From Phycisphaerales bacterium (GTDB taxonomy: Bacteria > Planctomycetota > Phycisphaerae > Phycisphaerales > SM1A02): a stretch of DNA of 58,539 bases. The position numbers were made by a program, and so were the translations under genes. Position 1 is the first letter of the stretch. Every line of letters begins with the position of its first letter. Location of the stretch: contig JBILYM010000001.1 in NCBI GenBank assembly GCA_044377725.1, positions 1 through 58,539 on the forward strand, given 5' to 3'. Shown here one piece after another: positions 1-58,539 of the stretch. Under the pieces are notes generated by a model that saw only the letters and a program-made list of their open reading frames with translations, was not told where the DNA came from and searched no databases.

Positions 1-2
1 GC

Positions 3-917
3 TATCCGAATACCCCCGGCATTTTCACTGCTGCGCAGGTGGCGGGTTGGAAGATCGTGACGGATCGCGTTCATGCTGCGGGTGGGCGGATCTTCTCGCA
101 GCTCTGGCATGTTGGGCGCATCAGCCATACGGCCCATCAGCCGAACGGGCAGGCGCCGGTTTCCTGTGTTGCCGCTGCGTCTTCAGCAAAGATGATGATT
201 GTGCGCGCCGACGGCACTCTTCAAGAGGTGCCAGCCAGCATGCCACGTGCGCTGGAAACCAATGAAATGCCGCGCGTTGTTCGTGACTACGAACTTGCAG
301 CCACGAACGCCAAGACCGCTGGATTCGACGGCGTTGAGGTGCATGGCGCGAACGGCTACCTGATCAACCAATTCCTCTCTGGCTCATTGAATACACGCAC
401 CGATGCATGGGGCGGCAGTATTGAGAATCGCCTTCGACTCTTGCTGAACGCGGTCGATGCCGCCGGTGCAGCGTTTGGTTACGCCAAAGTTGGCGTGCGT
501 CTCTCACCGATGGGAAATGCTGCGGAACTTCCGGCCGCGCCCGATGACCGTGAATTGATGTTGCGCGCCGCACGTGAACTTGGCGATCGCAAGTGTGCAT
601 ACTTGCATCTCTTTAATCACTACTTCGGGGCACACGGATGGAACGGCTCGTTTGACCGTGCGCTGGCAGAAGGAATGAAGAAGAACTTCAACGGACCGGT
701 TGTGTTGAATGGCTACTCACGCGATGTTGCCAGCGCCGAGCGTGACGTGCGCGAAGGCCTTGGTGACGCAGTGGCATTCGGCAAGCTTGCGATCTCAAAC
801 CCGGACCTGCCGGAGCGCATTCGTGACGGCGCACCGCTTGCCGAGTGGGATGCTTCGCAGTTCTATGGCGTGGGTGGTAAGGGGTACAACGATTACCCGA
901 CGCTTGCGACAAAGTGA
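3..917 (+). CDS. Old Yellow Enzyme-family NAD(P)H:flavin oxidoreductase (N-ethylmaleimide/alkene reductase-like), 5'-truncated by the window edge
   Basis: The reading frame is open from base 3. The translation YPNTPGIFTAAQVAGWK...GGRIFSQLWHVGR...GFDGVEVHGANGYLINQFL...RTDAWGGSIENRLR carries typical OYE TIM-barrel motifs. The N-terminus lies upstream of the window. Confidence 0.85.
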   Translation, partial: YPNTPGIFTAAQVAGWKIVTDRVHAAGGRIFSQLWHVGRISHTAHQPNGQAPVSCVAAASSAKMMIVRADGTLQEVPASMPRALETNEMPRVVRDYELAATNAKTAGFDGVEVHGANGYLINQFLSGSLNTRTDAWGGSIENRLRLLLNAVDAAGAAFGYAKVGVRLSPMGNAAELPAAPDDRELMLRAARELGDRKCAYLHLFNHYFGAHGWNGSFDRALAEGMKKNFNGPVVLNGYSRDVASAERDVREGLGDAVAFGKLAISNPDLPERIRDGAPLAEWDASQFYGVGGKGYNDYPTLATK

Positions 918-1049
918 ATTGAATAAAGGCTGTCACTCGGGTGGCAGGGCTGTGTCAGGGGGATGATGCGCGCGGCGCGGCAGGTTTCGCGAGAACCTGC
1001 CCGCCGCTTAGGCGTTTCCGCGCGATGTGCGCGAAGTACCAGCAATTCC

Positions 1050-1080
1050 TTGCAATTCAAAGTAATTACAATATGATTAC
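1050..1080 (+). promoter_or_regulatory. Candidate sigma70-type promoter (TTGCAA-16 nt-TATGAT) with an overlapping short inverted repeat (GTAAT...ATTAC), upstream of mazE
   Basis: TTGCAA lies at 1050-1055 and TATGAT at 1072-1077. The palindromic GTAATTAC / GTAAT-N9-ATTAC lies around 1062-1080. The predicted transcription start would fall about at the ATG at 1085, implying a leaderless antitoxin mRNA. This is hexamer matching by eye only. Confidence 0.3.
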
Positions 1081-1084
1081 ATAC

Positions 1085-1351
1085 ATGGCATCTGTCCCAG
1101 CAAAGCTTGTAGCCATCGGAAATTCGCGCGGCGTCCGTTTGCCGAAGGCAATGATCGAACAAGCCGGGCTTAGCGCGGACATCGAACTCGAAGTCATTGA
1201 TGGCGCGATCGTCATCCGTAGCCATCGCCTTGTGCGCGCGGGCTGGGCCGAGGCTGCCAAGCTGATGGCTTCGCGCGGCGAGACGCCGTTACCCATCACC
1301 ATCAATCCACCGACGAATGCATTCGACCGTGACGAGTGGAGCTGGGAATGA
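1085..1351 (+). CDS. mazE: AbrB/SpoVT (MazE-type) antitoxin
   Basis: Swapped-hairpin signature VAIGNSRGVRLPKAMIEQAGL. There is a 4-nt ATGA overlap with the downstream toxin gene. The ORF-track start at 941 (GTG) is probably an upstream extension; ATG at 1085 (or 1073) is preferred. Confidence 0.8.
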   Translation: MASVPAKLVAIGNSRGVRLPKAMIEQAGLSADIELEVIDGAIVIRSHRLVRAGWAEAAKLMASRGETPLPITINPPTNAFDRDEWSWE

Positions 1352-1677
1352 AGCGCCTGCCGCTTCGCGGCGACATCATCTACATCAACGAAGGTAACGC
1401 GCGCGGCGCTGAAATCCGCAAGCCGCGACCGTGCGTGGTGGTTTCCCCGGATGAATTGAATCGCCATGCGCCGACGCTGATTGTGGTTCCGCTGACTTCT
1501 GGCGCGCATCCCTACGCGTTCCGCGTGCCGTGCTCCTGGAAGGGTCGCAAGGGTCACATGGTGATCGAGCAGGTGCGGGCCATTGATCGATCCCGCATTG
1601 ATCGCATAGCGGGAACGATGGCGGCAGAATCAGTGCGCGCATCGCTACTGATGTTGAGCGAGATGTTCGCGGAGTAA
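1348..1677 (+). CDS. mazF: PemK/MazF-family endoribonuclease toxin
   Basis: MKRLPLRGDIIYI...KPRPCVVVSPDELN...LIVVPLTS...VIEQVRAIDRSRI matches the MazF/PemK pattern. The ATG at 1348 overlaps the antitoxin stop codon (ATGA). Confidence 0.85.
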   Translation: MKRLPLRGDIIYINEGNARGAEIRKPRPCVVVSPDELNRHAPTLIVVPLTSGAHPYAFRVPCSWKGRKGHMVIEQVRAIDRSRIDRIAGTMAAESVRASLLMLSEMFAE

Positions 1678-1685
1678 TCGCTCAC

Positions 1686-4445
1686 TCAGCGCCGCATCCA
1701 CGTCCCGGTATCGACGCCCCAGTCATTACCGAAGAATCCGGCTTCAATAATGCCAGTGGCGCCATCGGTGAGCATGGCTGACCGGAATGCAATCAGGTCG
1801 GGAACGCCGACGCCGGCGCTGAAGATGGGGGTGCGCATGGCGGCGCGCATACCCACAGCGCCCGTGGCTGCAACGACTCCCACTTGACCTTGGTCGCAGT
1901 CGATGCGGGGTAGCACGAACATCGTGGCGATGTCGTCGCCAGTGTGGCGGGAAGTTGGTCCAGCGAATGATCCATTACGAACATCAATCGATGTGCTGTC
2001 ACCGATGAGCGCGCTCCACGCCGCGTTCTGGTCATGGTTGCCGTACAGCACCACGTTGCGCCCGAGGTACTGCTTGGGATCGAACGCAGTGTCCGTGAGA
2101 ATCTCAAAGCGACCGTTACCGCGCACCCACCACTGATCAGCGTCATAGCGGGCCTTGGCCATGATCAGTGCATCCGATGCGTCGTCGCCGTTGGTTCCCA
2201 CCACCGCAACGAAGCCGTGCGCGTAGGCGTTCTTGAACGGTCCGCCGCGCGCGGGCTTCTTCTCATGCGCTGGCAATGGCTCAGGCTTGGAACCGTCGCG
2301 GCATCCTGGATCAAGGCTCCACACGATGTTGTCTGCGGACCCTTGCTCGCGATGAAAACGCAGGTGCGGGTTGTCAGTCGTCAATGGAACGACGATCGCT
2401 TGATTGTCCAGCGTGACGGTGATTTGCGCAGGTACGCTCGCCGCCGAAGCACTGGCGCTTGCATTGCCAGCACTCGCCGCTGTCGCATCCGCTCCGCTCG
2501 CCGGCATCGCGATCGGCACCACTAAATCAAGCGTCTTGACGTTCACCGTGGTTCCAGCCACGGTTCGCTTCGCTACATCAAGCACCATGTCAACACTGGA
2601 AACTTCAAACGGCTTCTTCTGCTGCAAGACGCGCACCCATCCATCGCGCTGACTGACTTGCGGCGAGACAGTCTGGAACCGCACGCGAGTCATGTCCTTC
2701 ATCTCCGGCAGCGTGTGTCGGAACAAGAATTGCATGAGCGGCGCCCAGTCGACGCACTCGTTCCCCCACCAGTGGCCAGCACCGGGGCGTTCGTAGTATT
2801 CAAAGTCCGGATGACTGATGGCGGCGAGTTGCTTGAACATCTCGCGGGCTTCGCTCACAGGAACGTTGTCATCAGCATCGCCGTGCAAGACGTAAACGCC
2901 TTGCTGCAGGTAATTCTCTTTGATGCTCAGCGTGTCGCTGGCACGTCCGGCGCGGAGCAGCATGGCAGCCGCCGGATCGTCCGGACCGCCAGCTGCCCCA
3001 ACAGCCGCACTGCCCGCCGCGGTGGCACCGACGTAACTGCTAAAGCTCACCCATCCCGCGCTGGGAGCAATTGCTGCAAATTCGCCCGGGAAATGCGCGC
3101 CCAATTGCCACGTGCCGTGTCCGCCCATGGAATGGCCCGTGAGCCAACTGCGGCGCGGATCATTCACGAGCGTCGCGCGTGCGTGCGCAACTGCTTCCGT
3201 GAAATCGAGGCGTCCCCAGTCTTCCCAATCGAAACCGAATGGTCGTCGATTGGTTGGACACACCACGTGCGCGTCCTTCTTGGGCGCATACGCAGCGGCC
3301 TGGCTGGTGGCTTCAACACCCGCGCCGTGCACGCTGAAGAGAATGCCAGGCTTTGCATCACCACTTGCGGTGGCATTCTCGGTGCTGGGCATCACTGCGG
3401 TTGATGGAACCACGGCGTAGTACTGCGCACTACCGTCGATAGTGCTCATGCGCGTGACTACGCGACGATCGCTGGAACTCACGGTGGTCAGTTCAATCGG
3501 TGCGGTGCCAAGCACGGTGCCATCACGCGCGGTGAGTGTCACCTGCACGGAGTGCTTGCTACCTGCGGCACCAGCAAACTGTGAGGAATATCCCGCCGGC
3601 AATGCCACCTTTTTCACAGTGAGCGCAGGCATGACATGCAGGTCCACCCATTCGTCACTGTCGGCCAAGTCACTATCAATATGGACACGCGCGCCAGCGA
3701 GTGGCTGCGTTGACGCATTGACTACCACCACACCGATCGGACCTTGAGTGTCGCGCTCGGCGATGAGTGATGGCGTCAACATGTCAAGCGTAGAGATGAA
3801 CGCAGCGGCGGGCGGCGGAGTGAGTTTTGCGGCCAATCGCCCGCGACTCACCGAGAACAAGAACTCGTTCGTGCCCGTCTTGAGTTTCACCGGTACCCGC
3901 ACAAATCCCCATGAATATGGATCGCCGCCGCGCGGTTCGCCGTTCACGAACACGGTGCCGTGGCCAGAGGCCTCCAACATCATCACGCGTTCGGTGGCGC
4001 TGTTGACGGTGGCGTAGATCCACCCGCCGGCGAGTGCGCTGCCTTCTTCGCCTTGAAACACACCGTCGGCGTTCGCATTGATGGCGATCCACGCATTGAC
4101 GCTCGGCTGGGGAGCGGGCGTTCTGTTTGCTGGTGTTGCACCACTCGTTACAGGTGGCGCGGCAGTGATCGCCGCATTGGTATTCACCGGGATGTCACTC
4201 GCCTTCGGTGTGACGAATGTGCCAGCCACCAACTGCGCCTCAATCGGGTCGCGTCGGACCAGTGAGCGAGACGCGCTGCGTGGTGATGGCGATACCAGCG
4301 CTAAGCCGGTGCGAATCACCACGTCTTCGCTGGGTGCAGCCGGCGAAGCGATCGCAGCAGCCGGCGGTGCGATCGTTGGATCAGCAGCAATGGCGAAGAT
4401 GGTGAGGGCGGATAGAGCGCACGACGCGGCGATCGCAATAATCAT
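1686..4445 (-). CDS. Large secreted alpha/beta-hydrolase (S9 peptidase/esterase-like) protein
   Basis: 919-aa ORF with an N-terminal signal-like peptide (MIIAIAASCALSALTIFAIAA). It has a nucleophile elbow GHSMGGHG, an acid motif LHGDADDNVP and a His motif GAGHWW in the order expected for a Ser-Asp-His triad. Confidence 0.7.
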   Translation of the reverse strand: MIIAIAASCALSALTIFAIAADPTIAPPAAAIASPAAPSEDVVIRTGLALVSPSPRSASRSLVRRDPIEAQLVAGTFVTPKASDIPVNTNAAITAAPPVTSGATPANRTPAPQPSVNAWIAINANADGVFQGEEGSALAGGWIYATVNSATERVMMLEASGHGTVFVNGEPRGGDPYSWGFVRVPVKLKTGTNEFLFSVSRGRLAAKLTPPPAAAFISTLDMLTPSLIAERDTQGPIGVVVVNASTQPLAGARVHIDSDLADSDEWVDLHVMPALTVKKVALPAGYSSQFAGAAGSKHSVQVTLTARDGTVLGTAPIELTTVSSSDRRVVTRMSTIDGSAQYYAVVPSTAVMPSTENATASGDAKPGILFSVHGAGVEATSQAAAYAPKKDAHVVCPTNRRPFGFDWEDWGRLDFTEAVAHARATLVNDPRRSWLTGHSMGGHGTWQLGAHFPGEFAAIAPSAGWVSFSSYVGATAAGSAAVGAAGGPDDPAAAMLLRAGRASDTLSIKENYLQQGVYVLHGDADDNVPVSEAREMFKQLAAISHPDFEYYERPGAGHWWGNECVDWAPLMQFLFRHTLPEMKDMTRVRFQTVSPQVSQRDGWVRVLQQKKPFEVSSVDMVLDVAKRTVAGTTVNVKTLDLVVPIAMPASGADATAASAGNASASASAASVPAQITVTLDNQAIVVPLTTDNPHLRFHREQGSADNIVWSLDPGCRDGSKPEPLPAHEKKPARGGPFKNAYAHGFVAVVGTNGDDASDALIMAKARYDADQWWVRGNGRFEILTDTAFDPKQYLGRNVVLYGNHDQNAAWSALIGDSTSIDVRNGSFAGPTSRHTGDDIATMFVLPRIDCDQGQVGVVAATGAVGMRAAMRTPIFSAGVGVPDLIAFRSAMLTDGATGIIEAGFFGNDWGVDTGTWMRR

Positions 4446-4482
4446 GCGGGGCAGGGTAGTCGAGCCGGGTGGCGCGTTGCGT

Positions 4483-6042
4483 TCACCACTGACCGAGCAT
4501 CGCGCCGACGTCGGGGCCGCTGACCAATCCGTCGAGTGTCACATCGCCAAACACAGATCCGGGGACTCCAGTTTGCCCCCACTGCCCGAGCATCAATCCG
4601 AGATCGATCCCGTTGACGAAACCATCCCAATTGAGGTCAGCAGTGCGTAGGCCGCGGGCTGCGGCTTCGTATGCACGCATGATTCCATGTCCTTCGACAA
4701 AGAGTGGATCCGGGTGCAACCCCGCAGCATCGGAGCGCGATGCCGTTGCAAAGAGCGCTTCGCGAATCTCCGCGACGCCGTAGTTCGGACGGGCTTGCAA
4801 GATGCACGCGGCGGCGCCAGCGATCAGTGGAGTGCTCAAGCTGGTTCCACTCACGCCGGAGAGGCCAGTGACGCTGGTGGAGTTCACGGTGATGGTGTTC
4901 AAGCCGCACGCCATCAGTTCGGGCTTCAATCGACCATCGGCGGTGGGGCCGCTTGATGAGAAGCCAATGATCCCACCAGTGACATTCACGGCACCGCAGG
5001 TGATCACGTTGTATGCATCGGCGGGTGCACCGAGCGTGCTGGTGGTGGGGTCGGCGTCATGCCCGGAATTGCCGGCGGCGGTGCAGCACACCACGCCGTT
5101 TGCTGTCGCCACATTCACAGCCACCGTGGTGACTGCGGTGTTTCCGTTGAGGTCAGCCTGCGTGTACCAATCGATGTATCCCAGTGAACTGGTAGCCACA
5201 TCGGCGCCACGTGCTTCGATGAATTCAAGCCCAGCAACGTAGTAGTCCTCTTCGATGGGCGTCTCGGTGGGAACATCCTCTGTCTTGCACAGGATAAATT
5301 CCGCGTCGTAAGCGGCACCGACCATGCTGCCGGGCAGATACGCGCCCATCGTTCCAAGAATCCATGTGCCGTGTTTGTGTTGCTCGCTGTTGTCGCCAGC
5401 CTGAATTCCAGTGTTTCCATCGTTATTGATGAAGTCCCACTCCGCGATCACACGCAGCGGACGCGCCGGGTTGTTGAATGCTTCATGGACGCGATTGAAG
5501 CCGGTATCAAGAACGCCGATCACCATGCCGGTGCCGGTGTATCCACGCGCGTGCAGGCGGGGGATGTCGATCTGCGTCAATTGCGGATTCGCCGCGCCGT
5601 AATCGATGCTGGCGGCCCATCCTTCCGGTGGCGGCATTTCCTGCTCGTCTTGCCAACCAGCGCGACCGCGTCCAACCGCTTCCACGTGGGTGACATCTGG
5701 CAACTCGCGCAGTGCTTCGATTTGCTTTGGCGTTGCCATGGCGCTGACTGCGCACAGCCAACGACTTTGCGTGCGCAACTCAGCTCCGGTGCCGGTCACT
5801 GCGGTGGCGCGCGTTGCTGGCATTGGCACGTCGTGAATATCAAAGAGTCCAGGCAATGTGCGTCGAAGCGCGCGACGTGCGAGGGCGCGCGGCGTGAGTG
5901 CGGTGTCGGCGATGGAGGCCGGCGTGGCGCGGTTGTCCTTGAAGAACACCCACACTGGAGCTGGCGCGTCGGCGGGGCCAACAGCGGAACCAGCAAGGCA
6001 GACCTGCAACAGGCTGCTGACGGCAAGTGTGAGGATCGGCAT
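4483..6042 (-). CDS. Secreted subtilisin-like S8 serine protease with two C-terminal dockerin-like repeats
   Basis: Asp motif VIGVLDTGF, His motif HGTWILGT and Ser motif GTSLSTP. The C-terminal repeats are DLNWDGFVNGIDLGLMLGQWG and GDVTLDGLVSGPDVGAMLGQW. The start is taken at MPILTLAVSSLL (signal peptide) rather than the ORF-track start at 6087. Confidence 0.85.
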   Translation of the reverse strand: MPILTLAVSSLLQVCLAGSAVGPADAPAPVWVFFKDNRATPASIADTALTPRALARRALRRTLPGLFDIHDVPMPATRATAVTGTGAELRTQSRWLCAVSAMATPKQIEALRELPDVTHVEAVGRGRAGWQDEQEMPPPEGWAASIDYGAANPQLTQIDIPRLHARGYTGTGMVIGVLDTGFNRVHEAFNNPARPLRVIAEWDFINNDGNTGIQAGDNSEQHKHGTWILGTMGAYLPGSMVGAAYDAEFILCKTEDVPTETPIEEDYYVAGLEFIEARGADVATSSLGYIDWYTQADLNGNTAVTTVAVNVATANGVVCCTAAGNSGHDADPTTSTLGAPADAYNVITCGAVNVTGGIIGFSSSGPTADGRLKPELMACGLNTITVNSTSVTGLSGVSGTSLSTPLIAGAAACILQARPNYGVAEIREALFATASRSDAAGLHPDPLFVEGHGIMRAYEAAARGLRTADLNWDGFVNGIDLGLMLGQWGQTGVPGSVFGDVTLDGLVSGPDVGAMLGQW

Positions 6043-6151
6043 GCAGGTATATGGTTGCCCGGATGTGCTGCGGGGGCAAGTCCGCATTTTGAGAATTGAC
6101 AGGTTATTGGACTATTTTTTAAACGTTGGCGGGATCTACCATTCGCGCCCC

Positions 6152-7030
6152 ATGAATATCTCTGCCCCTACGCCAGTCAAGACCATCGCCGTCATCGGAG
6201 CCGGGACCATGGGTTCCGGCATCGCGCTCACTGCCGCGCAGGCGGGCATCGCTGCGTTTCAGGTTGACCTGAGTGCTGCGCAGTTGGAGAAGGCCAAGGC
6301 CTACCACGTGAAGACGCTGGCGCGTGCGGTGGAGAAGGGCAAGATGCAGCAGGCGGACGCGGACGCTGCGGCGAAGCGCATCTCCTACGTTGCCACCATG
6401 GCCGAGGCGAAGAGTGCGGATTGGGCCGTTGAAGCTGCCACTGAGAACGTGGAGATCAAGAAGAAGATCTTCAAGGAGATGGCGGCAACATTCCCAGCGC
6501 ACGCGGTGTTGGCGACGAACACCTCGAGCATCAGCATCACGGATCTTGCGAGCGCTGTTGGCGCGGACGCGCACCGCGTGATCGGCATGCACTTCTTTAA
6601 CCCGGTGCCGATCATGGCGTTGGTAGAAGTGATCAAGGGACTTGCGACGAGTGATGAGACAACGCAGCGCACGATTGCGCTTTCGATTGCCATGGGAAAG
6701 ACGCCGGTGCCGGCGAATGACCGTGCGGGTTTCGTTTCCAACCGCGTGTTGATGCCCATGATCAATGAGGCGTTCTACGCATGCATGGAAGGCGTTGCCA
6801 AGCCAGAGGACATCGATCAGATCATGAAGCTCGGCTGCAATTTCCCGATGGGACCGCTGCGTTTGGCTGATTTCATTGGGCTTGACGTGTGTCACGACAT
6901 CATGATGGTCTTGTACCGCGAGCTTGGCGATCAGAAATTCTTCCCATGCCCCATGCTTCGGCAGTTGGTGCAGGCGGGCCGGCTTGGAGATAAGAGCGGG
7001 CGCGGCGTGTTTGATTACGCAAAGAAATAA
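6152..7030 (+). CDS. hbd: 3-hydroxybutyryl-CoA / 3-hydroxyacyl-CoA dehydrogenase (NAD-binding)
   Basis: IAVIGAGTMGSGIA Rossmann motif, TNTSSISIT, GMHFFNPVPIMALVEV, NDRAGFVSNRVLMPMINEA and MKLGCNFPMGPLRLADFIGLD. The ORF-track start at 5858 overlaps the divergent protease gene; the ATG at 6152 gives the canonical N-terminus. Confidence 0.9.
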   Translation: MNISAPTPVKTIAVIGAGTMGSGIALTAAQAGIAAFQVDLSAAQLEKAKAYHVKTLARAVEKGKMQQADADAAAKRISYVATMAEAKSADWAVEAATENVEIKKKIFKEMAATFPAHAVLATNTSSISITDLASAVGADAHRVIGMHFFNPVPIMALVEVIKGLATSDETTQRTIALSIAMGKTPVPANDRAGFVSNRVLMPMINEAFYACMEGVAKPEDIDQIMKLGCNFPMGPLRLADFIGLDVCHDIMMVLYRELGDQKFFPCPMLRQLVQAGRLGDKSGRGVFDYAKK

Positions 7031-7731
7031 TGGCACTTCCAGCAGACATCGATCACTTGGTGTTCACATGCGCTGACCTCGACGCAGGCATCGCATGGGC
7101 GGAGCGCACGTTCGGTGTGCGACCGGTGCGTGGCGGTGCGCATCCGCAGTGGGGCACGCACAACGCGTTGATGTCATTGGGGCGCGAGCGTTACTTGGAA
7201 CTCTTGGCGCCGGACCCAAACGCGCCGAGCGCGGGGCGCGCCAATGTTGCGGGGCGCGCGTTGTTTGGGATGGGTGCAGGTCCAGGTGCAAGTGCAGGCG
7301 CAGCTAATGGTGCCGCGCATGAAGCATGGCTGACGGCCGCACCGCGACTCACCACGTGGATGTTGCATTCGCGGACGATCGATCCGTTGCTAACGGCGGC
7401 GCTGCACGCGGGCATTGATCTGGGGCGCGTCACTGCGGGATCACGGATGCGTGCCGATGGCACAGAAATCAGCTGGGAAATAGCGATTCCCCCGGCGCGA
7501 CCGTTGGATGGATGCGTACCGTGGTTGATTGACTGGGGCTGGAGCGCGCATCCAAGCATTACTGCGCCGCAGGGCGCGCGGCTTGATTGGATGGAGGTTG
7601 TGCACCCGGATCCAGCGCGCGTGCGCCGCGCGCTTGATGCGGTGAATTGCCGCTCACTGGATGTTCGTCAGGGGAGTGTGCCGGGAATAGTGGTGGGCGT
7701 TGCGTGTCTGCGCGGGGTGGTGGTGGTGTGA
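7030..7731 (+). CDS. VOC-family (glyoxalase-like domain) protein
   Basis: The N-terminus IDHLVFTCADLDAGIAWAERTFGVRPVRGGAHPQWGTHNALMSLGRERYLELLAPDP resembles Glyoxalase_3-type VOC proteins. The start codon shares one nucleotide with the hbd stop codon (TAATG). Confidence 0.65.
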   Translation: MALPADIDHLVFTCADLDAGIAWAERTFGVRPVRGGAHPQWGTHNALMSLGRERYLELLAPDPNAPSAGRANVAGRALFGMGAGPGASAGAANGAAHEAWLTAAPRLTTWMLHSRTIDPLLTAALHAGIDLGRVTAGSRMRADGTEISWEIAIPPARPLDGCVPWLIDWGWSAHPSITAPQGARLDWMEVVHPDPARVRRALDAVNCRSLDVRQGSVPGIVVGVACLRGVVVV

Positions 7732-7740
7732 GGGGTCAAG

Positions 7741-7769
7741 TTGCAGTTTTGAATACCGCGTTGTACGAT
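7741..7769 (+). promoter_or_regulatory. Candidate sigma70-type promoter TTGCAG-17 nt-TACGAT upstream of the 7846 gene
   Basis: TTGCAG lies at 7741-7746 and TACGAT at 7764-7769. A GAGGA Shine-Dalgarno-like element sits about 8 nt before the ATG at 7846. Confidence 0.3.
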
Positions 7770-7845
7770 GAGGGGTGTCCAAGGAATTAGCAGAGTCGGC
7801 TACCAGGCTGATTCATACGTTCCTTGATTTTCCGAGGAATTCACA

Positions 7846-8613
7846 ATGCCAATGTTTCGGAGCACTAGTGTTGTATGCACGCCCATCATCTACCTTGGGA
7901 TCATCAGCGCCGTAGCGATCAACAATCCGCTTTGCGATGCTGGTTTGCAACTAGGGTTGCGTCTTCCTTTCCCAACTGACGCGCCCCCCGAAGAAAGTAG
8001 CCCGCCGGTTCGAGCTCGTCCTTCGGTACCTCCTGCGACTGCACCGCCGCCTTCGCCGAAGAGTGATGATGTTGGCGCCAAGTCATCTGCGGTTGACGAC
8101 GCGTGTTTGAAGCGCGCCATAGACACCGTGAAGGCGAAATACGTCTTTGATGCGAAGGCATTTACTAATGCAAATCGCGCGAAGGCAACGCGGGCTTTTG
8201 ACGCCGCCAAAGTCAAGTATGCCGCTGCTCGTAAGAAGCGCAATTCAATCGTTGATGAGGAGCGTGACGAAAACTTTGGAAAACGCAGTAGCGGAGAAAA
8301 GCCTCCGACGCCGCCAACTATGCCGAAGTTCGAGACATGGGCAGATCGCATGAAGGCGGAGATAAAGGCGGAGGGAACCCAGAGCTATGAGGACAGCGTG
8401 AAGCGCGGCGCACCTCTTCCCGCGCCAGGCCATCCGTTGGACGGTCCAAAGTTGACGGCATTTGTGAAGGAATATCGTGGGACGATCACAGACGTCCGTT
8501 TATTAGGTTTGATAGGACAGATCAGCAAGGAGTATCAGACTGAGGTTGCGAAGGCAGCGCTTGATGCAGCGAAGCCTCAAAGTGAAACGGCACAAACAAA
8601 GCCGAAGCCTTAG
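7846..8613 (+). CDS. Hypothetical exported Lys/Ala-rich protein
   Basis: 255-aa ORF with a hydrophobic N-terminus, a Pro-rich linker and a charged helical remainder. A plausible RBS is present. No recognisable family. Confidence 0.5.
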   Translation: MPMFRSTSVVCTPIIYLGIISAVAINNPLCDAGLQLGLRLPFPTDAPPEESSPPVRARPSVPPATAPPPSPKSDDVGAKSSAVDDACLKRAIDTVKAKYVFDAKAFTNANRAKATRAFDAAKVKYAAARKKRNSIVDEERDENFGKRSSGEKPPTPPTMPKFETWADRMKAEIKAEGTQSYEDSVKRGAPLPAPGHPLDGPKLTAFVKEYRGTITDVRLLGLIGQISKEYQTEVAKAALDAAKPQSETAQTKPKP

Positions 8614-8648
8614 CGTTCTCCGTGGTCGGAGCGGCTGCTGAGTCGATG

Positions 8649-10178
8649 TCAAGGATTACGAAGTACGCACGGTCCTGAATCGGTTGACGCGACTTCAAGA
8701 ATGAGAATGCGTGCGCTCGAAGGCTTGTTGGTCCGGACCCGCCGGGTAGCACCGGTTGCTCGCTCTGGATAAGGGATTCGTACTGCGGCATCAGTCCAAG
8801 ACTCGTCGTCGTCACCGTTCCCGCCCGTCGATGGTTTGCGGACGAATAAATCGACGCTATCAGACGGGTTCTCCGACAGGACAGCGATGATCCGTGAACC
8901 ATCACTCACTCCGTTTGTGGGGTGGTACTCGTCCTGATATCCAGTATCCCCTAAGCGCGCCATCTTCCACCCGACGAGTACGTCGTGCTCATTCTCGCGC
9001 AGCAATTCGATCAGCGCTCGTAGGCCTGTTGGGTTTCCCCAAGAGGGGATCATTGTCTCGAACAATTGACATGGGTCCAATGGGATCCCATCGGTAATCA
9101 CTTTCTCAGTTTCTGCTTGCCCGAGGATTTTTCGCACGCGTAGCGTGGGGCTGCTGCTGGTTGTGTTTGGTGCGTCTCCGATGCCAACGAGCCGGGGCGT
9201 CGACGATCCAATATCAGACGTCGTGAATGGACCGCCTGCGCAATCAGTCACCGTCGGCACGACTGGGATTTGCATCCATCCACCGACGCCCTTGGATGGG
9301 TCTCCTGCGGCTTTAGTGACCTCGGTCTTCACCAATTGGTTTCGGGTATCGGCCTGCTCAACCACGGTGGAACTCAGAGATGTTCCCACTCCCGCCGAAG
9401 TCCATGAATCCGCCGCAAACTTGAGCGTCTTGAATTCGCTTAGCAATTCTTGTTGCGCAGTGATGTTCGCTACGACCAATGACGATGCCCCGGGAATGTG
9501 ACGGAATGCCGATACTGGCAATTGGAAGTGGGATAGTGGTTGGAGTGGATCGCCGTTGGCGATCGCGATCAACTCAACGTCCACGTTGGTTTCGGAATCA
9601 CCAGGTAGCAAGGCATTCCATTGTGTTACAAGCCAGTCCGCACTGTCGAAATTGATGATTGTTGCGTTGCTGCTCCACAGCGCCCCACGGACGAACGGCA
9701 ATGTGCGCGGCCCGTTAGTTTCTGAGGTTTCACGGGGCTCCGCGTTGTCCGGGACTATCGGAGGCTTTTTGTTGGTCGGTTCAGGATTGGAGCTCTCATT
9801 TGGATTCGCTTCCGGTGGGCTGTTCGATGGTGGCGCCCCGCCACCGCTTCCGCCGCCACCGCTTCCGCCACCGCCGCTTCCGCCGCCACCACCGCCTCCC
9901 CCACCTGCTGGTGGGGGTACTTCACCCCGACTAGGCGTCTTTTGCGGCAAGAGTCGTGGCAGTGGGGCCCGTGGTGCGGCAGTAAGCGCGGGCGCGCGCG
10001 GTCCGGCTTTGTTGTTTCCGTTTCCCGAGCCTGGTGGCAATGAAGGGTTAACCTCTTCTGGCTTTTTTTCAAGTTCCGGCAGAACGGGCGGTTGTGGATC
10101 TGCAGCTTGATGCGCGATTGCAGCAGGCTGCATGGCGAGGGAAATTGCAAGAAGCGCCACGCTGCAAACTCGGTTCAT
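8649..10178 (-). CDS. Hypothetical secreted protein with a Pro-rich N-terminal region and a (G4S)n-like glycine linker
   Basis: Signal peptide MNRVCSVALLAISLAMQPAAIAHQ, taking the start at 10178 rather than 10289. It contains the run GGGGGGGGSGGGGSGGGGSGGG. The C-terminal ~330 aa have no recognisable motifs. Confidence 0.55.
   Translation of the reverse strand: MNRVCSVALLAISLAMQPAAIAHQAADPQPPVLPELEKKPEEVNPSLPPGSGNGNNKAGPRAPALTAAPRAPLPRLLPQKTPSRGEVPPPAGGGGGGGGGSGGGGSGGGGSGGGAPPSNSPPEANPNESSNPEPTNKKPPIVPDNAEPRETSETNGPRTLPFVRGALWSSNATIINFDSADWLVTQWNALLPGDSETNVDVELIAIANGDPLQPLSHFQLPVSAFRHIPGASSLVVANITAQQELLSEFKTLKFAADSWTSAGVGTSLSSTVVEQADTRNQLVKTEVTKAAGDPSKGVGGWMQIPVVPTVTDCAGGPFTTSDIGSSTPRLVGIGDAPNTTSSSPTLRVRKILGQAETEKVITDGIPLDPCQLFETMIPSWGNPTGLRALIELLRENEHDVLVGWKMARLGDTGYQDEYHPTNGVSDGSRIIAVLSENPSDSVDLFVRKPSTGGNGDDDESWTDAAVRIPYPERATGATRRVRTNKPSSARILILEVASTDSGPCVLRNP
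9841..9900 (-). repeat. 15-nt x ~4 in-frame tandem repeat encoding the GGGGS-type linker
   Basis: The + strand reads ccaccgcttccgccg / ccaccgcttccgcca / ccgccgcttccgccg / ccaccaccgcctccc. Confidence 0.8.
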
Positions 10179-10261
10179 TGATCGGGCCAGCCAGATTCGT
10201 CGTTTGGTACGCACGGTTACTCGTCCTCGGAATGGCGTTGCATCGTCCCAATGGCTTGTGA

Positions 10262-12286
10262 ATGGTACACTTTCACCTAATGTGGGCAAGTTCGCACAAA
10301 CTCCGGTGCAAACGCTTCGGCGTGTTGGTGGTCGGCGTGATCCTTGCAGGGCTGATGCCGCTCATCGGTTGTTCTGATGATTCGAGCTCGAGCGCCGGGC
10401 GCAAGACTGTCTGGGTTCCTACTGAGACATCGACGAAACACGCCCAAGAGCGATCAATAACAGCAGATGAATTGGTGACGTCAGCGGCTTCGCCGGAGTC
10501 TCAATTCAAAGCTCGGCGTGCATGTGCATTTGCGGCACACGAATTGCCTACCGTCCTTCGCGCCGGTGATCAAAGTCCTTGGCGTGCCCAAGCCTTGACT
10601 CAGTCAGTTGATCTTGCCTGCCATACAGGCACTCCCATTGATTCAATTCGCGCTTTACTTGCAGATACCGCGATCGTGACAGACCCATTTGCCATGGGCG
10701 TTCTGCGCAATAATTTAGGCTGCGCCATTCTTTCGCAATCAGCAGTTGGGGATGCGGTTGACGCCGTTGACCCTGCCATCATCGAGTCTGCCCTTGCGGA
10801 GTTCGAGGGCGTATGCCAAGTACCCGAAGCTCCCCTGAATGAGGCGGCTTGTCATCTCTGGCTCGCGCGCCTGCGACCGTTAGAGGCCGACGCGCACATT
10901 CGTCTAGCACAAGCGGCGCTCAATCGATTAGATGCGGACGAACTGAGTTGTCCAATGCGTGCGGGCCAATTCCTCGGAGTTGTTGGTGCAGGGGAGCGTC
11001 TTGCGTTTGTGTTGGACAGTTCACAAAGCATGGTGGGTCCGCCCTTAGATGGGCTGAAGTCTGCCGCTAAGCAGGCTATTCATCGACTTTTGCCATCATC
11101 GGCATTTATGGTGAGCTTCTTCGGCGATGACGCGACGGTAATGCCTATCCCGTCTGGTGCAAACGTCGATAGAGGTATGTTGATTCGAGGATCATTCTCT
11201 CCTGAGCGGGATGCAAGCATGGTGGCTTGTGATGAATGGATCACACGTCACAGTGCGAGTGGCGACACTTACCCACTGAATGCTCTGCGTGCCGTTGCCG
11301 CGGCGAAGCCCACTCAAGTGTTTCTGTTTACAGACGGCTTGATTGATGATGACACGGGTGAAGTTGCACGTATTGCAGATGAATTCGCGTCAATGCACGC
11401 GCGCATAGACGTCATTATCCTTGCCAATGAGAAGCTTGCGAAGGCGGGATGGTCAGTCGAAGACATCGTTCGGGTTCCGCGTTATCTCGCAAGTCGGACT
11501 GGCGGAGTCGTTCGGCTGATCGGCGAGGCTGGCTCGACGGGCAATGTTTCTTCGGCATGGCTCTCTGGATTTTCGATTCGGAACGCGGCAGAGCGTGACG
11601 GGATGTGGACGCCGGCCGTGGCTCGGCAGTACGCAGTCCTTGTCGCGTCGGTGAATCTATGGAAGCACACGCTCGATCCGTCATGGAAGCTTCCTGCAAC
11701 TACGGCCGAGGGATGCACGTCAGCACTTCGTTCACTGGTGCCGGATCCGGTTACAAGTGATGCTGGGCCTAGCCGACAGGATTGGCAACTCCTGATGATC
11801 GAGGGCGCGGCTCGTTGTAGTTTGGGAGATCCCGCTGCCTGGAAGTCCTTTGACGAAGCAGCAGAAATCTTGTCGGCATTGGCTCTATCTGCTGCCGAAA
11901 TTGGCGAGTCTGCTACCGAGGATCACTACAGTGAACTCTGCGCGCGGGCTGTACTTCTCTCGGCGCTAGCGAAGCCCGAGCGCTTCCAAGCAGCATCAGC
12001 CAACGCCGCGCTCAAGAGGCTCGATTTGTTGCACATCAAACACGGTTGCTGGAGTGTGCAGCTTCTTGAATCCGTCAATTCTTGGTTTCCATCAAGGTGT
12101 ACACGGTCCTTGAAGCCAGACCACTTACCAGATGCACTTGCTTTGCAGGAGTTCGCAGCAATTCACCGCATCGTGTTTGGCGGCGAACCGGCGTCTCCGG
12201 CAGATATGTCCGGGGCACCGATAGCCGACAGAGTTGTCTTTAAGTTCGCACAAGATCGCAGCGCATCGCTGGCGCAAACACCATGA
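10262..12286 (+). CDS. Locus gene A: lipoprotein with a von Willebrand factor A (vWA) domain
   Basis: Lipobox-like LMPLIGC follows a basic n-region. The MIDAS motif DSSQS lies at 11015-11029 within LAFVLDSSQSM. Downstream are SGDTYPLNAL and VFLFTDGLIDDD, the Thr and Asp MIDAS elements. The C-terminal half is helical and unassigned. Confidence 0.75.
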   Translation: MVHFHLMWASSHKLRCKRFGVLVVGVILAGLMPLIGCSDDSSSSAGRKTVWVPTETSTKHAQERSITADELVTSAASPESQFKARRACAFAAHELPTVLRAGDQSPWRAQALTQSVDLACHTGTPIDSIRALLADTAIVTDPFAMGVLRNNLGCAILSQSAVGDAVDAVDPAIIESALAEFEGVCQVPEAPLNEAACHLWLARLRPLEADAHIRLAQAALNRLDADELSCPMRAGQFLGVVGAGERLAFVLDSSQSMVGPPLDGLKSAAKQAIHRLLPSSAFMVSFFGDDATVMPIPSGANVDRGMLIRGSFSPERDASMVACDEWITRHSASGDTYPLNALRAVAAAKPTQVFLFTDGLIDDDTGEVARIADEFASMHARIDVIILANEKLAKAGWSVEDIVRVPRYLASRTGGVVRLIGEAGSTGNVSSAWLSGFSIRNAAERDGMWTPAVARQYAVLVASVNLWKHTLDPSWKLPATTAEGCTSALRSLVPDPVTSDAGPSRQDWQLLMIEGAARCSLGDPAAWKSFDEAAEILSALALSAAEIGESATEDHYSELCARAVLLSALAKPERFQAASANAALKRLDLLHIKHGCWSVQLLESVNSWFPSRCTRSLKPDHLPDALALQEFAAIHRIVFGGEPASPADMSGAPIADRVVFKFAQDRSASLAQTP

Positions 12287-15174
12287 CACACACTCGACAG
12301 AACATGATTCGCCTCGTCCCGAATTGCGGTATCCAGTATTTACAGCTCCAAGATATTTCGCTGAAAGATCTGCTTGCTCATCAGTTCAGCGCCCGGGTGA
12401 AAGTCGCTCCGGAGGGGAGTCTGTCTGTGATCGCACCACTTGCGCCTCGGGCTCGCTCCAGTGCGAGCGTGACAGATGAGTTCAGCGATGATCAGCTTGA
12501 TTTAGAAGGGGCCCCAAAACTCAAATCCCGACTTGCCGATATGTCGGTGCTCAATCAGTTGCTGGCCGCATCGCCCGATGGCGTTTGGCTTCCGGTCCCT
12601 TATGACGCTGGCGGTCTTTGGGTTACGGTGTTTCTTGCCCTTCAAGATGGCAAGGACCAGCGCGTCTCTGTTTGTCTCGCCGTTGAGACGACCCTCGACT
12701 GTGATGGATGTCCGGAAGGGCTAGCCGCGGACGAACTCGGCGAGCGCGTACCGGATCCATGTGGTCCAGTCTTTTGGGGCACCGACGCCGCGCGTCAATC
12801 CATTCGCGCGATCACATCCGGTTTAAAGTCGCCTGGATCTCGGCAGGCGATGGACGCTGCACAGTTGGCCATTGCGGGTCTCGCTAGTTACCTGAACCAG
12901 CACGGCATGGCCCGATTGCACTTCGATGCTCGCCCGGAAGAACGCCTTGCAGTTGGTGTTGATGTGATTGTCGACCTTGGCAACAGCCGAACATGCGTTC
13001 TCTTAGTTGAGCAGCGCGAAGGGGGTCGCCGCGAAAGTCTGCAGTTGGTTTATCCCGATGATCCTCTAAACGCGGTTAAATGTCCCTTCTTGACACAGTC
13101 GGCATTTGTTGAGCATGAGATTCTGCCGCGCTCAGTGGAAGGAATATTTAGTTTTCGATTCCTGTCAATTATCAAAATGGGCCAGCCGGCTCTCGATGCC
13201 CTACTCCGTTCGAAACGGGATGTTCGCCCGCTTGGAATCAGTACTCCAAAGCGTTATCTTTGGGAAGACAAGGAAAGGGTTGCGTGGGAATGGCGATGCG
13301 CGAATCGCGAGGATGAACAGCAAATGTCGCCGCGTATTCACGGTGATGTCCTCCGGCGAATGAGTCCACGGAATCCGCTTACAAAGGCGCCCGAGATCGC
13401 GGGTGTCCCGGCGCAGCCGGACTATCCACGTGCGGCTTGCATGGTCTGGTCGATGGTGGAAATCCTTGAACAGGCATTTCGGCAGGTGAATTCGCCTGAA
13501 TGGCGACGCGCGGCGGCCAATGCGCCACTCGCGGAGCGGCGGCGGCAGATTCGCAATTTAGTCATCACTTACCCAGTTGGGTTCCATAGCGTTGAACTTG
13601 AGAATCTAGACAAGGCTGCATCGCGCGCCGCTCGGCTTTGGTCTGAATTCCGATCAGCCCCCGAAGCCTTTTGTTCTGGCGTCGATCACATTACGGTTGA
13701 CCGCGACTTTGGTATGCGACCACCTGTAGTTCAGCTCGTTTGCGATGAGGCGGTTGCGATCCAAGTCTGTTGGCTGTATGGCGAGTCAATGCATCGGTTC
13801 CAAGCCGATCCCGATCTGCTCATCGGGGCACTGGGTCGTCGTCGTAAGGATGTCGACACACTGCGCATGGCGTCTTTGGATATCGGTGGTGGAACTATCG
13901 ACCTTGCTATTTCTGATTACACAGTGAATGGGAACATGCGGGCTGCCGTGGCATTCCAGTGCAAGACGCTCTTTCATGACGGCATCAGTCGTGCTGGAGA
14001 TGATGTTGTGCGTGGCATCCTGGAAGAAGTGGTTTTCCCAGCGATCATCCGGCAGTGCAAAATCACGGTCCAGCGATGGAATGAGGTGTTTGCATCAACG
14101 TCGACCCCGAACGACGAAGTGCGAGAACTGCGGCAGCGCCTCGTGCGCGAGGTGTGGATGCCAGTGGCGATGCACTGCCTCTCCACATTCGAAGCGAGTG
14201 AGGGTGCGCCGGTGCGATTTGAGATTGGGCATGCGTGCAATAATCTCAGCATCCTTGACGCGCTACAGACTCGTGTTTCGGGGGGCACTGCACCTCGAAT
14301 GCAGTTTCGCGATGTGATTATTGAAGCGGACAAAAAGGTGATGAGAGGCATTGTCCGAAATACGATCGGGAAGACGATCTTTCAGTGCGCCGACATCATC
14401 GATCAATTCGACTGCGATTTGATGGTCGTAGGCGGGCGGCCGTCGAGCAACCCGGCGATTCGCGACCAGATCTACGCGTCGATGGCAGTCCCTCCCGGAC
14501 AAGTGTTCTTTCTGTCAGAGTTAGCTGCCGATGATTGGTATCCGTTCGCAGATGGCAATGGACGGATTGGAGACGCGAAAACATGTGGGGTGGTGGGTGG
14601 TTGGCTTGCGTTTGCAGCCCGGCATGGAATGGGGCAATTCATGCTGAACATTGATGATGACGCTGAATCCTCGCGGGAGCATGCGGAGGCCGCACTCATC
14701 ATCGGATACTTAAAAGACGCAAATCCTGCCAACCCTGCGGCTTTCACCAATGATTCCCGAGTCAATTTCGATTCCGACGCGAAGGGATTGGCAGTGATGC
14801 CATTGCAGCCACTGACTATCGCGAGCCGCAGGGTGGATGACCCGCTCGCCGAGGCGCGGCCCATCTATCGGTTATCACTGAAGAAGCAGCACATCGATGC
14901 CCTTCAGCAACAGCTTGGGCTTATGAAAGAGGTTCGAGTGAAGTTTGAGCGAACCGCGCCGCCCCCAAGAGAGGACGTGCAACTTGGAGACCGCATCATG
15001 CCGTCACCGCGCTTTGATCGAATCAGCATCCCGGTAGGCGGTATCGAGGGTACGGTTCCGCCGGATCACCAAGCGGAGGATTGTTTCGAGCTCCGTCCTC
15101 GCACCTTGCTCGACAATGAGGGCTATTGGATCGACACAGGCATCTTTCGTTCAGTGGACAAGGGCGACGCATAA
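12283..15174 (+). CDS. Locus gene B: SrfB-like actin/Hsp70-fold ATPase (963 aa)
   Basis: Phosphate-1 motif DLGNSRT (12973-12993), phosphate-2 motif LDIGGGTIDLAISDY (13879-13905) and adenosine motif LMVVGGRPSSNPAIRDQI. Its size and the N-terminus LVPNCGIQYLQL resemble the SrfB family as I remember it. ATGA overlap with gene A. Confidence 0.7.
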   Translation: MTHTRQNMIRLVPNCGIQYLQLQDISLKDLLAHQFSARVKVAPEGSLSVIAPLAPRARSSASVTDEFSDDQLDLEGAPKLKSRLADMSVLNQLLAASPDGVWLPVPYDAGGLWVTVFLALQDGKDQRVSVCLAVETTLDCDGCPEGLAADELGERVPDPCGPVFWGTDAARQSIRAITSGLKSPGSRQAMDAAQLAIAGLASYLNQHGMARLHFDARPEERLAVGVDVIVDLGNSRTCVLLVEQREGGRRESLQLVYPDDPLNAVKCPFLTQSAFVEHEILPRSVEGIFSFRFLSIIKMGQPALDALLRSKRDVRPLGISTPKRYLWEDKERVAWEWRCANREDEQQMSPRIHGDVLRRMSPRNPLTKAPEIAGVPAQPDYPRAACMVWSMVEILEQAFRQVNSPEWRRAAANAPLAERRRQIRNLVITYPVGFHSVELENLDKAASRAARLWSEFRSAPEAFCSGVDHITVDRDFGMRPPVVQLVCDEAVAIQVCWLYGESMHRFQADPDLLIGALGRRRKDVDTLRMASLDIGGGTIDLAISDYTVNGNMRAAVAFQCKTLFHDGISRAGDDVVRGILEEVVFPAIIRQCKITVQRWNEVFASTSTPNDEVRELRQRLVREVWMPVAMHCLSTFEASEGAPVRFEIGHACNNLSILDALQTRVSGGTAPRMQFRDVIIEADKKVMRGIVRNTIGKTIFQCADIIDQFDCDLMVVGGRPSSNPAIRDQIYASMAVPPGQVFFLSELAADDWYPFADGNGRIGDAKTCGVVGGWLAFAARHGMGQFMLNIDDDAESSREHAEAALIIGYLKDANPANPAAFTNDSRVNFDSDAKGLAVMPLQPLTIASRRVDDPLAEARPIYRLSLKKQHIDALQQQLGLMKEVRVKFERTAPPPREDVQLGDRIMPSPRFDRISIPVGGIEGTVPPDHQAEDCFELRPRTLLDNEGYWIDTGIFRSVDKGDA

Positions 15175-15179
15175 TCACA

Positions 15180-15980
15180 ATGCTCCCTCCTGATTCAAAC
15201 GCTCCTCTGTCGGTCGGTGCCCCATCATTCCATGCGGCCCAAGAACGCTATTGGCGACAGTTGTACGAGCGTTTCAGCTCGCCATTCGGCCAACAGCAGC
15301 AAATGGTCGAGTTTGATTCCCTGAACCGGGAGGTGACCATGAAGGCTTCCGCGTTCGTTGCAGATCGCGGCCTCCGCATGCCGGAGGATGGGATCGTCGA
15401 GGGACTTGATGTTGCATTTCCGAACGCGTTGCCACGCCATACAAGTCCGCCCGAGTCGATCGCGGGTCCGCTGGCCACTGGTAGCGGCGATCTCCTCTCG
15501 CGATTAGGCCTTGGGGATGCAGAAAAATTGTGGCCGCCTTCGCAGATATCGCGGCTTCAGGTCTTTGCCGAAGAGGCCGAGGCGATTGAGCGACTGTGGG
15601 CATCTCATGCGGACCTCAACCGATCGAGAGATGAAACCGGTGAAGTTGGTCGCATTCGATCACGCCGTGATGAGGCGATTCGATTTATCTCGGCACGATT
15701 TTATGTCGAGTTTCGGGCCGCTGGGATTCCGAACGCGGTCATTGATTCAGTCGCGGTTTCTTTCGCGCGCCGGCTCGAACAGTCGCTCTGCGAGACGAAC
15801 GAGTCAGTTATTACCGTACAAACCGGCACCCGATTCAACTCTGTTAAGCATGAGACACCGGCATCCGGTGGACAGCTGGCGGGCGTTGCTCCGTTAACTT
15901 TCGGACTTGTACGTGACGGCTCGGTCGTCATGCGCATCCCGGTAGAGCCATTTAGCGGTCCCGCGGGAGTTCCACAGTGA
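15180..15980 (+). CDS. Locus gene C: soluble protein with a GrpE-like C-terminal signature (putative nucleotide-exchange partner of B)
   Basis: The C-terminus [16 protein letters not shown]...[18 protein letters not shown] parallels the GrpE pattern G.xFDPxxHEA...GYxxxGRvlRPAxVxV, and it is preceded by charged helices. ATG at 15180 lies 5 nt after the stop of B. The CDS call is firmer than the GrpE assignment. Confidence 0.55.
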
Positions 15981-18136
15981 TTGAAGTACTTGAACCAGGG
16001 CAAGTCCTCATAGAGATCCCGGGACATGGGCCGATCTTGCAGTTTACGGATTATCTCAATAGGCAATTTGGTGGCATGCTCGCTGCTGGCAGGCAGGTGC
16101 AACAAGGACATGCGCGCGCGGTGGATTGGCAGATAGACGGATTGCAGCGCCTCGATTCAAAAGATCCTCGGGTGATTCGAGCGACCGTAACCTTACAAGC
16201 ATCTCTGCAGCGGGTCAGCGCAGCTATTGAGGAAATTAGCCTGTTGCTGACGGCCTCGCGTGCGGACCGCATTCGTATCCACAAAGCGCTTTCTTCAGCG
16301 ATCGGTGGACGTGGACAGGCTGATGCTGTCTACCAACGGTCGGAAGTGGAGCACTTGCGAATGGTCAATCGCCTCGCGGCGTCCGGCGTGCAACGGGCGA
16401 TTGCGCGCGGGGAATTTTATGGGGATGGTCACAAGGTTGTTCTTCGTGGATGGGCCATTCTTCCATTGGAACTACAACCCCCACCCACTCAAGGCCCGGT
16501 TGAGGTTTCTGGATCGATGGGATTGGCGGAGATGGTCGATGGGCGGCCGGTTCACGTCGTTGTGTGGCACACGAGTGGTCCCGCTACGTCGGTGCAGTTG
16601 TATGAGTTCGATTCATCCAACAACCTAGTGCCAGTCGAAGGAACAAACGAGTCAGTATCGGGAAATCCCGGCTCTGGTCGTTGGCGCTTTGCTTCGGAGC
16701 GCCTGCCAACGGGTAAGCAACTCGTCGTGGCAGCCTATGGTGCCGATTCTGAAACGCGATCGACGCCGTTTGTGGTCGAGGGTGTTCTGGTCACACCCCC
16801 GGCGGTGCCGCTCGTCGATGTGCCGCCAGTCGTTGTGCCACCAGTCGCTGTGCCACCAGTCGCTGTGCCACCAGTCACTTTACCGCCTTTTGGTGGGCCC
16901 CCAGTGGTGGTAACGCCACCTATCAAAGTTAAGGAGTATGTTCCCGAGCGACCACGAAGCGCTCGGTGGTGGATATTGGCAGCAGTCCTTGCGGCGATTC
17001 TCATGTTGCTTTGGCTTCTTTGGTTCTTTATGCCTGGGCGACCAGTCTTCGGCTGGAGTCCGGAGTTCTTTACGGCACAACACGTGGTGTTGCCAGAGGC
17101 CGAACACGTCGCCGAGGGGCGCGGCCGGATTATTTCTGCGGATCCACCTGTTAGTCCGCCGACTGATGATCTGCCTGAATCTTCCCCGTTGTTACCGAAT
17201 GGCGGGGCGCGGGTAGCAGTCACGCCGACACCGGCGGGCTCGGTAACGCCCCATGAACCCGTTGATTTGGGTCCTGCAGATCAAGTTCGTCGCCGTCGGG
17301 TAATCCCGACATACGTTGATCGTCCGGCGCCAGAGTCAACACCCGAGCCCGAGTCAACACCCGAGCCAGAGCCAGCACCCGAGCCCGAGTCAACACCCGA
17401 GCCCGAGTCAACACCCGAGCCAGAGCCAGCACCGGAGCCAAAGCGAGCACCCGAGCCAGAGCCCGCATCGGAGCTGGCACCAAAGCCAGCGTCAGCACCT
17501 GAACAGGCGCCAGCGCCTGAACCCGCAGCGGCGTCTGAGCCGGCGCCAGCGCCTCTGGCTCCCCCGAATCCTGGTGGATGTGAGATCCGATTCGAGCCAT
17601 CCCTGCGTACATGGTGTTTAGGCGATGACGGTCCGTGCCAACTACGTATTGGGATTGAACTTGATCAACTTGCTCCTGGATTCATCCAGTGGGCTGAAGG
17701 GGCTGGCTTGGAATTGATTGGTGGCGGAGAAAGTAATGCGAAGGCGAAGTTCGCCATCGACCCTGCACGGATGGCCGCGCTCTCTTCCGACAGTCACTTT
17801 GACGGAATGGGTGTTTCAATTGTCGCTGAGCCAGGGCGCATCATGGTCACCGGTCAAGCGTGGCGACCGATAGCGATCATGTCCCACAGGGTCGGAGACA
17901 GCTCGGTGTGTCGTGGGCGTATTGAAGGAGTTCCCATGGGAACTAAGGAATCCCTTGTATCGCTGGATTCCGCCACTGGAACACGGGAGCTGCGCGGTGA
18001 CTTTGCTTCCGATGTCTGGCGACTGGTGGTGGCAGGAAGCGTTGGTCAACAATCACTGCGCTTCTCGGCGTGTGACCGGACTGTCGTCAGTGCGCCTTTC
18101 ACTATTGTGGTACTGCCAACGGGGGCACAGAGATGA
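15977..18136 (+). CDS. Locus gene D: single-pass membrane protein (N-in) with VPPV and PE(S/T)-rich repeats flanking the TM helix
   Basis: GTGA overlap with C. The TM helix [21 protein letters not shown] is preceded by basic residues. (VPPVA)4 lies before it and [18 protein letters not shown] x2 after it. The ~200-aa C-terminal ectodomain has no recognisable family. Confidence 0.65.
16820..16879 (+). repeat. 15-nt x 4 in-frame tandem repeat (VPPV[VA])
   Basis: gtgccgccagtcgtt / gtgccaccagtcgct / gtgccaccagtcgct / gtgccaccagtcact. Confidence 0.85.
17333..17440 (+). repeat. 54-nt x 2 near-perfect in-frame tandem repeat, built of 18-nt E(S/P)(T/A)PEP subunits, degenerating downstream to about 17560
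   Basis: 17333-17386 and 17387-17440 differ at two positions. The repeat encodes [18 protein letters not shown]. Confidence 0.85.
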
Positions 18137-19191
18137 CCGCCAACCAAGTGTGGGCGGTGGTCCGTGAGCCGGCTGCAGACCTAGCAAAGGATGCATTCGG
18201 AGTCCCAGTTGTTGCTCGTAGTGAGTGGGTGCGCGTGTTTCTTGGGCGCTCGTTTACGTTCTCGCAAGTGAACAGGGACGGCTCTGGCGTGGAGTACTTG
18301 GTGTTCGGTTCATGTTCCCAAGCAGCCACGGCGTCGGAGAGATTGCGGACGTGGTTGGATGCGGACTTTGCAACACTCGAGACATTGGTCGAGCGCCATC
18401 GTGAACTCATTCGTTCACCAGAAACTCGGCCCGATTCAGCAATCTTGGTCCGGGCCTATGCGACACTTCGTCATGTCAACGTACCGACTGATCCACTCGA
18501 CTGGCTTGTTACCGACGAGGGGCTAGCGATTGTTCGATGGGGCTTGTCATCGGTCGGGCGGCCGCTTTTGTCATGGACATCCAAGGAGCTTCAGGAGCAG
18601 AAGGAAGCGATATTGCGGAATAACCCGCATCTTCGTTCTGCGACAGGGCCCTTGCCACCGCTATCGGCATCTGCGCTGGATGTGGCAGCGGCGATCGGAG
18701 TGGATGTGGCGGCGCAGATCAGTCGAGACGCGAAGGTTGTAGACCTTGAAGGTCGGGTGAAGCGTCGCGACATTGCAGTGAAGGAACGAGACGCAAAGAT
18801 TTTGCAAATCCAATCATCATTAGATCGGTGTCTCAAGAGTAATCAGGCGAAAGCGAGCGCTGACAAACAGCGCGAAGCAGAGCAAGCGGCGGAAGTAGTC
18901 GGCGAGGGAGTGTCCGCTCCGGAGCCAGTATCGAGGCGATCCTTGTTAGCCCGTCCGTGGTGGTTCTGGACCGCCGAAGCCGTTGTTGTTTGCGTCGCCC
19001 TGATCATTACTTGGCTCGTGGCCCAGTCCATGGCGCCCTCCGCGATGCCCAAGTCTGCTGAAGGGTCAACGCCTGTTGCTCCTGTTACCAGTCCGAGTTC
19101 ACCGAAGCCGGCGCCCAATCCCAAGACCGGCTCCTCCATTTCTAAATCCGCTCACACTGAAGACCAGACTAAATCGCGATTAATACTATGA
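18133..19191 (+). CDS. Locus gene E: membrane-anchored protein (cytoplasmic domain, coiled coil, C-proximal TM helix, short Pro/Ser-rich tail)
   Basis: ATGA overlaps on both sides (with D and F). The TM helix is [24 protein letters not shown]. No recognisable family. Confidence 0.6.
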
Positions 19192-29067: not shown

Positions 29068-29958
29068 ATGAAGGGCATGCATAAGTTGAGAACCGCGGGA
29101 ATCAAGTTTATCGCGCCCTTGCTATCGCTCTGCCTATATGGGTGCAGTTCGGGTGAGGGTCAGAAGCGCAATTGGGAGCTTATCGACAAGAGATCTGAGT
29201 GGAAGTCGTGCGCCCTCTCGATTGATCTGAAGAGCGGAAAGCTAGCAGACGGCACCACGACGGAGTACTGGCGTACCAAAGGGGGATGCCTTGAGTTCAA
29301 GTTAGAACTCGGCGTATATGACAGTGTGGATCGTTGGTTTGTCTACTCATGTACTGAGTTGAAGTCGGGCAAATTGTTCGGCTCATCCACAGAGCGAATG
29401 GTGGTGACAGATCCTCCGGGGCGCCCTTACATTGGTGCGTCAACAAAGGCGAACGCAGATGAGATCGTCGGTATCACGCGAGAGAAGGCGGGACCTTCAA
29501 CTGTTCCGCTGTCACTCACGGACTACCCGATACTCTACGAGTGGCAGGTGCAGGTCTTCGAGGGTCCTTCGGTAGCGCGAACCTGGTTGAAGCGTGATGA
29601 TGCTCGCGTGGTGCTCTCTGGTGGCCAAGTCATTTCCTCGGAAACATTGAAGATCCAGAAGTTGAATCTGTGCGAGAAGGAGATGACGGCAATGCTCCTC
29701 CGACCCGCTGACAAATTCCACGTTATCTTTCGGGTGTCTCCTCAGAACTGGACCGACTCGACAAGAGCCACCACGGAGCCCTTGATCTATCGAACGCGCG
29801 TGATTATCACGCGGGAGGTTCTTGAACGAGAGTTGGCTAATCAGGTCAAGGGACCTGCTGATGGCGGTTCCCCAGAGTCTCCATCGACCCCGGCCAAAAA
29901 AAACGCCGGTCGCCGATGGCAAGACAAACCCTGGGGCGGCGACCCCCTAAGGCTATGA
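29068..29958 (+). CDS. Locus gene J: lipoprotein, function unknown
   Basis: Signal and lipobox IAPLLSLCLYGCSSG. RBS GGAGG lies upstream. No recognisable family. Confidence 0.6.
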   Translation: MKGMHKLRTAGIKFIAPLLSLCLYGCSSGEGQKRNWELIDKRSEWKSCALSIDLKSGKLADGTTTEYWRTKGGCLEFKLELGVYDSVDRWFVYSCTELKSGKLFGSSTERMVVTDPPGRPYIGASTKANADEIVGITREKAGPSTVPLSLTDYPILYEWQVQVFEGPSVARTWLKRDDARVVLSGGQVISSETLKIQKLNLCEKEMTAMLLRPADKFHVIFRVSPQNWTDSTRATTEPLIYRTRVIITREVLERELANQVKGPADGGSPESPSTPAKKNAGRRWQDKPWGGDPLRL

Positions 29959-31031
29959 CCTCCCCGACCCAGCGAGCAGTGTTTGGTCGCTTGAGCGGCG
30001 AGCAGGCATGGTTGAGTGGGTCTTCGCCCGTATTCGTGGGGCGGAACCGGGATCGGGATTGGCTGGAGCAACTGTTCCCGATACTCAAGTCACGAAGTGT
30101 CCAAGACATGTCGGATTGGGAAGGGCGACAGGGGGCGACATTTATCCGTCGCATTGAAGGACACTGGCTTGTTGTTCATTCCCACATGCCGCGTGATGCG
30201 CGCGGTGTTCCCCTATGGATCGCACTTGCGATTGATGAGAAGTCGATCACCAGCAGTCTGGTATTGAACTCTGCAATTGAAGCAGTGCGTGCAGCCCGTA
30301 TTGATCCTGCTGGCTGGCTCGCCGAGTCTCGGGAATTGCTGATCGCCCCGTGGGACGCCCAGCAGATGCCTGGTCCCCTGTCGGCCTTACTAGCAAGAGT
30401 TCGAGAATCGCCAGCGAGTGGTCAGGTTGAATTGCCCGCATCCTTTCTCTCTAGTCAAGGCGTGGCGGCGCTCCAGGTAATGTTGGCGTCGACCGCTGGT
30501 GCTGGCGACACGGAGTTTGCCGCAATCATTGCGTACGAGACGGATTGGGAAGTTCCACCAGAGTGTGAATGGCCTTCACATTGTCTTCTGTTTCGGGAAG
30601 GCCTCGAGCAACTGCACCCATCTCCGGCAGAATTTGTCCGAGGCATCCCGGCGGGGCGCATGATGTCCGGCATGGCGAAAACGATTGATGCGCTGTCGGT
30701 GGTGTGTCGTGGTGCCCCCTCGGTTTCTGACTGGTCCCTCTCCGCCGCATTGCATCCGGTGACTCCACTCCATTTGGTCTCACACGGGCAACTAGAGGCG
30801 TCGGAATGTGCGAAGTGGGCCGAAGCCATATGCCTGGAGTCTGGTAGTGCTATGCCAGCGCGGATAAAGTCACTTGTTCAAGCAGCCCTTGGTGGTGATC
30901 GGACCGCCATTCGACCGTTAGTTCACTTGATTGCCACAAGCCCAGCGGCATCGTTGAACAGTGATCCGAGACAAATTCAGGCATGGATAGCGCCTTTATG
31001 CCAGCTCCGACCGCGAACAGCAGTAGACTGA
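29955..31031 (+). CDS. Locus gene K: soluble hypothetical protein
   Basis: The ATG at 29955 forms an ATGA overlap with the stop of J; the ORF-track start at 29916 is an upstream extension. No motifs recognised with confidence. Confidence 0.55.
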   Translation: MTSPTQRAVFGRLSGEQAWLSGSSPVFVGRNRDRDWLEQLFPILKSRSVQDMSDWEGRQGATFIRRIEGHWLVVHSHMPRDARGVPLWIALAIDEKSITSSLVLNSAIEAVRAARIDPAGWLAESRELLIAPWDAQQMPGPLSALLARVRESPASGQVELPASFLSSQGVAALQVMLASTAGAGDTEFAAIIAYETDWEVPPECEWPSHCLLFREGLEQLHPSPAEFVRGIPAGRMMSGMAKTIDALSVVCRGAPSVSDWSLSAALHPVTPLHLVSHGQLEASECAKWAEAICLESGSAMPARIKSLVQAALGGDRTAIRPLVHLIATSPAASLNSDPRQIQAWIAPLCQLRPRTAVD

Positions 31032-31116
31032 GTTTCGATAGAGTTGCTGTCTGCTGTTCTTGACATTCTCAAAGCGGCATCCGGTTTTGCCCTTGCATTG
31101 GCCGGGAAGGAACTTC

Positions 31117-32202
31117 ATGAAAGAGCCACGAAATCTGACTTCTACGGCGTGGTGCAAGGCGGCCTGTGTGGTTGCCCTTGCAGCGTCGGCACTCACACCG
31201 ATTGCGTTTTCTCAAGCGACAAAGAAGCCGCCCGCCGTTGCTACGGTAGTTCCACCAGCCTTTGACACACTTAAAATCATCCCGGTGGACGGGTGTCCAT
31301 GCGGTAGTTATAAGCCGAATGATGTTGCGGAGAAGCGCTATCAGGAGTCACGTCAACTTACGGCGGCGGGCAAATTTGAAGAAGCACTAAAGGCTGCCAA
31401 TGATGCCTTAGGCTTCGACAAAGGTCCTATTTATCGCAATCAACAAGCCGTTGCACTTTTCAACCTAGGTGTTGCGCGGGCAGGCATTGCGGGTGACAAG
31501 AAGCGCATTGACGAGGCACTACGGGTTTGGCAACAGATGTCTCGCGGTAAGAGTGTCGCCTGCGAGATGACCTTCTACGCCAATGCACTCTGTCGGCTGC
31601 AGCGATGGGATGAAGCTCTGAAAATTGCAGATCGAGCCATTGCCGATTGCAATGTGAGTGCTGACGCCAAGGTCGCAAAGTCCATCGCCCTGCAGTATCT
31701 CGGTCAGGCGCCGGATGCCCTCCGCTTTGCGGACCAGGCAATGAAACTGGATCCCAAGTCGGTGGCTGCGCTCTACCAGTATGCATCGTGTTGTTACGAC
31801 CTTGCGAAGTACGAGGATGCCCTGCGTGCGGTCGCGCTCGCGATTGGACTTGATCCTGCCGATGGCCAAAGTCGAACGCTGCTTGCCATGGTCCATCTTG
31901 CACTGAAGCATCCCGCCGAAGCTCAGGCAAACGCAATTCAGGCCGTTGGGATGACCTCCGACCCCGCATTCCTCATGGCGGCGGGGGGAGTGCTTTCGGA
32001 ACTTGGTCAGTATCAGCAGGCGGCAGCCGCATACGACAAAGCACTGCAGGCTGGATTTGATCCAGCCGCCATGTATGCGCGTGCAGTGGCTCTGCATGCC
32101 GCCGGCAACCGAGCGGAGGCAGTCAAGGTGCTCCATGATTTGGAAACTCAGTCAGCCGGTTATCTCAATGTTCAGGAGTGGCTCAAAGCGCTTGGTGGCT
32201 AA
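31117..32202 (+). CDS. Locus gene L: exported tetratricopeptide-repeat (TPR) protein
   Basis: GGAAGGA RBS lies before the ATG at 31117. The signal peptide is AACVVALAASALTPIAFSQA. Multiple 34-aa A/L/Y/G-patterned repeats are present (for example AEKRYQESRQLTAAGKFEEALKAANDALGFD and ALKIADRAIADCNVSADAKVAKSIALQYLGQAPDALRFADQAMKLDP). Confidence 0.75.
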   Translation: MKEPRNLTSTAWCKAACVVALAASALTPIAFSQATKKPPAVATVVPPAFDTLKIIPVDGCPCGSYKPNDVAEKRYQESRQLTAAGKFEEALKAANDALGFDKGPIYRNQQAVALFNLGVARAGIAGDKKRIDEALRVWQQMSRGKSVACEMTFYANALCRLQRWDEALKIADRAIADCNVSADAKVAKSIALQYLGQAPDALRFADQAMKLDPKSVAALYQYASCCYDLAKYEDALRAVALAIGLDPADGQSRTLLAMVHLALKHPAEAQANAIQAVGMTSDPAFLMAAGGVLSELGQYQQAAAAYDKALQAGFDPAAMYARAVALHAAGNRAEAVKVLHDLETQSAGYLNVQEWLKALGG

Positions 32203-32270
32203 ACTTCTATTTACGCACTACTCCGTAGCAGTAGAATTTAAGGTCGGGGCCTTTCGCTCCGCTGTATCGA

Positions 32271-33353
32271 ATGCCTGACGACGATTTTGACATCGATCTT
32301 TCTCCAGAGGTGCCACCGCCGTTCGACTGGAGCGCGGTACAGAGTCCACAGCTGGATCTGGGGGCTATAGCTCCTCCTCCTCCTCCGCATGGCGCTCCGG
32401 GCACTCATGGGGCGCAAAGTCAAGTCCCTCCCGCGCCGTTCGTGCGAGACCGTATTGTCGTGCTTGGTCGGCGAAAGGCTGGCAAGTCGGTGTACTTGGC
32501 ACGCCTATACGAGCGTCTGTGGAACTCAAAGGGTGAGCTGCACATGGCGGCGGTCGATGGGCGAACACATACGTCCTTGCTGCTTCAGATCGATGCGATG
32601 ATGAAAAAGCTATGGCCAGCGGCGACGGAAGCCATGGCGCATTTCAAGGTGGACATTACCTATCGACAAGATCGGTATTTGATGATTGCCCCCGATTATC
32701 CAGGTGAAATCTTCAAGCGTGCATTTATGGAGGATTCGGACGAGCCGCTTGTTAAGGATCTCTTGGAAACGTGTGATCGCGCCGCAGCTGTCATCGTCTT
32801 AGTGGATCCGGAGGTCAATATCACCGGGAATTTGATGGAGCAGACTGAGCAGGATTATGGTTTGGTAGCAGCGATCAAACGGATTCGTGAGTCGCCTGGC
32901 GCCGAATTCGTCCCTATCGCGATCACGTTGACGAAGTGTGATGTCTTCCGAGCAGAAATCGAGGAGGCAGGAGGGCCAGCGAAGTTCGTCAAGGAGAATT
33001 ATCCCAATCTCTGTCGTGTGGCGTTTCCGGCGGGGCGTAGCGGAATGGTCTTCGCGTGTGCGGCTGTTCACGTGAAGCGCGACGGTATGGAAAAAGAGAT
33101 TCCGGATATGTCCAAGCCGCCCAAGGGTTTGATCGAGCCCATTGAATTCTGCTTGCGTGCAATGCGCGCCAATCGGCGAGAGTCACAGCAGCGTCAAGCG
33201 GAGAATGCGCAACGAGTATCGGTAGAGGCCGCTCGTGTTGCAGAACAAGAACTTGAGCGGAAGGATCGATTTGTCTCAACCGCAACTTTATTGGGATCGA
33301 TATTTGTGGCGATCGTTGTGGTGGTAATCCTTGTCGTCATGTTGATGAAGTAG
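32271..33353 (+). CDS. Locus gene M: tail-anchored TRAFAC-type GTPase
   Basis: G1 GRRKAGKS (32466-32489), G3 MIAPDYPGE and G4 ITLTKCDV. The C-terminal TM helix is TLLGSIFVAIVVVVILVVMLMK. The N-terminus is Pro-rich. Confidence 0.75.
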   Translation: MPDDDFDIDLSPEVPPPFDWSAVQSPQLDLGAIAPPPPPHGAPGTHGAQSQVPPAPFVRDRIVVLGRRKAGKSVYLARLYERLWNSKGELHMAAVDGRTHTSLLLQIDAMMKKLWPAATEAMAHFKVDITYRQDRYLMIAPDYPGEIFKRAFMEDSDEPLVKDLLETCDRAAAVIVLVDPEVNITGNLMEQTEQDYGLVAAIKRIRESPGAEFVPIAITLTKCDVFRAEIEEAGGPAKFVKENYPNLCRVAFPAGRSGMVFACAAVHVKRDGMEKEIPDMSKPPKGLIEPIEFCLRAMRANRRESQQRQAENAQRVSVEAARVAEQELERKDRFVSTATLLGSIFVAIVVVVILVVMLMK

Positions 33354-33371
33354 TTCTATGGATCGCAACTC

Positions 33372-35618
33372 ATGAACATTTCTGCCGATTCACACCTGTT
33401 CGGATCACGCAAGGGCTACGAATGCCTGGCGAAGTCGGCTGGCGTCACGTCCGGTGAGGACCGCCAACTTTCTGAATTCGGATTCGGTCAAAGTACAGAT
33501 GAACATTTTTTGTATGGACTAGCCACTCAGCCCACTGCATTTGGCCGCCCATTGAGTAGCGGTCGAGTGGCGATTACGCGCGTGATGGTTGGCCCTCTTG
33601 ATGATGGCGGTCGCCCCACTCTTGAGCGACGCACGATGATCGTCTCGGCCGCAGACTATTTGGCGATTCGACACGATTTGAAAGCGTTGATCAAAGACAA
33701 TGTTTGGGGTTCGTCGGCGTTCGCCGGTGGATTGCCAATACGGGTTCCAACCGCGGGAATGAGCCGCCGAAGTGCAGCGGACGCGTTGGCGTGGCGCATC
33801 TTTGACGCATGGGTCATCGGCATTGAATCCCGTCCGCCGAGGGGGGTTGTCATCGCTCCTGCAGCTGCTGGTGGCGACCAGGCACGAGCGGCAGACGCAG
33901 TCTTGACATTGGCTAGTCAATTGGCTGACGAAGACGCCGTGAAATTCAAGTGGGGCATCCGGCTTCTATCTCCCATCGAATGGTCCGATGTTCTGACGCT
34001 CTCGTCTGCTGGCGTGATGGATGGCCGACGCCCAGTGCACGGAATTGGCGCTGCCTGCGTCAAGCCAGAAGTCCAACGCGCCCAAGCTGCGAGTCCTGGG
34101 ATGCTGCCGACGGTGACATCGCTGCAGCGTGCAGCGATTCAGGAGGCGGTAGAGTTGGTTGACGACGGCATGTGGGATGGCGTTGGCGGTGGGGGCATCA
34201 TTCCGCCGCAGGGACTTTCTATGAAGAGGAAGCAACCCAAGCGAGCATTGATCATCGCGGCGATCGTCCTTCCGATCATTGGTCTGACCGCGCTTGGGAC
34301 TGTGAGTTGGTTGATTTGGAGGAAGCCTGGGGGAAGTGCGCCTGCGCCGGCGACCACTGATACGGTGATGCGCGAGCCCGCTCCTGCATCTGGTTCGGAT
34401 CCTGCTGCCCCCGCCAATCCAGCCGCTCCTGCATCGGGTTCGGATCCTGCTGCCCCCGTTACTCCAGCCGCTCCTGCATCGAATTCGGAACCTGCTGCCC
34501 CCGCCAATCCAGCCGCTCCTGCATCTGGTGCGAATCCTGCTGTCCCCGTTACTCCAGCCGCTCCTGCATCTGGTTCGGATCCTGCTGCCCCCGTTACTCC
34601 AGCCGCTCCTGCATCTGGTTCGGACCCTACTACCCCCGTTACTCCAGCCGCTCCTGCTGAGCCGAACGCCCCTAAATCGCCACTCGATCTGGGCGCATCG
34701 GAGGGCCTAATCAATACTTTGACGGATGACATCACGGTGAATGAGATCATGAAGTTTCCGGAGTACGAGATTTGCCAGAAAGAAGTGGATGCACTCAAAG
34801 AACTCGTCGGACTATCGGGATTGACGAAGGGCGGCAAGCTAATGTTTGATTTAGCAGGGATGGCTAAGAAGGCTGAGAAGGCAGATCGTGACCGGCAAGT
34901 ATTTAAGAATCCGCACGAGAGTTTGGCCGAAAAGGAATTTCGCGACAAGATGGACGCACTAAAGGGCTGGAACCACACGCAGTTATCGCAAGCGCAAAAA
35001 CGCGTGTTGAACTTTCAGCGCGCGAAGATTCAGGACCTTCGCGTATCTCCCCATTCGTTTGCCCAAACTAAAATGATAGACATGGAGAGCTTGAGCAAGT
35101 CAATTAAAGATTCGCTGAAGAAACCATCCGATCTTTCATCACAAGAGCGGAGCGACACAATGCTAACCATCATGCATTTTTGTTTGCGGCTATCGATTTC
35201 GCAGCGGTTTGACAGCAAACAGAGCAAAGCGGCATCAGCACAGTCCGCTACTTTGAGTGAGGTAAAGCGAGTTCTAGATGAAGTTGTGGCAGTTTTTCCA
35301 AGCGATGACGGGGCCGCTAGGGAGGCGCTGAACTTTATCCGGCCATTACTTCCGTCTTCCCTTACTAGTAACGAGGGGTTGATTGGACAGGGGATTTATT
35401 GGGAAAAGTACTCGATGACCAAGTCAGACACCAAGAGATTCCTGCGCAGTTCGTATTGGCAAACTCTTGAACTCAAAGGCGATGACATCTCCTGCAACGA
35501 TTTGTTCGAGGCATTGATTGATGCCGTATGTCCACCGGACCTCCGGGTGGGCCAAGTGGCAATTACTTTGAATGTCTTCCGAACTGCGATGGGCTACCCC
35601 ACGGCGAAGGCAAACTAG
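33372..35618 (+). CDS. Locus gene N: GAP1-N-like domain - TM helix - 6x15-aa Pro/Ala repeat - ~300-aa C-terminal domain (CTD-X) shared with gene O
   Basis: The N-terminus has GSRKGYECLAKSAGVTSGE and LDDGGRPTLERRTMIV, similar to gene Q. The TM helix is ALIIAAIVLPIIGLTALGTVSWLIW. The tandem repeat lies at 34380-34649. The C-terminal region from KFPEYEICQKEVDALK onward is closely similar (well over half of residues identical by eye) to the C-terminus of gene O. Confidence 0.7.
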   Translation: MNISADSHLFGSRKGYECLAKSAGVTSGEDRQLSEFGFGQSTDEHFLYGLATQPTAFGRPLSSGRVAITRVMVGPLDDGGRPTLERRTMIVSAADYLAIRHDLKALIKDNVWGSSAFAGGLPIRVPTAGMSRRSAADALAWRIFDAWVIGIESRPPRGVVIAPAAAGGDQARAADAVLTLASQLADEDAVKFKWGIRLLSPIEWSDVLTLSSAGVMDGRRPVHGIGAACVKPEVQRAQAASPGMLPTVTSLQRAAIQEAVELVDDGMWDGVGGGGIIPPQGLSMKRKQPKRALIIAAIVLPIIGLTALGTVSWLIWRKPGGSAPAPATTDTVMREPAPASGSDPAAPANPAAPASGSDPAAPVTPAAPASNSEPAAPANPAAPASGANPAVPVTPAAPASGSDPAAPVTPAAPASGSDPTTPVTPAAPAEPNAPKSPLDLGASEGLINTLTDDITVNEIMKFPEYEICQKEVDALKELVGLSGLTKGGKLMFDLAGMAKKAEKADRDRQVFKNPHESLAEKEFRDKMDALKGWNHTQLSQAQKRVLNFQRAKIQDLRVSPHSFAQTKMIDMESLSKSIKDSLKKPSDLSSQERSDTMLTIMHFCLRLSISQRFDSKQSKAASAQSATLSEVKRVLDEVVAVFPSDDGAAREALNFIRPLLPSSLTSNEGLIGQGIYWEKYSMTKSDTKRFLRSSYWQTLELKGDDISCNDLFEALIDAVCPPDLRVGQVAITLNVFRTAMGYPTAKAN
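34380..34649 (+). repeat. 45-nt x 6 in-frame tandem repeat (APASGSDPAAP[AV][NT]PA), plus a partial seventh unit
   Basis: Units start at 34380, 34425, 34470, 34515, 34560 and 34605, each beginning gctcctgcatc. A few substitutions per unit alternate between ccgccaatcc and ccgttactcc variants. Confidence 0.9.
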
Positions 35619-36640
35619 ATCGATGCTGATTTGCCGAGTACCGCAGTAATGCATAGGAGCGACTCCGCGGCAGCGGGGGTCGCGCGGTTCCTGCAGAGCG
35701 GAGGGCTACGCCGATGTCGCTATCCAGCGCTGCGTTAGCGCCACCCCATCGATTGTCGGAAGTCTGCCAACATTTGCTTCAGGCTGTCACCCTGTGAGGC
35801 TGTTGGGCAAACAGCACAAATCAATCCTTCGAACAAATCGTTGCAGGAGATGTCATCGCCTTTGAGTCCAAGAGTTGGCCAATACGAACTGCGCAAGAAT
35901 TTCTGGGTGTCTGGTTGCCTCATCGAGTACTTACTCCAATACACACCCTGTCCCGCCAACCCGCCGTTACTACTTGGGGTAGACGGAAGTAATCGTTGGA
36001 TAACGTTCAGTACATTCTGAGCAGCCCCGACATCATCGCTCGGTCCGGCCGCTACAACTGCTGCCAAAACTCGCTTTATGTCACTCAAATCAGCGGACTG
36101 TGCTACCGCAGCTTTGCTCTGTTCGATGTCAAATCGTTGCGAAACTGATAGCCGCAAACAAAAGTGCATGATGGACCGCATCGTGTCGATCCGCTCTTGT
36201 GATGTCAGATCGGATGCTTTCTTCAGCGAATCTATAATTGACTTGCTCATGCGATCCATGTCTAGCATTTGAGTTTGGGCGAATGGTCGCGGAAGTTCGG
36301 GATAGGTGAACAGCGCCCGGCTCTGGAACTTCAACACACGATCTTGAGCTCGCGATAGTTGCGAGGGACTCCAGAGCTGTAGAGCGTCCATCTTGGCGCG
36401 AAACTCGGCGGCGGCATGGCTGCGCACGGTATTCGGGCTGTCTGGCCACTTTTCTCGAGTATCAAGTTCGCGTTTAGCGTTGATAGCCATGTTTGGTAAA
36501 TCAAACGCCAACGTTCGCTTACCGTTTTTCGCCACTCCCAGTAGTCCGACGAGAGACTTCAGTGCGTCCACTTCTTTCTGGCAAGCCACGTACTCTGGAA
36601 ATTTTAGTACATCCGATTTTCCGATGTCATCACTCAATTT
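34720..36640. repeat. Imperfect ~0.9-kb inverted duplication formed by the 3' ends of convergent genes N and O
   Basis: The protein C-termini are paralogous. At DNA level there is a 39-nt perfect reverse-complement match (35471-35509 vs 35829-35867), and several other stretches differ by only a few substitutions by eye (for example 35171-35235 vs 36105-36170). The antisense ORFs 35030-35227(-) and 36078-36272(+) translate to near-identical peptides. Confidence 0.85.
35659..35683. terminator. GC-rich hairpin in the 116-bp convergent spacer (possible bidirectional terminator)
   Basis: gcgactccgc-ggca-gcgggggtcgc forms about a 10-bp stem with one bulge and one G-U pair. There is no clear U-tract on either strand, so this is weak as an intrinsic terminator. 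Confidence 0.3.
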
Positions 36641-37648
36641 ATGGAAAAGGGTAATTGCCGGTTGGTTTAGCGCGAACTTCGGCACTGGTAGGGCCTCTGG
36701 TTTAGACCCAGGCTTACGCGGAGCAGTCGTTGGCTTCCGCGCCGGCTCGACTATCAGTGCAGGTGCATTAGTGGGCGTCGGTGCAGGCGCGGGTGTTGGT
36801 TCCAGCGCGGGGTTCGGTTCCGGAACGGCCTCCCGTGCAGGCGCGGGTGTTGGTTCCGGTGCGGTCATCGATTCCGGTGCGGGCGTTGGTTCCGATTCCG
36901 GTGCGGCCGTCGGCTCGGGATCAGGAGCGAACTCAGGATCCGGAGCCCGGGCACGCGTGGTGGTGCGCCGAGGATTGGGTGTGGGCTTGATCCCACTAGC
37001 AATGAGATTCAAGATCAAGAGCGCCACCCAAACTGCGGCGGCGACACCAATGGGCTTGATCCATTGTTGGCGCGCGTACTTGTTTCCAAACTGAGTTTGG
37101 ATGTACAGCACCTGGGAGCGCGCTGAGATGAAGTACCAACTGAATAGAACGCCGAGATACACACCCAGCGGCGACATGGATAGCAAAGTCGGCACCGGAG
37201 GTTGGAGCAATTGACCGACTGTAAATGCGAGAAAGGCAGCAAAGCCGACATAAGCCCAGATCATCGACTTGGATGCTTTCTGCGGCTCGTTGAGAGCTTT
37301 CCAGTTCTTCGCGTGTAGCCATGCACCAAATCCAACACTGAAGACGAGGCTCCAGTTCACCGCTGCAGTGGGATTCCAAAGGGGTGGGCTGATGCGTCCG
37401 CCCCCACGGGAGGCAGTTGGCGGGAATCGATGGCCGCCGGCATTGGTCCACAGTTCTGGAACAGTAGACGCTGGCACCCAGCCGGCAAATCCCGCTCGCC
37501 ACATCATGGTTTCCGGCTCAATTCGACCTGCGGCAATCATGCCTTGAATTTGGTGGTCATCGAGCGGGCCAGCTCTCTGCCGATCGTTGGACATGAAGTA
37601 CCAAGCAGCCACGTTGGGATCCGATCCGAATTGAGGAACAGCATTCAC
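35735..37648 (-). CDS. Locus gene O: GYF_2 (DUF4339) domain - 4 TM helices - Pro/Glu/Thr-rich repeat - CTD-X paralogous to the C-terminus of gene N
   Basis: The GYF-like motif is WYFMSNDRQRAGPLDDHQIQGMIAAGRIEPETMMWRAGFAGWVPASTVPELW. Four hydrophobic segments follow, then APDPEFAPDPEPTAAPESEPTPAPESMTAPEPTPAP. The C-terminal KFPEYVACQKEVDALK...GDDISCNDLFEGL matches gene N. GTG start at 37648. Confidence 0.7.
   Translation of the reverse strand: MNAVPQFGSDPNVAAWYFMSNDRQRAGPLDDHQIQGMIAAGRIEPETMMWRAGFAGWVPASTVPELWTNAGGHRFPPTASRGGGRISPPLWNPTAAVNWSLVFSVGFGAWLHAKNWKALNEPQKASKSMIWAYVGFAAFLAFTVGQLLQPPVPTLLSMSPLGVYLGVLFSWYFISARSQVLYIQTQFGNKYARQQWIKPIGVAAAVWVALLILNLIASGIKPTPNPRRTTTRARAPDPEFAPDPEPTAAPESEPTPAPESMTAPEPTPAPAREAVPEPNPALEPTPAPAPTPTNAPALIVEPARKPTTAPRKPGSKPEALPVPKFALNQPAITLFHKLSDDIGKSDVLKFPEYVACQKEVDALKSLVGLLGVAKNGKRTLAFDLPNMAINAKRELDTREKWPDSPNTVRSHAAAEFRAKMDALQLWSPSQLSRAQDRVLKFQSRALFTYPELPRPFAQTQMLDMDRMSKSIIDSLKKASDLTSQERIDTMRSIMHFCLRLSVSQRFDIEQSKAAVAQSADLSDIKRVLAAVVAAGPSDDVGAAQNVLNVIQRLLPSTPSSNGGLAGQGVYWSKYSMRQPDTQKFLRSSYWPTLGLKGDDISCNDLFEGLICAVCPTASQGDSLKQMLADFRQSMGWR
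36781..36930 (-). repeat. Degenerate ~54-nt-period in-frame repeat encoding the Pro/Glu/Thr/Ala-rich spacer of gene O
   Basis: gtgcaggcgcgggtgttggttcc occurs at 36781-36803 and again at 36835-36857 (+ strand). ggttccg/gattccggtgcgg-type subunits follow. Confidence 0.7.
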
Positions 37649-37756
37649 GGGACATGGAGCCGAATGCGGCTACCCCGGACGAAGGTTACCGTAGGAGTCA
37701 CATTCTGTCGATTTTTACCGGTTCCATGTATCCACGCACCTCATCTGCACCGCGAG

Positions 37757-40700
37757 TCAATCCACTCGGTAGATAAAGGAATAGGAAGGACCGGAAGAAC
37801 CGCCTTCCGCGAGCGTGCCACCTTCAAGCCGGATGGGCTTCAGACTCCATGCCCCTCCGGCGATGTCGTGTTCGAGAAGCATGAATCGGCCATTCAGGTT
37901 CGATTCTGAGGCTCGGCGCCGTGCCTCGCCAGGCACTTTGGGGAGAAGCAGGCCAGCAATCGTGGTTGCGCGTGCGGACTTCGATACACCAGCCCATTGC
38001 GCTGATCGACTCTGCACGGCGGCTTTCAGGTCGGGAATGGAGTCGAGAAACAACTGCGCAGAGCGGCGTAGATTCTCACGCTCTGCCTTTGGATCGGCCT
38101 TTGAAAGTGACAGGGCTACCCAGTCTGCTTCAGTCAACTTCAACGCTTCAGGGCTGTGCAGCACGCTCTCCAATTTGCCACACAATGACTGATCGATACC
38201 CTCAGGGAAGGAGAGGCTTTCGACGAATACCTGGAGAGCGTGCACTATGAAGTTGGCCAATCCCAGAATTTCGGTGGCTTTAGTCTTGGATTTGACTGAC
38301 ATCCGTGCACTCTCGATTGCACCGAGCCACGCATTCTGCGCCACGATGGCATCTGAGCTCCCGAACGCGGGCGTTGCTTGAGTGAAAGCGTCACACCATG
38401 GCGGGACCTCGCGTCGCGCGCTTCCGTTCACGTCACCGCTTCGTACTTCTATGTTGGCCTTGAGTTCGGTCAGTGGCACCGTCAGCTCCTTGCAGCTGAA
38501 GAGTAGCCCTGCAAGGGATCCGGTTCCTGGTCCGCCGTCGCGCATGAACGCCCAACGATTTTTTGTCAGCGAAAGCTGCTGGATAGACAAGAGACCAGTG
38601 TCTTTGAGTTGGGCGAGTGCGCTGAGACCAACGAGAGCTCCATCGTTTGCGGAGATAGTTTCACACATAGCGATGCAGCCTGTAGCGGCACTGGTGTATG
38701 GCGACGTTGGGAAGCTATGCAGATGAGCTTCGAGGGACTTACGAAATGTAGCTGCTTCTTGCGAAGAGGCAGGTATCGCTATTCCCGATGACTTTGCGGA
38801 TGTGGCAGGTCCGCCAAGCACCACTTCGCGCCAATGCTGCAGTGCGAGCGCTACTTGGGCCATATCTCGCGTCTCATCTAATACCGCGGTGGGCAGCCCC
38901 AGCGCTTTCAAAGTTTCGGGCTGGGCCAAGAGTTCAGTGATTCGCTTCGAGAATTCCTCCTCGCTTGTCGGTGTCTTGGAGAGACGAGCGAGCGCGCTTT
39001 CCGCAGTTGCGATCGCGAGTGTCGTCCGTTCGATAGCGCCGACTTGTTCGCCTAGTCGGGCGGATACATCTGTGGCCACTTGCCGTTCTGGGTAATTCGC
39101 TGGAATCTTGCGGACAAAGTCATCACAGCGCTTTCGAATGGCGTTGGCCTGCGACATCCATGAGATGCTTTGTTCGCTACCTGCTGCTCCGACCGGAGCA
39201 CCCAACGCATCGGCATCACGTCTAAGAGTTTCGAGCTCTTCAGTGATCGGACGCCGCCGGTCTGCAATTCGCTTGACTTCTTCAGCCTCGACAGTCTTGA
39301 GTAGTTCTTCAGCCTCGGTTCGTTCTGTGGGTGCTAGTTTCGCGGTTGAGTCAGAGTTAACCGACAGCGCGTCGCGGATGGATTTCTTGAGCGCGGTCAG
39401 GCTTGCATCGTCAGTCGCTGGATCCTTGCTGGCTGCGACAGTGCTTTCCAGCAAGCGTCGTACTTCCGCTCGACGGGCGGAGTTTGCAAGTTCGGCCTGC
39501 GCGACGACACGTTCGGCCTCAACCATTACTGGATAAGAAAGTGCCCATGGGGTAGTGGACTTGATAGCAGCGAGTCGATTTTTTGCCCCGGCTAGATCAC
39601 CTGCCTTCGAAAGCCCTTGAACGTCGGCAGCCATCACTGCTACTTCTGCTTGTTTTTGGGCAGCCGCCATCGAAATGCTGAACGTCGTGATCGCCGCGGC
39701 AATCGCGACAAGCACAGCGGCAATGATCAGTCCAATGATGATCCTTCGACGCGTGATCGCAGCACTTTGGACGCGCACGAAGCGTTCCGCGAGATCCTGT
39801 GGAACACCAATTCCGTAGGACTCGACTGCAGAGCGCAGACGTGACAACTCTAGTTGGCTCGTTTTGCGATCGAGACCGAGACGCAGTTCAGTACAGGCGT
39901 TGTTGTGTGCAGCTTCGACGCGCAGTCGGGCAAGCTCGGTTTCAGACCACTCGATCGCCTCCTTGGTGCGTTCTCGGAATTTATCTCCGGGGCTGCAGCG
40001 GCGCTCGCGTTCAACGGCATCGACCTCTTCTGAGAGCGATCCGACCAGCATTAAGTCTCGCCGCGCATATGCAGCCTCAATCCGCGTGGCTAGTTTGGCA
40101 TACAACTCGGCTGCTTCTCGTCGACGTTCCCGCGAGATCTCGGACTGAAGCCAATCGTAGAACTCAGCGGACAACTGGGATTGCCACCCGAGCCCCTCGA
40201 TCGCATCCAATGCGTCGACAAGTGTCTGGTGTTCGCCACGCATGGAGGCGGCCCTGCACGTCGATTCAAGTGCGGCGAGTGCCTCTGTCTCATAGCGTTT
40301 GGCAAGCTGTTTTAGGGCGGGATTACGAGGTGCCGCGGCTAGGAGCGTCTGCAGCTGCTGCATTCGAGTTGCTAGCGATTGTCGGGCAAGTACGGAAGTC
40401 TGAAATCGTTGGACCAGTTCATCAAGCGACGAGGCGTCGCCGACCGCGTCGGAGAGCGCGACGAATGCGCGCTCATCAATGCGGCTATTGACCGAAATCC
40501 CAGCCATATTGCATGCCTGATCCCACTCCAGTCGCCCTTCGTTCATGTTCAACTGAAATGCAACCTTGCAAAGTTCCGGGTAGGACTCGTTCACCGATGC
40601 TGCCTCAACAATGAGTCCACGGCTTGCCCACTCGCTCAGCATGCGCAGGTAGCGATTACAAGTGACAATGCGCAACTCGAGCATCTCACGCACTTCTTCG

Positions 40701-40813
40701 ATGCGCTCCTGCAGCGTCCCTGGAGTGCATGCGTCACGCACGATCGATATCAATTCACTCGCTTCTGCTGGTGTAATCTCGGGATAGGCATTCATGTGGT
40801 TGGATTGATTCAT
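37757..40813 (-). CDS. Locus gene P: 1018-aa single-pass membrane protein (helical/coiled-coil cytoplasmic N-domain, large helical ectodomain)
   Basis: The ATG at 40813 lies 13 nt after the stop of Q. The TM helix IIIGLIIAAVLVAIAAAITTFSI is preceded by RRR. No recognisable family. Confidence 0.65.
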   Translation of the reverse strand: MNQSNHMNAYPEITPAEASELISIVRDACTPGTLQERIEEVREMLELRIVTCNRYLRMLSEWASRGLIVEAASVNESYPELCKVAFQLNMNEGRLEWDQACNMAGISVNSRIDERAFVALSDAVGDASSLDELVQRFQTSVLARQSLATRMQQLQTLLAAAPRNPALKQLAKRYETEALAALESTCRAASMRGEHQTLVDALDAIEGLGWQSQLSAEFYDWLQSEISRERRREAAELYAKLATRIEAAYARRDLMLVGSLSEEVDAVERERRCSPGDKFRERTKEAIEWSETELARLRVEAAHNNACTELRLGLDRKTSQLELSRLRSAVESYGIGVPQDLAERFVRVQSAAITRRRIIIGLIIAAVLVAIAAAITTFSISMAAAQKQAEVAVMAADVQGLSKAGDLAGAKNRLAAIKSTTPWALSYPVMVEAERVVAQAELANSARRAEVRRLLESTVAASKDPATDDASLTALKKSIRDALSVNSDSTAKLAPTERTEAEELLKTVEAEEVKRIADRRRPITEELETLRRDADALGAPVGAAGSEQSISWMSQANAIRKRCDDFVRKIPANYPERQVATDVSARLGEQVGAIERTTLAIATAESALARLSKTPTSEEEFSKRITELLAQPETLKALGLPTAVLDETRDMAQVALALQHWREVVLGGPATSAKSSGIAIPASSQEAATFRKSLEAHLHSFPTSPYTSAATGCIAMCETISANDGALVGLSALAQLKDTGLLSIQQLSLTKNRWAFMRDGGPGTGSLAGLLFSCKELTVPLTELKANIEVRSGDVNGSARREVPPWCDAFTQATPAFGSSDAIVAQNAWLGAIESARMSVKSKTKATEILGLANFIVHALQVFVESLSFPEGIDQSLCGKLESVLHSPEALKLTEADWVALSLSKADPKAERENLRRSAQLFLDSIPDLKAAVQSRSAQWAGVSKSARATTIAGLLLPKVPGEARRRASESNLNGRFMLLEHDIAGGAWSLKPIRLEGGTLAEGGSSGPSYSFIYRVD

Positions 40814-40826
40814 CGCCTTGGTTTCT

Positions 40827-41858
40827 TCATCGACGCAACATCAGCAGTACGACAGTGGTGGCTATCGCTAGCAGCAGCACCACAGCCGTGGTGATCGCTG
40901 CGTACAGATAAACAGTCGATGTTCTGTGTTCGGGTGGGGCGGGGTTGGGCGCTGATCCGGATGGATTCCTCCGATTCATGGTTGATGCCACGGAGATCGG
41001 AGCGGTTGATTGTTCGTCGATGACGGCCACTGGTGGGGCAAGACCGCTCAGGTCGAGCACCGGTTCCTGACGCCGGGCGCCGGCGGCGGGGGTGCGGCGC
41101 GGCGGTTCCGTCGGACCAATTGGCGGGCTCGCGGTGCCGCGTGCGTTGGTCCAATCAGCAATCGGACGTGACGTGCCGGGTACGCCTTGTTGTAGGAGCA
41201 CGAGACTTGTCGCGATGCTGCCATGGGAATCCTCCGTCGTCGCGATGCGCAATGCTGATGGTCTGAGAGACTTCTCAACGATCGCGGCGATGATTGTCTG
41301 GACTGGTGCATTGCGCGGTATCAGTAATCTCGCGGGTTCGTTGTGTGTTCGGGAGCCAATTGCGGCAAGGTGCGCTGCCCAACCTTCAGCATGATCGGTG
41401 AGGGCTTGGAGTGCGGCATGTGCTGAATCGAGGATGGCGGCTGGTGCCGCGGTTGGGGCATGTCGCAATGGAAGGCGCCGAGGCTGCCCTTGGAAGTTCT
41501 GGCAAAAAACGCCATCATCGAGCAACACCGCGGCGATAGATGCGGCGGTGAGCTCCGTGCCCATGAGTACAAGATGATGCGCAAGGCGGGCTGGTCTGCC
41601 AGTGTGGTCGGCTACCACAGGCACGATCCGTGATAAGACCATGGCGGGACCGGTGGCAGTCGTGACCGGCCACAGCCTGAGCACTGCATGGGCGGCGGCA
41701 TCGCTCGATTTCTCAATCCGCGCAACGGTGGTTGCAGATGCGTTCGCTAGCGCTGCAATGAGATCTGCAGCCATCCCCTCGCTACATGCAACTGTGGTGT
41801 ATCCCGAGCGGTCGTCGAAGAGTCCTTTCGGGGCAGAAGTGTGGATGAGCTCGAGCAT
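40827..41858 (-). CDS. Locus gene Q: tail-anchored GAP1-N-like protein (GTPase-associated)
   Basis: The start is taken at MLELIHTSAPKGLFDDRSGYTTVACSEGM (ATG 41858, 13 nt after the stop of R). The ORF-track start at 42008 would overlap R by 137 nt. ADHTGRPARLAHHLVL resembles the DxxGRxxxxxxHxLV element I recall for GAP1 N-domains. The C-terminal TM helix is VYLYAAITTAVVLLLAIATTVVLLML. Confidence 0.6.
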   Translation of the reverse strand: MLELIHTSAPKGLFDDRSGYTTVACSEGMAADLIAALANASATTVARIEKSSDAAAHAVLRLWPVTTATGPAMVLSRIVPVVADHTGRPARLAHHLVLMGTELTAASIAAVLLDDGVFCQNFQGQPRRLPLRHAPTAAPAAILDSAHAALQALTDHAEGWAAHLAAIGSRTHNEPARLLIPRNAPVQTIIAAIVEKSLRPSALRIATTEDSHGSIATSLVLLQQGVPGTSRPIADWTNARGTASPPIGPTEPPRRTPAAGARRQEPVLDLSGLAPPVAVIDEQSTAPISVASTMNRRNPSGSAPNPAPPEHRTSTVYLYAAITTAVVLLLAIATTVVLLMLRR

Positions 41859-41871
41859 GGAATCGTCAACA

Positions 41872-43101
41872 TCAGGCGAGCATTGGGAACACCTTGGGAT
41901 CCGACATGGCGATCGCAAGCACGAAGGGCATTTCCGCCCATCGGGGTCGGACGTCTGCAGCACGCAGTTTGAAATGGCCGTCTGCGTCGCGGGTTGGCGA
42001 AGTACCAAGCGCGCTCGCCGGAACGAAGATGACCTTTTGTGCCAAGATGTTCGCGGCGTTTAGAAACTCTGGTGCCGTCTCTCGCAGTGCCTCGCGTGCG
42101 AGTTGGTCGACCTCTTGAAGTTTGGCTATCAACCGCTTCCGTCGGGGTATCAATGCGTCCGGGAGGTCGAGTTCGGACCAGTCCGCACCCAATGCCTTGT
42201 CCGCCCAAACGTCGGCCTTTGTGAGTGCAATGATCAAGGGAATAGGGATCGGCGCCGTCGGATCCAGTGAGCGGAGGCGGCGAACACGGGCGATAGCTTC
42301 GGTAAGTACAAGTTCCTGTCGTTCGTGCCGGCCGGTGTGTGGCGCATCAAATCCGTCGGCGAAGCGATCACGGAATCGTGCGTCTTGCAGCGGGTCGAAC
42401 ACAGTAACGATCGCGCTGCTCCGTTCGAGATGGCGCGTCGCGATTTCTGCACCAGCAAACTGACTGTCCGGGAGAAAATGCTCGCCAGCATTGTCATACA
42501 GAACCATCACCGACCGGCGGGTTTCATCTTTGTGGCGTGTCACGAAGTACGACGGCTTGGTGAGCGTTTCAGTCTGGCCACCGATGCGCACCGAGCGATA
42601 CAGATCGTTACCGCCAACATCGGTCTTCGGCAGTGTGACGTCTGCGGAAGGATCGCGCGTCGCAAACAGCAAGCTCTCGTTGCGGTGTAGCAGTGCGTTG
42701 AAACGAGGATCGGCATCCACGATCTCCAAGCCGAAGTCCGCTGCCCGCTGTGCAAGACCCCACATTCCAGAGGCGAGCAGATTGGTCTTTCCGGATCCTG
42801 GCGCGCCGACAACTGAGATTGGAATCTGACGGAGTTCCAGCAACGCCCGTGGGAACTCAATGTGGCAACGCGGACAGGCTATGCGTGTGCACCGACCGTC
42901 GTTTGGATCGATCGCATTTCCGGATGCATCGAAGCGCATCGCGCGGAATCGCAGTTGCTCGGCCGGCCCGGCGATTGGGTCACCGCGGAGTTGGACGCTC
43001 TCTGCAATGAAACGCACTTGGGTTGGCGGAAATTCACGCCAACAGTTCGGGCAGACGACAGATCGCCTAAGGGATGTACCGGAATCCTTGGCCGTGGCCA
43101 T
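41872..43101 (-). CDS. Locus gene R: Zn-ribbon + TRAFAC-type GTPase
   Basis: CPNC...CPRC (C17/C20, C76/C79) precede G1 GAPGSGKT (42784-42807), G3 VLYDNAGE and G4 IIALTKADV. No TM helix. Confidence 0.75.
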   Translation of the reverse strand: MATAKDSGTSLRRSVVCPNCWREFPPTQVRFIAESVQLRGDPIAGPAEQLRFRAMRFDASGNAIDPNDGRCTRIACPRCHIEFPRALLELRQIPISVVGAPGSGKTNLLASGMWGLAQRAADFGLEIVDADPRFNALLHRNESLLFATRDPSADVTLPKTDVGGNDLYRSVRIGGQTETLTKPSYFVTRHKDETRRSVMVLYDNAGEHFLPDSQFAGAEIATRHLERSSAIVTVFDPLQDARFRDRFADGFDAPHTGRHERQELVLTEAIARVRRLRSLDPTAPIPIPLIIALTKADVWADKALGADWSELDLPDALIPRRKRLIAKLQEVDQLAREALRETAPEFLNAANILAQKVIFVPASALGTSPTRDADGHFKLRAADVRPRWAEMPFVLAIAMSDPKVFPMLA

Positions 43102-43199
43102 AAAGGGATCCTACAGGGATTTCACCGGTGATTGCGGCGAGGTGTGTACGCGTCACCTTGGCGACGCGACAAGTGCCGGTGACGCTTGCCAAAGAACGT

Positions 43200-45317
43200 T
43201 CAACGCGTCTTTATGGGCTGGGGAGGCAATTTGAATTGCGCATCCAAATCCTTCGGCACAGGGATTGCCAGTACATGACTAAGGCGCGCTCGCGAGACCC
43301 AGATTCCATTCGTGTAGTCACGCCCTAAAGCACTGATGAGTGATTTACGTTTCTCAGGGTCGGCTTCGGCCCCGAACATTTCAAGCAACTGTTGAACGGA
43401 TGGTTTTTTATCGATGCCATGTGTCAAATGCTCGCTTCCCACCGCAATTTTTTGTTGACCCGACTCCACTGCTCTTAGGAAACAATTGAAGTCGCGGCTC
43501 TCGGTGGACGACAGCGATTTGTCGGCGATTTCTGCTAAATCGGGGTACATCTTCAGAATGTGTGTTCGAAACTCCGGTGAACAAACCTCGTCGTCTCCAA
43601 GTCTCGTCGTTTCAAGTCCCCACATGTTGCCATCTTCACCCATAAAGGCCGCAAATGCGTGCCCGGGCGGCATCAAGATCATGCTCGATAGGCCCATTTT
43701 CTCAAGAAAACTACAAATGAGGATCGTGCCGTCAACGCAGTTAGCGTTTTGCGACAACAACGTCTCGTGGATGCTCCTGGTCTCCTGAGCGCTGTGATCG
43801 ACCGAACCTGGTAGCGAGGAGTATCGCAAGCCGCGCGCCTTCAATTCTCGCCACAGCAGAAATACCGCGAAGAAGGACCGGTGGGCACCTGCGCCCCCGG
43901 ACGCGGACATCCCAGTGCGCTTCGCGAGAGAGCACTGATTTATTTGGTTCAAGATTCTCTCGACCCAAGGGTGACCCTCGTTGACCATTCCTACGAATCC
44001 GAGACGCATCGGATAAGAGGTTTCGACAAGGTCGGGCGGCATGATCGTGACGGTTTCAAGCATGCGCTCGTCTTCTGACCCATCACCGTATTTGACACTC
44101 ACCGACATGGTGATGGTTTCTGGCGCAGTTAACTTCGCGAGTTCGTCTATGTCCCACTGGGGTTGGAGCCCGATTTCCCAAAGGTCCGAATCATGCTCAT
44201 CCTTCGATAGCCAAACACATTCTGGATGTTCTCCTTCAGCGAGGTGGACCGATTCCTGTTTAGTCGCTTGTCCACCAGAGAGAAGTCTCCGACCTGCAGC
44301 GTTGCGTAACTCAATCTCAACTCGAACATTAGTGCCGGTCGGCGCATTTGTGAAGTACACGCTGAATACGGGTCGAGTGGCATCGAGCCAATCCGATTGG
44401 CTGATGAATTGCGCTCTGCAGACCAGTTCGAGGGGGTTGGTCTCGGCTCCGTCCGCCGCTCTTGACATTGAAAATCGATCTACGAACCAGTCGACCTCTT
44501 GACCGGCTGGAACCGCCAATCGTTCCGCTTCTACCTCAGCAAGTGCGATTTCCGAGTTAGCGTAGACCACTTTGTTAAACGCCAGTTTGGCGCCGATTGA
44601 CTTGGCGAGACCCGTTGTTCCACGTTGAATTGCGACCGTCGCCTGCGAGGGTTGTTTGGGCGCTGGCGCTGGCGCTGGCGGTGGCTCTGGAGCTGGTGCT
44701 GGAGCGGGTGTTGCTATCGCACTGGGCACGCCTGCTGCGGGGGCGGCGGCACGTGCGACCGTCGCGACGGGGGTCGCTTTCGCCACGATTGGTGCCTTGG
44801 TCTCCGCTCCACCAACGGTTCCGGACGCCGTTCGGTTGCCTGCGGAGTTCTGCGGCGCGGGCTCAGATACCGCGATGCTCGTTGGTTGTTCGAGCGGAGG
44901 TGCTGGCCGCCTAAAGAACATGGCAGCACCGATTCCGACGGTGGCAACCAGTGACAACATTCCGATCCCGATCGCTACGTAGAGCACTCCCCGCCCGCGT
45001 CTCCCCGCCGACGGTTGGTTGATCGGGGGCGCTAGAAATGGTGCTGCTACTGATGATCGGGCAGGGGGTTCCAATACCGGACCTAGCGAAATAGATCCGC
45101 GATCCGGGGGTGCCCGCTCAAACGCAGGCAGAGACGCTGATGCTGCAGCCCGTGGCTGCGGAGGCGCGGATGGACGATGTGCGCGTTTGTGCAGATTTCT
45201 GGCTGTATGAGGAAGAACCGTTCGACGCCCGCAACGTTTGCATCGCACTTCTTCCGCAGTCGTCCCCTCGGGAAGAATCAGGGACGCTCCACAGTGTTGG
45301 CAATCAACGGTGTTCAT
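43200..45317 (-). CDS. Locus gene S: Zn-ribbon - TM helix - Pro/Ala-rich spacer - ectodomain ending in a transglutaminase/papain-like Cys-His domain
   Basis: CQHC...CKRC lies at the N-terminus. The TM helix is VLYVAIGIGMLSLVATVGIGAAMFF. PAPAPAPEPPPAPAPAP follows. NANCVDGTILICSFLEKMGL...PGHAFAAF...WGLETT gives Cys527 (codon 43737-43739) and His553. Confidence 0.65.
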   Translation of the reverse strand: MNTVDCQHCGASLILPEGTTAEEVRCKRCGRRTVLPHTARNLHKRAHRPSAPPQPRAAASASLPAFERAPPDRGSISLGPVLEPPARSSVAAPFLAPPINQPSAGRRGRGVLYVAIGIGMLSLVATVGIGAAMFFRRPAPPLEQPTSIAVSEPAPQNSAGNRTASGTVGGAETKAPIVAKATPVATVARAAAPAAGVPSAIATPAPAPAPEPPPAPAPAPKQPSQATVAIQRGTTGLAKSIGAKLAFNKVVYANSEIALAEVEAERLAVPAGQEVDWFVDRFSMSRAADGAETNPLELVCRAQFISQSDWLDATRPVFSVYFTNAPTGTNVRVEIELRNAAGRRLLSGGQATKQESVHLAEGEHPECVWLSKDEHDSDLWEIGLQPQWDIDELAKLTAPETITMSVSVKYGDGSEDERMLETVTIMPPDLVETSYPMRLGFVGMVNEGHPWVERILNQINQCSLAKRTGMSASGGAGAHRSFFAVFLLWRELKARGLRYSSLPGSVDHSAQETRSIHETLLSQNANCVDGTILICSFLEKMGLSSMILMPPGHAFAAFMGEDGNMWGLETTRLGDDEVCSPEFRTHILKMYPDLAEIADKSLSSTESRDFNCFLRAVESGQQKIAVGSEHLTHGIDKKPSVQQLLEMFGAEADPEKRKSLISALGRDYTNGIWVSRARLSHVLAIPVPKDLDAQFKLPPQPIKTR
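44659..44710 (-). repeat. Hexanucleotide-type (GCTGGC-like) in-frame microsatellite encoding (PA)n/(PE)n
   Basis: The + strand reads ggcgctggcgctggcgctggcggtggctctggagctggtgctggagcgggtg. Confidence 0.7.
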
Positions 45318-45434
45318 GCTCGCATCCTCGGTGAATTCGCGGAAGTGCTCGTTCCCACGGTTAGATCTCTAGTTTACACCCAAACAGCAGCCCCCGACAA
45401 TTGGAATCTACTCAAATCCCTCCACATAAACACG

Positions 45435-46679
45435 TCACCGCAACGCCACCGCCTCCGCATCATCAATCGCAACCGTTGAACCAACGTGTCCGATGTCCCA
45501 ATCGGAGGTCGATTCCACCAGCACCATCGGGGTGTTGTTCACAGTGATGCATTGCTCACCGGGCTGCGTGCTGCAACCGATCGCCAGGATCATGTGCGGC
45601 GTATTGCCGCTCATGCAGTAGACGAGCGCCAGCGGCGTGTCGATATCGATGCTGCGAATCAGCGTTGCCAGGAGCAGGCTCTTGGTATCGCAATCGCCAC
45701 CGTCGATGAGCGCCTCGGCGGGAGTGCGTAGGCCGCAGCGGGTTTTGCCGTCATCAACAAGATCATGGCGCTGATCATCGACTTTGTGATATGGAACAGC
45801 GTTTTGCACATAGCTAGTGAGCGCTTCGATACTTTGCCGAGCGGATGGCTGCATGCGCGGGTTGTTCCAGTAGGCATTGATGACGTCAATGGCAACGCCG
45901 CGCAGGGCGGGCGCCGATTGGTCAAGAATCCACTGGTGATCCGGGGCAATTCCATCGGCAGTGCACGTGATTCCGTGCTGCGTCAGTGTTTGCGTGACGG
46001 CTTGTTCAATGGCCGCAAGGGCGCCTGGAGTTTGGTGGTAGGTGATGGATTCCAGCGCCGCGGCGGGGAATCCAAAGTGGTGCTCCAGCGCATCGGCCCG
46101 TGCGATGTCGATCGCGGATGGGATGTGGAACGCGGTGGGCACGCATTCGGCGCGCATGTACTTGGTGTCCGCATCGCGTCGGACGATGCATGACTGGTCG
46201 TCGGTCCAATCGACGAAGGCGATGTTGCGGAAGCGAGCACGCGGCGCGGAGAACTCGTGCGGCGATTCGTACCAGGCGCGGAAGTTAGCGTTCTCTGGAA
46301 TGGCCAGAATGCTGGCGAGCACTGCAGCGATGTTGACTGCACTAGCGGCAGCGTTTGAGTCATTCGCAGTGGTGGTGTTCGCCGCGCCGGATGTCGAGGG
46401 TGCGGCGGGAACGGTTGGAACGTTCGGGGCGTTTGCCGGCGAATTCGTGTTCGGTGCAGTGGCGACGGCCGGATCAATCGCACGCGGCGCGCGGCGCGCC
46501 ATGGAACCCTTGCGCGTTGGGCGAGCGCGGGCGGGTGAACGAGCACCGCTCGGCGTAGACATCGGCGTGGAAAGCGCGGGACCGCCGGGCGCAGTGGCTG
46601 CGGGCGGAGCAGCGGCGAATGCCGGCTCGATGGTGATCACGGCGAGAAGGATGCCGGACGCGATGGTGGCGATACGCAT
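45435..46679 (-). CDS. Locus gene T: secreted protein with a transglutaminase/papain-like Cys-His domain (paralogous in motif pattern to S)
   Basis: Signal peptide MRIATIASGILLAVITIEPAFAA, followed by a Pro/Ala/Asn-rich region. DGGDCDTKSLLLATLIRS...GNTPHMILAIG...VLVESTS gives Cys330 (codon 45690-45692) and His362. Confidence 0.6.
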   Translation of the reverse strand: MRIATIASGILLAVITIEPAFAAAPPAATAPGGPALSTPMSTPSGARSPARARPTRKGSMARRAPRAIDPAVATAPNTNSPANAPNVPTVPAAPSTSGAANTTTANDSNAAASAVNIAAVLASILAIPENANFRAWYESPHEFSAPRARFRNIAFVDWTDDQSCIVRRDADTKYMRAECVPTAFHIPSAIDIARADALEHHFGFPAAALESITYHQTPGALAAIEQAVTQTLTQHGITCTADGIAPDHQWILDQSAPALRGVAIDVINAYWNNPRMQPSARQSIEALTSYVQNAVPYHKVDDQRHDLVDDGKTRCGLRTPAEALIDGGDCDTKSLLLATLIRSIDIDTPLALVYCMSGNTPHMILAIGCSTQPGEQCITVNNTPMVLVESTSDWDIGHVGSTVAIDDAEAVALR

Positions 46680-46934
46680 GGATGGAGTTTAGGGGCGTGG
46701 TGGGGTTGGGCAAAGGGCATTTCATGCATCTCAGGGCTGCAAACACGGTTTAGGGACGTGTTTCATCGGCATCAGCAATTGGAATGCTGGTTTCCAGTGG
46801 GGATGGCGGTACCTTGTGCACTACCGGTGTTGGAATCTTCACGAAACTGTTGAGAAGTCCTGGGAGACACTAATCATGAAGATCACCTCTGATCGTCTGC
46901 CGCTAGTGACTCGTTCGTAAACATTTAGGCGCCC

Positions 46935-47564
46935 ATGCTTCAATTCATCCATATCGTTACAACAACCATCGTGTCCCTTAGCCTTGTGGGCGCACCGGCT
47001 TCTGCGTCGCCTTCTGCACCCCCTGTACCCGATTGCGCGACGAAGGTTAAATTAGCGTCGAGTCAATTTGCTGAGTTGTGCGCTGCGCTCCAAGAGGCGC
47101 ATGGCGTGATCACGGAGTCCGTGATCGCGAGCGTTTGCGAAGAGGAATTGCGAACGAAGAAGTCGGAAGAGAAGGGCGGAACCGATTGGCGCTGCCAACC
47201 GGAGCTCGATAGCACCATCGATAAGTGCAAGAATCTCAAGCGTGAGCTGACGAAGTTGGTCCAACGAGTCGAGAACAAGTGGAGCGCAGCGCAAGGCACC
47301 GCGAAGGGCTGCGCTGAAGAGAAGTACCCATGGGATGGGCAACAAGCCGAAGTGGCTAGCGCGGTGAAGGCACTCAAGCCCGTGTTCAATGACGTCAATT
47401 CATCGAGAACTGCGTCAAAAAACAAGCTGGCAAAGTTGTGGTCGAATGTCCAGGACTATGCGGGGAAGCTCCCCAAATGCCTGCCTGCCGTCAAGGCGAT
47501 TGATTTGATGCCCGCCACGGTCAACGTTCCCTGCATTTCGAAGTCCGTGACTATTCATGGTTGA
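46935..47564 (+). CDS. Hypothetical exported Cys- and Lys-rich protein
   Basis: Signal-like N-terminus IVTTTIVSLSLVGAPASA, followed by a charged helical body with several Cys residues. No recognisable family. Confidence 0.5.
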   Translation: MLQFIHIVTTTIVSLSLVGAPASASPSAPPVPDCATKVKLASSQFAELCAALQEAHGVITESVIASVCEEELRTKKSEEKGGTDWRCQPELDSTIDKCKNLKRELTKLVQRVENKWSAAQGTAKGCAEEKYPWDGQQAEVASAVKALKPVFNDVNSSRTASKNKLAKLWSNVQDYAGKLPKCLPAVKAIDLMPATVNVPCISKSVTIHG

Positions 47565-47619
47565 CCGCGCTGGATTCTGACATCGCGCATCCGGCCCGCA
47601 TTTCTGCTCGACTATTGCC

Positions 47620-49086
47620 ATGACCTCGCCGACAGCGCCCTCCAGCGCCCTCGCTTCCGTGTTACTTACAGCGCCCGCCACTCCTGCCCACCGCCGGGGC
47701 TATCAGCATCTGCCGACGCATCGGCACTGGAGCATTCAGCCGCCGATGATTGGTGCGATTGCTGATGTGATCGCCATCGTCCTGTACTCGGTGTGGATTC
47801 TCGCTGAACACCCAGAAGAGAAATGGCGGCTCGTCTATCGACTTGGTCGCCTCTTAACACTCAACGAGGATCCGCTTGGTGCGGTAGCAGGCTCCGTCGC
47901 CAGTTTCATGGACTGGATGCCGATCGCCGCGCAGGTGTTGGCCACCATTGCCGCCATCATGTTTGCGTTCGAACTCTTTCGGTTGCTTGCAGGTGGTGCG
48001 TACGACCGCTTGCGCACCACGATTCGTAGCCACCTCTGGCCCAGTCGTCGCCGGGTGATTCTGATTGGCGATGGCCGCGCCGCGCATTGGATTGCGGACG
48101 ACATTCTGGCGTACCACGCGTCCATCGGTCGCGGCGTGCTTCTCACGCATCTGCGCACGGAGCGATCGCCGAGCACGCTCATTCATCCGCTCGGCGCGTT
48201 GATGGTGCTGCAGGTGCACGCCATTACGCAACGATGCCTCCGACAGGCCGATATTGCTCACACCGATGATGTGGTGATCGTGGGCGATGGTGATTCGCGC
48301 AACTTGGAGGCGTTGGTGCGCTGCTCGGAAGCACTGCATGCCACCCCTTCGCGGCGAACCACGGTGCACGTTCGCATTGATTCACCGGAATGCGCTGAGC
48401 AACTCAATCACGCGGTGGAGAACAGCGACCGATGGCGTCACTACTGCCTAGATGTTCGCGTCTTTTGCCCCGATGAAATGGCCGCTCGCCAAGCGCTGGC
48501 TGTGTGGTCAGGCACCGTGCCTGCCGCGCCGCAACAACTTGAAGAAGTACTGATGGTTGGCCTTGGCGAATCCGCGGCAGCATTCTTAGCGATGCTCGCT
48601 GTGGCCACTGCACCGACTGCATCCGCTCCCGCCAAGCCGCGTCGCGTGAACCTCATGGACATGCACCCGGAGCGCGCGTGGGCGCGGGTCAAGGCAAACT
48701 TTCCGCAAGCGTGCGCGCAGTTTGATCCGCACCTCATTCATGAGAGTGCAGAGTCGGATGCACTCGGTACTGCTTTGCATGGCATGGTTGCCCGCACCAC
48801 CGGCAATCTCTTGATTAGCGTTTCTGTTGGTGATGTTGACGGCAACCTTTCCATTGCGCTTCGGCTTGCTGCGATGGTGCGCGCATTGCCGCCATCAAGT
48901 CGGCGCATCACGATCTTTGTCAGGCAATCGCTTGCCGTGAACCTTGGTTCGCTGTTGGTGCGAAACGCCAATCCACTGAACACCGCCCCTGAAATGCGCG
49001 TGTGGGGTGGCCTGGAAGACAGCTTCCCGGTGGATCTCTTACCGTGGGAGGGCGGGGCTGCGGATGGAAGAAGGGCCGTTCGCTGA
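47620..49086 (+). CDS. Membrane protein with two Rossmann-like (TrkA-N/RCK-like?) cytoplasmic domains
   Basis: Two N-terminal hydrophobic helices are followed by RRRVILIGDGRAAHWIADDI and DVVIVGDGDSRNLEALV beta-alpha-beta starts. No K+ selectivity filter (GYG) is present. The start is uncertain; the internal MIGAIADV at 47746 is possible. Confidence 0.45.
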   Translation: MTSPTAPSSALASVLLTAPATPAHRRGYQHLPTHRHWSIQPPMIGAIADVIAIVLYSVWILAEHPEEKWRLVYRLGRLLTLNEDPLGAVAGSVASFMDWMPIAAQVLATIAAIMFAFELFRLLAGGAYDRLRTTIRSHLWPSRRRVILIGDGRAAHWIADDILAYHASIGRGVLLTHLRTERSPSTLIHPLGALMVLQVHAITQRCLRQADIAHTDDVVIVGDGDSRNLEALVRCSEALHATPSRRTTVHVRIDSPECAEQLNHAVENSDRWRHYCLDVRVFCPDEMAARQALAVWSGTVPAAPQQLEEVLMVGLGESAAAFLAMLAVATAPTASAPAKPRRVNLMDMHPERAWARVKANFPQACAQFDPHLIHESAESDALGTALHGMVARTTGNLLISVSVGDVDGNLSIALRLAAMVRALPPSSRRITIFVRQSLAVNLGSLLVRNANPLNTAPEMRVWGGLEDSFPVDLLPWEGGAADGRRAVR

Positions 49087-51837
49087 CGCAGTTGGAGTGC
49101 TGGTGACCCAGATGTTTCGGAAACGAACCGGGCCCTCTGCATCGCTCGGATGACTCTGCAGCAAGATGCGCGCTGGTCCCGGCGCTTCCGTGCCGCTGAG
49201 TCCGGTCTTGTCCTTCACCTCAACATCATCCTGCACCAGTACACCGTTCCACACCACGGTCATGCGTGCGTTTTTCAACTTGCGCGGATTGGTTTTTGCT
49301 GAAAGCGCTCTGCCCGGACTATTGGAATCACTGGCATCGTTCGCGTTGGTTTCCCACCGCGGCGCCGTGAACCAAATGTCATAACTCTGCCACGTGCCCG
49401 CGCCGGTACTTGCATTCACGTCGGGAGCGGTCTGTCGATAAATGCTGCCGGACTCATTGAAGCGCGGAGGCTCAGGTGCCTGCGCGCTGTTCATGATTTG
49501 CACCTCGTAGCGCTCCATCAACTTGATGCCACTGTTGCCGTTGCGTTGACCGTCCTGCACGTTGCCACCCGCTGGACTCAGCCACTCCACGTGCACAAAG
49601 CAATCCTCGAACGTGGCACGCGAAACGATGTCAAACTCGCCAATGCCATCTTTTGGGGTGTGCACTGCGAGTGAACCATCCGGCTCAATCTTCCAATCGC
49701 ACGGCGCTCCGTCCTTTGCCATCTGCAGGGCGTTGGCATGTGATGATGCATCGTCGTAGAGCCACTGCGCATCCGCGGTTGGAACGGGCGAACCAATAAA
49801 GCGTTCGAATGAAATGTCTTTCTTGGAAATGGCGTTGAGCGTGTACCAGGTGTTGGTGCTCCAGGGCTCGGTGCCGTCAGCGGCTTTCATATCCTTGAGC
49901 GTGATGGCGTAGACACGACCGGGTGCGAGATCTGCAATTTCCAGTTGTGTTTGGCGGAAATCAGGTGATGCAGTAGCGCGCGTCACTTGGTGTGCATGCA
50001 CATCAACCTTTGGTCCGCCGTACTGCTCGGTTGGTTCGTATCGCCAGCTTTTCACTTCGTAATGTGCGGGGTCTGCAAGCATCGCAGCATCGACTGGCTT
50101 GGTGAACGTGATCATGAATCCTTTGGGCGCACTCTGCACGCGCAGCATTTCAAAGGCCGCAGCGCGTGCAGCGTCCGGGCCCGTATGGGGGTCCCACGCG
50201 GGAGCAAGCCGCTCAAGTCCAAAGGTGTGTCCTTGGTGATTCCAATTTCCGTTGCTACCAACGCCACCCAAGTACAGGGCGCCGTCTTGAGGGCCCCACG
50301 CCATGCGGTTGACGCCCGCTTCAATGCCCTGACTCATGGGGAACACGGCGCCTTGGTATCGCGCGATTCCATCGGAGCCCGTGATGCGTTCTGCATAGAC
50401 GCGTGTCACTCCGCCGTAGGTGACATCGCCCACATACATCTGGCCGCGATGCGGTCCGTCATGCACCAGCACGGGTTCGCTGGGCGAATTTCCAATCTCG
50501 CCGTGCGGGAACCACACCACCGGCGGCTCGGCGGTTTCCGTACCGATGCGGGTTTCCTGGTGACCGTAGAAGGGCAGCGGCTGATCGCGTGAACTGCGTA
50601 TTTCCAGGTGATTCATGCGACTGGCGGGCATCCAGCTGCCCTGGTTGTCACACACAAAGAGATCGCCAGCAATGCCGCGACCCATGCCGTTGGGCGTGCG
50701 AAATCCACGCGCTTCGCGCTGCAGGTCACCGCCATTGCGCGCGATGCTCCACACGCTGCCCGGACCATTCGGCGTGGTGAAGTCACCATCCGTTCCGGGT
50801 ACGTAATTGGTGAGACCGCCGCGCAATGGAACGCTCGTACTGAACCACAGGCGATCCTTGTAGGGCACCATGTTGAACGTGAACTCGTGGTAGTTGGCAC
50901 TCTGCGGCCATCCGCTTGCTAGACACTCATAGCGATCGGCGTGGTCGTAGATACCGTCGGCACTGGTGTCGACTAAACGCGTGATCTCGCCGCGCTGCGT
51001 GACGACCAGCGCGCCGTTGACCCATGCAAGACCGAGTGGCTCGGAAAGACCCTCAGCCAGAAGCGTTGGTTGTGCGGCGTTCAAGTGTGAAAGTAACCAC
51101 ACTTTGCCATCGTGCTGCCACTCGGCAAGAGCCAAGCGCCCATCGGGCAAGAAGCACAAGGCGCCCACTTGCGGCTTGAAATCAGGTGTTCGAACCTTCT
51201 CCAAGCGGTACGCCGGATGTGCGGCCGCAAGCGCCGTGCCATCCCCGGGGCGCCGGGCATCGCCAGCGAATCGCCAGCGCTTCATGCCGGGAGAAGTAGC
51301 AAATGTTTGTCCAGCTTCGGTGCGGAGATTGTCAGTAGGGATGTTCGTATAGCCAACCGCACCTGGCACGCTCCACTGCAAACTCACCAGGAATTTCCCG
51401 GCGTCTTCATAGAACGGAATGCGAATCTCATGCAGTCCGGCGGTGAGGTCGAGTCCATCTTCGCCAACGAATCCGGCGAGACGTTCGGTGTCATAGAGCT
51501 CGCGTCCGTCGATCAGGAGACGCGCGCCGTCATCACCGACGAGTCGAAACATGTGGCGACCGGCGGTATCAATCTTGATCCATCCGCGCAGTTCGCCCGC
51601 GAAGTGATCGACGAGTGGACCGTCGTCAGCGGCGATTGGGTCGCGGATGGCGGCAACGCTGCCGACAACCTTGTAAGCGTTGGGAGTCTGGCCATCATCC
51701 ACGTGCGGCCAGCGCGGGAGATCGCCTTCCAGTCGCCACGCCCAGAGTGTGAGGCCCGGGATGGTGTTTGTAGGCGGCTCGCTTTGCGCGCGTGCCATGG
51801 TGGTGCACAACATGAGTGAAACCGCGATTGCGCGCAT
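49039..51837 (-). CDS. Secreted PA14 - beta-propeller - DUF1080 (3-keto-disaccharide hydrolase-like) multidomain protein
   Basis: Signal peptide MRAIAVSLMLCTTMARAQS. The PA14-like segment is GELRGWIKIDTAGRHMFRLVGDDGARLLIDGRELYD. The C-terminal DUF1080 pattern is GNSGIKLMERYEVQIMNS...WQSYDIWFTAPRW...VVWNGVLVQDDVEV...ILLQSH...VRFRNIWV. Confidence 0.7.
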   Translation of the reverse strand: MRAIAVSLMLCTTMARAQSEPPTNTIPGLTLWAWRLEGDLPRWPHVDDGQTPNAYKVVGSVAAIRDPIAADDGPLVDHFAGELRGWIKIDTAGRHMFRLVGDDGARLLIDGRELYDTERLAGFVGEDGLDLTAGLHEIRIPFYEDAGKFLVSLQWSVPGAVGYTNIPTDNLRTEAGQTFATSPGMKRWRFAGDARRPGDGTALAAAHPAYRLEKVRTPDFKPQVGALCFLPDGRLALAEWQHDGKVWLLSHLNAAQPTLLAEGLSEPLGLAWVNGALVVTQRGEITRLVDTSADGIYDHADRYECLASGWPQSANYHEFTFNMVPYKDRLWFSTSVPLRGGLTNYVPGTDGDFTTPNGPGSVWSIARNGGDLQREARGFRTPNGMGRGIAGDLFVCDNQGSWMPASRMNHLEIRSSRDQPLPFYGHQETRIGTETAEPPVVWFPHGEIGNSPSEPVLVHDGPHRGQMYVGDVTYGGVTRVYAERITGSDGIARYQGAVFPMSQGIEAGVNRMAWGPQDGALYLGGVGSNGNWNHQGHTFGLERLAPAWDPHTGPDAARAAAFEMLRVQSAPKGFMITFTKPVDAAMLADPAHYEVKSWRYEPTEQYGGPKVDVHAHQVTRATASPDFRQTQLEIADLAPGRVYAITLKDMKAADGTEPWSTNTWYTLNAISKKDISFERFIGSPVPTADAQWLYDDASSHANALQMAKDGAPCDWKIEPDGSLAVHTPKDGIGEFDIVSRATFEDCFVHVEWLSPAGGNVQDGQRNGNSGIKLMERYEVQIMNSAQAPEPPRFNESGSIYRQTAPDVNASTGAGTWQSYDIWFTAPRWETNANDASDSNSPGRALSAKTNPRKLKNARMTVVWNGVLVQDDVEVKDKTGLSGTEAPGPARILLQSHPSDAEGPVRFRNIWVTSTPTASANGPSSIRSPALPR

Positions 51838-52739
51838 CACTTCTCGTCTCCATCTTCAACGCCAATTTCTGCAATCGCGCGCGTTTCGCTCAGCGTCGTA
51901 AACCAGATGTAATCCTCTGGAATACCGCTCGTTTCAATGCGCACGCCTTTACCTTTTGCGGTCACTCGCTGCGACGCCTCGACGCGCGTTCCATCCTTTG
52001 AAACGAGGTCAAAGCGCAACAGCACTGCATCGGGAGTGAGTTCGTATCCCTTCCAATTCACTGTGAGTGCGTAGCCGTCGCCGTCTATCCACGTGACTTC
52101 TTCGCCTTCGAGTCGCATGGCGCGTAGAGGCTTTGGCGAGGTCCCCGTATTTGTCCATTCAATGGATGCCGGGCGCGCGGGCCCATTCATGATCTTGAAG
52201 TTCCACTGCCACTCCAAATCACTCGTGACGTGCGTGCAACTTTGAAAGTGCAATCGCTCGCGACCGTCATTCTCAACAGCGCGCACAGTCACCGGCATGC
52301 GTCCCTGTTCATCGAACGCAATGAGCAGTGCATGCCAAAGTGGCATACGCGCGCCGCTCGCAGATTTCATGGAAATCGTTTGTCCTGGTTGCAGGACTGC
52401 ATCAGGAGCAGTCGCCACGGGCTGCGTTCGGTCACGCAGAATTTCACCGCGCGGACGCGATGTGTCCTGGCTGAAATCATGCACCTTCCCGCGCCACTCC
52501 ACATCGCCGCGCCAGATGACGTCATACGAAGCAGTGCGCGGATTGAACGCGCACCACACACCGTTTCCAATATCAATAAGCACCATGGCTGCACGGTCAC
52601 GAAACGCTCCGCGGTGCACGCGCGGCGCGGCGAGCGGCGTTGCGGCTACTTGCGGCGCGATCCCTGGTGTTGCAATGTGCGCGCTCGTCAGCGTCAGTAC
52701 CGCCAGCGAGGCAAATGTGGTGAGTATCGCGCTTTGCAT
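51837..52739 (-). CDS. Hypothetical secreted protein
   Basis: Signal peptide MQSAILTTFASLAVLTLTSAHIA. Its stop codon overlaps the start of the downstream PA14 gene (TGATG). No recognisable family. Confidence 0.5.
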   Translation of the reverse strand: MQSAILTTFASLAVLTLTSAHIATPGIAPQVAATPLAAPRVHRGAFRDRAAMVLIDIGNGVWCAFNPRTASYDVIWRGDVEWRGKVHDFSQDTSRPRGEILRDRTQPVATAPDAVLQPGQTISMKSASGARMPLWHALLIAFDEQGRMPVTVRAVENDGRERLHFQSCTHVTSDLEWQWNFKIMNGPARPASIEWTNTGTSPKPLRAMRLEGEEVTWIDGDGYALTVNWKGYELTPDAVLLRFDLVSKDGTRVEASQRVTAKGKGVRIETSGIPEDYIWFTTLSETRAIAEIGVEDGDEK

Positions 52740-52771
52740 GCCCGGCGTACTTTATAGGCGGAGCCAATCAC

Positions 52772-53095
52772 ATGGAACGAGTCTGCTTTCGACTGAAACT
52801 TCGCCCGGACCTGCTTGATGAGTATGTGGCTCGTCATCAAGCGGTATGGCCCGAGATGCTTGCAGCGCTTTCCGCTACCGGGTGGCACAACTATTCATTG
52901 TTCCTTGATCGCGCAGACTGCACGTTGGTTGGTTACTTTGAGACCCCCAATCTGCAGACCGCGCTCGATGCAATGGCTGCCACCGAAGTCAACGCCCGTT
53001 GGCAAGGCGAAATGAAGAAGTACTTCGTGGAGCTTGATGGTCGCCAGCCCGATGAAGGATTCGTGCAACTTGAGCGTGTGATGTATTTGCCGTGA
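52772..53095 (+). CDS. rhaM: L-rhamnose mutarotase
   Basis: 107-aa protein with FRLKLRPDLLDEYVARHQAVWPEMLAALSATGWHNYSLFL...LVGYFE...WQGEMKKYF, which matches RhaM family length and motifs. Confidence 0.85.
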   Translation: MERVCFRLKLRPDLLDEYVARHQAVWPEMLAALSATGWHNYSLFLDRADCTLVGYFETPNLQTALDAMAATEVNARWQGEMKKYFVELDGRQPDEGFVQLERVMYLP

Positions 53096-54357
53096 ATCAA
53101 CAGTCCAACACTTATTCCACCATCGTCATCGGCGTCGGCACCATGGGCTCGGCGGCGTGCATGCATCTGGCGTCGCGCGGAGAACGGGTCTTGGGCATCG
53201 ATCGATTTTCGGTGCCGCACAATCTCGGCAGTCATCACGGTGGCAGCCGCATCATTCGCGATTGCTACTTCGAGTTGCCTGACTATGTCCCACTTCTTTT
53301 ACGCACGCGCGCGGGGTGGGAAGCACTGGAACGCGAATCGATCAAGTTCGGCGCGGACGCAACATTTCCGCTCGTGCATCGCCCCGGCGTCCTGTACATG
53401 GGGGCGCCCGGTAGCGAAGTGGTTGGACGTTCACACGCTTCCGGCGCTGGACACGGTGTTCCATGCGAGCCGCTCGACGCACGTGCTGCGCGTGCGCGTT
53501 TCCCGCAGTTCAACATTCCTGATGATTGGTCAGCGCTCTTTGAACCGGGCTCTGGATTCGTTCGCCCAGAACGCGCAGTCGCCGCCGCTGTCCGCGTCGC
53601 GCGCGCGCACGGCGCAGATATCCATGAGGGCGAGCGCGTCATTGAATGGTCTGAAACAGCCAATGGAGTGCAGGTCCGCACCGATCGTGGCACCTACGAA
53701 GCTGGTTCGCTCATCATCACCGCAGGTGCATGGACGCCGAGTCTGGCGCGCACGCTTGGCGTCACACTCACGCCGCTGCGCGTGCCGATCGTGTGGCTCG
53801 CGCCGTGTGATGCGGCACTCTGCGCATCGCCGCGGATGCCTGTGTGGTACATCGATCGATCCATCGCGCAGGGCGAACAGGCAACGCAGGCACAACACGC
53901 CAACAGCGTTGCCCCGGTCGGCGAATCACTTTCTGCCACCGACATCAAACCAGTTGGCCACACGCTCCCCGGTATCTACGGAATCCCAACAGCCCCCGGC
54001 CAAGACGCGCCCGGCGGTGTAAAGATCGCGCTGCACGGAGCTGGAACACCATGCGACCCAGACGCGCCGCGCGTGCCTGCCACTCTTGACGAAATCGAAG
54101 AGATCCGAAGCATCACCCGCGAGTTCATCCCCGCCGCCGCTGGCCCCGCATTGGCGAGTGCCATCTGTCTGTACACCAACAGCCCCGACCAGCATTTCAT
54201 CGTGGATCTCATGCCCGGCTGCGCGCGCACATGGATCGCGTGTGGATTCAGTGGTCACGGATTCAAATTCATGCCAGTACTGGGCGAAGCGCTCGCGGAT
54301 CTTGCCATCGACGGATCGACGCAGTTGCCGATTGGATTCCTCGCGCGGCGCGCGTAA
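53092..54357 (+). CDS. FAD-dependent oxidoreductase of the monomeric sarcosine oxidase / N-methyltryptophan oxidase family
   Basis: GTGA overlap with rhaM. The dinucleotide-binding motif is IVIGVGTMGSAACMHLASRGERVLGIDRF, and the C-terminus has GFSGHGFKFMPVLGEALADL. Confidence 0.75.
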   Translation: MNQQSNTYSTIVIGVGTMGSAACMHLASRGERVLGIDRFSVPHNLGSHHGGSRIIRDCYFELPDYVPLLLRTRAGWEALERESIKFGADATFPLVHRPGVLYMGAPGSEVVGRSHASGAGHGVPCEPLDARAARARFPQFNIPDDWSALFEPGSGFVRPERAVAAAVRVARAHGADIHEGERVIEWSETANGVQVRTDRGTYEAGSLIITAGAWTPSLARTLGVTLTPLRVPIVWLAPCDAALCASPRMPVWYIDRSIAQGEQATQAQHANSVAPVGESLSATDIKPVGHTLPGIYGIPTAPGQDAPGGVKIALHGAGTPCDPDAPRVPATLDEIEEIRSITREFIPAAAGPALASAICLYTNSPDQHFIVDLMPGCARTWIACGFSGHGFKFMPVLGEALADLAIDGSTQLPIGFLARRA

Positions 54358-54421
54358 GCGGCGTGCCGTCCTCCCAGGACCGGTGCACGACCACGCTTCG
54401 CAATCGTTACGATTCCTGCTC

Positions 54422-54667
54422 GTGAAACACTTTCTTTCGAGCGTAGTGAATGCGGGACTCGTGACGATTTTCACCAGTGGCACAATGACGCTCATCAATG
54501 CACCGCACTTTGCATTTCTGGCATGGTTGCTTAACTGGCTCGTCAGTTGGAGCATTGTGTTTACCTACGTGTTTTTCTTTGCACCTCGGGTTTCACGAGC
54601 GATTCATGGGACGCGCCGTCATGCAGATGCCGCGCACGGGCACACTCAGGCGCCACCGTCTACATAG
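54422..54667 (+). CDS. DUF2798-like small membrane protein
   Basis: From an in-frame GTG at 54422, VKHFLSSVVNAGLVTIFTSGTMTLINAPHFAFLAWLLNWLVSWSIVFTYVFFFAPRVSRAI resembles DUF2798. The upstream part of the 54086 ORF overlaps the oxidase gene and is rejected. Confidence 0.45.
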   Translation: MKHFLSSVVNAGLVTIFTSGTMTLINAPHFAFLAWLLNWLVSWSIVFTYVFFFAPRVSRAIHGTRRHADAAHGHTQAPPST

Positions 54668-54748
54668 GTGCCATTCACCACTGTCCCCATTTATCGTGGA
54701 AATTAGGGACAGTGTTGAACGACACTTATTTCCTAGAATGGTGGGTCT

Positions 54749-57475
54749 ATGACCACCCACGATCCCTTCAATGCGCGCACTACGCTGAAGACCGCTACCG
54801 GCGACCGCACCTACTACCGCCTCGATGCGCTCAAGTCGCTCGGGCCGATCGAACGCTTGCCGTATTCCATCCGCGTGTTGCTCGAAGCGTGCCTGCGCAA
54901 TTGCGACGGCCGCATCGTCACCAAAGAACACGTGCAGAAGATCTGCAACTATGACCCGGCGAAGGTCGCCGAAGAAGAGATCCCATTCATGCCCGGCCGC
55001 GTGGTGCTGCAGGATTTCACGGGCGTTCCATGCGTGGTGGACCTTGCTGCCATGCGCGACGCGATGAAGCGCCTCGGCGGCGACCCAAAGAAGGTGAACC
55101 CGCTGGTTCCGTGCGACCTGGTCATTGACCACAGTGTGCAGGTGGATGCCTTCGCAAGTGGCATGGCGCTGACCATCAACGGCGAACTGGAGTTCGATCG
55201 AAACAAGGAGCGCTACGAGTTCCTCAAGTGGGGCCAGAAGGCGCTCTCAAACTTCCGCGTGGTGCCTCCAGCTACCGGCATCGTGCATCAAGTAAACCTT
55301 GAATACTTGGCAAAAGTGGTCTGGGAACAGGACGGGGTTCTCTATCCAGACAGCCTCGTTGGCACCGACAGTCACACCACCATGATCAATGGATTGGGCG
55401 TGGTTGGTTGGGGTGTTGGTGGCATTGAGGCTGAGGCAGTCATGCTTGGTCAGCCGATTTATATGCTGATTCCGGAGGTTGTTGGCGTGCGCGTCACTGG
55501 CAAGTTGCCGGAAGGCACCACGGCGACGGACCTTGTGCTCACCATCACGCAGATCCTGCGCAAGTTTGGCGTGGTCAACAAGTTCGTGGAGTTCTTCGGC
55601 CCGGGTCTTGCCGAAATGTCATTGGCAAATCGCGCGACGATCGCCAACATGGCTCCTGAATACGGCGCCACGATCGGCTTCTTCCCAGTCGACAATCACA
55701 CGCTCGATTACATGCGCCTCTCTGGTCGCAGCGAGGATCTCATCAAGACGGTGGAGCAATATTGCAAGGCCAACATGTTGTGGCGTGAGGACTCCACCAA
55801 GATCACGTACACCGCGGTGGTTGACATTGATCTTGCATCAATCGTCCCCAGTCTCGCTGGCCCAGCGCGCCCGCAGGACCGCGTTCCCCTCAACGAAATG
55901 AAGTCGGCGTGGCAGCGTGAATTGCCTAAATTCCTTGAGAAATCAAGTGCTGGCGGCAAGCCAGGGTCCAGCATGCAGTCTGAAGGTGGTACCGCGGTTG
56001 CTATCGAGCCAAGCAAAGTGGCCGTGCGCGATGAAGCAGGCAATGAGTATCAACTCACCCACGGCGACATCGTTATTGCTGCCATCACCAGCTGCACCAA
56101 CACCAGTAATCCGAACGTCATGATCGGCGCTGGACTGGTTGCCAAGAAGGCTGCAGCGAAGGGCCTGACTCGCAAGCCGTGGGTGAAGACGAGCCTTGCA
56201 CCAGGCAGCAAAGTTGTCACTGATTACCTGGTAAAGGGTGGTCTTCTCAAGCCGCTTGAGGACCTTGGCTTCTATCTCGTCGGCTACGGATGCACCACGT
56301 GCATCGGTAACAGCGGACCGCTGCCGGACCATATCGGTAAGGCCATCAAGGATGGCGACCTGATGGTGGCCAGCGTCCTCTCCGGCAATCGCAACTTCGA
56401 AGCGCGCGTTCACCAGGATGTGAAGGCGAATTACCTGGCAAGCCCGCCGCTGGTGGTGGCGTATGCGATCGCGGGCACGGTGAACATTGATCTTGCCACC
56501 GAGCCGCTCGGCACGGGAAATGATGGAAAGCCCGTATATCTCAAGGACATTTGGCCCTCGCAGAAGGAAGTGGACGACGCGGTTGCCGCGTTTGTGACAC
56601 GCGAACAGTTCACGCATGAGTACGCACACGTCTTTGAAGGAAGCGAAGAGTGGCGCGCCATTGCCGCTGCCTCAAGCGAGATGTACCCATGGGATTCCAA
56701 GAGCACATACATCCAAAATCCCCCATATTTTGAGGGAATGTCGATGCAAGTGGGCACCATCGCGCCGATCTCTGGAGCGCGCTGCTTGGCGTTCTTGGGC
56801 GACAGCGTGACCACCGATCACATCTCTCCCGCCGGCAATATCAAGTCGGATTCGCCCGCTGGTAAGTTCCTTGCAGAGCACGGCGTGAGCGTGGCGATGT
56901 TCAATAGTTACGGCAGCCGTCGTGGCAATGACCGCGTGATGACGCGCGGAACGTTCGCCAATACGCGCATCCGCAACAAGATCACGTCCGACAAGACCGG
57001 CGGTTGGACCCGCGACTTCACCGACGGCGGCAAGGAGAAGTTCATCTACGACGCAGCCATGGCATACAAGGCCAAGGGCATTCCGCTGGTGGTGCTTGCG
57101 GGTAAGGATTACGGCATGGGTTCAAGCCGCGATTGGGCTGCAAAGGGCACCATGCTCTTAGGTGTGAAGGCCGCGATCGCTGAGAGTTACGAGCGCATTC
57201 ACCGCTCGAACCTGGTTGGTATGGGCGTGCTTCCGCTGCAGTTCCTTGATGGTCAAACCGCCGCGACTCTCGGCCTTGATGGCACCGAAACATTCAGCAT
57301 TGCGGTGAATGATCGCGTTGAGCCGCGGCAGAAGATTGAGGTGACCGCGGTGAAGACCGATGGCGCCAAGGTGCAGTTTGAAACGCTGTGCCGCATCGAT
57401 ACGCCGGTCGAAGTTGACTATTACCGCAACGGTGGAATCCTGCACACCGTGCTGCGCCGGATGGCAGCAAGCTGA
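54749..57475 (+). CDS. acnA: Aconitate hydratase A
   Basis: 908 aa with [74 protein letters not shown](A)R and [19 protein letters not shown], the canonical AcnA/IRP motifs. Confidence 0.95.
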
Positions 57476-57570
57476 GATTGATGGCTGCATATGTAGGACG
57501 CGCGCGATGGATGTGACGGCGCGCCGTCGTTCGGTAGCGAAGAATTTCCGCAGTAAATCCTGAGTACTTC

Positions 57571-57608
57571 AGTCACCGCGTCCATACTGACGCGGTGACT
57601 GTTCTTTT
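57571..57608 (+). terminator. Rho-independent terminator of acnA
   Basis: A perfect 12-bp stem (agtcaccgcgtc 57571-57582 / gacgcggtgact 57589-57600) with a 6-nt loop, followed by gTTcTTTT. Confidence 0.8.
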
Positions 57609-58293
57609 GCGACAACTACAAGCCATCGCCGACGAATTGCTCGGACGCGGCCTGCCCGCGCCAGCCGATGCACTCCGTCGCGCGCGATTTCGCCCGGATC
57701 CGCCGTGGACATGGTGCGAGCGTTGTGGCGTGACGATGCAGGAGAAAGCATGTCAATGTCGAACGCGTCGCGCTGGTGATGCGGCGCCGGAGTGGATCGT
57801 GCGGCTGGGTGCGCATGCAGGGCCGTTGCGCTCGTGGGTTGTTGATGTGAAGCACGCCGGATGGGAGTCAATGGCTGAGACGCTTGGCGCTGCGCTCGGC
57901 CAGCAGTTACTTGATTGTGGCCTGATTTCTAGGGGTGATCGTGATGTAGTGATTGTGCCCGTTCCATCGCCATGGCTCCGCACGCACGCGCGTGGCATTG
58001 ATCATGCAGGTGCAATTGCCGCGGCTGTTGCACGTGCATGCAATGTTCGATGTTGCATTGCGTTGCGACAGCGACTTGGTGCAACGCAGGTTGATGCTGC
58101 TGCGCGTGCGGATCGAATGACACGCGCGCAACGATTCAGTACGCGCCGGTGCGCGCGCCGCATTGCAGGGCGACATGCGGTGTTGGTGGACGATGTTCGA
58201 ACTACTGGATCCACGCTCGCGGAGGCGGCGGCGGTTCTCCGCGGCTCCGGGGCGGTGCGGGTGAGCGCGGCGGTGGTCAGTGTGAAGGATTGA
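57595..58293 (+). CDS. comF: ComF-family phosphoribosyltransferase-domain protein
   Basis: An N-terminal Cys cluster (WCERCG...CQC) and the PRTase motif AVLVDDVRTTGSTLAEAA. The 5' end is uncertain: the GTG at 57595 lies inside the acnA terminator stem, and an in-frame TTG at 57607 is an alternative. Confidence 0.75.
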   Translation: MTVLLRQLQAIADELLGRGLPAPADALRRARFRPDPPWTWCERCGVTMQEKACQCRTRRAGDAAPEWIVRLGAHAGPLRSWVVDVKHAGWESMAETLGAALGQQLLDCGLISRGDRDVVIVPVPSPWLRTHARGIDHAGAIAAAVARACNVRCCIALRQRLGATQVDAAARADRMTRAQRFSTRRCARRIAGRHAVLVDDVRTTGSTLAEAAAVLRGSGAVRVSAAVVSVKD

Positions 58294-58321
58294 AATTGGT
58301 GCCCGATATGCACATTTCTGC

Positions 58322-58350
58322 TTGCATACTTATTGAGCCCCTCTTATAAT
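58322..58350 (+). promoter_or_regulatory. Strong sigma70-type promoter candidate TTGCAT-17 nt-TATAAT reading rightwards
   Basis: TTGCAT lies at 58322-58327 and TATAAT at 58345-58350 with an exact 17-nt spacer, immediately after the comF stop codon. Confidence 0.45.
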
Positions 58351-58458
58351 CCAACCATTCAGGCCGCCGTAAGGGCGATTGAGACTCGGAACGCCAACGG
58401 CGCCCATGCGTTGGTGCATTTTCCTTGGGAAATTCCTTGCCTGGGGCACCCAACCCCC

Positions 58459-58486
58459 TTGACGGCAACTTTGATTTCGTTACAAT
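58459..58486 (+). promoter_or_regulatory. Second promoter candidate TTGACG-16 nt-TACAAT; a third -35-like TTGACA lies at 58525-58530
   Basis: TTGACG lies at 58459-58464 and TACAAT at 58481-58486. The target gene lies beyond the window. Confidence 0.35.
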
Positions 58487-58539
58487 TCGCGACCCGCTTC
58501 GGATTCGTCCGATGCGGCCTTTCTTTGACAAGTGAACAG

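Follow-up and report, generated by a model that had tools for sequence, protein, structure and literature searches.

The question raised by this locus is whether a 36-kb block of 20 genes in a Phycisphaerales bacterium encodes one envelope-spanning machine or a composite. The block lies within the window, i.e., the whole stretch of DNA analyzed (58,539 nt of contig JBILYM010000001.1), and a sequence-only reading had proposed a single undescribed machine built around four TKxD GTPases. It is fairly likely that the block is instead a composite of a Srf-type operon, A-L (10262-32202), often accompanied by T, and a seven-gene insert, M-S (32271-45317), with a putative role in conflict. Gene order, folds, domains, and the two-module split are the established part of this explanation.

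Organization of the Locus

All 20 open reading frames were confirmed, 14 on the + strand (10262-35618) and 6 on the - strand (35735-46679), forming two convergent arrays separated by a 116-bp gap between N and O, as previously described (Table 1). Junctions from A to K are mostly 4-nt overlaps, indicating translational coupling, and the run ends at the largest gap of the + array, the 68 nt between L and M. The GC3 of the cluster was 0.52-0.64 compared to 0.66-0.72 in the flanks. Start codons were revised for C (probably M18, the ORF listed from 15126 being too long), K (probably M14, so that it overlaps J by 4 nt), and Q (most likely M51 at 41858, 14 nt past the stop of R); the 137-nt Q/R overlap stems from the longest-ORF start.

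An independent scan for hydropathy, lipoboxes, and signal peptides returned the same 14 envelope-targeted products out of 20 as the earlier reading (A, D, E, G, I, J, L, M, N, O, P, Q, S, and T), the periplasmic or cytoplasmic placement of every domain being a hydropathy prediction. No tRNA or Rfam features were found in the locus and, in agreement with the previous description, no toxin, nuclease, integrase, or phage genes were recognized in the cluster. The suggested PADLOC search gave no significant match, and no named defense system was hit. Downstream of the cluster, the window contains a DAO gene and an aconitase gene (54749-57475).

Table 1. Genes of the 36-kb block, with window coordinates and predicted features.
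Gene	Coordinates	Strand	Predicted product
A	10262..12286	+	Lipoprotein, predicted periplasmic vWA domain; SrfA position
B	12283..15174	+	SrfB, predicted cytoplasmic Hsp70-fold (ASKHA) ATPase
C	15177..15980	+	Small soluble core protein
D	15977..18136	+	Bitopic core protein: cytoplasmic N-domain, TM 333-351, Pro-rich periplasmic part (predicted)
E	18133..19191	+	Bitopic core protein, TM 283-301
F	19188..21941	+	SrfC-family protein, bacterial dynamin-like GTPase fold
G	21960..24449	+	Bitopic core protein: 630-aa cytoplasmic part, TM 630-648
H	24433..25074	+	Small soluble core protein
I	25071..29048	+	Bitopic: cytoplasmic DO-type GTPase 1-390, TM 392-410, helical periplasmic region, weakly FGE-like C-terminal domain
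J	29068..29958	+	Core lipoprotein, lipobox LYGC
K	29955..31031	+	Soluble core protein
L	31060..32202	+	Exported TPR protein (TPR family matches); last gene of conserved operon
M	32271..33353	+	DO-GTPase, C-terminal TM anchor (TM 340-358); first gene of insert
N	33372..35618	+	N-terminal cytoplasmic domain, TM helix, hypervariable ectodomain (paralog of the O ectodomain)
O	35735..37648	-	GYF-domain protein, TM helices at 130 and 200, ectodomain
P	37757..40813	-	1018-aa bitopic protein at position of "FNIII-repeat" component
Q	40827..41858	-	GAP1, N2-type N-domain, C-terminal TM anchor (TM 372-390); start corrected
R	41872..43101	-	Zn-ribbon and GTPase
S	43200..45317	-	Zn-ribbon, TM helix, predicted periplasmic domain with Cys...His motif; last gene of insert
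T	45435..46679	-	Exported, C-domain with Cys...His (transglutaminase-like?)

The Conserved Srf-Type Core

Profile matches of B to SrfB (PF07520, 1e-94) and of F to SrfC/Virul_Fac (PF10139, 5e-30) substantiated the proposed resemblance to the SrfABC cluster, with B sharing only ~25% identity with proteobacterial SrfB. The actin/Hsp70-fold motifs recognized earlier in B (DxGNxxT, DxGGGTxD, and GG(R)P) were invariant in 31 homologs, and the fold was confirmed by an AF2 model (pLDDT 89, pTM 0.92) with DnaK, Hsp110, and BiP as best Foldseek matches (1e-14). No PF00012 match was obtained for B, which is hence not a canonical HSP70. The AF2 model of F (pLDDT 85) matched SynDLP (1e-7) in Foldseek, followed by Campylobacter DLP, BDLP, LeoA, IniA, and mitofusin, at low TM-scores (0.21-0.24) that indicate fold class and not close superposition.

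GTPase motifs were present in all four proteins for which they had been reported (F, I, M, and R), but the G4 motif of F is not degenerate as claimed: G70ESQxGKS (P-loop GESQCGKS) and D389xPG are followed by TKSD at 497-500, of which D500 is invariant and K498 at least 90% conserved across 27 sequences. Nor are the four GTPases a single family: F is dynamin-type; I, M, and probably R belong to the DO type, with only distant relationships among them. I, a receptor-like protein, serves as marker gene for the extended cluster; it carries the P-loop GFPNSGKT and TKRD, and its 31 homologs, some with PF19993 matches, keep GxxxSGK(T)S, ExxGE, and TKxD invariant. An FGE-like ectodomain had been proposed for both I and G and found weak support in I (FGE-sulfatase 19.9 bits versus a cut-off of 23.3, with weak PDB FGE matches) but none in G, which had no family match.

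Protein A has the lipobox LIGC and the complete vWA MIDAS described before (D252xSxS, T336, and D358), its Pfam VWA_3 score (21.6 bits) nonetheless falling under the cut-off. Orthologs of A with 27-39% identity lie upstream of SrfB in L009-L012 (L numbers denote the contigs compared), and A had no detectable similarity to SrfA, tblastn with Salmonella or Cereibacter SrfA giving no match. C is conserved in L001-L003, L005, and L007-L009, and the GrpE-like ending ascribed to it was not reproduced, with no Pfam match and a negative hhalign comparison to GrpE. A short motif of D recurs in the N/O ectodomain (hhalign 93%, 27 columns), the N-terminal 170 aa of E are 35-54% identical across relatives, and H lies directly 5' of I in all of them. 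J orthologs share 27-41% identity and K orthologs are also present in relatives; L, whose TPR assignment was upheld, was found in L001, L002, L016, and L017 and is missing in L003. The arrangement fits the earlier suggestion that cytoplasmic NTPases are tied to periplasmic domains via single-pass membrane proteins.

Gene T belongs with the core operon as a recurrent accessory and lies outside the insert. In L004 and L018, homologs with 59% and 60% identity, respectively, follow K in an orientation convergent to the core, a T-type domain is fused in-line after I in L005 and L007, and the GC3 of T (0.71) is flank-like.

The Insert Adjacent to the Core

Both M (PF19975, 38.4 bits; PF19993, 36.4 bits; cut-off 27) and Q (GAP1-N2 PF20013, 56 bits) scored above Pfam cut-offs, in support of the suggested likeness to DO-GTPase/GAP1 systems (Kaur et al., 2020). 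M contains the P-loop GRRKAGKS and TKCD. R is probably a DO-GTPase, with CxxC at 17-20 and 76-79, the P-loop GAPGSGKT, DNAGE, and TKAD, a PF19993 score of 25.8 bits slightly under the cut-off of 27, and an hhalign match to M (69%, E 4e-5). N is a probable divergent GAP1-N2-like protein whose alignment to the GAP1-N2 domain of Q is in register but weak; its L007 homolog matched GAP1-N2 at E = 0.038, N itself being under the Pfam threshold. M-N and R-Q are accordingly read from their profiles as two putative DO-GTPase/GAP1-N2-type pairs, with R and N sub-threshold. GAP1-M and GAP1-C domains were not detected in Q.

N is paralogous to O (48% identity across the C-terminal ectodomains) and not to Q as had been stated. 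Compared to its L006 ortholog, N has an ectodomain of 20-63% identity and an N-domain of 92-100% in strains otherwise 94-98% identical. The GYF domain previously seen in O was confirmed (GYF_2 PF14237, 64 bits). P had no Pfam match and no detected FNIII, and fn3 matches occurred in none of the 40 members examined of its family (472 representatives). The transglutaminase/papain-like domains attributed to S and T held at the level of the Cys-His motif only: Transglut_core reached just E = 0.14 in T, and S 387-563 matched the N-terminal part of the NCBIfam "anti-phage protein ProA" (5e-16), far under the whole-protein cut-off.

Distribution in Related Genomes

Comparison across relatives separated two modules. 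The B-K block, usually with A and L, was syntenic in L001-L005, L007-L012, L016-L018, L021, and L023, and about 10 related contigs keep the core as one conserved operon. DAO or aconitase comes immediately after it in L001-L003 and L016, matching the genes downstream in the window, and the aconitase of relatives is 89-90% identical to that of the window. This fixed chromosomal site beside housekeeping genes in several relatives also fits a housekeeping role. In L018 the core is followed by a V1 homolog and T, and L002 passes from L to a V1 homolog, which defines M to T as the window-specific segment.

Genes M-S were found only in the window and in L006, a MAG 97% identical at the nucleotide level, and are missing in all the syntenic contigs listed above. 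M itself is absent in L001-L005 and L008-L028 and has a distant homolog in L007, a distant MAG in which a convergent pair of DO-GTPase and N-like protein (weak GAP1-N2) abuts the core. From this distribution, M-S is a lineage-specific insert. The breakup of the gene set in relatives, named earlier as an outcome that would refute a single 20-gene machine, is thus partly observed, with M-S absent and the B-K block staying together.

The core system is rare: the I family comprises 31 clusters among 5.8 billion, and a pattern-limited scan, giving a lower bound, detected at least two loci among 185,579 species representatives. It was seen in Planctomycetaceae (L007) and Phycisphaerae (L008) MAGs, and its proteins share 26-60% identity between genomes with 90%-identical aconitase.

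Comparison With Known Systems

As judged from profile matches and gene order, A-L is a planctomycete version, with expanded gene content, of the poorly understood SrfABC cluster. SrfA, SrfB, and SrfC are reported to assemble into a heteromeric complex, and cytotoxicity has been reported for Xenorhabdus SrfABC (PMC6950479). In the SrfABC operon (Salmonella SsrB-regulated factors; Xenorhabdus "SrfABC toxin"), SrfB and SrfC have the same order as B and F, but the canonical operon has 3 genes (L030, L032) compared to 12 here, where C, D, and E sit between SrfB and SrfC, the vWA lipoprotein A occupies the place of SrfA, and G-L are added, including the DO-type GTPase receptor I. Srf clusters on the alphaproteobacterial plasmids Cereibacter sphaeroides p.A (SrfB, SrfC, vWA, FGE-domain protein at 1.6e-21, trypsin-like protease, and ABC transporter) and Methylobacterium pNMS14P1 (trypsin-like proteases, TPR proteins, SrfB, and SrfC) similarly combine SrfB and SrfC with vWA, TPR, and FGE partners in a co-directional array. 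They have no DO-type GTPase and none of the bitopic proteins (D, E, G, and I), encode FGE as a separate protein that is not GTPase-fused, and differ further in carrying trypsin-like proteases, a PG-binding protein, and an ABC transporter. These plasmid clusters are unnamed and annotated as hypothetical proteins only.

The insert M-S matches the GYF-containing planctomycete type of GAP1-N2 "GTPase-centric conflict system" for which Kaur et al. (2020) made a computational prediction; they described systems of ZnR-GTPase, GAP1-N2, and GYF/TM proteins in planctomycetes (PMC7159879). In common with these, CxxC pairs lie at the N terminus of R, the next gene is a GAP1 (Q), GTPase and GAP1 are both TM-anchored, O is a GYF and TM protein, and the extracytoplasmic module is hypervariable. 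In contrast, FNIII repeats were undetected in P and the examined members of its family, O has one GYF domain and not a pair, Q lacks detected GAP1-M/GAP1-C, R and N are sub-threshold, and the genes are nested beside a Srf-type operon. A further theme of GAP1-N2 neighborhoods, HSP70 with GrpE, is reported mainly in actinobacteria and firmicutes (Kaur et al., 2020; PMC7159879); likewise, an Hsp70-fold ATPase, TPR, and vWA are linked to DO-type GTPases here, but the Hsp70-fold protein is SrfB and the GrpE-like partner is unconfirmed. SrfB is absent from the main text of that study, and one of its supplementary files contains neither SrfB nor SrfC. The earlier description of the system as undescribed stands for the A-L core, which appears undescribed in the literature searched, but not for the - array and M-N, which represent a published, purely computational system type.

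Like bacterial dynamin-like proteins (BDLP, DynA, SynDLP, LeoA, and IniA), F has G1, DxPG, and TKxD followed by a long helical region; it differs by the lack of a Pfam Dynamin_N match, the low TM-scores, and the absence of a second DLP partner gene. F is embedded with an Hsp70-fold ATPase, an association not known among characterized BDLPs.

Alternative Explanations and Proposed Role

One integrated 20-gene envelope-spanning machine, with M-S as true subunits or regulators lost or relocated elsewhere in relatives, is quite unlikely. Core and insert are adjacent in the window and L006, the L007 pair lies right after the core, I is also a DO-type GTPase, GC3 is similar in core and insert, and D shares its short motif with the N/O ectodomain, yet the core occurs in at least 10 independent contigs with no M-S homolog within 6-10 kb downstream, several going straight to DAO/aconitase, and the L-M gap interrupts the overlap chain. 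A planctomycete housekeeping apparatus encoded by A-L, serving membrane remodeling, envelope biogenesis or repair, division, or uptake through dynamin-type fission/fusion by SrfC and chaperone-type disassembly by SrfB, is unlikely, although the stable position beside DAO and aconitase, the occurrence in both MAG lineages, the tightly coupled operon, the dynamin fold of F, and a cluster devoid of toxin, nuclease, integrase, and phage genes would suit it. Against it stand the rarity of the core, its very fast divergence relative to neighbor genes, the atypical GC3, and the presence of SrfB and SrfC in ordinary proteobacteria and on plasmids too. Very improbable is secretion of an SrfABC-type toxin or virulence factor that acts on eukaryotic cells, as claimed for Xenorhabdus; despite the SrfB and SrfC membership of B and F and the reported cytotoxicity (PMC6950479), both proteins have cytoplasmic NTPase folds without signal peptides, no secretion system is linked, the relatives come from environmental metagenomes and MAGs, and ten more conserved genes for membrane-anchored or periplasmic proteins would be superfluous for a soluble tripartite toxin.

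For the favored composite of Srf-type core and insert, the cytoplasmic side would comprise SrfB (B) as an Hsp70-fold ATPase, SrfC (F) as a dynamin-fold GTPase, and three small proteins (C, H, and K), with D, E, G, and I as four single-pass links to the periplasm; I would place a DO-type GTPase switch inside and a helical and FGE-like domain outside. The vWA/MIDAS lipoprotein A, lipoprotein J, TPR protein L, and Cys-His protein T would form the periplasmic side. An envelope event such as phage or competitor attack or damage may be sensed by the periplasmic ligand-binding domains and relayed by the bitopic proteins to the GTPase switches, which would recruit or release SrfB and SrfC, and these would then remodel or seal the cytoplasmic membrane or deliberately break it. 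The neighboring GAP1-N2 system could be a second sensor/switch module of similar logic, maybe functionally allied but separable, and the DO-GTPase and GAP1-like pair beside the core in L007 makes some functional coupling between core and insert possible. We infer that the core is an NTP-gated envelope sensor coupled to membrane remodeling, and the locus is probably used in biological conflict, with fast core divergence, the hypervariable N ectodomain, and atypical GC3 as its signature.

Composite organization of the locus

The sequence-only reading had described the 20 genes A to T as two convergent arrays that would encode a single, candidate envelope-spanning NTPase machine. The ORF map gave an identical gene set with 116 bp between N and O, the P-loop and TKxD motifs were present at the positions claimed for them, and the same 14 products carried a TM helix, lipobox, or signal peptide, so that the underlying observation was real. 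Successive genes from A to K mostly overlapped by 4 nt, and wider intergenic gaps were found between L and M (68 bp), O and P (108 bp), R and S (98 bp), and S and T (117 bp). The Q gene probably starts at M51 (41858), 14 nt past the R stop, and with this start the apparent 137-nt Q/R overlap disappears; internal Met codons are likewise the probable starts of C and K and bring back short overlaps.

Gene coordinates in the window and the comparison array from Cereibacter sphaeroides
Feature	Position	Strand	Basis or description
A	10262-12286	+	ORF map
B	12283-15174	+	ORF map; start overlapped 4 nt by A
C, D, E	between B and F	+	ORF map
F	19188-21941	+	ORF map
G, H	between F and I	+	ORF map
I	25071-29048	+	ORF map
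J, K	between I and L	+	ORF map
L	31060-32202	+	ORF map
M	32271-33353	+	ORF map
N	33372-35618	+	ORF map
O	35735-37648	-	ORF map
P, Q, R	between O and S	-	ORF map
S	43200-45317	-	ORF map
T	45435-46679	-	ORF map
L029, C. sphaeroides plasmid p.A	31852-49649		Extended SrfB/SrfC array

The single 20-gene machine was contradicted by synteny, as the core recurred without M-S in related loci. Genomic contexts of the I, SrfB (B), and SrfC (F) homologues were compared along with loci from genome and metagenome scans, the latter queried with the I-family alignment. A recurrent block corresponding to B-K encoded SrfB (~950 aa), proteins of ~250, ~630, and ~300 aa, SrfC (~920 aa), proteins of ~800 and ~200 aa, I (1170-1358 aa), and proteins of ~290 and ~355 aa; in most cases an A-like gene overlapped the start of SrfB, and the final gene was usually a TPR gene (L). 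DAO and/or aconitase genes directly followed the block in four related loci (L001, L002, L003, and L016); the aconitase of relatives was 89-90% identical to that at 54749-57475 in the window, and the order in L002 was L, a homologue of the window gene at 46935-47564, and aconitase. The compared core loci lacked homologues of each gene from M to S, which outside the window were seen only in L006, a contig from a MAG that shares 97% identity with the window. T homologues of 59% and 60% identity were oriented convergently with the core in L004 and L018, immediately beyond K in the former and beyond the homologue of 46935-47564 in the latter. In L005 (13853-15760) and L007 (13801-15861), an in-line gene between I and J encoded a protein of 635-686 aa whose C-terminal half was the T-type domain; through this fusion or relocation, T is functionally tied to the core operon. 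The GC3 of T (0.71) was like that of the flanks and unlike that of the cluster. Given the block without M-S in relatives and the separate distribution of T, the locus can be assigned with high confidence to a 12-gene operon (A-L), a recurrent accessory gene (T), and a 13-kb insert of seven genes (M-S) between them.

The B-I part was also present in a Phycisphaerae MAG (L008) and a Planctomycetaceae MAG (L007), indicating that the core extends across the phylum. In L007, a convergent operon lay immediately after the core and encoded a DO-GTPase resembling M and a protein resembling N with a weak GAP1-N2 signal, so that the two module types may be loosely allied in function.

The GC3 of A-S (10262-45317) was 0.52-0.64 compared to 0.66-0.72 in the flanking aconitase, DAO, and S8 and S9 peptidase genes; core and insert were thus both compositionally atypical, although the core occupies a conserved locus. 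The mobile-element search identified no tRNA genes or Rfam features, no repeats were shared by the L/M and S/T junctions, M had no plasmid matches, and promoter and terminator matches were no commoner than in shuffled sequence.

Several observations concern the surroundings of the cluster. A 546-aa gene at 8649-10289 on the reverse strand is divergent from A, and its homologue (32% identity) was likewise divergent in L011 and L012; it may be an extra conserved neighbor of the cluster. In L011 and L012, the divergent gene was flanked by a homologue of window gene 47620-49086 (+), a gene found beyond the opposite end of the cluster in the window, and this switched position indicates rearrangement in the vicinity of the locus. 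Only one public genome contig is near-identical to the window, L006 (CALQCP020000011.1), and it is labelled "MAG: Chitinophaga pinensis"; the flanking PA14/DUF1080/DUF7133 genes are planctomycete-like in appearance, the named more distant relatives are all Planctomycetaceae or Phycisphaerae MAGs, and the label is probably an error.

The core as an expanded SrfABC-family operon

Profile matches bore out the proposed resemblance to the SrfABC cluster. B was assigned to the SrfB family (PF07520; 318 bits, E 1.3e-94) and F to SrfC/Virul_Fac (PF10139; 104.8 bits, E 5e-30), with F co-directional and downstream of B and with C, D, and E intervening. The order of SrfB then SrfC in one operon is common to SrfABC and the window core, but canonical enterobacterial operons consist of srfA-srfB-srfC alone compared to the 12 genes of the core. 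The SrfA position is held by A, a vWA lipoprotein without SrfA similarity: tblastn gave no match between A and Salmonella SrfA or the Cereibacter SrfA-position protein, and SrfA has no Pfam domain. The complete vWA MIDAS predicted for A was found together with a lipobox, while A scored under the cut-off of Pfam VWA.

Structures of B and F were modelled from alignments of their homologues. The B model (pLDDT 89, pTM 0.92) matched full-length DnaK, Hsp110, and BiP in Foldseek (E 1e-14, probability 1.0), and the phosphate-1, phosphate-2, and adenosine motifs recognized by the sequence-only reading were invariant in 31 sequences of the family (D231/G233/T237, D533-G-G-G-T-x-D540, and G717-G718-x-P720). 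By sequence, Hsp70 entries of the PDB were matched by B at E~0.2 at best. The modelled structure supports with high confidence an Hsp70/ASKHA ATPase fold for SrfB. The F model (pLDDT 85) matched SynDLP (1e-7), Campylobacter DLP, BDLP, LeoA, IniA, and mitofusins in Foldseek with TM-scores of 0.2-0.4, and GESQxGKS (G1), DxPG (G3), and TKSD (G4) were conserved. These matches to bacterial dynamin-like proteins and the conserved GTPase motifs identify F as a dynamin-type GTPase, and a dynamin fold is predicted for the SrfC-like F with high confidence. F shares G1, G3, G4, a helical stalk, and the fold with dynamin-like proteins but lacks a Dynamin_N profile match, as PF10139 was its sole Pfam match at E<=0.01, and phmmer against the PDB returned nothing. 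No phage matches were found for F. Membership of F in the GTPase family of I, M, and R was ruled out, F being of the dynamin type.

The I family comprised 31 homologues among 5.8 billion protein clusters, several with PF19993, and aligned as a GTPase, a TM helix, a poorly conserved helical region, and a conserved C-terminal domain. Its GxxxSGKTS, ExxGE, and TKxD motifs were invariant, including E133, G136, and E137, and the Walker B region of I reads EIAGE. FGE-like ectodomains had been proposed for G and I; G had no match, whereas the I C-terminus weakly resembled FGE-sulfatase below the cut-off (PF03781; 19.9 bits, E 6e-4, cut-off 23.3) and had weak PDB matches to FGE and Treponema variable protein. 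L was confirmed as a TPR protein by Pfam. A GrpE-like C was not upheld, with no Pfam match to C and no hhalign match of the C family to E. coli GrpE, the latter being a weak test. NCBIfam returned nothing for A-K. For the Cys-His domains of S and T, the shared C...H motif was present and a peptidase fold was not supported (T Transglut_core, E=0.14); PDB sequence searches gave a spurious low-complexity match alone for T and nothing meaningful for S.

All-against-all hhalign of the 20 family profiles yielded three links, namely N with O, a short motif common to D and O, and a weak match between M and R, and detected no link between S and T or between the G and I ectodomains. The short motif aligns D residues 578-604 (window 17700-17800) with O residues 366-392 (hhalign 93%, 27 columns) and was the sole core-insert sequence link found. 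D and the N/O ectodomain also both carry proline/threonine-rich linkers.

Extended SrfB/SrfC arrays were also identified on alphaproteobacterial plasmids. The Cereibacter array encoded a PG-binding protein, trypsin-like protease, SrfA-position protein, SrfB, SrfC, a protein of 353 aa, a vWA protein, the ATPase and permease of an ABC transporter, and a protein with a solidly matched FGE domain (1.6e-21), and SrfB and SrfC of Methylobacterium pNMS14P1 lay amid trypsin-like proteases and TPR proteins. These alphaproteobacterial arrays have the appearance of an "extended Srf" system, as yet unnamed, in a group other than the Planctomycetota, and the recurrence of vWA, TPR, and FGE partners in another phylum argues that A, L, and the I C-terminus are genuine functional partners rather than chance neighbors. 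Each array has 9-12 genes, every one annotated as hypothetical.

PADLOC returned insignificant matches only (PDC-M61B for B, 8.5e-4, and mad8 for R, 3e-3), as the sequence-only reading had expected. Literature searches found no mechanistic description of SrfB or SrfC and nothing on an SrfB Hsp70 fold, an SrfC dynamin fold, or an extended Srf system, and neither protein is named in a supplementary file to the Kaur et al. paper. In the literature searched, the description of the locus as an undescribed system appears to hold for the core, which is a new and much expanded SrfABC-family variant, and fails for the insert, which belongs to a published system type.

The insert and GAP1-N2 systems

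GAP1-N2 "GTPase-centric" systems were predicted computationally by Kaur et al. (PMC7159879) and include a DO-GTPase with N-terminal Zn-ribbons and, downstream of it, a GAP1 protein, TM anchors on GTPase and GAP1, rapidly evolving FNIII repeats, and a "diversifying" sensor module; in the planctomycete version, a linked GYF protein has a pair of GYF domains fused to a TM-rich region. The suggested resemblance to these double-GTPase/GAP1 systems was substantiated by Pfam. M matched DO-GTPase (PF19975/PF19993) at 38.4 and 36.4 bits against a cut-off of 27, and R matched DO-GTPase2 in the P-loop region only at 25.8 bits, just under the cut-off of 27; the two aligned with each other at 69% in hhalign. 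R carries C17xxC20 and C76xxC79 N-terminal to the P-loop, and the Walker B glutamate of the GAP1-N2 systems is kept in M (DYPGE), R (DNAGE), and I. Q (343 aa) has a GAP1-N2 domain (PF20013; 56.1 bits) followed by a low-complexity linker and TM helix. N, encoded downstream of M, gave an in-register but non-significant alignment to the beginning of GAP1-N2 in Q, and M-N look like a second, more divergent DO-GTPase/GAP1 pair. The GYF domain assigned to O was confirmed (GYF_2, 64 bits), with TM helices at residues 130-148 and 200-218.

The R-Q-P-O genes agree in order and content with the GAP1-N2 systems. The insert differs from them in that O has a single GYF domain rather than two, GAP1-M and GAP1-C were unmatched in Q and N (Pfam, E<=0.01, with GAP1-N2 the sole match), and FNIII repeats were undetected in P. 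P had no Pfam match and no internal repeats by self-BLAST, and fn3 was matched in none of 40 family members scanned by Pfam (472 relatives in the representative search), a scan that very divergent FNIII could escape. Residues 387-563 of S (window 43627-44158) matched residues 63-240 of the 1903-aa NCBIfam model ProA (NF058533) at 5e-16, a domain-level similarity that was the only notable NCBIfam result, and literature searches found no published description of "anti-phage protein ProA."

N and O, rather than N and Q, are a paralogue pair, with 48% identical ectodomains. Between the window and L006, strains otherwise 94-98% identical, the cytoplasmic 290 aa of N were 92-100% identical compared to 20-63% for its ectodomain (window 34250-35618, L006 12800-14178) and 78-100% for the O ectodomain. 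The contrast suggests that one sensor-like domain has undergone replacement or diversifying selection at the strain level, supporting a fit with the "diversifying" sensor module of Kaur et al. Judged from its sequences, the insert fits a further case of the GAP1-N2 system type.

Proposed function of the core

Predicted cytoplasmic components of the core include B, C, F, H, K, and the N-terminal domains of D, E, G, and I, while A, J, L, T, and the C-terminal domains of D, G, and I are predicted to be periplasmic. The most economical reading, held with low-to-moderate confidence, is an NTP-gated trans-envelope device in which periplasmic ligand-binding domains would report an envelope event and the I GTPase would act as the switch. 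The response at the cytoplasmic membrane would then come from SrfB as an Hsp70-type clamp or remodeller and from SrfC by dynamin-type fission, fusion, or sealing.

Such a device might serve housekeeping or conflict. The fixed chromosomal position of the core and the absence of a recognizable toxin from the cluster favor a housekeeping role for A-L, which is nevertheless considered unlikely. A conflict role is suggested by rapid divergence, with 26-60% identity among core proteins of genomes that share 90% identity in aconitase, along with the low GC3 relative to the flanks, the rarity of the system, and themes common with the Kaur et al. systems (vWA, TPR, and FGS, with trypsin in the alphaproteobacterial versions). 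On a more speculative and less likely reading, A-L would be the fullest form of an unrecognized, phylum-spanning "extended Srf" envelope system, a machine for membrane remodelling or abortive defense that is coupled to receptors and driven from the cytoplasm by SrfB and SrfC, with the vWA, TPR, and FGE-like proteins as conserved extracytoplasmic partners.

SrfABC has been called a "virulence factor" or "toxin" since 2000 and, to our knowledge, has been without a mechanism since its discovery. In the only functional study retrieved (PMC6950479), SrfABC of Xenorhabdus is reported to form a heteromeric complex and to be cytotoxic on application to animal cells or on expression in them. The locus offers a natural example of a Kaur-type GAP1-N2 system adjoining a related GTPase-containing system, and the sensor-like ectodomain of the GAP1-N2 system differs sharply between near-identical strains. 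If the "extended Srf" reading is true, SrfABC would be the minimal remnant of this machine and neither effectors nor toxins. The folds of SrfB and SrfC, their 12-gene operon with its GTPase-receptor fusion and vWA, TPR, and FGE-like proteins, and the recurrence of these partner domains in alphaproteobacteria together provide the testable framework of an NTP-gated, envelope-spanning sensor and membrane-remodelling system. The main value of the locus is that an orphan "virulence factor" family becomes a testable envelope system of Hsp70, dynamin, and receptor-GTPase components.

Follow-up and report, generated by a model that had tools for sequence, protein, structure and literature searches.

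Three adjoining open reading frames on the plus strand occupy positions 10262–15980 of the window (the whole stretch of DNA that was analyzed, 58,539 nucleotides). Gene A (10262–12286) encodes 674 residues, gene B (12283–15174) encodes 963, and gene C (15180–15980) encodes 266, counted from its ATG. Genes A and B overlap in an ATGA (12283–12286). The TAA stop codon of B (15172–15174) is followed by the five nucleotides TCACA and then by the ATG of C at 15180, and C overlaps the next gene, D, in a GTGA (15977–15980). The open reading frames and the sequence agree with the positions, junctions, and motifs that had been given in an earlier, sequence-only reading of the locus. All proteins of the window are annotated as “hypothetical protein”. 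Promoter-like and terminator-like matches between 9800 and 16200 did not rise above the chance level, and an Rfam scan of 8000–37000 returned zero matches.

The genes that follow lie on the same strand. Gene D (15977–18136) encodes a single-pass membrane protein of 719 residues with a TM-like segment at residues 333–351, and gene E (18133–19191) encodes another of 352 residues with such a segment at 283–301. Neither protein had a match in Pfam; orthologs of both were present in four related loci (L007, L008, L091, and L096). Gene F (19188–21941) encodes an SrfC-like P-loop protein (Pfam Virul_Fac, PF10139, E 5.2e-30) with a Walker A motif, GESQCGKS, at residue 70 and with no TM segment or signal. 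The rest of the operon, genes G to N, occupies 21960–35618. It comprises G (829 residues, TM segment), H (213 residues), I (1325 residues; P-loop, TM segment, and, at the C-terminus, a weak FGE-sulfatase-like match), J (a second predicted lipoprotein, with a lipobox), K (371 residues), L (a TPR protein), M (DO-GTPase-like, with a TM segment at its C-terminus), and N (748 residues, TM segment). One TM segment each was found in D, E, G, I, M, and N, and lipoboxes were found in A and J; orthologs of G and I were found in L091. The DO-GTPase1/2 match in M had an E-value of 1e-9, and a weak one was seen in I. No GAP1 was detected in the plus-strand operon. Directly downstream, on the other strand, lies a canonical GAP1-N2 system (DO-GTPase, GAP1-N2, and GYF proteins), in which DO-GTPase2 (E 1e-5) and GAP1-N2 (E 5e-15) were matched. 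Genes A, B, and C form the 5′ end of an SrfB/SrfC-type system with multiple NTPases that spans the envelope and comprises 14 genes in ca. 25 kb; it is probably from a planctomycete.

Gene A and the extent of the conserved unit

The lipoprotein assignment of A was made by motif reading; a positively charged n-region, a hydrophobic h-region, and a lipobox of the form [LVI][ASTVI][GAS]C were sought. The N-terminus of A, MVHFHLMWASSHKLRCKRFGVLVVGVILAGLMPLIGC(37)SDD, is made up of an n-region, an h-region, and a lipobox. The charged n-region, the hydrophobic h-region, and the lipobox are all present (KLRCKRFGVLVVGVILAGLMPLIGC), and the signal peptide with its lipobox LIGC (Cys37) was placed at 10262–10372 (plus strand) from the sequence and the hydrophobic segment. 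Orthologs of A were found in L001 (40% identity) and L096 (E 3.5e-34). Upstream extension of their open reading frames revealed the lipoboxes LLAGC (L001, LLLAGC) and LVGGC (L096, VLVGGC). Because the lipoprotein signal is conserved in three lineages, A is predicted to be exported and not to be a cytoplasmic adaptor.

Sub-threshold Pfam matches and the motif place a probable vWA domain, its MIDAS complete (D252xSxS256, T336, D358), at 10997–11422 (plus strand). Its elements are D252-S-S-Q-S256, G334-D-T336, and T357-D358-G359. Three vWA profiles were tested (PF13768, PF13519, and PF00092). Against A, VWA_3 (E 2.5e-4, 21.6 bits) and VWA_2 (E 2.4e-3, 18.9 bits) both scored below the gathering cut-off of 27; the L001 ortholog independently gave 20.6 bits for VWA_3, 18.7 for VWA_2, and 14.1 for VWA, which are likewise sub-threshold. 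In L001, D252-S-S-Q-S256, T336, and D358 are all unchanged from the window's A, and L096 has DQSGS. The MIDAS strand of A was aligned by BLAST with an annotated VWA protein of the Cereibacter SrfB operon (E 0.001); a PDB sequence search with A gave no vWA match. Gene A had been described as a vWA lipoprotein in the sequence-only reading. The conserved MIDAS and lipobox uphold that description and the Pfam scores fall short of it, so that A is graded as a probable vWA lipoprotein with a metal-dependent (MIDAS) domain. Its site of action would be the outer face of the cytoplasmic membrane, where it most likely binds a ligand or a partner.

The same reading had joined A, B, and C into a dedicated chaperone-like triad, which did not withstand comparison with related operons. 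Gene A was not found upstream of SrfB in six of the ten that were examined (L091–L095 and the P0157 contig), yet these retain B, C, D, E, and SrfC. SrfC, the product of F, is retained wherever a related operon extends as far as its position. What is conserved as a unit runs from SrfB through C and the membrane proteins D and E to SrfC and beyond; it is not A, B, and C. Gene A is a lineage-specific add-on that opens the plus-strand operon in this lineage. A single machine in which clients reach the ATPase B through A, its adaptor, and C serves as the GrpE of B is accordingly very improbable. The ATGA coupling of A to B is repeated in L096, and MoxR ATPases of related systems have vWA proteins as their co-chaperones or adaptors, both of which would suit such a machine; against it stand the missing A genes and the placement of an exported A beside B and C, which have no signal. 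What the locus shares with MoxR-vWA ternary systems is a conflict-type island in which the gene of a chaperone-like ATPase adjoins one for a vWA protein whose MIDAS is intact. The locus lacks a MoxR AAA+ ATPase, and its vWA protein is an exported lipoprotein, whereas theirs is a cytoplasmic co-chaperone. A vWA partner had also been thought to fall outside the description of SrfABC, a view contradicted by a 2026 preprint in which vWA genes are reported to flank srfABC operons.

Gene B and its pairing with gene C

The assignment of B to the SrfB family is secure. Pfam PF07520 (SrfB) was matched with an E-value of 1.3e-94 and 318.5 bits (cut-off 27.1), and the match spanned B residues 215–955 and profile positions 239–991 of 992. 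All 32 relatives of B carried PF07520. Three nucleotide-binding motifs, all on the plus strand, were located: phosphate-1, DLGNSRT (residues 231–237; 12973–12993); phosphate-2, DIGGGTIDL (residues 533–541; 13879–13905); and adenosine, VVGGRPSSNP (residues 715–724; 14425–14454). Conservation was assessed in an alignment of 21 SrfB proteins with identities down to 21%. Invariant throughout were D231, G233, N234, and T237 in the first motif, D533, G535–G537, T538, and D540 in the second, and G718 and P720 in the third, where S721 and P724 were nearly so. The conservation of these key residues is far beyond chance expectation, and the ASKHA patterns DxGxxxT, DxGGGTxD, and GGxP occur in B in this order. 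In PDB profile searches, phosphate-2 of B was aligned to the phosphate-2 motifs of FtsA (E 1.8) and MreB (E 6.7), and the Hsp70-like Ssz1 was a further match (E 0.19); none of these is significant. The motifs and the non-significant PDB matches suggest that B is an ATPase of the actin/Hsp70 (ASKHA) fold, and the earlier description of B as SrfB-like with Hsp70/actin motifs was borne out. No signal peptide or TM segment was seen in B, which is predicted to be cytoplasmic and is probably catalytically competent. A query of genomes with the single protein identified a near-identical relative of the B locus on one MAG contig.

How often a C-like gene follows an SrfB-like gene had been raised as a check. 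A member of the C family or a positionally equivalent gene lay 3′ of SrfB in all ten contexts examined, and in every one the two genes either overlapped by 4 nt or were at most 15 nt apart. Genes after SrfB were matched by the C-family HMM with E-values of 2e-58, 4e-17, 2e-6, 3e-6, and 3e-4. The family is tiny (four matches in 5.8e9 proteins; 18 clusters in 1.84e9, or 1.84 billion, representatives), and its members are named only “hypothetical protein” in the sources. Searches of Pfam, NCBIfam, and PADLOC with C gave nothing but a noise-level match to DUF7917 (E 0.08–0.1), and no signal or TM segment was seen in the protein. C is a dedicated, fast-evolving, co-translated cytoplasmic partner of B. 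The coupling of C to D is conserved in related operons as well; since C is as tightly coupled to D as to B, it could equally be a partner of D. A separate candidate, that C is a rearranged piece of SrfA, was rejected: with the unnamed gene upstream of Cereibacter SrfB standing in for SrfA, phmmer comparison of the operon proteins with canonical srf neighbors detected nothing beyond the similarity of B to SrfB and of F to SrfC.

Comparison of C with GrpE

In the sequence-only reading, C was held to be GrpE-like, on account of two strings (residues 216–225 and 241–255) that resemble the GrpE consensus. An AlphaFold2 model of C was computed from an 18-sequence alignment (pLDDT 75 overall and >90 for most of residues 100–260). 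The architecture predicted for residues 128–259 (15561–15956, plus strand), helices and then a small beta domain, is GrpE-like. When the model was submitted to Foldseek against the PDB, ranks 1–10 were all GrpE (E 0.019–0.5, prob 0.16–0.63), from E. coli, human (GrpEL1), Thermus, and Geobacillus, and M. tuberculosis GrpE appeared at rank 21. With an earlier, poorer model, the GrpE structure 1dkg had already appeared at rank 11. No match reached an E-value of 0.001, global TM-scores were 0.18–0.41 with rmsd >20 Å, and the helical part of C also matched an unrelated helical protein, 2gsc (TM 0.52).

GrpE sequences for comparison were taken from a metagenome scan (80 loci); a scan of viral contigs had given two loci. 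The register proposed in the sequence-only reading was recovered by hhalign over 125–128 colinear columns, nearly all of GrpE; the counterpart in GrpE is residues 50–194 (128 columns, P 0.24). These alignments had P-values of 0.2–0.6 and probabilities of 0.1–0.3% (P 0.21–0.24 and 0.25–0.28%, respectively, with a 68-sequence GrpE alignment). The real score was reached by 2–6 of 100 shuffled decoys, for which the mean aligned length was ca. 9 columns, and a reversed GrpE profile scored 14.2 against C, compared to 14.7 for the real one. Among 14 members of the C family or positional orthologs, none matched Pfam GrpE (PF01025) at E ≤ 10, and PDB profile searches with alignments of C returned no GrpE, only noise (an uncharacterized protein, E 0.11, and TFIIB, E 0.18). 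The profile check that had been suggested for C thus came out negative. The GrpE signatures compared were the helix motif AxxENxRRR, FDPxxHxA, and GYxxxxRxxRPAxV. In the hhalign register, A67, E70, N71, R73–75, D150, P151, A156, R183, and R186 of GrpE face non-conserved residues of C. Full agreement is confined to G177/G242 and V190/V255 (GrpE/C), with H154/H224 in partial agreement, and the two conservation profiles are uncorrelated (rho 0.007).

As a pattern, the likeness between the C strings and the GrpE consensus is real; judged by sequence, it lacks statistical significance. What stood of the GrpE claim is the Foldseek ranking and the hhalign register; the Pfam searches, the PDB profiles, and the signature residues went against it. 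Structurally, the model of C is best read as a GrpE-like partner of B. By sequence, C is no recognizable member of the GrpE family and would be an analog or an extremely remote relative of it. The two hints, from structure and from sequence, are only partly independent, since AlphaFold may have reproduced a pattern that is already weakly present in the sequence.

A comparison with DnaK-GrpE points both ways. As in that pair, the gene of a putative actin/Hsp70-fold ATPase adjoins that of a small protein with a predicted helical stalk, helical pair, and small beta domain, for which GrpE is the best PDB match, and the order of secondary structure in the model (helices, then strands) follows the colinear hhalign alignment. 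In contrast to DnaK, B is an SrfB and not an Hsp70, with 963 residues, no PF00012 match, and 295 residues from phosphate-1 to phosphate-2; in contrast to GrpE, C has neither a GrpE Pfam or profile match nor the signature residues. That C is a genuine, extremely diverged nucleotide-exchange factor of the GrpE type, dedicated to an SrfB-family ATPase, is judged rather unlikely. It is also possible, if doubtful, that C is a lineage-specific scaffold or adaptor, a generic helical bundle with beta hairpins that tethers SrfB to D and E, with a coincidental likeness to GrpE and no role in exchange. Such a scaffold would accord with the negative or marginal outcome of every GrpE sequence test, the absent signature residues, the sub-threshold Foldseek statistics and low TM-scores, the match to 2gsc, and the conserved coupling of C to D through their GTGA overlap. 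It leaves unaccounted for that all ten top PDB matches, from four organisms, belong to a family predicted beforehand from the sequence, that the hhalign alignment is colinear across almost the whole of GrpE, and that the neighboring gene encodes a probable Hsp70-fold ATPase when modules of Hsp70 and GrpE exist in related conflict systems.

Related systems, proposed mechanism, and significance

The locus was compared with the canonical srfABC operons of Salmonella, Xenorhabdus, and Haemophilus. In both, SrfB (PF07520) and SrfC (PF10139) are encoded in the same order in one operon, and vWA and FGE-sulfatase-type proteins are encoded nearby (in H. parainfluenzae, X. stockiae, and a Cereibacter plasmid). 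The differences are several. No SrfA homolog was found among the operon proteins when the unnamed gene upstream of SrfB in Cereibacter was taken to represent SrfA. Genes C, D, and E lie between SrfB and SrfC, which follows SrfB directly in Cereibacter and Runella. B is ca. 25% identical to the plasmid SrfBs, and the present operon comprises 14 genes, among which two more P-loop NTPases are encoded. These comparisons bear on whether the cluster could be a form of the tripartite SrfABC toxin, in which B and SrfC would be exported toxin subunits and A and C helpers of assembly or export. The homology of B and F to SrfB and SrfC, the cytotoxicity of Xenorhabdus SrfABC when all three parts are present, and the vWA, FGE-type, and lipoprotein-handling genes that accompany srfABC elsewhere are in keeping with a toxin. 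Only B and F are common to the canonical operons, and no homolog of the Cereibacter stand-in for SrfA was found; moreover, the host is probably an environmental planctomycete, the cluster encodes three P-loop NTPases along with numerous single-pass membrane proteins, it adjoins a DO-GTPase/GAP1-N2 conflict system, and the 2026 preprint itself doubts the secreted-effector label. A toxin variant is therefore considered improbable.

A further likeness is to the GAP1-N2 DO-GTPase systems (Kaur, Burroughs, Iyer, Aravind, PMC7159879), in which pairs of Hsp70 and GrpE in GTPase-centered conflict systems were described in 2020. Shared features are multiple NTPases, a membrane-proximal setting, TPR, vWA, and FGE/FGS-type components, a putative Hsp70-fold ATPase with a private cofactor, and the presence of a canonical system of this kind next to the operon. 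The systems differ in that a genuine HSP70 and GrpE occur there and Srf proteins are never mentioned in the paper; the plus-strand operon has no detectable GAP1, and its central NTPases are SrfB and SrfC.

The explanation that is tentatively preferred, at somewhat less than an even chance, is an envelope-spanning SrfB/SrfC system with C as an exchange-factor-like regulator of B and A as an outer-side add-on. The regulatory role is proposed for C because its predicted architecture, a helical stalk and a small beta domain, is closest to that of GrpE. C would dock on the nucleotide-binding lobes of SrfB and control ADP/ATP turnover, and it may at the same time couple B to the cytoplasmic domain of D. 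The whole system would resemble the GTPase/Hsp70-type biological-conflict systems of Kaur et al. 2020. With C as an exchange factor, B would be a regulated switch or motor. The interpretation offered by the sequence-only reading is, overall, partly supported.

SrfB and SrfC are widespread and have been labeled virulence factors or toxin subunits since 2000. To our knowledge, no molecular mechanism has been established for either protein, and we know of no experimental characterization of the conflict systems described in 2020. A conserved, co-translated small partner with the predicted shape of an Hsp70 exchange factor yields the hypothesis that the nucleotide cycle of SrfB is gated by a private cofactor, which would be cheap to examine biochemically. 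SrfB/SrfC proteins are thereby linked to GTPase-centered conflict systems that contain Hsp70 and GrpE (Kaur et al. 2020). Should the likeness to GrpE be coincidental, what remains would mainly interest specialists: a clearly bounded operon architecture with SrfB and SrfC, probably planctomycete and not described before. If C is truly of the GrpE type, SrfB would be the first example of a GrpE-fold client that is not an Hsp70 proper, and SrfB proteins, including those of srfABC, would be cofactor-regulated ATP/ADP switches in envelope-spanning conflict machines, not filaments or toxins.

Operon layout and the SrfB ATPase

A long series of closely packed ORFs was listed on the plus strand of the window between positions 10262 and 35618. 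Gene A (10262-12286; 674 aa) encodes a probable vWA lipoprotein, gene B (12283-15174; 963 aa) an SrfB ATPase, and gene C (15180-15980; 266 aa; start ATG at 15180) a small partner protein. Inspection of the sequence confirmed both junctions described in the sequence-only reading, i.e. the ATGA overlap of A with B and the 5-nt spacer between B and C, and all of the motifs quoted there were located in the three proteins at worked-out positions. A GTGA overlap joins C to the next gene. Because the upstream gene (minus strand, 8649-10289) is divergent, A is the operon's first gene in this lineage. Promoter-like and terminator-like sites were no more frequent in the region than chance would give, and an Rfam scan of the region gave no match.

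Of the plus-strand genes downstream of C, D and E encode proteins with one TM segment each and no Pfam match, and F, after E, is an SrfC homologue (PF10139, E = 5e-30) with a Walker A motif at residue 70. G, which has a TM segment, is followed by H. The product of I (25071-29048; 1325 aa) has a Walker A motif (GFPNSGKT, residue 51) and a single TM segment; its C-terminus gave a weak FGE-sulfatase-like match (E = 0.007). J (29068-29958) encodes a second predicted lipoprotein (N-terminus MKGMHKLRTAGIKFIAPLLSLCLYGC) that matched nothing in Pfam. K lies between J and L, a TPR protein; M (32271-33353; 360 aa), which carries a TM anchor at its C-terminus, matched DO-GTPase1/2 (E = 1e-9), and N has a TM segment. 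A Phycisphaerae MAG contig and other metagenome contigs carry D, E, F, G and I orthologues in identical order. I and M are two further P-loop proteins, which suggests that the operon is a hybrid of SrfBC and DO-GTPase systems.

The proposed SrfB-like identity of B was borne out: residues 215-955 matched Pfam SrfB (PF07520) with an E-value of 1.3e-94, and the motifs of the actin/Hsp70-fold (ASKHA) ATPases are conserved. Thirty-two relatives (27-99% identity) were retrieved by protein search, all with PF07520; one of them (P0170, 37% identity) is labelled as a Phycisphaerae MAG. The sole match in the genome collection, locus L004 (CALQCP020000028.1), shares 99% identity with B and bears the title “MAG: Chitinophaga pinensis”. 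This name is odd given the 55-62% G+C of the window, the Phycisphaerae label on P0170 and domain families typical of planctomycetes, such as 3-keto-disaccharide hydrolase/PA14, and it probably arose from a mistake in binning or naming. Motif conservation was assessed in an alignment of 21 SrfB sequences, including the Cereibacter and Runella plasmid SrfBs at 21-24% identity. The DLGNSRT, DIGGGTIDL and GGRP residues were invariant throughout, the pattern expected for an active ASKHA ATPase. PDB sequence searches with B gave sub-significant matches only, every one of them to an actin-fold protein at a phosphate motif (Ssz1-type Hsp70, FtsA, MreB); the predicted fold of B rests on its motifs.

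The lipoprotein gene A and the upstream border

Residues 246-387 of A matched Pfam VWA_3 and VWA_2 below the gathering score, and the same sub-threshold matches were obtained independently with the orthologue in L001 (a metagenome contig; 40% identical). These two proteins share all MIDAS residues (DxSxS, T and D), and a third orthologue, in the related locus L096, has DQSGS. At the N-terminus of A, a charged n-region and a hydrophobic core precede the lipobox LIGC. For the L001 and L096 orthologues, the gene callers had placed the start further downstream. The in-frame upstream extensions encode the lipoboxes LLLAGC (L001) and VLVGGC (L096); the lipoprotein signal is thus conserved, and A is therefore very probably exported. 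Its proposed role is to bind a ligand outside the cytoplasm.

Ten contexts of this SrfB subfamily were compared. The window, L001-3 and L096 have an A orthologue 5' of SrfB, and none was found before SrfB in L091-L095 and the P0157 contig. In L092-L094 and the P0157 contig, a divergent NfeD1b_N-type gene directly abuts SrfB instead; in L091, such a gene lies one or two genes further upstream. One further contig has a 747-aa gene at the A position that may be an A orthologue. A is outside the conserved core and dispensable in half of the operons. The sequence-only reading had taken A, B and C for a chaperone-like triad. As a functional unit, this triad fails on topology (A has a lipoprotein signal, and neither a signal nor a TM segment was found in B or C) as well as on conservation.

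As mechanically listed, the minus-strand ORF at 8649-10289 shares 28 nt with the beginning of A. It contains a signal-peptide-like segment starting at Met38 (MNRVCSVALLAISLAMQPAAIA), and its true start is therefore probably near 10178. The encoded protein is homologous to that of the upstream gene in L001 (E = 2e-64) and weakly to that of the NfeD1b_N gene in L093 (E = 1e-5). On the P0164 contig, an NfeD1b_N gene was observed upstream of an A-position gene, and the one in L091 stands two genes ahead of SrfB.

Gene C and its likeness to GrpE

Four relatives of C were found in a collection of 5.8 billion sequences, and a profile from five aligned C sequences retrieved 18 clusters among 1.84 billion representatives; every source name was “hypothetical protein”. 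Members of the family occur with this SrfB subfamily only. A distant one in L007 (25% identity) and another in L008 (34%) each lie between an SrfB C-terminus and a D orthologue. The small gene after SrfB in other loci was scored with the C-family HMM, with E-values of 2e-58 (L096), 4e-17 (L093), 2e-6 (L095), 3e-6 (L094) and 3e-4 (L091); that in L092 (E = 0.18) is a C equivalent by position only. B and C are a conserved, translationally coupled pair within a conserved SrfB–C–D–E–SrfC core. The C family is defined by residues ~100 to 260 only; W118, S171, Y175, R179, F241 and G242 are its invariant positions named in the analysis. Residues 1-99 (15180-15476) are poorly conserved, variable in length and modeled with low confidence, and the N-terminal 100 residues are alanine/proline-rich in most relatives.

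C had been read as a GrpE-like exchange factor for B. As a member of the GrpE family by sequence, it was ruled out. Pfam GrpE gave no match at E ≤ 10 in the 14 C members scanned, and PDB profile searches with C returned no GrpE. The hhalign probability was ~0.1% against a three-sequence GrpE alignment and 0.25-0.28% (P = 0.21-0.24) against a larger one of 68 sequences built from metagenome loci. The register was nevertheless that of the sequence-only reading, colinear over 125-128 columns (C 128-259 to E. coli GrpE 50-194). Altered GrpE profiles were also aligned to C as decoys (real score 14.7): column-shuffled decoys averaged 10.3 over ~9 columns, with 2 of 100 reaching the real score, 6 of 100 block-shuffled decoys reached it, and the reversed decoy scored 14.2. 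Along the register, C shows no conservation of the GrpE signature residues, and the two conservation profiles do not correlate.

An AlphaFold2 model of C from five sequences was poor (pLDDT 54), and Foldseek returned noise with it, yet 1dkg (GrpE) stood at rank 11. The model from 18 sequences reached a pLDDT of 75 overall and >90 over most of residues 100-260, with five short strands after the helices at 120-140, 155-180 and 185-203. Against 350,542 PDB chains, Foldseek ranks 1 to 10 for this model were all GrpE (E. coli 1dkg, human GrpEL1 9bls/9blt, a GrpE-DnaK integrative model, Thermus 3a6m and Geobacillus 4ani), and M. tuberculosis GrpE was at rank 21. The E-values were 0.019-0.5 (none below 0.001), with probabilities up to 0.63. 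Global TM-scores of 0.18-0.41 are expected for elongated, multi-part chains and are also compatible with a chance match. The top of the list belongs to one family, which had been named beforehand from the sequence; this was taken as real, though not conclusive, evidence for a GrpE-like architecture of C, which is judged probable. AlphaFold may have picked up the weak sequence pattern itself, so the structural and sequence evidence are not fully independent. Under the main rival explanation, C would serve as a scaffold linking B to the membrane proteins, with an accidental likeness to GrpE. With that architecture, C would contact B and regulate its nucleotide cycle in a GrpE-like way.

Genomic setting and related systems

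In canonical SrfB operons, SrfC directly follows SrfB and nothing C-like is present, whereas C, D and E lie between the two in the window operon. A September 2026 preprint describes vWA proteins, a Lol-like ABC module and an FGE-type enzyme flanking canonical srfABC operons, and models SrfA-SrfB-SrfC as a complex. The same SrfB, SrfC, vWA and ABC arrangement was found on a Cereibacter plasmid. On the Runella plasmid pSP2_1 (L006, 1-17000), an SrfB-SrfC-S8 peptidase operon directly follows a BREX type 1 system (PglZ, BrxL), which argues for a defence-island setting of SrfBC outside pathogens.

A canonical GAP1-N2-type DO-GTPase system (minus strand, 35735-46679) is convergent with the SrfB operon. 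The gene at 43200-45317 encodes a 705-aa protein whose N-terminus is zinc-ribbon-like; a DO-GTPase2 protein (E = 1e-5) is encoded at 41872-43101 and a GAP1-N2 protein (E = 5e-15) at 40827-42008. The system also has two TM proteins, one of 1018 aa (37757-40813) and one with a GYF domain (35735-37648; E = 9e-18), and it matches the planctomycete variant of such systems. Kaur et al. 2020 (PMC7159879) described these systems, with GYF and FGS partners in planctomycetes, and reported a genuine HSP70 plus GrpE theme in 14% of GAP1-N2 neighbourhoods; Srf proteins are unmentioned there. The G+C content of the two conflict-type clusters (10000-46000) is 0.546-0.593, about 3-5% lower than that of the housekeeping-type flanks (0.595-0.621), which is compatible with a horizontally acquired island. 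In L093 (1-3495), the NfeD-SrfB cluster adjoins a ubiquitin-like conjugation set (YukD, ThiF/E1, two JAB peptidases) and an FHA protein; such a set is another hallmark of conflict-system neighbourhoods.

As a whole, the cluster would serve in biological conflict or in surveillance of the envelope. Its kinds of component were already known, namely SrfB/SrfC operons, vWA accessories and, in conflict systems, Hsp70+GrpE modules; in a literature search, neither the operon of this SrfB subfamily nor any GrpE-shaped SrfB partner was found described.

Follow-up and report, generated by a model that had tools for sequence, protein, structure and literature searches.

A tail-anchored DO-GTPase and a diverged GAP1-N2-like partner as a probable membrane-tethered switch in a two-arm planctomycete gene system

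Here we report the analysis of two adjacent genes, M and N, within a 58,539-nucleotide stretch of DNA from a Phycisphaerales bacterium (GCA_044377725.1; hereafter the window, with positions counted from its first letter). The two genes probably encode a GTPase switch that is tethered to the membrane and belongs to the DO-GTPase/GAP1-N2 type; within a larger system conserved in planctomycetes it would be the second GTPase/GAP1 couple. Such 'GTPase-centric' DO-GTPase/GAP1-N2 systems were predicted computationally by Kaur, Burroughs, Iyer and Aravind (eLife 2020, PMC7159879), and the literature that we searched contains no experimental test of any DO-GTPase system. An earlier, sequence-only reading of the window had described M as a tail-anchored GTPase, N as its GAP1-N-like membrane partner, and a second such pair, R and Q, on the other arm; its interpretation is supported overall, M and N were found exactly at the positions that it gave, and the second pair, on the other strand, exists as well. 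The features of M are as follows.

32271..33353, plus strand: gene M, a tail-anchored DO-GTPase family protein of 360 aa (Pfam match and homologues)
32271..32444, plus strand: M aa 1-58, acidic then Pro-rich N-terminal tail (PPPPPHGAPG; read from sequence)
32466..32489, plus strand: M aa 66-73, Walker A motif GRRKAGKS (G66, R67, G71 and K72 invariant)
32694..32708, plus strand: M aa 142-146, Walker B motif with glutamate, DYPGE (D142, Y143, G145 and E146 invariant)
32931..32942, plus strand: M aa 221-224, guanine-specificity motif TKCD (T221, K222 and D224 invariant)
33288..33344, plus strand: M aa 340-358 of 360, C-terminal transmembrane (TM) anchor (hydropathy 3.34)

Judged by its motifs and profile matches, M is a TRAFAC-class P-loop GTPase, predicted to bind and hydrolyse GTP. 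It scores 38.4 bits against the Pfam model DO-GTPase1 (PF19975) and 36.4 bits against DO-GTPase2 (PF19993), where the cut-off for both models is 27 bits, and one or both are present in nearly all of its 118 homologues. The three motifs and the C-terminal hydrophobic segment named in the sequence-only reading are all present, and the invariance of the motif residues, counted over 39 aligned homologues, indicates that they are not chance features. A TM segment lies inside the last ∼25 residues of 103 of the 108 full-length family members, and PPP occurs within the N-terminal tail of 71/104, the tail being replaced by a GYF_2 domain in some homologues. CxxC pairs are absent from M, as are N-terminal TM segments, of which none was found in the 108 family members. 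Neither M nor R matched Era, Der, Obg or any other housekeeping GTPase family among the Pfam and NCBIfam models, and we rejected the assignment of either to the housekeeping TRAFAC GTPases. N-terminal zinc ribbons and TM segments are frequent among DO-GTPases (60% and 13%, respectively, PMC7159879), and are not obligatory.

The partner gene N has a longer and more composite architecture.

33372..35618, plus strand: gene N, a bitopic GAP1-N2-like partner protein of 748 aa that follows the M-family gene
33372..33761, plus strand: N aa 1-130, diverged GAP1-N2 domain, longin/PAS-like alpha+beta in the model (hhalign, PF20013 relatives, AF2, Foldseek)
33762..34157, plus strand: N aa 131-262, second alpha/beta subdomain, predicted cytoplasmic, with W141, FDAW and W194-G195 (family conservation, confident model)
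34248..34304, plus strand: N aa 293-311, transmembrane helix with KRKQPKR just before it
34378..34657, plus strand: 45-nt tandem repeat in 6.2 copies, Pro/Ala-rich linker (PAAPASGSDPAAPVT)n (TRF, 88% matches)
34689..35615, plus strand: N aa 440-748, C-terminal domain of ∼300 aa, predicted to be periplasmic and a paralogue of the GYF protein C-terminus
34752..36604, no strand: imperfect inverted repeat spanning the convergent gene ends (arms 34752-35534 and 35804-36604, 77-81% complementary)

The spacer between the two genes is 18 nt (33354-33371), with the N start codon, an ATG, 19 nt past the last base of M, as the sequence-only reading had it. The two elements that it had singled out, GSRKGYECLAKSAGV (aa 11-25) and DDGGRPTLERRTMIV (aa 77-91), vary little or not at all across 34-74 homologues, D77 and R81 being invariant, and likewise are not chance features. 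A TM segment lies beyond residue 200 in 131/132 N-family members (median start 284), usually as one helix. The tandem repeat encodes the linker as 15-aa repeats. The C-terminal domain of N had no significant Pfam match, and aligned to aa 330-636 of the GYF protein with a BLASTP E-value of 2e-109. C-terminal regions vary across the family, with fn3, TSP3 or other repeats in a few members (fn3 in 3/74).

The other arm of the system lies on the opposite strand, convergent with M and N.

43200..45317, minus strand: o705, zinc-ribbon (ZnR) and TM protein of 705 aa, head of the R-Q arm
41872..43101, minus strand: gene R, a soluble DO-GTPase paralogue of 409 aa with two N-terminal CxxC zinc ribbons (motifs and hhalign)
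40827..41858, minus strand: gene Q, a tail-anchored canonical GAP1-N2 protein of 343 aa (PF20013, 56.3 bits; TM aa 322-340)
37757..40813, minus strand: o1018, single-TM helical protein of 1018 aa, conserved companion of R-Q
35735..37648, minus strand: GYF637, GYF_2 and TM-rich protein of 637 aa (Pfam GYF_2, 64 bits), last gene of the convergent arm

R carries the motifs GAPGSGKT, DNAGE and TKAD. A check against the DO-GTPase models separated the two GTPases, with M above the cut-off and R slightly under it (25.8 bits against DO-GTPase2, the P-loop stretch alone matching); when the two families were compared by hhalign, however, they aligned over 205 columns, the whole GTPase domain (96.7%, E 4e-10). 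The true start of Q is the ATG at 41858, 13 nt past the R stop, and all of its 11 homologues carry PF20013. The GAP1 motifs cited in the sequence-only reading agree with the consensus of the Q family, HTSAPxGL....GYTTVAC and DYTGRPARLAHHLVL. Homologues of o1018, in which Pfam found no fn3 domain, come after the GAP1-N2 gene in loci L001-L005 of related genomes, and in L001-L004 and L056 a conserved o705 gene precedes R. Residues 387-563 of o705 match the NCBIfam anti-phage ProA model (E 4.8e-16), and the GYF domain of GYF637, a protein whose three or four hydrophobic segments leave its topology ambiguous, matches the NCBIfam GltJ model (E 5e-9). The convergent arm of relatives carries a MotA_ExbB-family gene and two conserved small genes, and partner genes differ among relatives (VWA, trypsin, GYF or the MotA trio).

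Gene coupling is strict across relatives. An N-type gene lies directly 3′ of an M-type gene in 78/78 planctomycete loci where both were detected, with a median gap of ∼5 nt and often with overlaps of 4 or 8 nt. Of the 39 loci whose sequence runs on for at least 6 kb downstream of N, 24 have an o1018-like second-arm gene there, mostly in convergent orientation; no second-arm gene was seen in the other 15, and M-N may therefore also work alone. The second arm adjoins M-N, mostly convergently, in L001, L006, L008, L009, L069 and L077, and is collinear with it in L056 and L062. M and R share a locus in the window, L001, L008, L056, L062 and L077, and a single contig in L002/L006. The sequence-only reading had proposed two paralogous GTPase/partner modules; both pairs exist and their GTPases align, but a single conserved system with two arms describes them better than two separate modules do.

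We propose a mechanism in which the C-terminal anchor of M would hold it on the cytoplasmic side of the inner membrane, while N would place a cytoplasmic two-subdomain module on one side of the membrane and, by way of one TM helix and the flexible repeat linker, a lineage-variable domain on the other. The variable outer domain may sense an envelope or extracellular cue, which the single TM helix would relay to the cytoplasmic GAP1-N2 module. That module would in turn bind M and set its nucleotide state, acting as a GAP, a GEF or an effector platform; we know of no GAP1 protein with established GAP or GEF activity. M, perhaps paired with R in a heterodimer, would then control the membrane components of the other arm, which comprises o705, R, Q, o1018 and either the GYF-TM protein (in the window) or the MotA/ExbB-like trio (in relatives). 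The GYF domain may dock onto the proline-rich tail of M: some M homologues carry a fused GYF domain, M tails are Pro-rich, and the GltJ-AglZ pair offers a bacterial example of a GYF domain binding to a proline-rich sequence (PMC11135422). The role of the system is probably envelope surveillance or biological conflict, after Kaur et al. (PMC7159879).

Compared with the systems of Kaur et al. (PMC7159879), M-N is a diverged second copy of the 'double-GTPase/GAP1' module predicted there; the finding is real, and of an already described kind. Common to both are the Walker-B glutamate, a DO-GTPase hallmark; a GAP1-type gene immediately downstream of the DO-GTPase gene; a pair of paralogous GTPases, here M and R, of which one has two zinc ribbons; C-terminal TM helices on GAP1-N2 proteins; and a planctomycete host with a GYF and TM-rich companion. 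[quoted passage not shown] GAP1-M and GAP1-C domains, whose models are possibly absent from the library, and the FNIII-repeat protein of the described systems went undetected here. The stress-GTPase pair YcjX/YcjF likewise comprises a P-loop GTPase gene beside a membrane-protein gene, and YcjX is the only solved GTPase touched by the M-family profile, at a non-significant E of 0.27. Two M homologues have a precomputed PF04317 match; M itself has none in Pfam, and YcjF is unrelated to N.

The AF2 model of N(1-262) has a pLDDT of 94.4 and a pTM of 0.91, and this high-confidence prediction is a new contribution. The first subdomain is modelled in the order strand-strand-helix-strand-strand-strand-helix. 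The best Foldseek match was TagF of A. baylyi (E 1.7e-5, probability 1.0, 235 columns), with a modest TM-score of 0.38 and an rmsd of 7.1, followed by the Lst4 longin, Loki Roadblock-Longin and GATOR1. TagF (PDB 9T0N from A. baylyi; 6IZ8 and 2QNU from P. aeruginosa) has two domains, alpha+beta then alpha/beta, like the N model; it is a post-translational regulator of type VI secretion that works at the inner membrane together with TagZ, a single-pass membrane protein. In contrast to N, which is bitopic and paired with a GTPase gene, TagF is soluble, binds Fha and Hcp, and has no known GTPase partner. A PDB profile search with N was empty, no TagF Pfam match was found among 74 relatives, and no type VI secretion genes were seen in the window; we therefore rejected N as a TagF member, the likeness being one of fold only. 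Longin platforms (Lst4/FNIP, GATOR1 Nprl2/3 and the Loki Roadblock-Longin) match the first subdomain with probability up to 0.96 and weak E-values of 0.02-0.07, and PAS/LOV domains score about equally. Longin and roadblock domains regulate GTPases, and N resembles such platforms, MglB included, in being obligately paired with a small P-loop GTPase, although its partner is a DO-GTPase, unlike their Ras- or Rag-like partners. The resemblance of the model to TagF and longin domains is a hint that GAP1-N is a GTPase-regulatory platform. A broader reading is doubtful, namely that the GAP1-N2 module would be a prokaryotic TagF/longin-type platform, DO-GTPase/GAP1 pairs bacterial counterparts to longin-GTPase switches, the planctomycete two-arm system not an immune system but an envelope machine gated by GTPases, and TagF a GTPase-less offshoot of the fold. 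If true, the machine would combine a MotA/ExbB-like channel, a GYF adaptor and proline-rich GTPase tails.

A related and unlikely alternative keeps the molecules and changes their role: the two-arm system would serve neither immunity nor conflict, and would instead be a proton-motive-force-driven envelope machine under GTPase control, serving surface movement, envelope remodelling or transport by analogy with Myxococcus Agl-Glt. Agl-Glt comprises the GTPase MglA, its roadblock-fold regulator MglB, the ZnR-GYF membrane protein GltJ, which reads MglA-GTP and whose GYF domain binds a proline-rich sequence, and the MotA/TolQ-like AglRQS (Attia et al. 2024, PMC11135422). The likeness lies in the GTPase switch, membrane proteins that bear zinc ribbons and GYF domains, ligands rich in proline and, among relatives, a channel of the MotA/ExbB type; membrane anchors on almost all components, the GltJ model match of GYF637 and the longin/TagF-like N module point the same way. 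So do the 14 loci in which M-N adjoins IMPDH, which suggests a stable chromosomal locus, and PADLOC, which returned no defence-system match for M or N. However, the likeness is one of analogy only: Glt/Agl orthologues are absent, with no structural-protein homologues other than generic GYF and MotA folds, the GTPases come from another family, and the zinc ribbons are on R and o705 rather than on the GYF protein. The changing partner genes and the anti-phage model match in o705 also count against it, and the fast divergence of Q, o1018 and o705, with R conserved, together with the variable outer domain of N, fits an arms-race picture better.

It is improbable that M-N instead closes the long operon that precedes it on the plus strand (VWA, SrfB, SrfC, P-loop/FGE-sulfatase-like and TPR genes; 10262-32202), with its partners there and not in R-Q. 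Genes from 10262 to 35618 do lie on one strand, mostly with short gaps or overlaps, the gap from the TPR gene to M is merely 68 nt, the upstream order is retained in L008, a relative with 96% identity, and P-loops also occur in SrfC and o1325. Nevertheless, the nearest upstream genes, o1325, o296, o371 and TPR380, have no homologue beside M-N in any of the other 77 loci, a divergently oriented gene precedes M in L006 and one further contig, and it is the second arm that recurs as the neighbour of M-N. The 68-nt gap also contains a promoter-like site, of a kind whose frequency is at chance level.

The homology of N to GAP1-N2 is drawn from profiles and intermediates, N itself being below the Pfam cut-off. 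Checked against the GAP1-N2 profile (PF20013, cut-off 24 bits), Q scored well above it, but N(1-140) reached 13.4 bits (E 0.081) and full-length N gave no Pfam GAP1-N2 match. No GAP1 Pfam family besides GAP1-N2 was found in N, Q or 74 relatives, the GAP1-M and GAP1-C models being possibly absent from the library. With the deep N-family profile of 148 sequences, hhalign linked the N and Q families at 94.4% (E 9.3e-8) over 121 columns, N 4-129 to Q 8-133, collinear from both N-termini, and 38 of the 74 N-family members match PF20013, the best at E 1.9e-9. The GAP1-N-like character claimed for N in the sequence-only reading is borne out by these links, and mutual similarity of N and Q is demonstrable in sequence for the first ∼130 aa only, their second subdomains having no detectable similarity beyond that point. 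That N might be an unrelated single-pass receptor adjoining a GTPase gene, with convergent motifs, is very improbable: its sub-threshold Pfam score, a marginal single-sequence BLASTP match to Q (E 0.26) and a 4-sequence profile that gave only 9.7% probability are outweighed by the deep-profile and PF20013 matches, by the shared gene position directly after a DO-GTPase gene, and by the N-family HMM, which selects N and Q alone among 22 window proteins. The same HMM scores 11 of 12 Q-family proteins. The N-domain family comprises 370 clusters in 1.8 billion proteins, and the domain is N-terminal in all cases.

The tail-anchored GTPase gene M and its partner gene N were confirmed as open reading frames where the sequence-only reading had placed them, and the second GTPase/partner pair that it had described on the opposite arm, R-Q, is present on the minus strand. 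The genes concerned are:

32271-33353, plus strand: M, open reading frame of 360 aa
33372-35618, plus strand: N, open reading frame of 748 aa, separated from M by 18 nt
41872-43101, minus strand: R, with two CxxC pairs and the motifs GAPGSGKT, DNAGE and TKAD
41858 (start), minus strand: Q, beginning at an ATG 13 nt past the R stop, downstream of the TTG that opens the mechanical ORF
43200-45317, minus strand: o705 (705 aa), head of the R-Q arm, with a zinc ribbon (CQHC...CKRC) at the N-terminus and a single TM helix
45435-46679, minus strand: o414, a membrane protein of 414 aa upstream of o705, with no family match

M carries GRRKAGKS (aa 66-73), DYPGE (aa 142-146) and TKCD (aa 221-224), and its C-terminal end is strongly hydrophobic (aa 340-358 of 360). 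The proposed relationship to DO-GTPases held in full for M, which exceeded both Pfam models (38.4 and 36.4 bits, against a curated cut-off of 27) and matched no other Pfam family. It held for R only by a less direct route: R matched DO-GTPase2 over the P-loop stretch alone (25.8 bits), but a profile of nine R orthologues aligned with the M family over the entire GTPase domain (hhalign, 96.7% probability, E 4.3e-10, 205 columns). On this profile similarity we regard M and R as paralogues. NCBIfam returned zero matches for M, R or Q, housekeeping GTPase models included.

A homologue search recovered 118 relatives of M, nearly all with PF19975 and/or PF19993 and, where named, from Phycisphaerae or Planctomycetota MAGs; a PDB sequence search with the family touched YcjX alone, non-significantly. 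No variation is seen at the Walker A, DxxGE and TKxD residues in an alignment of 39 homologues, the Walker-B glutamate being a hallmark of DO-GTPases (Kaur et al. 2020, PMC7159879). M is a tail-anchored GTPase, and this anchoring is a trait of its family, since a TM helix lies within the last ~25 residues of 103 of the 108 full-length relatives and at the N-terminus of none. The N-terminal tails (32271-32444 in the window) have an acidic start (e.g. YDLE.D) followed by a proline-rich stretch, with PPP present in 71 of 104 members; in one subgroup (P0077 and the ~425-aa P0093-P0121) a GYF_2 domain is fused N-terminally instead. Such tails and fusions suggest that GYF domains and M-type GTPases are functionally connected. 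At 14 loci the M homologue is directly preceded, on its own strand, by the IMP dehydrogenase gene guaB (L016 8255-9901 and 13 others), which may reflect lineage synteny or hint at a connection with the supply of guanine nucleotides.

N contains GSRKGYECLAKSAGV (aa 11-25), DDGGRPTLERRTMIV (aa 77-91) and a single TM helix (aa 293-311). The full-length protein had no Pfam match, residues 1-140 reached GAP1-N2 (PF20013) at E 0.081 only, NCBIfam gave low-complexity matches only, and a PDB sequence search with the N family found nothing. BLASTP of N against Q was marginal (E 0.26), yet collinear and motif-to-motif, and a word-indexed search found just three N homologues, the resulting four-sequence profile giving 9.7% probability against the Q family. 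As these two comparisons were indecisive on N/Q homology, an exhaustive profile search was needed; it recovered 370 clusters at E<=1e-3 (312 at E<=1e-10), with the domain always N-terminal in proteins of ~350-1100 aa. A 148-sequence N-family profile aligned N 4-129 with Q 8-133 of the Q family, every member of which carries PF20013 (94.4% probability, E 9.3e-8). The N-family HMM scored 11 of 12 Q-family proteins and, across 22 window proteins, picked N and Q and no others, while PF20013 matched 38 of 74 N-family members scanned one by one (best E 1.9e-9), the Pfam model missing about half of the subfamily at E 0.01. Taking the profile alignment, the HMM scores and these PF20013 matches together, we assign the first ~130 residues of N to a diverged GAP1-N2 domain, and the predicted similarity of the N and Q N-domains to each other and to GAP1 is thereby borne out.

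Nine residues invariant in the N family (H8, S12, G15, Y16, R59, R65, D77, R81 and T83) are candidate catalytic or interface positions. The next ~130 residues are also conserved across the family (W141, FDAW, W194-G195); a search for similarity between the second subdomains of N and Q gave no signal, and other GAP1 domains were detected in neither protein. N comprises a conserved, predicted cytoplasmic module, a single TM helix and a distal region that varies. A TM segment, mostly one helix and with a median start at residue 284, follows residue 200 in 131 of 132 family members, with a median of 371 unconserved residues beyond it, which in a few proteins include fn3, TSP3 or other repeats. The TM segment of Q is at its extreme C-terminus.

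An AlphaFold2 model of N(1-262), built from a 34-sequence alignment, reached a mean pLDDT of 94.4 and a pTM of 0.91 (a four-sequence run was unusable, pLDDT 54.7). It predicts an alpha+beta subdomain (aa 1-120; two strands, helices, three strands, long helix) followed by an alpha/beta subdomain (aa 123-262). The sole PDB match at E<=0.001 was TagF, a T6SS regulator, from Acinetobacter baylyi (9T0N; E 1.7e-5, probability 1.0, 235 columns, TM-score just 0.38), and subdomain 1 drew weaker matches to LOV/PAS, Lst4 longin, Lokiarchaeal Roadblock-Longin, P. aeruginosa TagF and a GATOR1 chain; Foldseek against viral structures gave nothing significant. Longin and roadblock domains are regulatory platforms for other small GTPases, and the resemblance would fit a similar, GTPase-binding regulatory role for GAP1-N. 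The two-domain arrangement that its authors describe for TagF is that of the N model, and they consider the TagF C-terminal domain unrelated to characterised proteins. No sequence-level link between TagF and N was found, literature searches gave no usable connection of TagF with DENN or longin, and Kaur et al. (PMC7159879) discuss GAP1 with no reference to longin, roadblock, DENN or TagF. We treat the modelled likeness to TagF and longin as a lead rather than as grounds for classification.

Scanning genomes with the M-family alignment yielded 80 loci, all of them, judged by relatives, in Planctomycetota MAGs. Some record titles among clear planctomycete-type loci (L008, L054 and L071), 'Chitinophaga pinensis', 'uncultured Klebsiella sp.' or 'uncultured Bifidobacterium sp.', are probably taxonomic mislabels; L008 is 96% identical to the window over M. 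An N-family gene directly follows the M-family gene at all 78 loci where both were found, making M-N a strictly conserved pair whose gene coupling is obligate; the median gap is ~5 nt, and the 4- or 8-nt overlaps in many loci suggest translational coupling.

M-N is also conservedly associated with the second GTPase/GAP1-N2 pair and with other membrane proteins. L001 repeats the window's convergent layout, with M and N facing genes for a GYF protein, an o1018-like protein, GAP1-N2, ZnR-GTPase and an o705-like protein on the opposite strand. On the contig shared by L002 and L006, and on one more, M-N is followed by further genes including one for a VWA-domain protein, and the block faces convergent ZnR-GTPase, GAP1-N2, a ~1013-aa protein, a MotA_ExbB-family protein and two small proteins. 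In two Phycisphaerales MAGs (L056 415-11521; L062 9815-20075) M, N, R, Q and o1018 lie in that order on one strand, with o705 before R in L056, which supports reading both arms as one system. R and Q mostly fall outside the 10-kb flank, so that co-occurrence of the pairs is under-counted; among the 39 loci whose sequence extends at least 6 kb past N, 24 had a gene like o1018 (1018 aa in the window), 22 times on the opposite strand. Variable partners downstream of N include a ~808-aa VWA protein (24-28 loci) and a trypsin-like peptidase (~7 loci). The convergent arm of most relatives (L009, L016, L018, L030 and others) ends with a MotA_ExbB-family protein and conserved proteins of ~277 and ~318 aa, in place of which the window has the GYF-TM protein; L004 and L005 carry both.

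Where N and the GYF gene converge, the DNA itself is repetitive:

34378-34657: 45-nt tandem repeat, 6.2 copies, 88% matches, encoding the linker (PAAPASGSDPAAPVT)n from the N TM helix to the C-terminal domain
34752-35534 and 35804-36604: imperfect inverted repeat across both 3' ends, 77-81% complementary

The inverted repeat is the DNA-level trace of a shared C-terminal domain, the last ~300 residues of N being paralogous to those of the GYF protein (BLASTP 2e-109, 48% identity overall); in both proteins a TM helix and then a Pro-rich linker precede it. This resembles the logic of an adaptor domain placed on both a core component and a putative effector. This sharing is confined to the window and the 96% relative L008, 79 other loci lacking it, and we rejected such sharing with a neighbour gene as a general rule. 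The linker differs in P0001, a 95% identical relative, and a weaker 18-nt array lies inside the GYF gene (36773-36894).

The R-Q arm has the composition of the planctomycete GAP1-N2 systems of Kaur et al. (PMC7159879), combining the same two-ZnR GTPase with a GAP1-N2 protein whose TM is C-terminal and with a GYF and TM-rich companion; M-N represents a second, diverged copy of the core GTPase/GAP1 pair. It differs from the described systems in that M is anchored at the C-terminus only, the system gains a second GAP1-type protein, the GAP1-N2 domain of N is under the Pfam threshold, and GAP1-M, GAP1-C and FNIII components are not detectable. Because these departures are variations inside the described kind, we place M-N within DO-GTPase/GAP1-N2 systems, as a minimal, strictly coupled two-gene version (78 of 78 loci; 370 protein clusters).

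We propose that the GAP1-N2 module of N binds M and sets its nucleotide state, and that M, perhaps with R, would control membrane components of the other arm. The distal domain of N, a protein with no signal peptide and with KRKQPKR ahead of its helix, would lie outside the cytoplasm and sense a cue. GYF domains may engage the proline-rich tail of M, given those tails, the GYF_2-fused homologues, the GYF-TM protein ending the window's convergent arm and the binding of a proline-rich sequence by a bacterial GYF domain in the MglA-controlled Agl-Glt machinery of Myxococcus (PMC11135422). For such systems Kaur et al. (PMC7159879) argued a role in conflict, and that reading is fitted by partners that diverge fast, by ectodomains that vary, by the companions of trypsin and VWA type and by the ProA-like stretch of o705; the stretch (aa 387-563) matches NCBIfam 'anti-phage protein ProA' (NF058533, E 4.8e-16) at model positions 63-240 of 1903. 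A literature search on 'ProA' returned nothing usable, and PADLOC gave no meaningful match for the eight proteins searched. That the genes instead build an envelope machine is suggested by the MotA/ExbB-like genes, membrane anchoring throughout and a GltJ-like logic, and we consider it rather unlikely. Our literature search found one comparative-genomics paper on DO-GTPase/GAP1 systems, no experimental study and no measured GAP1 function; M-N, as a pair both clean and minimal, with a structural model of high confidence and residues that can be tested, lends itself to the hypothesis that GAP1-N regulates a membrane-tethered GTPase in a longin/TagF-like manner, with an outer domain sensing something.

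A long gene string directly precedes M:

10262-32202, plus strand: VWA protein, SrfB, SrfC/Virul_Fac, 1325-aa protein and TPR protein

SrfB matches PF07520 (318 bits), SrfC/Virul_Fac has the P-loop GESQCGKS, the 1325-aa protein combines an N-terminal P-loop (GFPNSGKT) with a weak FGE-sulfatase-like C-terminus, and the TPR protein has a sub-threshold TPR-S match. The genes just upstream of M (o1325, o296, o371 and TPR380) recur beside M-N only in the 96% relative L008; the Srf-like cluster is therefore probably a separate unit, and we rejected the idea that it travels with M-N.

Divergence within the R-Q arm is uneven between L001-L005 and the window, R retaining 55-75% identity and the faster-diverging Q, o1018 and o705 retaining 30-42%, 27-59% and 27-41%. 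The membrane protein o414, which has no detectable similarity to o705, may belong to the M-N/R-Q system; its homologues head the R-Q arm in L002 (2-571, 1313-2767) and L003 and lie divergently upstream of M at six loci (L054, L062, L070, L072, L075 and L079).

Follow-up and report, generated by a model that had tools for sequence, protein, structure and literature searches.

Patchy gene conversion between a hypervariable and a conserved paralog that end two convergent DO-GTPase/GAP1-type operons

GAP1-N2-type, DO-GTPase-centric conflict systems have been described by Kaur, Burroughs, Iyer and Aravind (2020, eLife; PMC7159879), including planctomycete systems with a GYF protein bearing a transmembrane (TM)-rich region. 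The logic proposed for them is that of a membrane-proximal system in which a constant core is joined to a component varying between close relatives (PMC7159879). Here we analysed a window of 58,539 nt from a Phycisphaerales bacterium (GenBank assembly GCA_044377725.1, contig JBILYM010000001.1, positions 1 to 58,539). Like the described systems, the locus possesses a DO-GTPase (PF19975/PF19993), GAP1-N2 (PF20013), TPR and a GYF protein with a TM-rich region, and combines a constant core with a component that varies between close relatives. In contrast to those systems, two of them stand tail-to-tail here, with Srf-type genes in the same operon, and the variable component has a conserved paralog ending the facing operon. 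Furthermore, the two paralogs share a C-terminal domain of ~300 aa that lacks a Pfam model and does not figure among the domains described for them, and no FNIII-repeat protein was recognised at the locus.

The two terminal genes, here called N and O, are convergent, with stop codons 116 nt apart and no open reading frame between them (Table 1). N comprises a conserved N-terminal domain (aa 1 to ~290), one TM helix predicted from hydropathy (aa 293-311), a proline-rich linker and the shared C-terminal domain. O begins with a GYF_2 domain (PF14237, E = 9e-18), followed by a TM-rich region (2-4 helices, from hydropathy), a proline-rich linker and its own copy of the shared domain. A gene immediately upstream of N matches both DO-GTPase models, and the O operon has a GAP1-N2 gene beside a GTPase gene; this DO-GTPase2-like gene (41872-43101) scores 25.8 bits against PF19993, just under the cut-off of 27, and the same gene pair is also found in the distant relative L008. 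The N-terminus of N aligns in register with GAP1-N2, weakly (E = 0.28 and 0.09), which is only suggestive of a GAP1-N domain. TPR and GYF+TM proteins are present in the operons. A Pfam-level search of the sequences found no FNIII match in any operon protein and no match at all for a 1018-aa operon protein. The component that varies strongly between close relatives is the post-TM cassette of N.

Table 1. Features of the convergent locus (positions in the window)
Feature	Positions	Strand	Details
DO-GTPase gene, immediately 5' of N	32271-33353	+	PF19975 38.4 bits, PF19993 36.4 bits (cut-off 27)
Gene N	33372-35618	+	748 aa; last gene of + operon; from ORF and translation
Hypervariable N allele cassette	34329-35690	+	linker, C-terminal domain and first ~70 nt of spacer
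Tandem repeat encoding Pro/Ala-rich linker of N	34378-34657	+	45 nt x 6.2; Tandem Repeats Finder
N copy of shared domain (left arm)	34707-35615	+	303 aa
O-to-N conversion tract, W lineage	35443-35509	+	70 alignment columns, 67 nt of N, 2 mismatches
Spacer between N and O stop codons	35619-35734	.	116 nt; GC-rich stem-loop inside, not conserved
Gene O	35735-37648	-	637 aa; last gene of - operon
O copy of shared domain (right, conserved arm)	35738-36649	-	304 aa
O partner of 39-nt perfect match	35829-35867	-	blastn comparison
GAP1-N2 protein gene and DO-GTPase2-like gene, O operon	40830-43101	-	PF20013 E = 5e-15 (56 bits)

The shared domain matched nothing in Pfam, NCBIfam, PADLOC or PDB sequences. 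When 1.84 billion representative proteins were searched with a profile, three true relatives and one spurious repeat protein came back, and a scan of metagenome contigs found no relatives. Two L008 proteins considered as remote homologs (g261 and g494) were not significant. An AF2 model of the domain is all-helical at a pLDDT of 48 (poor). Judged from sequence comparison, this is an orphan, lineage-restricted and undescribed family with a predicted all-alpha fold.

An earlier note on this DNA had claimed that the C-terminal ~300 aa of N and O form an inverted duplication containing a 39-nt exact match, and both observations hold, with every peptide motif that it quoted present. Comparing the arms by blastn, as it had proposed, gave 74.9% identity over 806 nt (E = 7e-151); the inverted homology spans ~34707 to 36649 and was resolved by a repeat search into blocks of 270, 231, 95 and 87 nt at 77-81% complementarity. 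The protein-level alignment covers 297 codons with 60% amino acid and 72% nucleotide identity, placing the arms at 72-75% nucleotide identity overall. Homology at the DNA level ends at 35534 and 35804, and the non-homologous centre is ~269 nt, not 116 nt, consisting of the two divergent C-terminal tails plus the spacer. The segment 35471-35509 is the exact reverse complement of its O partner, with no extension possible at either end. The note had further held that nucleotide conservation exceeds protein-level constraint, a view that saturated synonymous sites would contradict. Codons are identical at 136 of 176 identical residues (77%), compared to 39% expected from codon usage at saturation, and synonymous sites are not saturated (N-O dS of 0.53 in the genotype of the window, W). 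In simulations with the protein constrained and synonymous sites saturated, the longest runs averaged 13.9 nt with a maximum of 35, and a 39-nt run arose in 0 of 5000. Given the observed synonymous divergence, however, a 39-nt run within the stretch of 13 identical residues would not by itself be surprising (P = 0.11).

Comparison across strains used five full and two partial genotypes, all but one (L006) from metagenome assemblies; the L006 TPR row was left out of the flank comparison as an alignment artefact. The main feature of the locus, absent from the earlier note, is that the N arm is hypervariable between strains and the O arm conserved. The post-membrane part of N shows 30% nucleotide divergence, with dS of 0.6-0.9 and dN of ~0.3, whereas the flanks are 91-100% identical (dS 0.00-0.43). 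The left edge of this cassette lies just after the TM helix, where identity to L003 and L006 falls from >90% to 0-70% at ~34329, and the right edge lies in the spacer at ~35690, with identity to L002 back to 95-100% by ~35696. Relative to W, the N-terminal 319 aa of N are 94-95% identical in L003 and L006 and the flanking genes 88-99% identical in amino acids (dS 0.02-0.43), versus 52% for the C-terminal domain. Similarly, L002 differs from W at 4 positions in 4524 nt of flank, with P1018 99.7% and O 97% identical in amino acids, while its N domain is only 70% identical in nucleotides and 56% in amino acids. In principle, assembly could have joined two strains within the spacer to give L002 its nearly identical flank; the same asymmetry is seen in L003 and L006, which run through the whole cassette.

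Concerted evolution of paralogs, which has been surveyed in prokaryotes (PMC6053082), is recognised by greater similarity within genomes than between orthologs, and N and O do not follow this pattern. O orthologs are 82-96% identical to each other in nucleotides and ~72% identical to the N of the same genome, which means that concerted evolution does not extend over whole arms; the distance from N to O is the same whether the O copy is resident or not. Diversity in the O domain is locally raised: W and L002 differ there at 33 of 607 nt and at 4 of the 4524 nt that follow. No window has a pN/pS above 1 (maximum 0.87, overall 0.59), so positive selection is not demonstrated by omega, and relaxed constraint plus recombination could be a sufficient cause.

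Gene conversion between the arms, which the earlier note had suggested might be ongoing, is visible as discrete tracts once the junction is compared across strains. Four near-identical stretches were detected with a Sawyer-type permutation p of ~5e-4 for each pair: W_N/W_O (70 nt, 2 mismatches), L2_N/L2_O (114 nt, 1 mismatch), L3_N/L4-type O (102 nt, 2 mismatches) and L6_N/L2_O (78 nt, 1 mismatch). At the core of the W tract lies the 39-nt perfect match; all other N alleles differ from O at 15-25 positions across this tract, within which W_N matches the W/L2/L6-type O variants, not the L4/L3-type. The other three tracts (78-114 nt) lie at other positions. For the two tracts with sister alleles available, the sisters are discordant: L3_N has 1-2 mismatches per 60 nt, compared to 20-25 in L6_N, and L2_N has 0-2, compared to 3-6 in L7_N. 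The direction of exchange appears to be from O to N, although for some tracts this is deduced, and for the L2 tract by parsimony only. Along most of the domain N-to-O distance is below N-to-N diversity, and O behaves as a hub, a sequence pattern that fits recurrent O-to-N copying. Two indications of exchange into O were rejected. Private substitutions of O match the resident N at 6 of 21 sites, no better than non-resident N alleles, which does not support the resident N as their source and suggests some exchange with lost donors or inter-strain recombination. An N-like segment of L3_O, initially read as reciprocal exchange, is shared by a divergent O ortholog (P0005) and marks a divergent O lineage. 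Overall, gene conversion is recurrent but patchy, and has not homogenised the arms.

We consider the following account of the locus probable. N and O would be the membrane-anchored terminal genes of two adjacent, convergent DO-GTPase/GAP1-type conflict system operons, each ending in the lineage-restricted, putatively all-alpha domain after TM helices and a proline-rich linker. After an old duplication, the copies would have come under different regimes, with O evolving slowly and the population carrying several deeply diverged alleles of the post-membrane part of N. Homologous recombination would reassort these among otherwise near-identical genomes, and the conserved 5' half of N and the 3' end of O may provide its flanking homology. 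RecA-type recombination would occasionally copy 70-114-nt patches from O to N because the copies lie ~0.3-1.9 kb apart in inverted orientation, and the youngest of these patches in the W genome would have the 39-nt match at its core. Their small size and rarity would keep the patches from homogenising the arms. The comparisons show directly that the duplication is old, that N and O differ in variability, where the cassette begins and ends, and that conversion tracts exist. N varies as a recognition or sensor protein under diversifying (frequency-dependent) selection would be expected to, and from this we infer both that role and that kind of selection.

An extension of this account, in which we place little confidence, is that the two domain copies are functional partners, for example in a hetero-oligomer bridging both DO-GTPase systems at the membrane, and that O-to-N copying keeps the N interface compatible with O. 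Effector-associated domains that couple components by homotypic contact offer a model for such a partnership. If it were true, the rest of N could escape recognition by an invader while the interface stays matched, and the pair would represent a two-gene "constant template / variable sensor" arrangement undescribed for bacterial conflict systems.

Among explanations that would replace O-to-N patch copying, programmed or frequent inversion fares best, yet it is improbable. Inversion between the arms, as in shufflons, the Mu G-segment or hsdS, would swap the C-terminal segments of N and O with the 39-mer as crossover site. The arms are indeed homologous in inverted orientation and share exact runs of 39-67 nt, two successive inversions would resemble patch exchange, and the locally raised diversity of the O domain would fit. 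However, a Pfam search found no recombinase, integrase or invertase domain in the 58.5-kb window, and orientation and tail-to-gene assignment are the same in 6 of 6 genotypes, a small sample of assemblies only. Furthermore, where reciprocity can be assessed the tracts lack it, with O keeping O-type sequence where N gains it, and the identical runs lie at differing positions in each allele rather than at a fixed site.

Selection on a nucleotide element (antisense regulation or duplex formation between the RNA 3' ends, a cruciform or an embedded RNA) rather than recombination is a very unlikely source of the identical stretches. The convergent genes lie 116 nt apart with no canonical terminator, so that read-through could occur, and a read-through transcript could self-fold across arms that are 81% complementary over 231-270 nt. 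In contrast to this expectation, the near-identical tracts occupy different places in each allele, the available sister alleles differ from O there, and the ~30% nucleotide divergence of the N alleles means that no pairing register is conserved. The complementary 3' RNA ends once proposed for the two transcripts do not exist as such: with convergent genes on an inverted DNA repeat, the N and O mRNAs come out as same-sense paralogs, complementary only by read-through, as for any convergent pair. Cruciform extrusion with ~320 nt between the perfect arms would be implausible from established knowledge. The 116-nt spacer and its hairpin, GCGACTCCGC-GGCA-GCGGGGGTCGC, both exist as first noted, but the hairpin is neither conserved nor significant. 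Its sequence is altered in L3, L4 and L6 and deleted in L2, folding of the spacer does not surpass that of dinucleotide-shuffled controls (z = 0.0 and -0.15), and an Rfam search found no match. The spacer holds no T-run or other terminator-like site, and no conserved GC-rich hairpin with flanking U/A tracts of the kind that forms a bidirectional intrinsic terminator; we thus rejected a terminator or other functional hairpin.

With the same slight probability, the mosaics and discordant N alleles might be chimeric joins of short metagenome reads at shared k-mers or between co-existing strains. Every comparison locus except L006 is a metagenome contig, exact N/O runs of 39-67 nt could confuse a de Bruijn graph, and in L002 the spacer is where a divergent N gives way to flanking sequence that differs at 4 positions in 4.5 kb. 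A chimera would nevertheless switch once for good, whereas the tracts are 70-114-nt islands between allele-specific sequence on both sides. The L4 genotype was moreover assembled identically from three samples (L001, L004 and L005), and L003 and L006 independently give the same N allele class, both spanning the cassette with conserved flanks.

The recent duplication that had also been suggested, under which the arms are young copies merely drifting apart, is extremely unlikely, even though the unsaturated synonymous sites (dS 0.53) and the excess of identical codons (77% versus 39%) would favor it. The duplication is old. The convergent pair occurs in all six related genotypes, the two copies differing in tail (N-type ...YPxxKxN and O-type ...SMGWR, constant in every related contig) and in N-terminal architecture, even in lineages with flank dS up to 0.43, and L008 retains the convergent two-operon layout. 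N-O dS ranges from 0.49 to 0.74, above every flank dS, alongside 0.59-0.89 for N-N and 0.06-0.18 for O-O (among W, L2, L6 and L4). The O orthologs form a tight cluster apart from all N copies, and the arms do not as wholes evolve in concert. Least credible of all is targeted hypermutation of N on an invariant O template, as by a diversity-generating retroelement: one invariant and one variable copy do lie close together, with N alleles roughly equidistant from O, but the idea is contradicted on all three of its defining features. No reverse transcriptase (RVT) domain was detected among ORFs of 150 aa or longer across the window. Mismatches show no adenine bias (A 23-27%, C 27-31%, G 26-29%, T 17-20%). 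Divergence covers 900 nt including indels, and dS of 0.6-0.9 with omega of ~0.45-0.6 denotes old alleles, not fresh mutagenesis.

O-to-N patch copying onto a polymorphic cassette has partial counterparts among well-known bacterial systems. Gene conversion between dispersed or inverted bacterial paralogs is exemplified by tufA/tufB and by rRNA operons. Like tuf and rrn conversion, exchange at this locus is non-reciprocal short-tract copying within one chromosome, with identity runs that break the gene tree; unlike those whole genes kept near identical, the N and O arms are ~28% diverged, the tracts reach only 70-114 nt and one partner is hypervariable. In polymorphic toxins such as CdiA-CT and Rhs-CT, C-terminal cassettes are replaced by recombination that swaps alleles. 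N similarly has a conserved N-terminal part, a sharp breakpoint and a strain-variable C-terminal part. In contrast to the unrelated toxins of CdiA-CT and Rhs-CT, all N alleles are homologous, of one fold and family (52-60% amino acid identity), no immunity gene lies 3' of N, where the 116-nt spacer leads directly to O, and searches found no toxin domain match or toxin/secretion signature. Donor-cassette antigenic variation, as in Neisseria pilE/pilS and Borrelia vlsE, likewise has a variable gene that receives short non-reciprocal patches from a nearby homologous donor. Here, however, O is the only donor and a conserved, full-length gene in its own right, copying draws N closer to O rather than diversifying it, and N diversity comes from old alleles exchanged between strains.

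For genome scanning, this locus indicates that an inverted coding repeat whose core is perfect can be a sign of patchy gene conversion onto a polymorphic cassette, and need not point to a young duplication or to a structural element in RNA or DNA. The shared domain adds a family not described before and confined to a narrow lineage. For DO-GTPase/GAP1 conflict systems, the locus gives the "constant core plus hypervariable component" logic a concrete instance defined at the sequence level, offering mapped cassette boundaries, several natural alleles and a conserved in-genome paralog as internal control, which together make allele-swap tests of the specificity of the N C-terminal domain straightforward.

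The convergent genes N and O carry, respectively, a variable and a constant copy of an undescribed orphan domain, where two DO-GTPase-type operons meet end to end. Their stop codons are separated by 116 nt, and their last ~300 codons are homologous (297 codons aligned, 60% amino acid and 72% nucleotide identity). At the DNA level, blastn aligned the N arm with the O arm at 74.9% over 806 nt (E = 7e-151), a repeat search recovered inverted blocks with 77-81% complementarity and lengths of 270, 231, 95 and 87 nt, and 35829-35867 is the exact reverse complement of 35471-35509, confirming the inverted duplication with a perfect 39-nt match described in an earlier note. DNA-level homology stops at 35534 and 35804, leaving a unique centre of ~269 nt that comprises two diverged tails and the spacer.

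Features of the N/O pair and tracts of near-identity between N and O copies (W, window genotype; L2, L3, L4 and L6, genotypes of related loci)
Feature	Position	Strand	Description
N	33372-35618	+	748 aa; closes a tightly packed + operon of 15 genes starting at 10262
O	35735-37648	-	637 aa; final gene of the - operon
N proline-rich linker	34378-34657	+	tandem repeat, 45 nt x 6.2, 88% matches
O proline-rich linker	36773-36894		degenerate tandem repeat, 18 nt x 6.8
W_N/W_O tract	35443-35509		70 nt, 2 mismatches; contains the 39-mer
L2_N/L2_O tract	35143-35256 (window-N equivalent)		114 nt, 1 mismatch
L3_N/L4-type O tract	35307-35402 (window-N equivalent)		102 nt, 2 mismatches
L6_N/L2_O tract	35036-35113 (window-N equivalent)		78 nt, 1 mismatch; common to L3_N

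The suggestion that nucleotide conservation between the arms exceeds protein constraint was borne out. Among residues identical in N and O, 77% of codons are identical versus 39% expected at synonymous saturation under the codon usage of the window, and a 39-nt run arose in 0/5000 simulations of a saturated-synonymous null. NG86 estimates for the pair were dS = 0.53 and dN = 0.31, affording an omega of 0.58. With the observed synonymous differences reshuffled across an unchanged protein alignment, 11% of trials contained a run of at least 39 nt, so that within the window genome alone the 39-mer is no proof of conversion; evidence for conversion comes from other strains.

Extremely few proteins carry the shared C-terminal domain: a word-indexed search of 5.8 billion proteins returned 4 matches, and a profile search run exhaustively against 1.84 billion cluster representatives yielded 3 true relatives and 1 spurious repeat protein. 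No match was found in Pfam, NCBIfam, PADLOC or PDB sequences, and an AF2 model was all-helical and unreliable (pLDDT 48). Every relative has the same arrangement, a convergent N/O pair. The relatives are metagenome contigs (L001-L005 and L007), one MAG contig (L006) and one NCBI assembly (gene layout only), a small sample of mostly metagenome assemblies that provides five full genotypes (W, L2, L4 (= L1 and L5), L3 and L6) and two partial ones. L006 (CALQCP020000011.1), the sole genome-collection relative, is titled 'MAG: Chitinophaga pinensis', a label that looks doubtful given its 57% G+C and a system type reported for planctomycetes. All N copies terminate in ...YPxxKxN and all O copies in ...SMGWR. 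Despite hypervariability, C23, H157, C159, C263 and C275 (domain numbering) are invariant across all N and O copies, a set of four cysteines and one histidine that might bind a metal or form disulfides. In the more distant relative L008 two operons again converge, an N-like gene facing genes for GYF, GAP1-N2 and DO-GTPase2 proteins; the N-like and GYF proteins of L008 are without the shared domain. Two intervening genes at L008 2158-4575 (261 and 494 aa) have motif-level resemblance only (MRLCLLLRA, LELFNALIG), which is not significant.

Comparison of genotypes revealed that the two arms are asymmetric. O copies of W, L2, L6 and L4 share 92-96% nucleotide identity (dS 0.06-0.18), and the L3 lineage stands at ~82-86% (dS ~0.4-0.5). 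The four N allele classes (W, L2/L7, L4 and L3/L6) are just 65-73% identical to one another (dS 0.59-0.89, dN ~0.3), and N versus O identity is 70-75% for full-length O copies (dS 0.49-0.74). These values exclude whole-gene concerted evolution and also the recent duplication proposed in the earlier note: the N/O duplication is old.

N divergence far exceeds that of its surroundings. Between W and L002, the interval 36329-40852 has 4 differences in 4524 nt and the 1018-aa neighbour encoded in the O operon is 99.7% identical, whereas the N domain is just 56% identical at the amino acid level. Between W and either L003 or L006, flanking genes have dS values of 0.02-0.43 and omega of 0.03-0.36, and N residues 1-319 are 94-95% identical, versus 52% for the N domain. 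The L002 junction could be a cross-strain assembly join. L003 and L006 span the variable cassette (the hypervariable post-membrane part of N plus the first part of the spacer) with the same asymmetry, and the L4 genotype was assembled identically 3 times. The left break of the cassette, at ~34329, directly follows the single TM helix of N (aa 293-311), and the cassette thus takes in the proline-rich linker; the right break lies in the spacer at ~35690. The linker is allele-specific, with a different, PETKPETT-type sequence in L003 N. The O C-terminal domain is itself somewhat enriched in differences between W and L002 (33 in 607 nt), which may reflect variable recombination end-points. At 36177-36328 (-), private substitutions cluster in the W copy of O when it is compared with O of L2, L6 and L4; just 6/21 of the W O private sites match the resident N allele.

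A Sawyer-type permutation test over 458 polymorphic sites returned p ~5e-4 for several N/O pairs, and tracts of near-identity were located in all N allele classes except L4_N, for which the tract scan of the alignments found none. All other N alleles have 15-25 differences in the region of the W_N tract, which carries W/L2/L6-type O variants rather than L4/L3-type ones. In the L2_N tract, the sister allele L7_N has 3-6 mismatches per 60 nt versus 0-2 in L2_N; in the L3_N tract, mismatches in the sister L6_N amount to 20-25 per 60 nt, and 15 nt are deleted. Around the W tract position, differences from O number 13 per 60 nt in L7_N and 20 in its sister L2_N, placing L7_N nearer to O. In tracts whose polarity can be assessed, it is N that acquires O-type sequence, with O copies remaining O-type, and over most of the domain N lies closer to O than N alleles lie to one another. 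Both patterns agree with recurrent short O-to-N gene conversion. Substitutions seen in a single O copy show no preferential match to N of the same genome, which leaves N-to-O transfer unproven and implicates inter-strain recombination in part of the history. Of the gene conversion envisaged earlier, the data support a limited and patchy version.

Local hypermutation was rejected as the origin of the N alleles. O/N mismatches have no base bias and differ little among codon positions (0.26, 0.27 and 0.32 in W), and domain searches of the 58.5-kb window turned up no reverse transcriptase, integrase or invertase. The remainder of the window holds housekeeping genes, among them those for aconitase, 3-hydroxyacyl-CoA dehydrogenase and peptidases. 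Synonymous change is as extensive as non-synonymous change among N alleles (omega ~0.45-0.6). Collectively, these results point to old alleles reassorted by recombination. No 30-codon window has pN/pS >1 among N alleles (maximum 0.87), and we infer diversifying selection on N from the persistence of alleles in near-identical backgrounds, not from omega.

The spacer includes the hairpin noted earlier, a GC-rich stem-loop, but a functional role for it is not supported. Folding of the region is no stronger than that of dinucleotide shuffles (z = 0.0 and -0.15), and searches for terminator-like sites, promoter-like sites and Rfam matches found none; the hairpin in L3/L4/L6 is another sequence (GCAGCG-GCTT-CGCTGC), and in the 69-nt spacer of L2 it is deleted. 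With ~320 nt between the perfect arms, cruciform extrusion is unlikely on general grounds. Nor is the proposed RNA duplex of complementary 3' ends supported: with an inverted repeat in convergent genes, N and O mRNAs are paralogous in the same sense, and complementarity arises only with read-through into the facing gene, as is true of any convergent pair.

The genomic neighborhood provides a clue regarding possible function. A DO-GTPase (PF19975/PF19993) and a TPR protein are encoded upstream of N. The + operon (10262-35618) unites homologs of SrfA-like (vWA), SrfB (PF07520) and SrfC (PF10139) proteins, encoded further upstream, with the TPR protein, DO-GTPase and N. Kaur et al. 2020 (PMC7159879) make no mention of Srf genes in their account of DO-GTPase systems. 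The O operon encodes a GAP1-N2 protein (PF20013), a DO-GTPase2-like protein, the 1018-aa protein, for which no match was found, and a 705-aa protein (43200-45317, -) with a zinc-ribbon-like N-terminus. Residues 387-563 of the 705-aa protein match the NCBIfam anti-phage ProA model locally (E = 5e-16, far below cut-off). As listed, the GAP1-N2 ORF (40827-42008, -) runs 137 nt into the upstream gene. Since ortholog alignments begin only at residue 51, the ATG at 41858 is the probable true start. The conserved N-terminal domain of N (33372-34250, +) is likewise very rare (3 relatives among 5.8 billion proteins). The N-terminus of N aligns in register with GAP1-N2 (LF..R.GY and D.GRP motifs), without significance (E = 0.28 and 0.09). 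In O, a GYF_2 domain at the N-terminus precedes a TM-rich region of 2-4 helices, and Kaur et al. 2020 (PMC7159879) describe planctomycete GAP1-N2 DO-GTPase systems as coupled with GYF proteins that bear a fused TM-rich region. In light of that description, the post-membrane module of N is best read as the putative variable recognition component of its system.

Follow-up and report, generated by a model that had tools for sequence, protein, structure and literature searches.

GTPase-centric conflict systems built on DO-GTPases and GAP1-N2 proteins were defined computationally and have been reported in planctomycetes (Kaur, Burroughs, Iyer & Aravind 2020, eLife 9:e52696, PMC7159879). For multicellular or aggregating bacteria, the authors predicted DO-GTPase/GAP1 systems to be a major class of regulated conflict systems. 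The hallmark of a DO-GTPase is a conserved Walker B glutamate (DxxGE), and about 60% of the family carries one or more N-terminal zinc ribbons (PMC7159879). The same study describes zinc-ribbon GTPases with GAP1 encoded downstream, GAP1 proteins anchored in the membrane, and partners that combine a GYF domain with many TM segments. A variable domain, either fused to the C-terminus of GAP1 or encoded separately in the operon, and a rapidly evolving FNIII-repeat protein, typical of GAP1-N2 systems, are also part of that description (PMC7159879). In Pfam, the class corresponds to families PF19993, PF19975, PF20013 and PF20014. Our literature search found no experimental work on it, the only paper retrieved being the computational one. 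Here we analysed a stretch of 58,539 nucleotides from a Phycisphaerales bacterium, hereafter the window, in which two convergent groups of genes stand out (Table 1). We consider it rather probable that R and Q encode the switch pair in a membrane-bound DO-GTPase/GAP1-N2 'GTPase-centric conflict system' in a Phycisphaerae-type planctomycete, for which we infer a conflict role.

Table 1. Genes and features of the locus (positions counted from the first nucleotide of the window; residue numbers refer to the respective protein).
Feature	Position	Strand	Description
M	32271..33353	+	Second DO-GTPase; Pro-rich N-terminal tail, no Zn ribbon, C-terminal TM anchor (340-358)
N	33372..35618	+	N-domain (about 4-110), conserved region to about 260, TM (293-311), linker, CTD-X (446-742)
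Hypervariable segment (N linker and CTD-X)	34300..35680	+	Delimited by nucleotide identity to strain L006
O	35735..37648	-	GYF_2 (16-66), 3-4 TM segments (94-218), Pro-rich linker, CTD-X (334-636)
P	37757..40813	-	Single-pass membrane protein, 1018 aa; partner of R-Q in every relative
Q	40827..41858	-	Tail-anchored short GAP1, 343 aa
Q C-terminal TM anchor, residues 322-340	40839..40895	-	Hydropathy 2.59; helix 313-342 in the AF2 model
Q LDLxGLPPPV motif, residues 267-279	41022..41060	-	Conserved within a disordered, cytoplasmic Pro-rich linker
Q second globular domain, about residues 131-230	41169..41468	-	Well folded in the AF2 model
Q GAP1-N2 domain, residues 3-130	41469..41852	-	Pfam PF20013, E 4.6e-15, 56.3 bits (cut-off 24)
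R	41872..43101	-	Soluble Zn-ribbon DO-GTPase, 409 aa (translation and Pfam)
R guanine-specificity motif TKAD, residues 294-297	42211..42222	-	K295 and D297 invariant
R Walker B / switch II DNAGE, residues 203-207	42481..42495	-	D203, G206 and E207 invariant
R P-loop GAPGSGKT, residues 99-106	42784..42807	-	G99, G104 and K105 invariant
R zinc site, C17/C20 (CPNC) and C76/C79 (CPRC)	42865..43053	-	Two CxxC knuckles separated by an insert of ~55 residues
S1	43200..45317	-	Zn ribbon, TM (111-129) and C-terminal part of ~570 aa; conserved gene upstream of R
S2	45435..46679	-	Membrane protein, 414 aa, first gene of the - arm (TM by hydropathy)

The first-pass annotation had described R as a protein in which CPNC and CPRC knuckles are followed by GAPGSGKT, DNAGE and TKAD motifs, and which has no TM helix. 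All these elements were found, and the key residues are invariant among 40 homologues. Besides the positions given in Table 1, the alignment of these 40 sequences shows the four zinc-site cysteines (C17, C20, C76 and C79) and the switch-I residues K159 and T160 to be invariant, unlike C71, which varies. The two CxxC knuckles form a single four-cysteine site rather than two separate ribbons. The GTPase motifs are of the TRAFAC type and G1 to G5 are intact. A hydropathy scan revealed no hydrophobic or TM segment in R. The protein scores 25.8 bits against the Pfam model DO-GTPase2 (PF19993), 1.2 bits short of the cut-off of 27; the same model is matched by 33 of the 40 aligned full-length members of the R family at E<=1e-3, with a best E of 5.7e-10. 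R has 990 representative homologues at E<=1e-3, and a PDB profile search over the TKAD region of R returned Der/EngA GTPases only (E about 3e-5). Altogether, R is by its motifs a DO-GTPase with the DxxGE glutamate typical of this group, and it is predicted to bind and hydrolyse GTP. The sole PADLOC match was a marginal one, of R to mad8 (E 0.003).

The Q gene starts at an ATG, codon 51 of the open reading frame 40827..42008, and the resulting N-terminus, MLELIHTSAP, is the common start of all 11 Q homologues in the database. With this start, the gap between the R stop codon (41872-41874) and the Q ATG (41858) is exactly the 13 nt originally proposed. The description of Q as a GAP1-N-like protein with a terminal TM anchor was likewise borne out: PF20013 is matched above threshold, the GAP1-N2 domain is recognised by Pfam in 12 of 12 Q-family members, and the hydrophobic segment 322-340 is conserved, a hydrophobic C-terminus being kept across the family. 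Block-mean pLDDT values in the AF2 model are mostly above 90 over the GAP1-N2 domain. The second globular domain is probably a divergent GAP1-M. Residues 1-214 of Q are colinear with the canonical GAP1 of a distant planctomycete system (L015; E 2e-20), whose residues 179-261 are GAP1-M by Pfam, and the alignment extends into this region; a direct Pfam match to GAP1-M at E<=1 is lacking in all 12 Q-family members. GAP1-C is absent from Q: beyond about residue 245, the protein consists solely of a Pro-rich, disordered linker and its TM anchor. The linker has a pLDDT below 50 around the LDLxGLPPPV motif, in which L270 is conserved in at least 90% of the sequences and P276 is invariant (A1 alignment). 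A fold search with the Q model against the PDB gave nothing significant (best E 2.5e-3, TM <0.2). A PAS or Lst4-longin fold would fit its beta-beta-alpha-beta-beta-beta-alpha topology, with E values (0.07-0.3) too weak to call. Searching the PDB by sequence with P, S1 and the Q family returned either nothing or trivial matches.

The other products of the - arm are membrane proteins. P, encoded 13 nt after Q, has a helical N-terminal half, a TM helix at 358-376 and a C-terminal part of about 640 aa; its homologues, of 1013-1020 aa, directly follow Q in every relative. No match to P was found in Pfam, NCBIfam or the PDB. O carries a GYF_2 domain (Pfam, E 8.8e-18) and a number of TM segments that hydropathy leaves ambiguous between three and four, so that CTD-X of O and of N may sit in different compartments. 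Matches of N and S1 to the NCBIfam GltJ model lie in low-complexity, Pro-rich stretches and were set aside. S1 homologues lie upstream of R in seven relatives (L001, L002, L003, L004, L011, L012 and L013), and S2 homologues, at 36-52% identity, head the operon in L001, L002 and L011. Residues 387-563 of S1 match the NCBIfam model antiphage_ProA (E 4.8e-16); a literature search for 'anti-phage protein ProA' found nothing. This resemblance and the mad8 match of R are weak hints of defence. In searches for an FNIII protein, with the threshold relaxed to E<=10, none of S2, S1, P and O gave an fn3 or other repeat match, and PADLOC gave no Zorya match for any protein of the locus.

Gene order ties these proteins together. 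R-Q-P is kept in every relative whose contig covers it, and the order S2-S1-R-Q-P is found in relatives with contigs reaching upstream. Distant planctomycete systems show the order GTPase-GAP1(N2+M)-X-P-like-GYF/TM, GYF/TM proteins standing at the operon end in L015 and L016. Q, P and O probably act together, in agreement with a previous claim that had been argued from domain fusion. The claim of joint action stands, by synteny, and the Rosetta-stone argument behind it is weak; cooperation of Q, P and O is better supported by the conserved gene order. A scan for promoters and terminators gave no more sites than in shuffled sequence.

On the + arm, M scores above the Pfam threshold for both DO-GTPase1 and DO-GTPase2. 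The presence of two paralogous DO-GTPases, R and M, means that the locus holds the pair behind the name 'double-GTPases', each with its own GAP1-type partner. The proposal that R-Q is a second module of the M-N type with its domains redistributed was right in its module call. The GAP1-type assignment of N required more sensitive comparisons. N itself reaches 12.3 bits against Pfam GAP1-N2 (E 0.18, cut-off 24), and two members of its family, P0018 and P0014, give E values of 7e-4 and 7e-3, both below the cut-off of 24; five other N-family members scanned had no match at E<=1. BLASTP of Q against N is not significant (E 0.7), so that profiles were needed. The profile-profile comparison could have spoken for unrelated N-domains and instead favours homology with moderate support: hhalign aligns the N-domains of Q and N over 103 columns with a probability of 65% (P 5.9e-5), bringing the GY, TR[IV] and D..GRP motifs into register. 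Moreover, N-family proteins are the first non-self matches of the GAP1-N2 HMM in a decoy set of 1176 ORFs. These data make a divergent GAP1-N2 the probable identity of the N-terminus of N. The second domains (Q 125-240 and N 120-262) gave no hhalign signal (E 0.81), and we therefore restrict the claim of homology between Q and N to the first ~105 residues.

The first-pass annotation held that a GAP1-N-like domain and a C-terminal domain, CTD-X, are fused in N and lie on the separate proteins Q and O in the - arm. CTD-X is indeed shared, with 59% identity between O 334-636 and N 446-742 (E 1e-108), and the N-domain of N is moderately supported, as outlined above. A search for CTD-X in unrelated contexts never found it in one: the domain is confined to N- and O-type genes at this locus in one narrow lineage. 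Because of this restriction, the fusion or split represents a single event, with no recurrent pattern. In addition, the TM helix of N stands between the two 'fused' domains, which are therefore probably on opposite sides of the membrane. The structure of CTD-X was poorly predicted (pLDDT 62, all-alpha), and both a fold search and a PDB profile search were empty. In N, CTD-X is hypervariable. Identity to strain L006 at the nucleotide level drops from 92-99% to 25-78% exactly at the N linker, which is Pro-rich with 15-aa repeats, and CTD-X. Within this one gene, the constant part is 95% identical and the variable C-terminal segment 53-56%, in strains that are about 97% identical elsewhere. By comparison, the O copies of CTD-X are 92-95% identical between strains, and R, Q, P and O 92-100% (97-100% for R-Q-P).

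These observations also fit a reading in which the shared CTD-X says nothing about Q and O. By a single duplication or recombination, an extracytoplasmic cassette would have been copied from one of the two neighbouring 3' ends (N or O) to the other, and any functional meaning would lie between these two proteins, either through pairing of their CTD-X domains or with O as a conserved paralogue or donor for the N cassette. We regard this as a real possibility, albeit one we lean against. Consistent with it are the narrow distribution of CTD-X and the finding that the C-terminal domains of all seven remaining full-length N-family members are unrelated to CTD-X. The CTD-X-coding ends of the convergent genes N and O are separated by 116 nt, the boundary of the divergence lies at the TM-coding region of N, and the N alleles are about as far from each other (53-56%) as from the conserved O copy (about 60%). 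However, such a copying event is compatible with a cooperation of Q and O, which synteny supports independently, and recent gene conversion was not seen, N and O staying at about 60% identity. The shared domain supports a link between N and O at least as well as one between Q and O.

For the locus as a whole, a second alternative would do away with immunity altogether and see in it an envelope machine under GTPase control, serving surface transport, motility, secretion or remodelling of the envelope, like Agl-Glt of Myxococcus. In relatives, P is directly followed by a MotA/ExbB-like protein and two conserved partners, nearly every component of the locus is a membrane protein, and the + arm also holds TPR, vWA and SrfB/SrfC-like genes. 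Moreover, the GYF_2 domain of O locally matches the GltJ model (NCBIfam NF033761; E 5e-9), and the locus is chromosomal and syntenic, with housekeeping flanks, unlike typical defence islands. These flanks, the lack of R relatives in plasmid and phage collections, and the lack of a recognisable effector domain in the - arm of the window count against the conflict-system reading. The sub-threshold Pfam score of R, the missing GAP1-C and direct GAP1-M match of Q, the missing FNIII protein, the fold searches without a significant result for Q and CTD-X, and the ambiguous TM count of O weigh in the same direction. On the other hand, the lineage of the window has lost the trio (tblastn with the MotA_ExbB, p277 and p319 proteins of relatives gave no match) with R-Q-P still intact at 97-100% between strains, and the motor is thus dispensable for the core. 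The GltJ match covers the GYF domain only (35.8 bits, cut-off 450), Glt/Agl homologues were not detected, and a sharply bounded hypervariable cassette is less typical of a housekeeping machine than of conflict or recognition. We hold the envelope machine to be unlikely. Finally, R-Q could be an autonomous two-gene system lying next to M-N by coincidence, since the two arms are transcribed separately and towards each other, and R and M are only distant relatives (25% identity over 130 aa, E 0.001). Synteny largely refutes this idea, which we consider highly improbable: R-Q was never seen without P, R-Q and M-N are both of the DO-GTPase/GAP1-N2 class, and at least four lineages, with Q proteins just 30-42% identical, have R-Q-P next to a convergent M-N module. 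The arrangement was seen in the window, in L006/L010, in L001/L002/L007, and in the contigs ERZ1426840 and 3300059473.

Under the preferred conflict-system reading, Q would recruit R to the inner membrane, where the GTP cycle of R would be coupled to P, S1, S2 and O. O may act as an adaptor that contacts Pro-rich segments through its cytoplasmic GYF_2 domain, much as the GYF domain of GltJ binds the Pro-rich sequence of AglZ. Candidate ligands are the LDLxGLPPPV motif in the Q linker, a putative docking site, and the PPPPPHG tail of M. On the far side of the membrane, CTD-X of O might pair with, or work beside, CTD-X of N and so link the two modules, the latter domain offering a strain-variable surface for sensing or recognition. 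The system would give rise, at the envelope, to a response of the conflict, defence or self/non-self type, probably mediated in relatives by the MotA/ExbB-like trio. We infer all protein-protein contacts in this scheme. A bolder version, which we find decidedly doubtful, would unite both modules with P, S1, S2 and O, and with the motor of relatives, in one trans-membrane machine that reads the strain-specific, extracytoplasmic CTD-X of N against the conserved CTD-X of O and relays the result inward through two membrane-tethered GTPases and GYF-proline contacts. If true, this would be a surface receptor for recognition or immunity, directed at phage, predator or kin and based on paired GTPase switches, without a described counterpart.

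As judged from sequence, the locus is a trimmed-down, two-module variant of the known DO-GTPase/GAP1-N2 class, and its function is a prediction. It offers a compact, all-membrane version of these systems with a clear parts list (R, Q, P and O, together with M and N), well suited to first experiments. Two natural designs of one pair coexist in it, with the anchor on the GAP1 partner only (R-Q) or on both proteins (M-N), along with a candidate docking code of GYF to Pro-rich segments. Otherwise near-identical strains provide a natural allelic series of the variable CTD-X of N. Furthermore, relatives tie this subfamily to a MotA/ExbB-type motor, a link that is absent from the original description and echoes both Zorya and Agl-Glt.

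Zorya is an anti-phage system that joins a MotAB-like stator, ZorAB, to soluble effectors. Relatives of the locus similarly join a MotA/ExbB-family protein, membrane partners and cytoplasmic NTPase-type components. Unlike Zorya, the window has no MotA/ExbB gene and no ZorC- or ZorD-like domains, and a Zorya-like reading of it was rejected for the absence of stator genes. A resemblance to polymorphic toxins or recognition proteins lies in N, where a constant N-terminal part is followed by a sharply bounded, strain-specific C-terminal segment. In contrast to polymorphic toxins, neither a toxin fold nor a neighbouring, co-varying immunity gene was recognised, the paralogous copy in O is conserved, and the variable domain lies behind the TM helix of a GAP1-like regulator.

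In Myxococcus, the small GTPase MglA, its regulator, and the zinc-ribbon/GYF membrane protein GltJ control the MotA/TolQ-type motor of Agl-Glt, and the cytoplasmic GYF domain of GltJ binds a Pro-rich sequence of AglZ (Attia et al. 2024, Sci Adv, PMC11135422). The locus shares with MglA/MglB/GltJ a GTPase switch at the inner membrane, a GYF membrane protein and zinc-ribbon elements, and in relatives only a MotA/TolQ/ExbB motor. It differs in that R is a 409-aa DO-GTPase rather than a small Ras-like GTPase, and in that O resembles GltJ over the GYF domain only. No test that we ran identified GAP1-N2 as a Roadblock protein. We use MglA/MglB/GltJ as a working analogy that carries no membership.

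The closest correspondence is with the systems of Kaur et al. As in those, R is a TRAFAC GTPase that carries DxxGE and, at its N-terminus, a zinc ribbon, the GAP1-N2 protein Q is encoded directly downstream and ends in a TM helix, and O combines a GYF domain with a TM-rich region. Two paralogous GTPases per locus, one of them (M) with a TM helix, a planctomycete host, and a constant core with a strain-variable domain, fused to the GAP1-type N or separate, complete the likeness. The locus departs from them in that Q lacks GAP1-C and a detectable Pfam GAP1-M, N stays below the Pfam threshold, and an FNIII-repeat component was not found. P (about 1015 aa), S1, S2 and the MotA/ExbB-like trio of relatives are absent from the published description. 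Also distinctive are the two convergent operons, with one GAP1-type partner for each GTPase.

The minus arm of the window encodes an intact GTPase (R), a tightly linked, tail-anchored GAP1 partner (Q) and an invariant membrane protein (P), and these stand beside a conserved second module, the M-N pair, which carries a variable and predicted extracytoplasmic cassette. The minus-arm genes run in the order S2-S1-R-Q-P-O and are convergent with a long plus-strand operon, the last genes of which encode a TPR protein, M and N. The first-pass annotation had described R and Q as a second GTPase/partner module, and every sequence observation behind that description was confirmed.

Genes of the two convergent arms and of the upstream part of the plus-strand operon
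Feature	Positions	Strand	Length or remark
vWA protein	10262-12286	+	first of the long operon ending TPR-M-N
SrfB-family protein	12283-15174	+	E 1e-94
SrfC/Virul_Fac-family protein	19188-21941	+	E 5e-30
TPR protein	31060-32202	+	among the last genes of the long operon, with M and N
M	32271-33353	+	near the end of the long operon
N	33372-35618	+	last gene of the long operon
O	35735-37648	-	637 aa
P	37757-40813	-	1018 aa
Q	40827-41858	-	343 aa
R	41872-43101	-	409 aa
S1	43200-45317	-	705 aa
S2	45435-46679	-	414 aa

We found the motifs CPNC, CPRC, GAPGSGKT, DNAGE and TKAD in the translation of R as described, and no hydrophobic segment was detected, in keeping with the reported lack of a TM helix. 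Across 40 aligned full-length homologues, the four cysteines of CPNC and CPRC, the G, G and K of the P-loop, a K-T pair at the switch I position, the D, G and E of DNAGE, and the K and D of TKAD are all invariant. The cysteines form a single four-cysteine site, with two knuckles 55 residues apart, and not two separate ribbons. The R family comprises 990 representative clusters (E<=1e-3), and relatives of R were absent from the phage and plasmid collections searched. R scores 1.2 bits under the Pfam threshold for DO-GTPase2, which is matched by 33 of the 40 aligned family members, and M exceeds the thresholds for both DO-GTPase1 and DO-GTPase2. Whereas R is soluble and has a zinc ribbon, M is tail-anchored and has none; hence, the membrane anchors are also redistributed between the two modules. 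The N-terminus of M is proline-rich (window 32271-32450, with EVPPPFDW and APPPPPHGAPG), as is that of its orthologue in the related locus L007.

The Q start codon lies 13 nt past the R stop codon, as claimed, and the gap between Q and P is also 13 nt. Homologues of Q are rare, with 11 clusters among 5.8 billion proteins, all 11 sharing the MLELIHTSAP start. The genomes in which homologues were found are Phycisphaerales/Planctomycetota MAGs. The terminal anchor is a hydrophobic tail (residues 322-340) that is conserved in the family. The GAP1-N-like assignment holds as well, with a Pfam GAP1-N2 score of 56.3 bits against a threshold of 24 and matches in 12/12 family members. In an AF2 model, with block-mean pLDDT mostly >90 across residues 1-210, the N2 domain (residues 1-113, beta-beta-alpha-beta-beta-beta-alpha) is followed by a second alpha/beta domain (~131-235), a disordered proline-rich linker and the TM helix. 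The motif LDLxGLPPPV is conserved inside this otherwise disordered cytoplasmic linker (window 41022-41060). Pfam GAP1-M was not detected in the second domain, which is probably a divergent GAP1-M because Q 1-214 aligns with a canonical planctomycete GAP1 (locus L015, 641-671 aa) that Pfam splits into GAP1-N2 and GAP1-M. Q has no GAP1-C.

The first-pass annotation also held that domains had been shuffled between the arms, with a GAP1-N-like domain fused in N to CTD-X, a C-terminal domain shared with O. The sharing of CTD-X is clear (O 334-636 versus N 446-742, 59% identity, E 1e-108); the N-terminus of N is a probable, not a proven, GAP1-N2 domain. The Pfam GAP1-N2 profile gives 12.3 bits on N and matches two family members (E 7e-4 and 7e-3), each time over the same profile region, with no match at E<=1 in the other five members scanned. 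A profile-profile comparison of the Q and N families gave a probability of 65% (P 5.9e-5 over 103 columns) and brought the GY, TR[IV] and D..GRP motifs into register. Moreover, when 1176 ORFs from the window and all loci were scanned with a GAP1-N2 HMM, N-family proteins ranked first after the true members. No similarity was detectable between the regions behind the N2 domain in Q and N. The first-pass annotation did not mention that N also has a TM helix (293-311), flanked on the N-terminal side by KRKQPKR and followed by a proline linker of 15-aa repeats and then CTD-X. Since this helix separates the two domains, CTD-X of N is most likely extracytoplasmic and the GAP1-N2-like domain cytoplasmic. 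The 15-aa unit is encoded by 6.2 tandem copies of a 45-nt repeat (88% matches; window 34378-34657).

Comparison with the closely related strain L006 revealed nucleotide identities of 92-100% over M, O, P, Q and the 5' part of N, which drop to 25-78% exactly at 34300-35680, that is, the linker and CTD-X of N. Among L006, L008, L009, L010 and the window, CTD-X of N falls into at least four allele groups, mutually 53-60% identical and ~60% identical to the O copy, whereas the O copies are 87-95% identical. N therefore contains a sharply bounded variable cassette beside a conserved paralogue, which suggests a sensing or recognition role for the cassette. For the same reason, a relationship between N and O is at least as plausible as one between Q and O.

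The occurrence of the two domains on separate proteins of one operon, Q and O, had been taken as a Rosetta-stone argument that Q, P and O act together. This interpretation is partly supported: its conclusion is probably right, but the argument is weak, as it rests on a single event and CTD-X occurs in one locus type. Outside the window, CTD-X homologues are confined to close relatives (L006/L010, L008, L009), where they again belong to genes of the N and O types at this locus, and short database CTD-X "proteins" are fragments of those genes; the remaining seven full-length N-family members (P0014-P0020) bear unrelated C-terminal domains. Synteny is the stronger support for cooperation. The R-Q-P order is invariant among relatives, and two distant, canonical planctomycete loci (L015 and L016) have the order GTPase–GAP1–373-384-aa protein–P-N-terminus-like–GYF/TM, which the window retains as R-Q-P-O. 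Because this order is kept, the GYF/TM part of O appears to be a long-standing partner of the module, to which CTD-X was added in the window lineage.

Several features of the membrane partners are also worth recording. The P-type protein is a single-pass membrane protein of 1013-1020 aa, found directly after Q in every relative examined, and it had no matches in Pfam, NCBIfam or PDB. In O, residues 94-218 contain four hydrophobic peaks that differ in strength, with a charge distribution that fits three or four TM segments; therefore, the membrane side of its CTD-X is ambiguous. The CTD-X alignment contains two invariant cysteines (C273 and C285), and the proline-rich linker of O contains a degenerate 18-nt repeat (x6.8; window 36773-36894) with an indel between the window and L006. 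In relatives, S2 is represented by a tandem pair of paralogues, and S1 also has two. At the start of locus L011, an S2-type fragment (3-479) is 94% identical to window S2, with R at 72%, Q at 42% and P at 40%, a pattern that could reflect mosaicism or recombination between lineages.

In all contigs of sufficient length, namely the window, L006/L010, L001/L002/L007, the ERZ1426840 contig and the 3300059473 contig, the R-Q-P operon lies next to an M-N pair in convergent orientation; Q identity across these contigs is only 30-42%. This arrangement fits a single system and a "double GTPase" idea in which each GTPase would have its own GAP1-type partner. In L001 (13191-15866), L002, L004, L007, L011 and L013, the genes after P encode a member of the MotA/ExbB family (Pfam E 2e-8) and two conserved proteins, of about 277 and 319 aa; on the M-N side, relatives encode two further proteins, one with a vWA domain (424 aa) and one of 422 aa. 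No match to any of these five proteins was found in the window; its lineage lacks them, and O occupies the position after P in place of the trio. An SrfABC-like set (window 10262-21941, +) lies upstream of the DO-GTPase pair, and M-N of L007 is not preceded by it. As for database labels, L015 (CAMCLK010000010.1) is listed as 'Candidatus Kuenenia stuttgartiensis'. L010 (CALQCP020000011.1) is 94-99% identical to the window proteins, yet is listed as 'MAG: Chitinophaga pinensis', which looks like a mis-assignment because the other matches are Phycisphaerales/Planctomycetota MAGs.

We envisage Q as the membrane tether of R, through which the cycle of R would be coupled to P, S1, S2 and O. In turn, O may act as a bridge, through GYF/proline-rich contacts inside the cell and CTD-X outside, and the output would be an envelope response that serves in conflict or recognition. 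A bacterial GYF domain, that of GltJ, binds a proline-rich sequence (PMC11135422), and we propose the LDLxGLPPPV motif of Q and the proline-rich tail of M as candidate ligands of the O GYF_2 domain, which could link these proteins physically. Hints of defence are weak: R gives a marginal PADLOC mad8 match, and S1 residues 387-563 match locally the NCBIfam model NF058533, 'anti-phage protein ProA' (antiphage_ProA; profile 63-240 of 1903, E 4.8e-16), on which a literature search found nothing. The main rival to this reading is an envelope machine like Agl-Glt under the control of a GTPase, an explanation favoured by the trio with MotA/ExbB found in relatives, by the similarity of the GYF domain to that of GltJ and by the housekeeping context. 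However, the motor is dispensable in the window lineage, and the hypervariable cassette also argues against such a machine.

From its domains, the R-Q module can be assigned to a published class that was defined by computation alone, since the GAP1-N2 domain of Q and the DO-GTPase2 matches of the R family fit the description by Kaur et al. (2020, PMC7159879), from which the Pfam families used here originate; we found no later literature mentioning these families. These GTPase-centric systems comprise a GTPase of the TRAFAC class, which has a glutamate in its Walker B motif, frequently occurs as two paralogues and frequently bears N-terminal zinc ribbons, and a GAP1 protein encoded downstream. 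The GAP1-N2 type is found in planctomycetes, and its GAP1 is extended by C-terminal TMs; in planctomycetes it also has a partner that combines GYF domains with a TM-rich region. Variable domains are either attached to the GAP1 C-terminus or encoded by separate genes (PMC7159879). The finding of R-Q is largely a rediscovery, and the class being computational so far, this locus offers a convenient experimental entry point. The N cassette agrees with the "constant core plus rapidly varying non-enzymatic module" logic of those systems. Nevertheless, R-Q is a distinct variant: its GAP1 is short, tail-anchored and devoid of GAP1-C, no FNIII-repeat protein was detected by a Pfam domain search of S2, S1, P and O, and it is set apart by the partner P, the paired convergent modules and the motor in relatives, a MotA/ExbB link that Kaur et al. 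do not mention for GAP1-N2 systems (PMC7159879).
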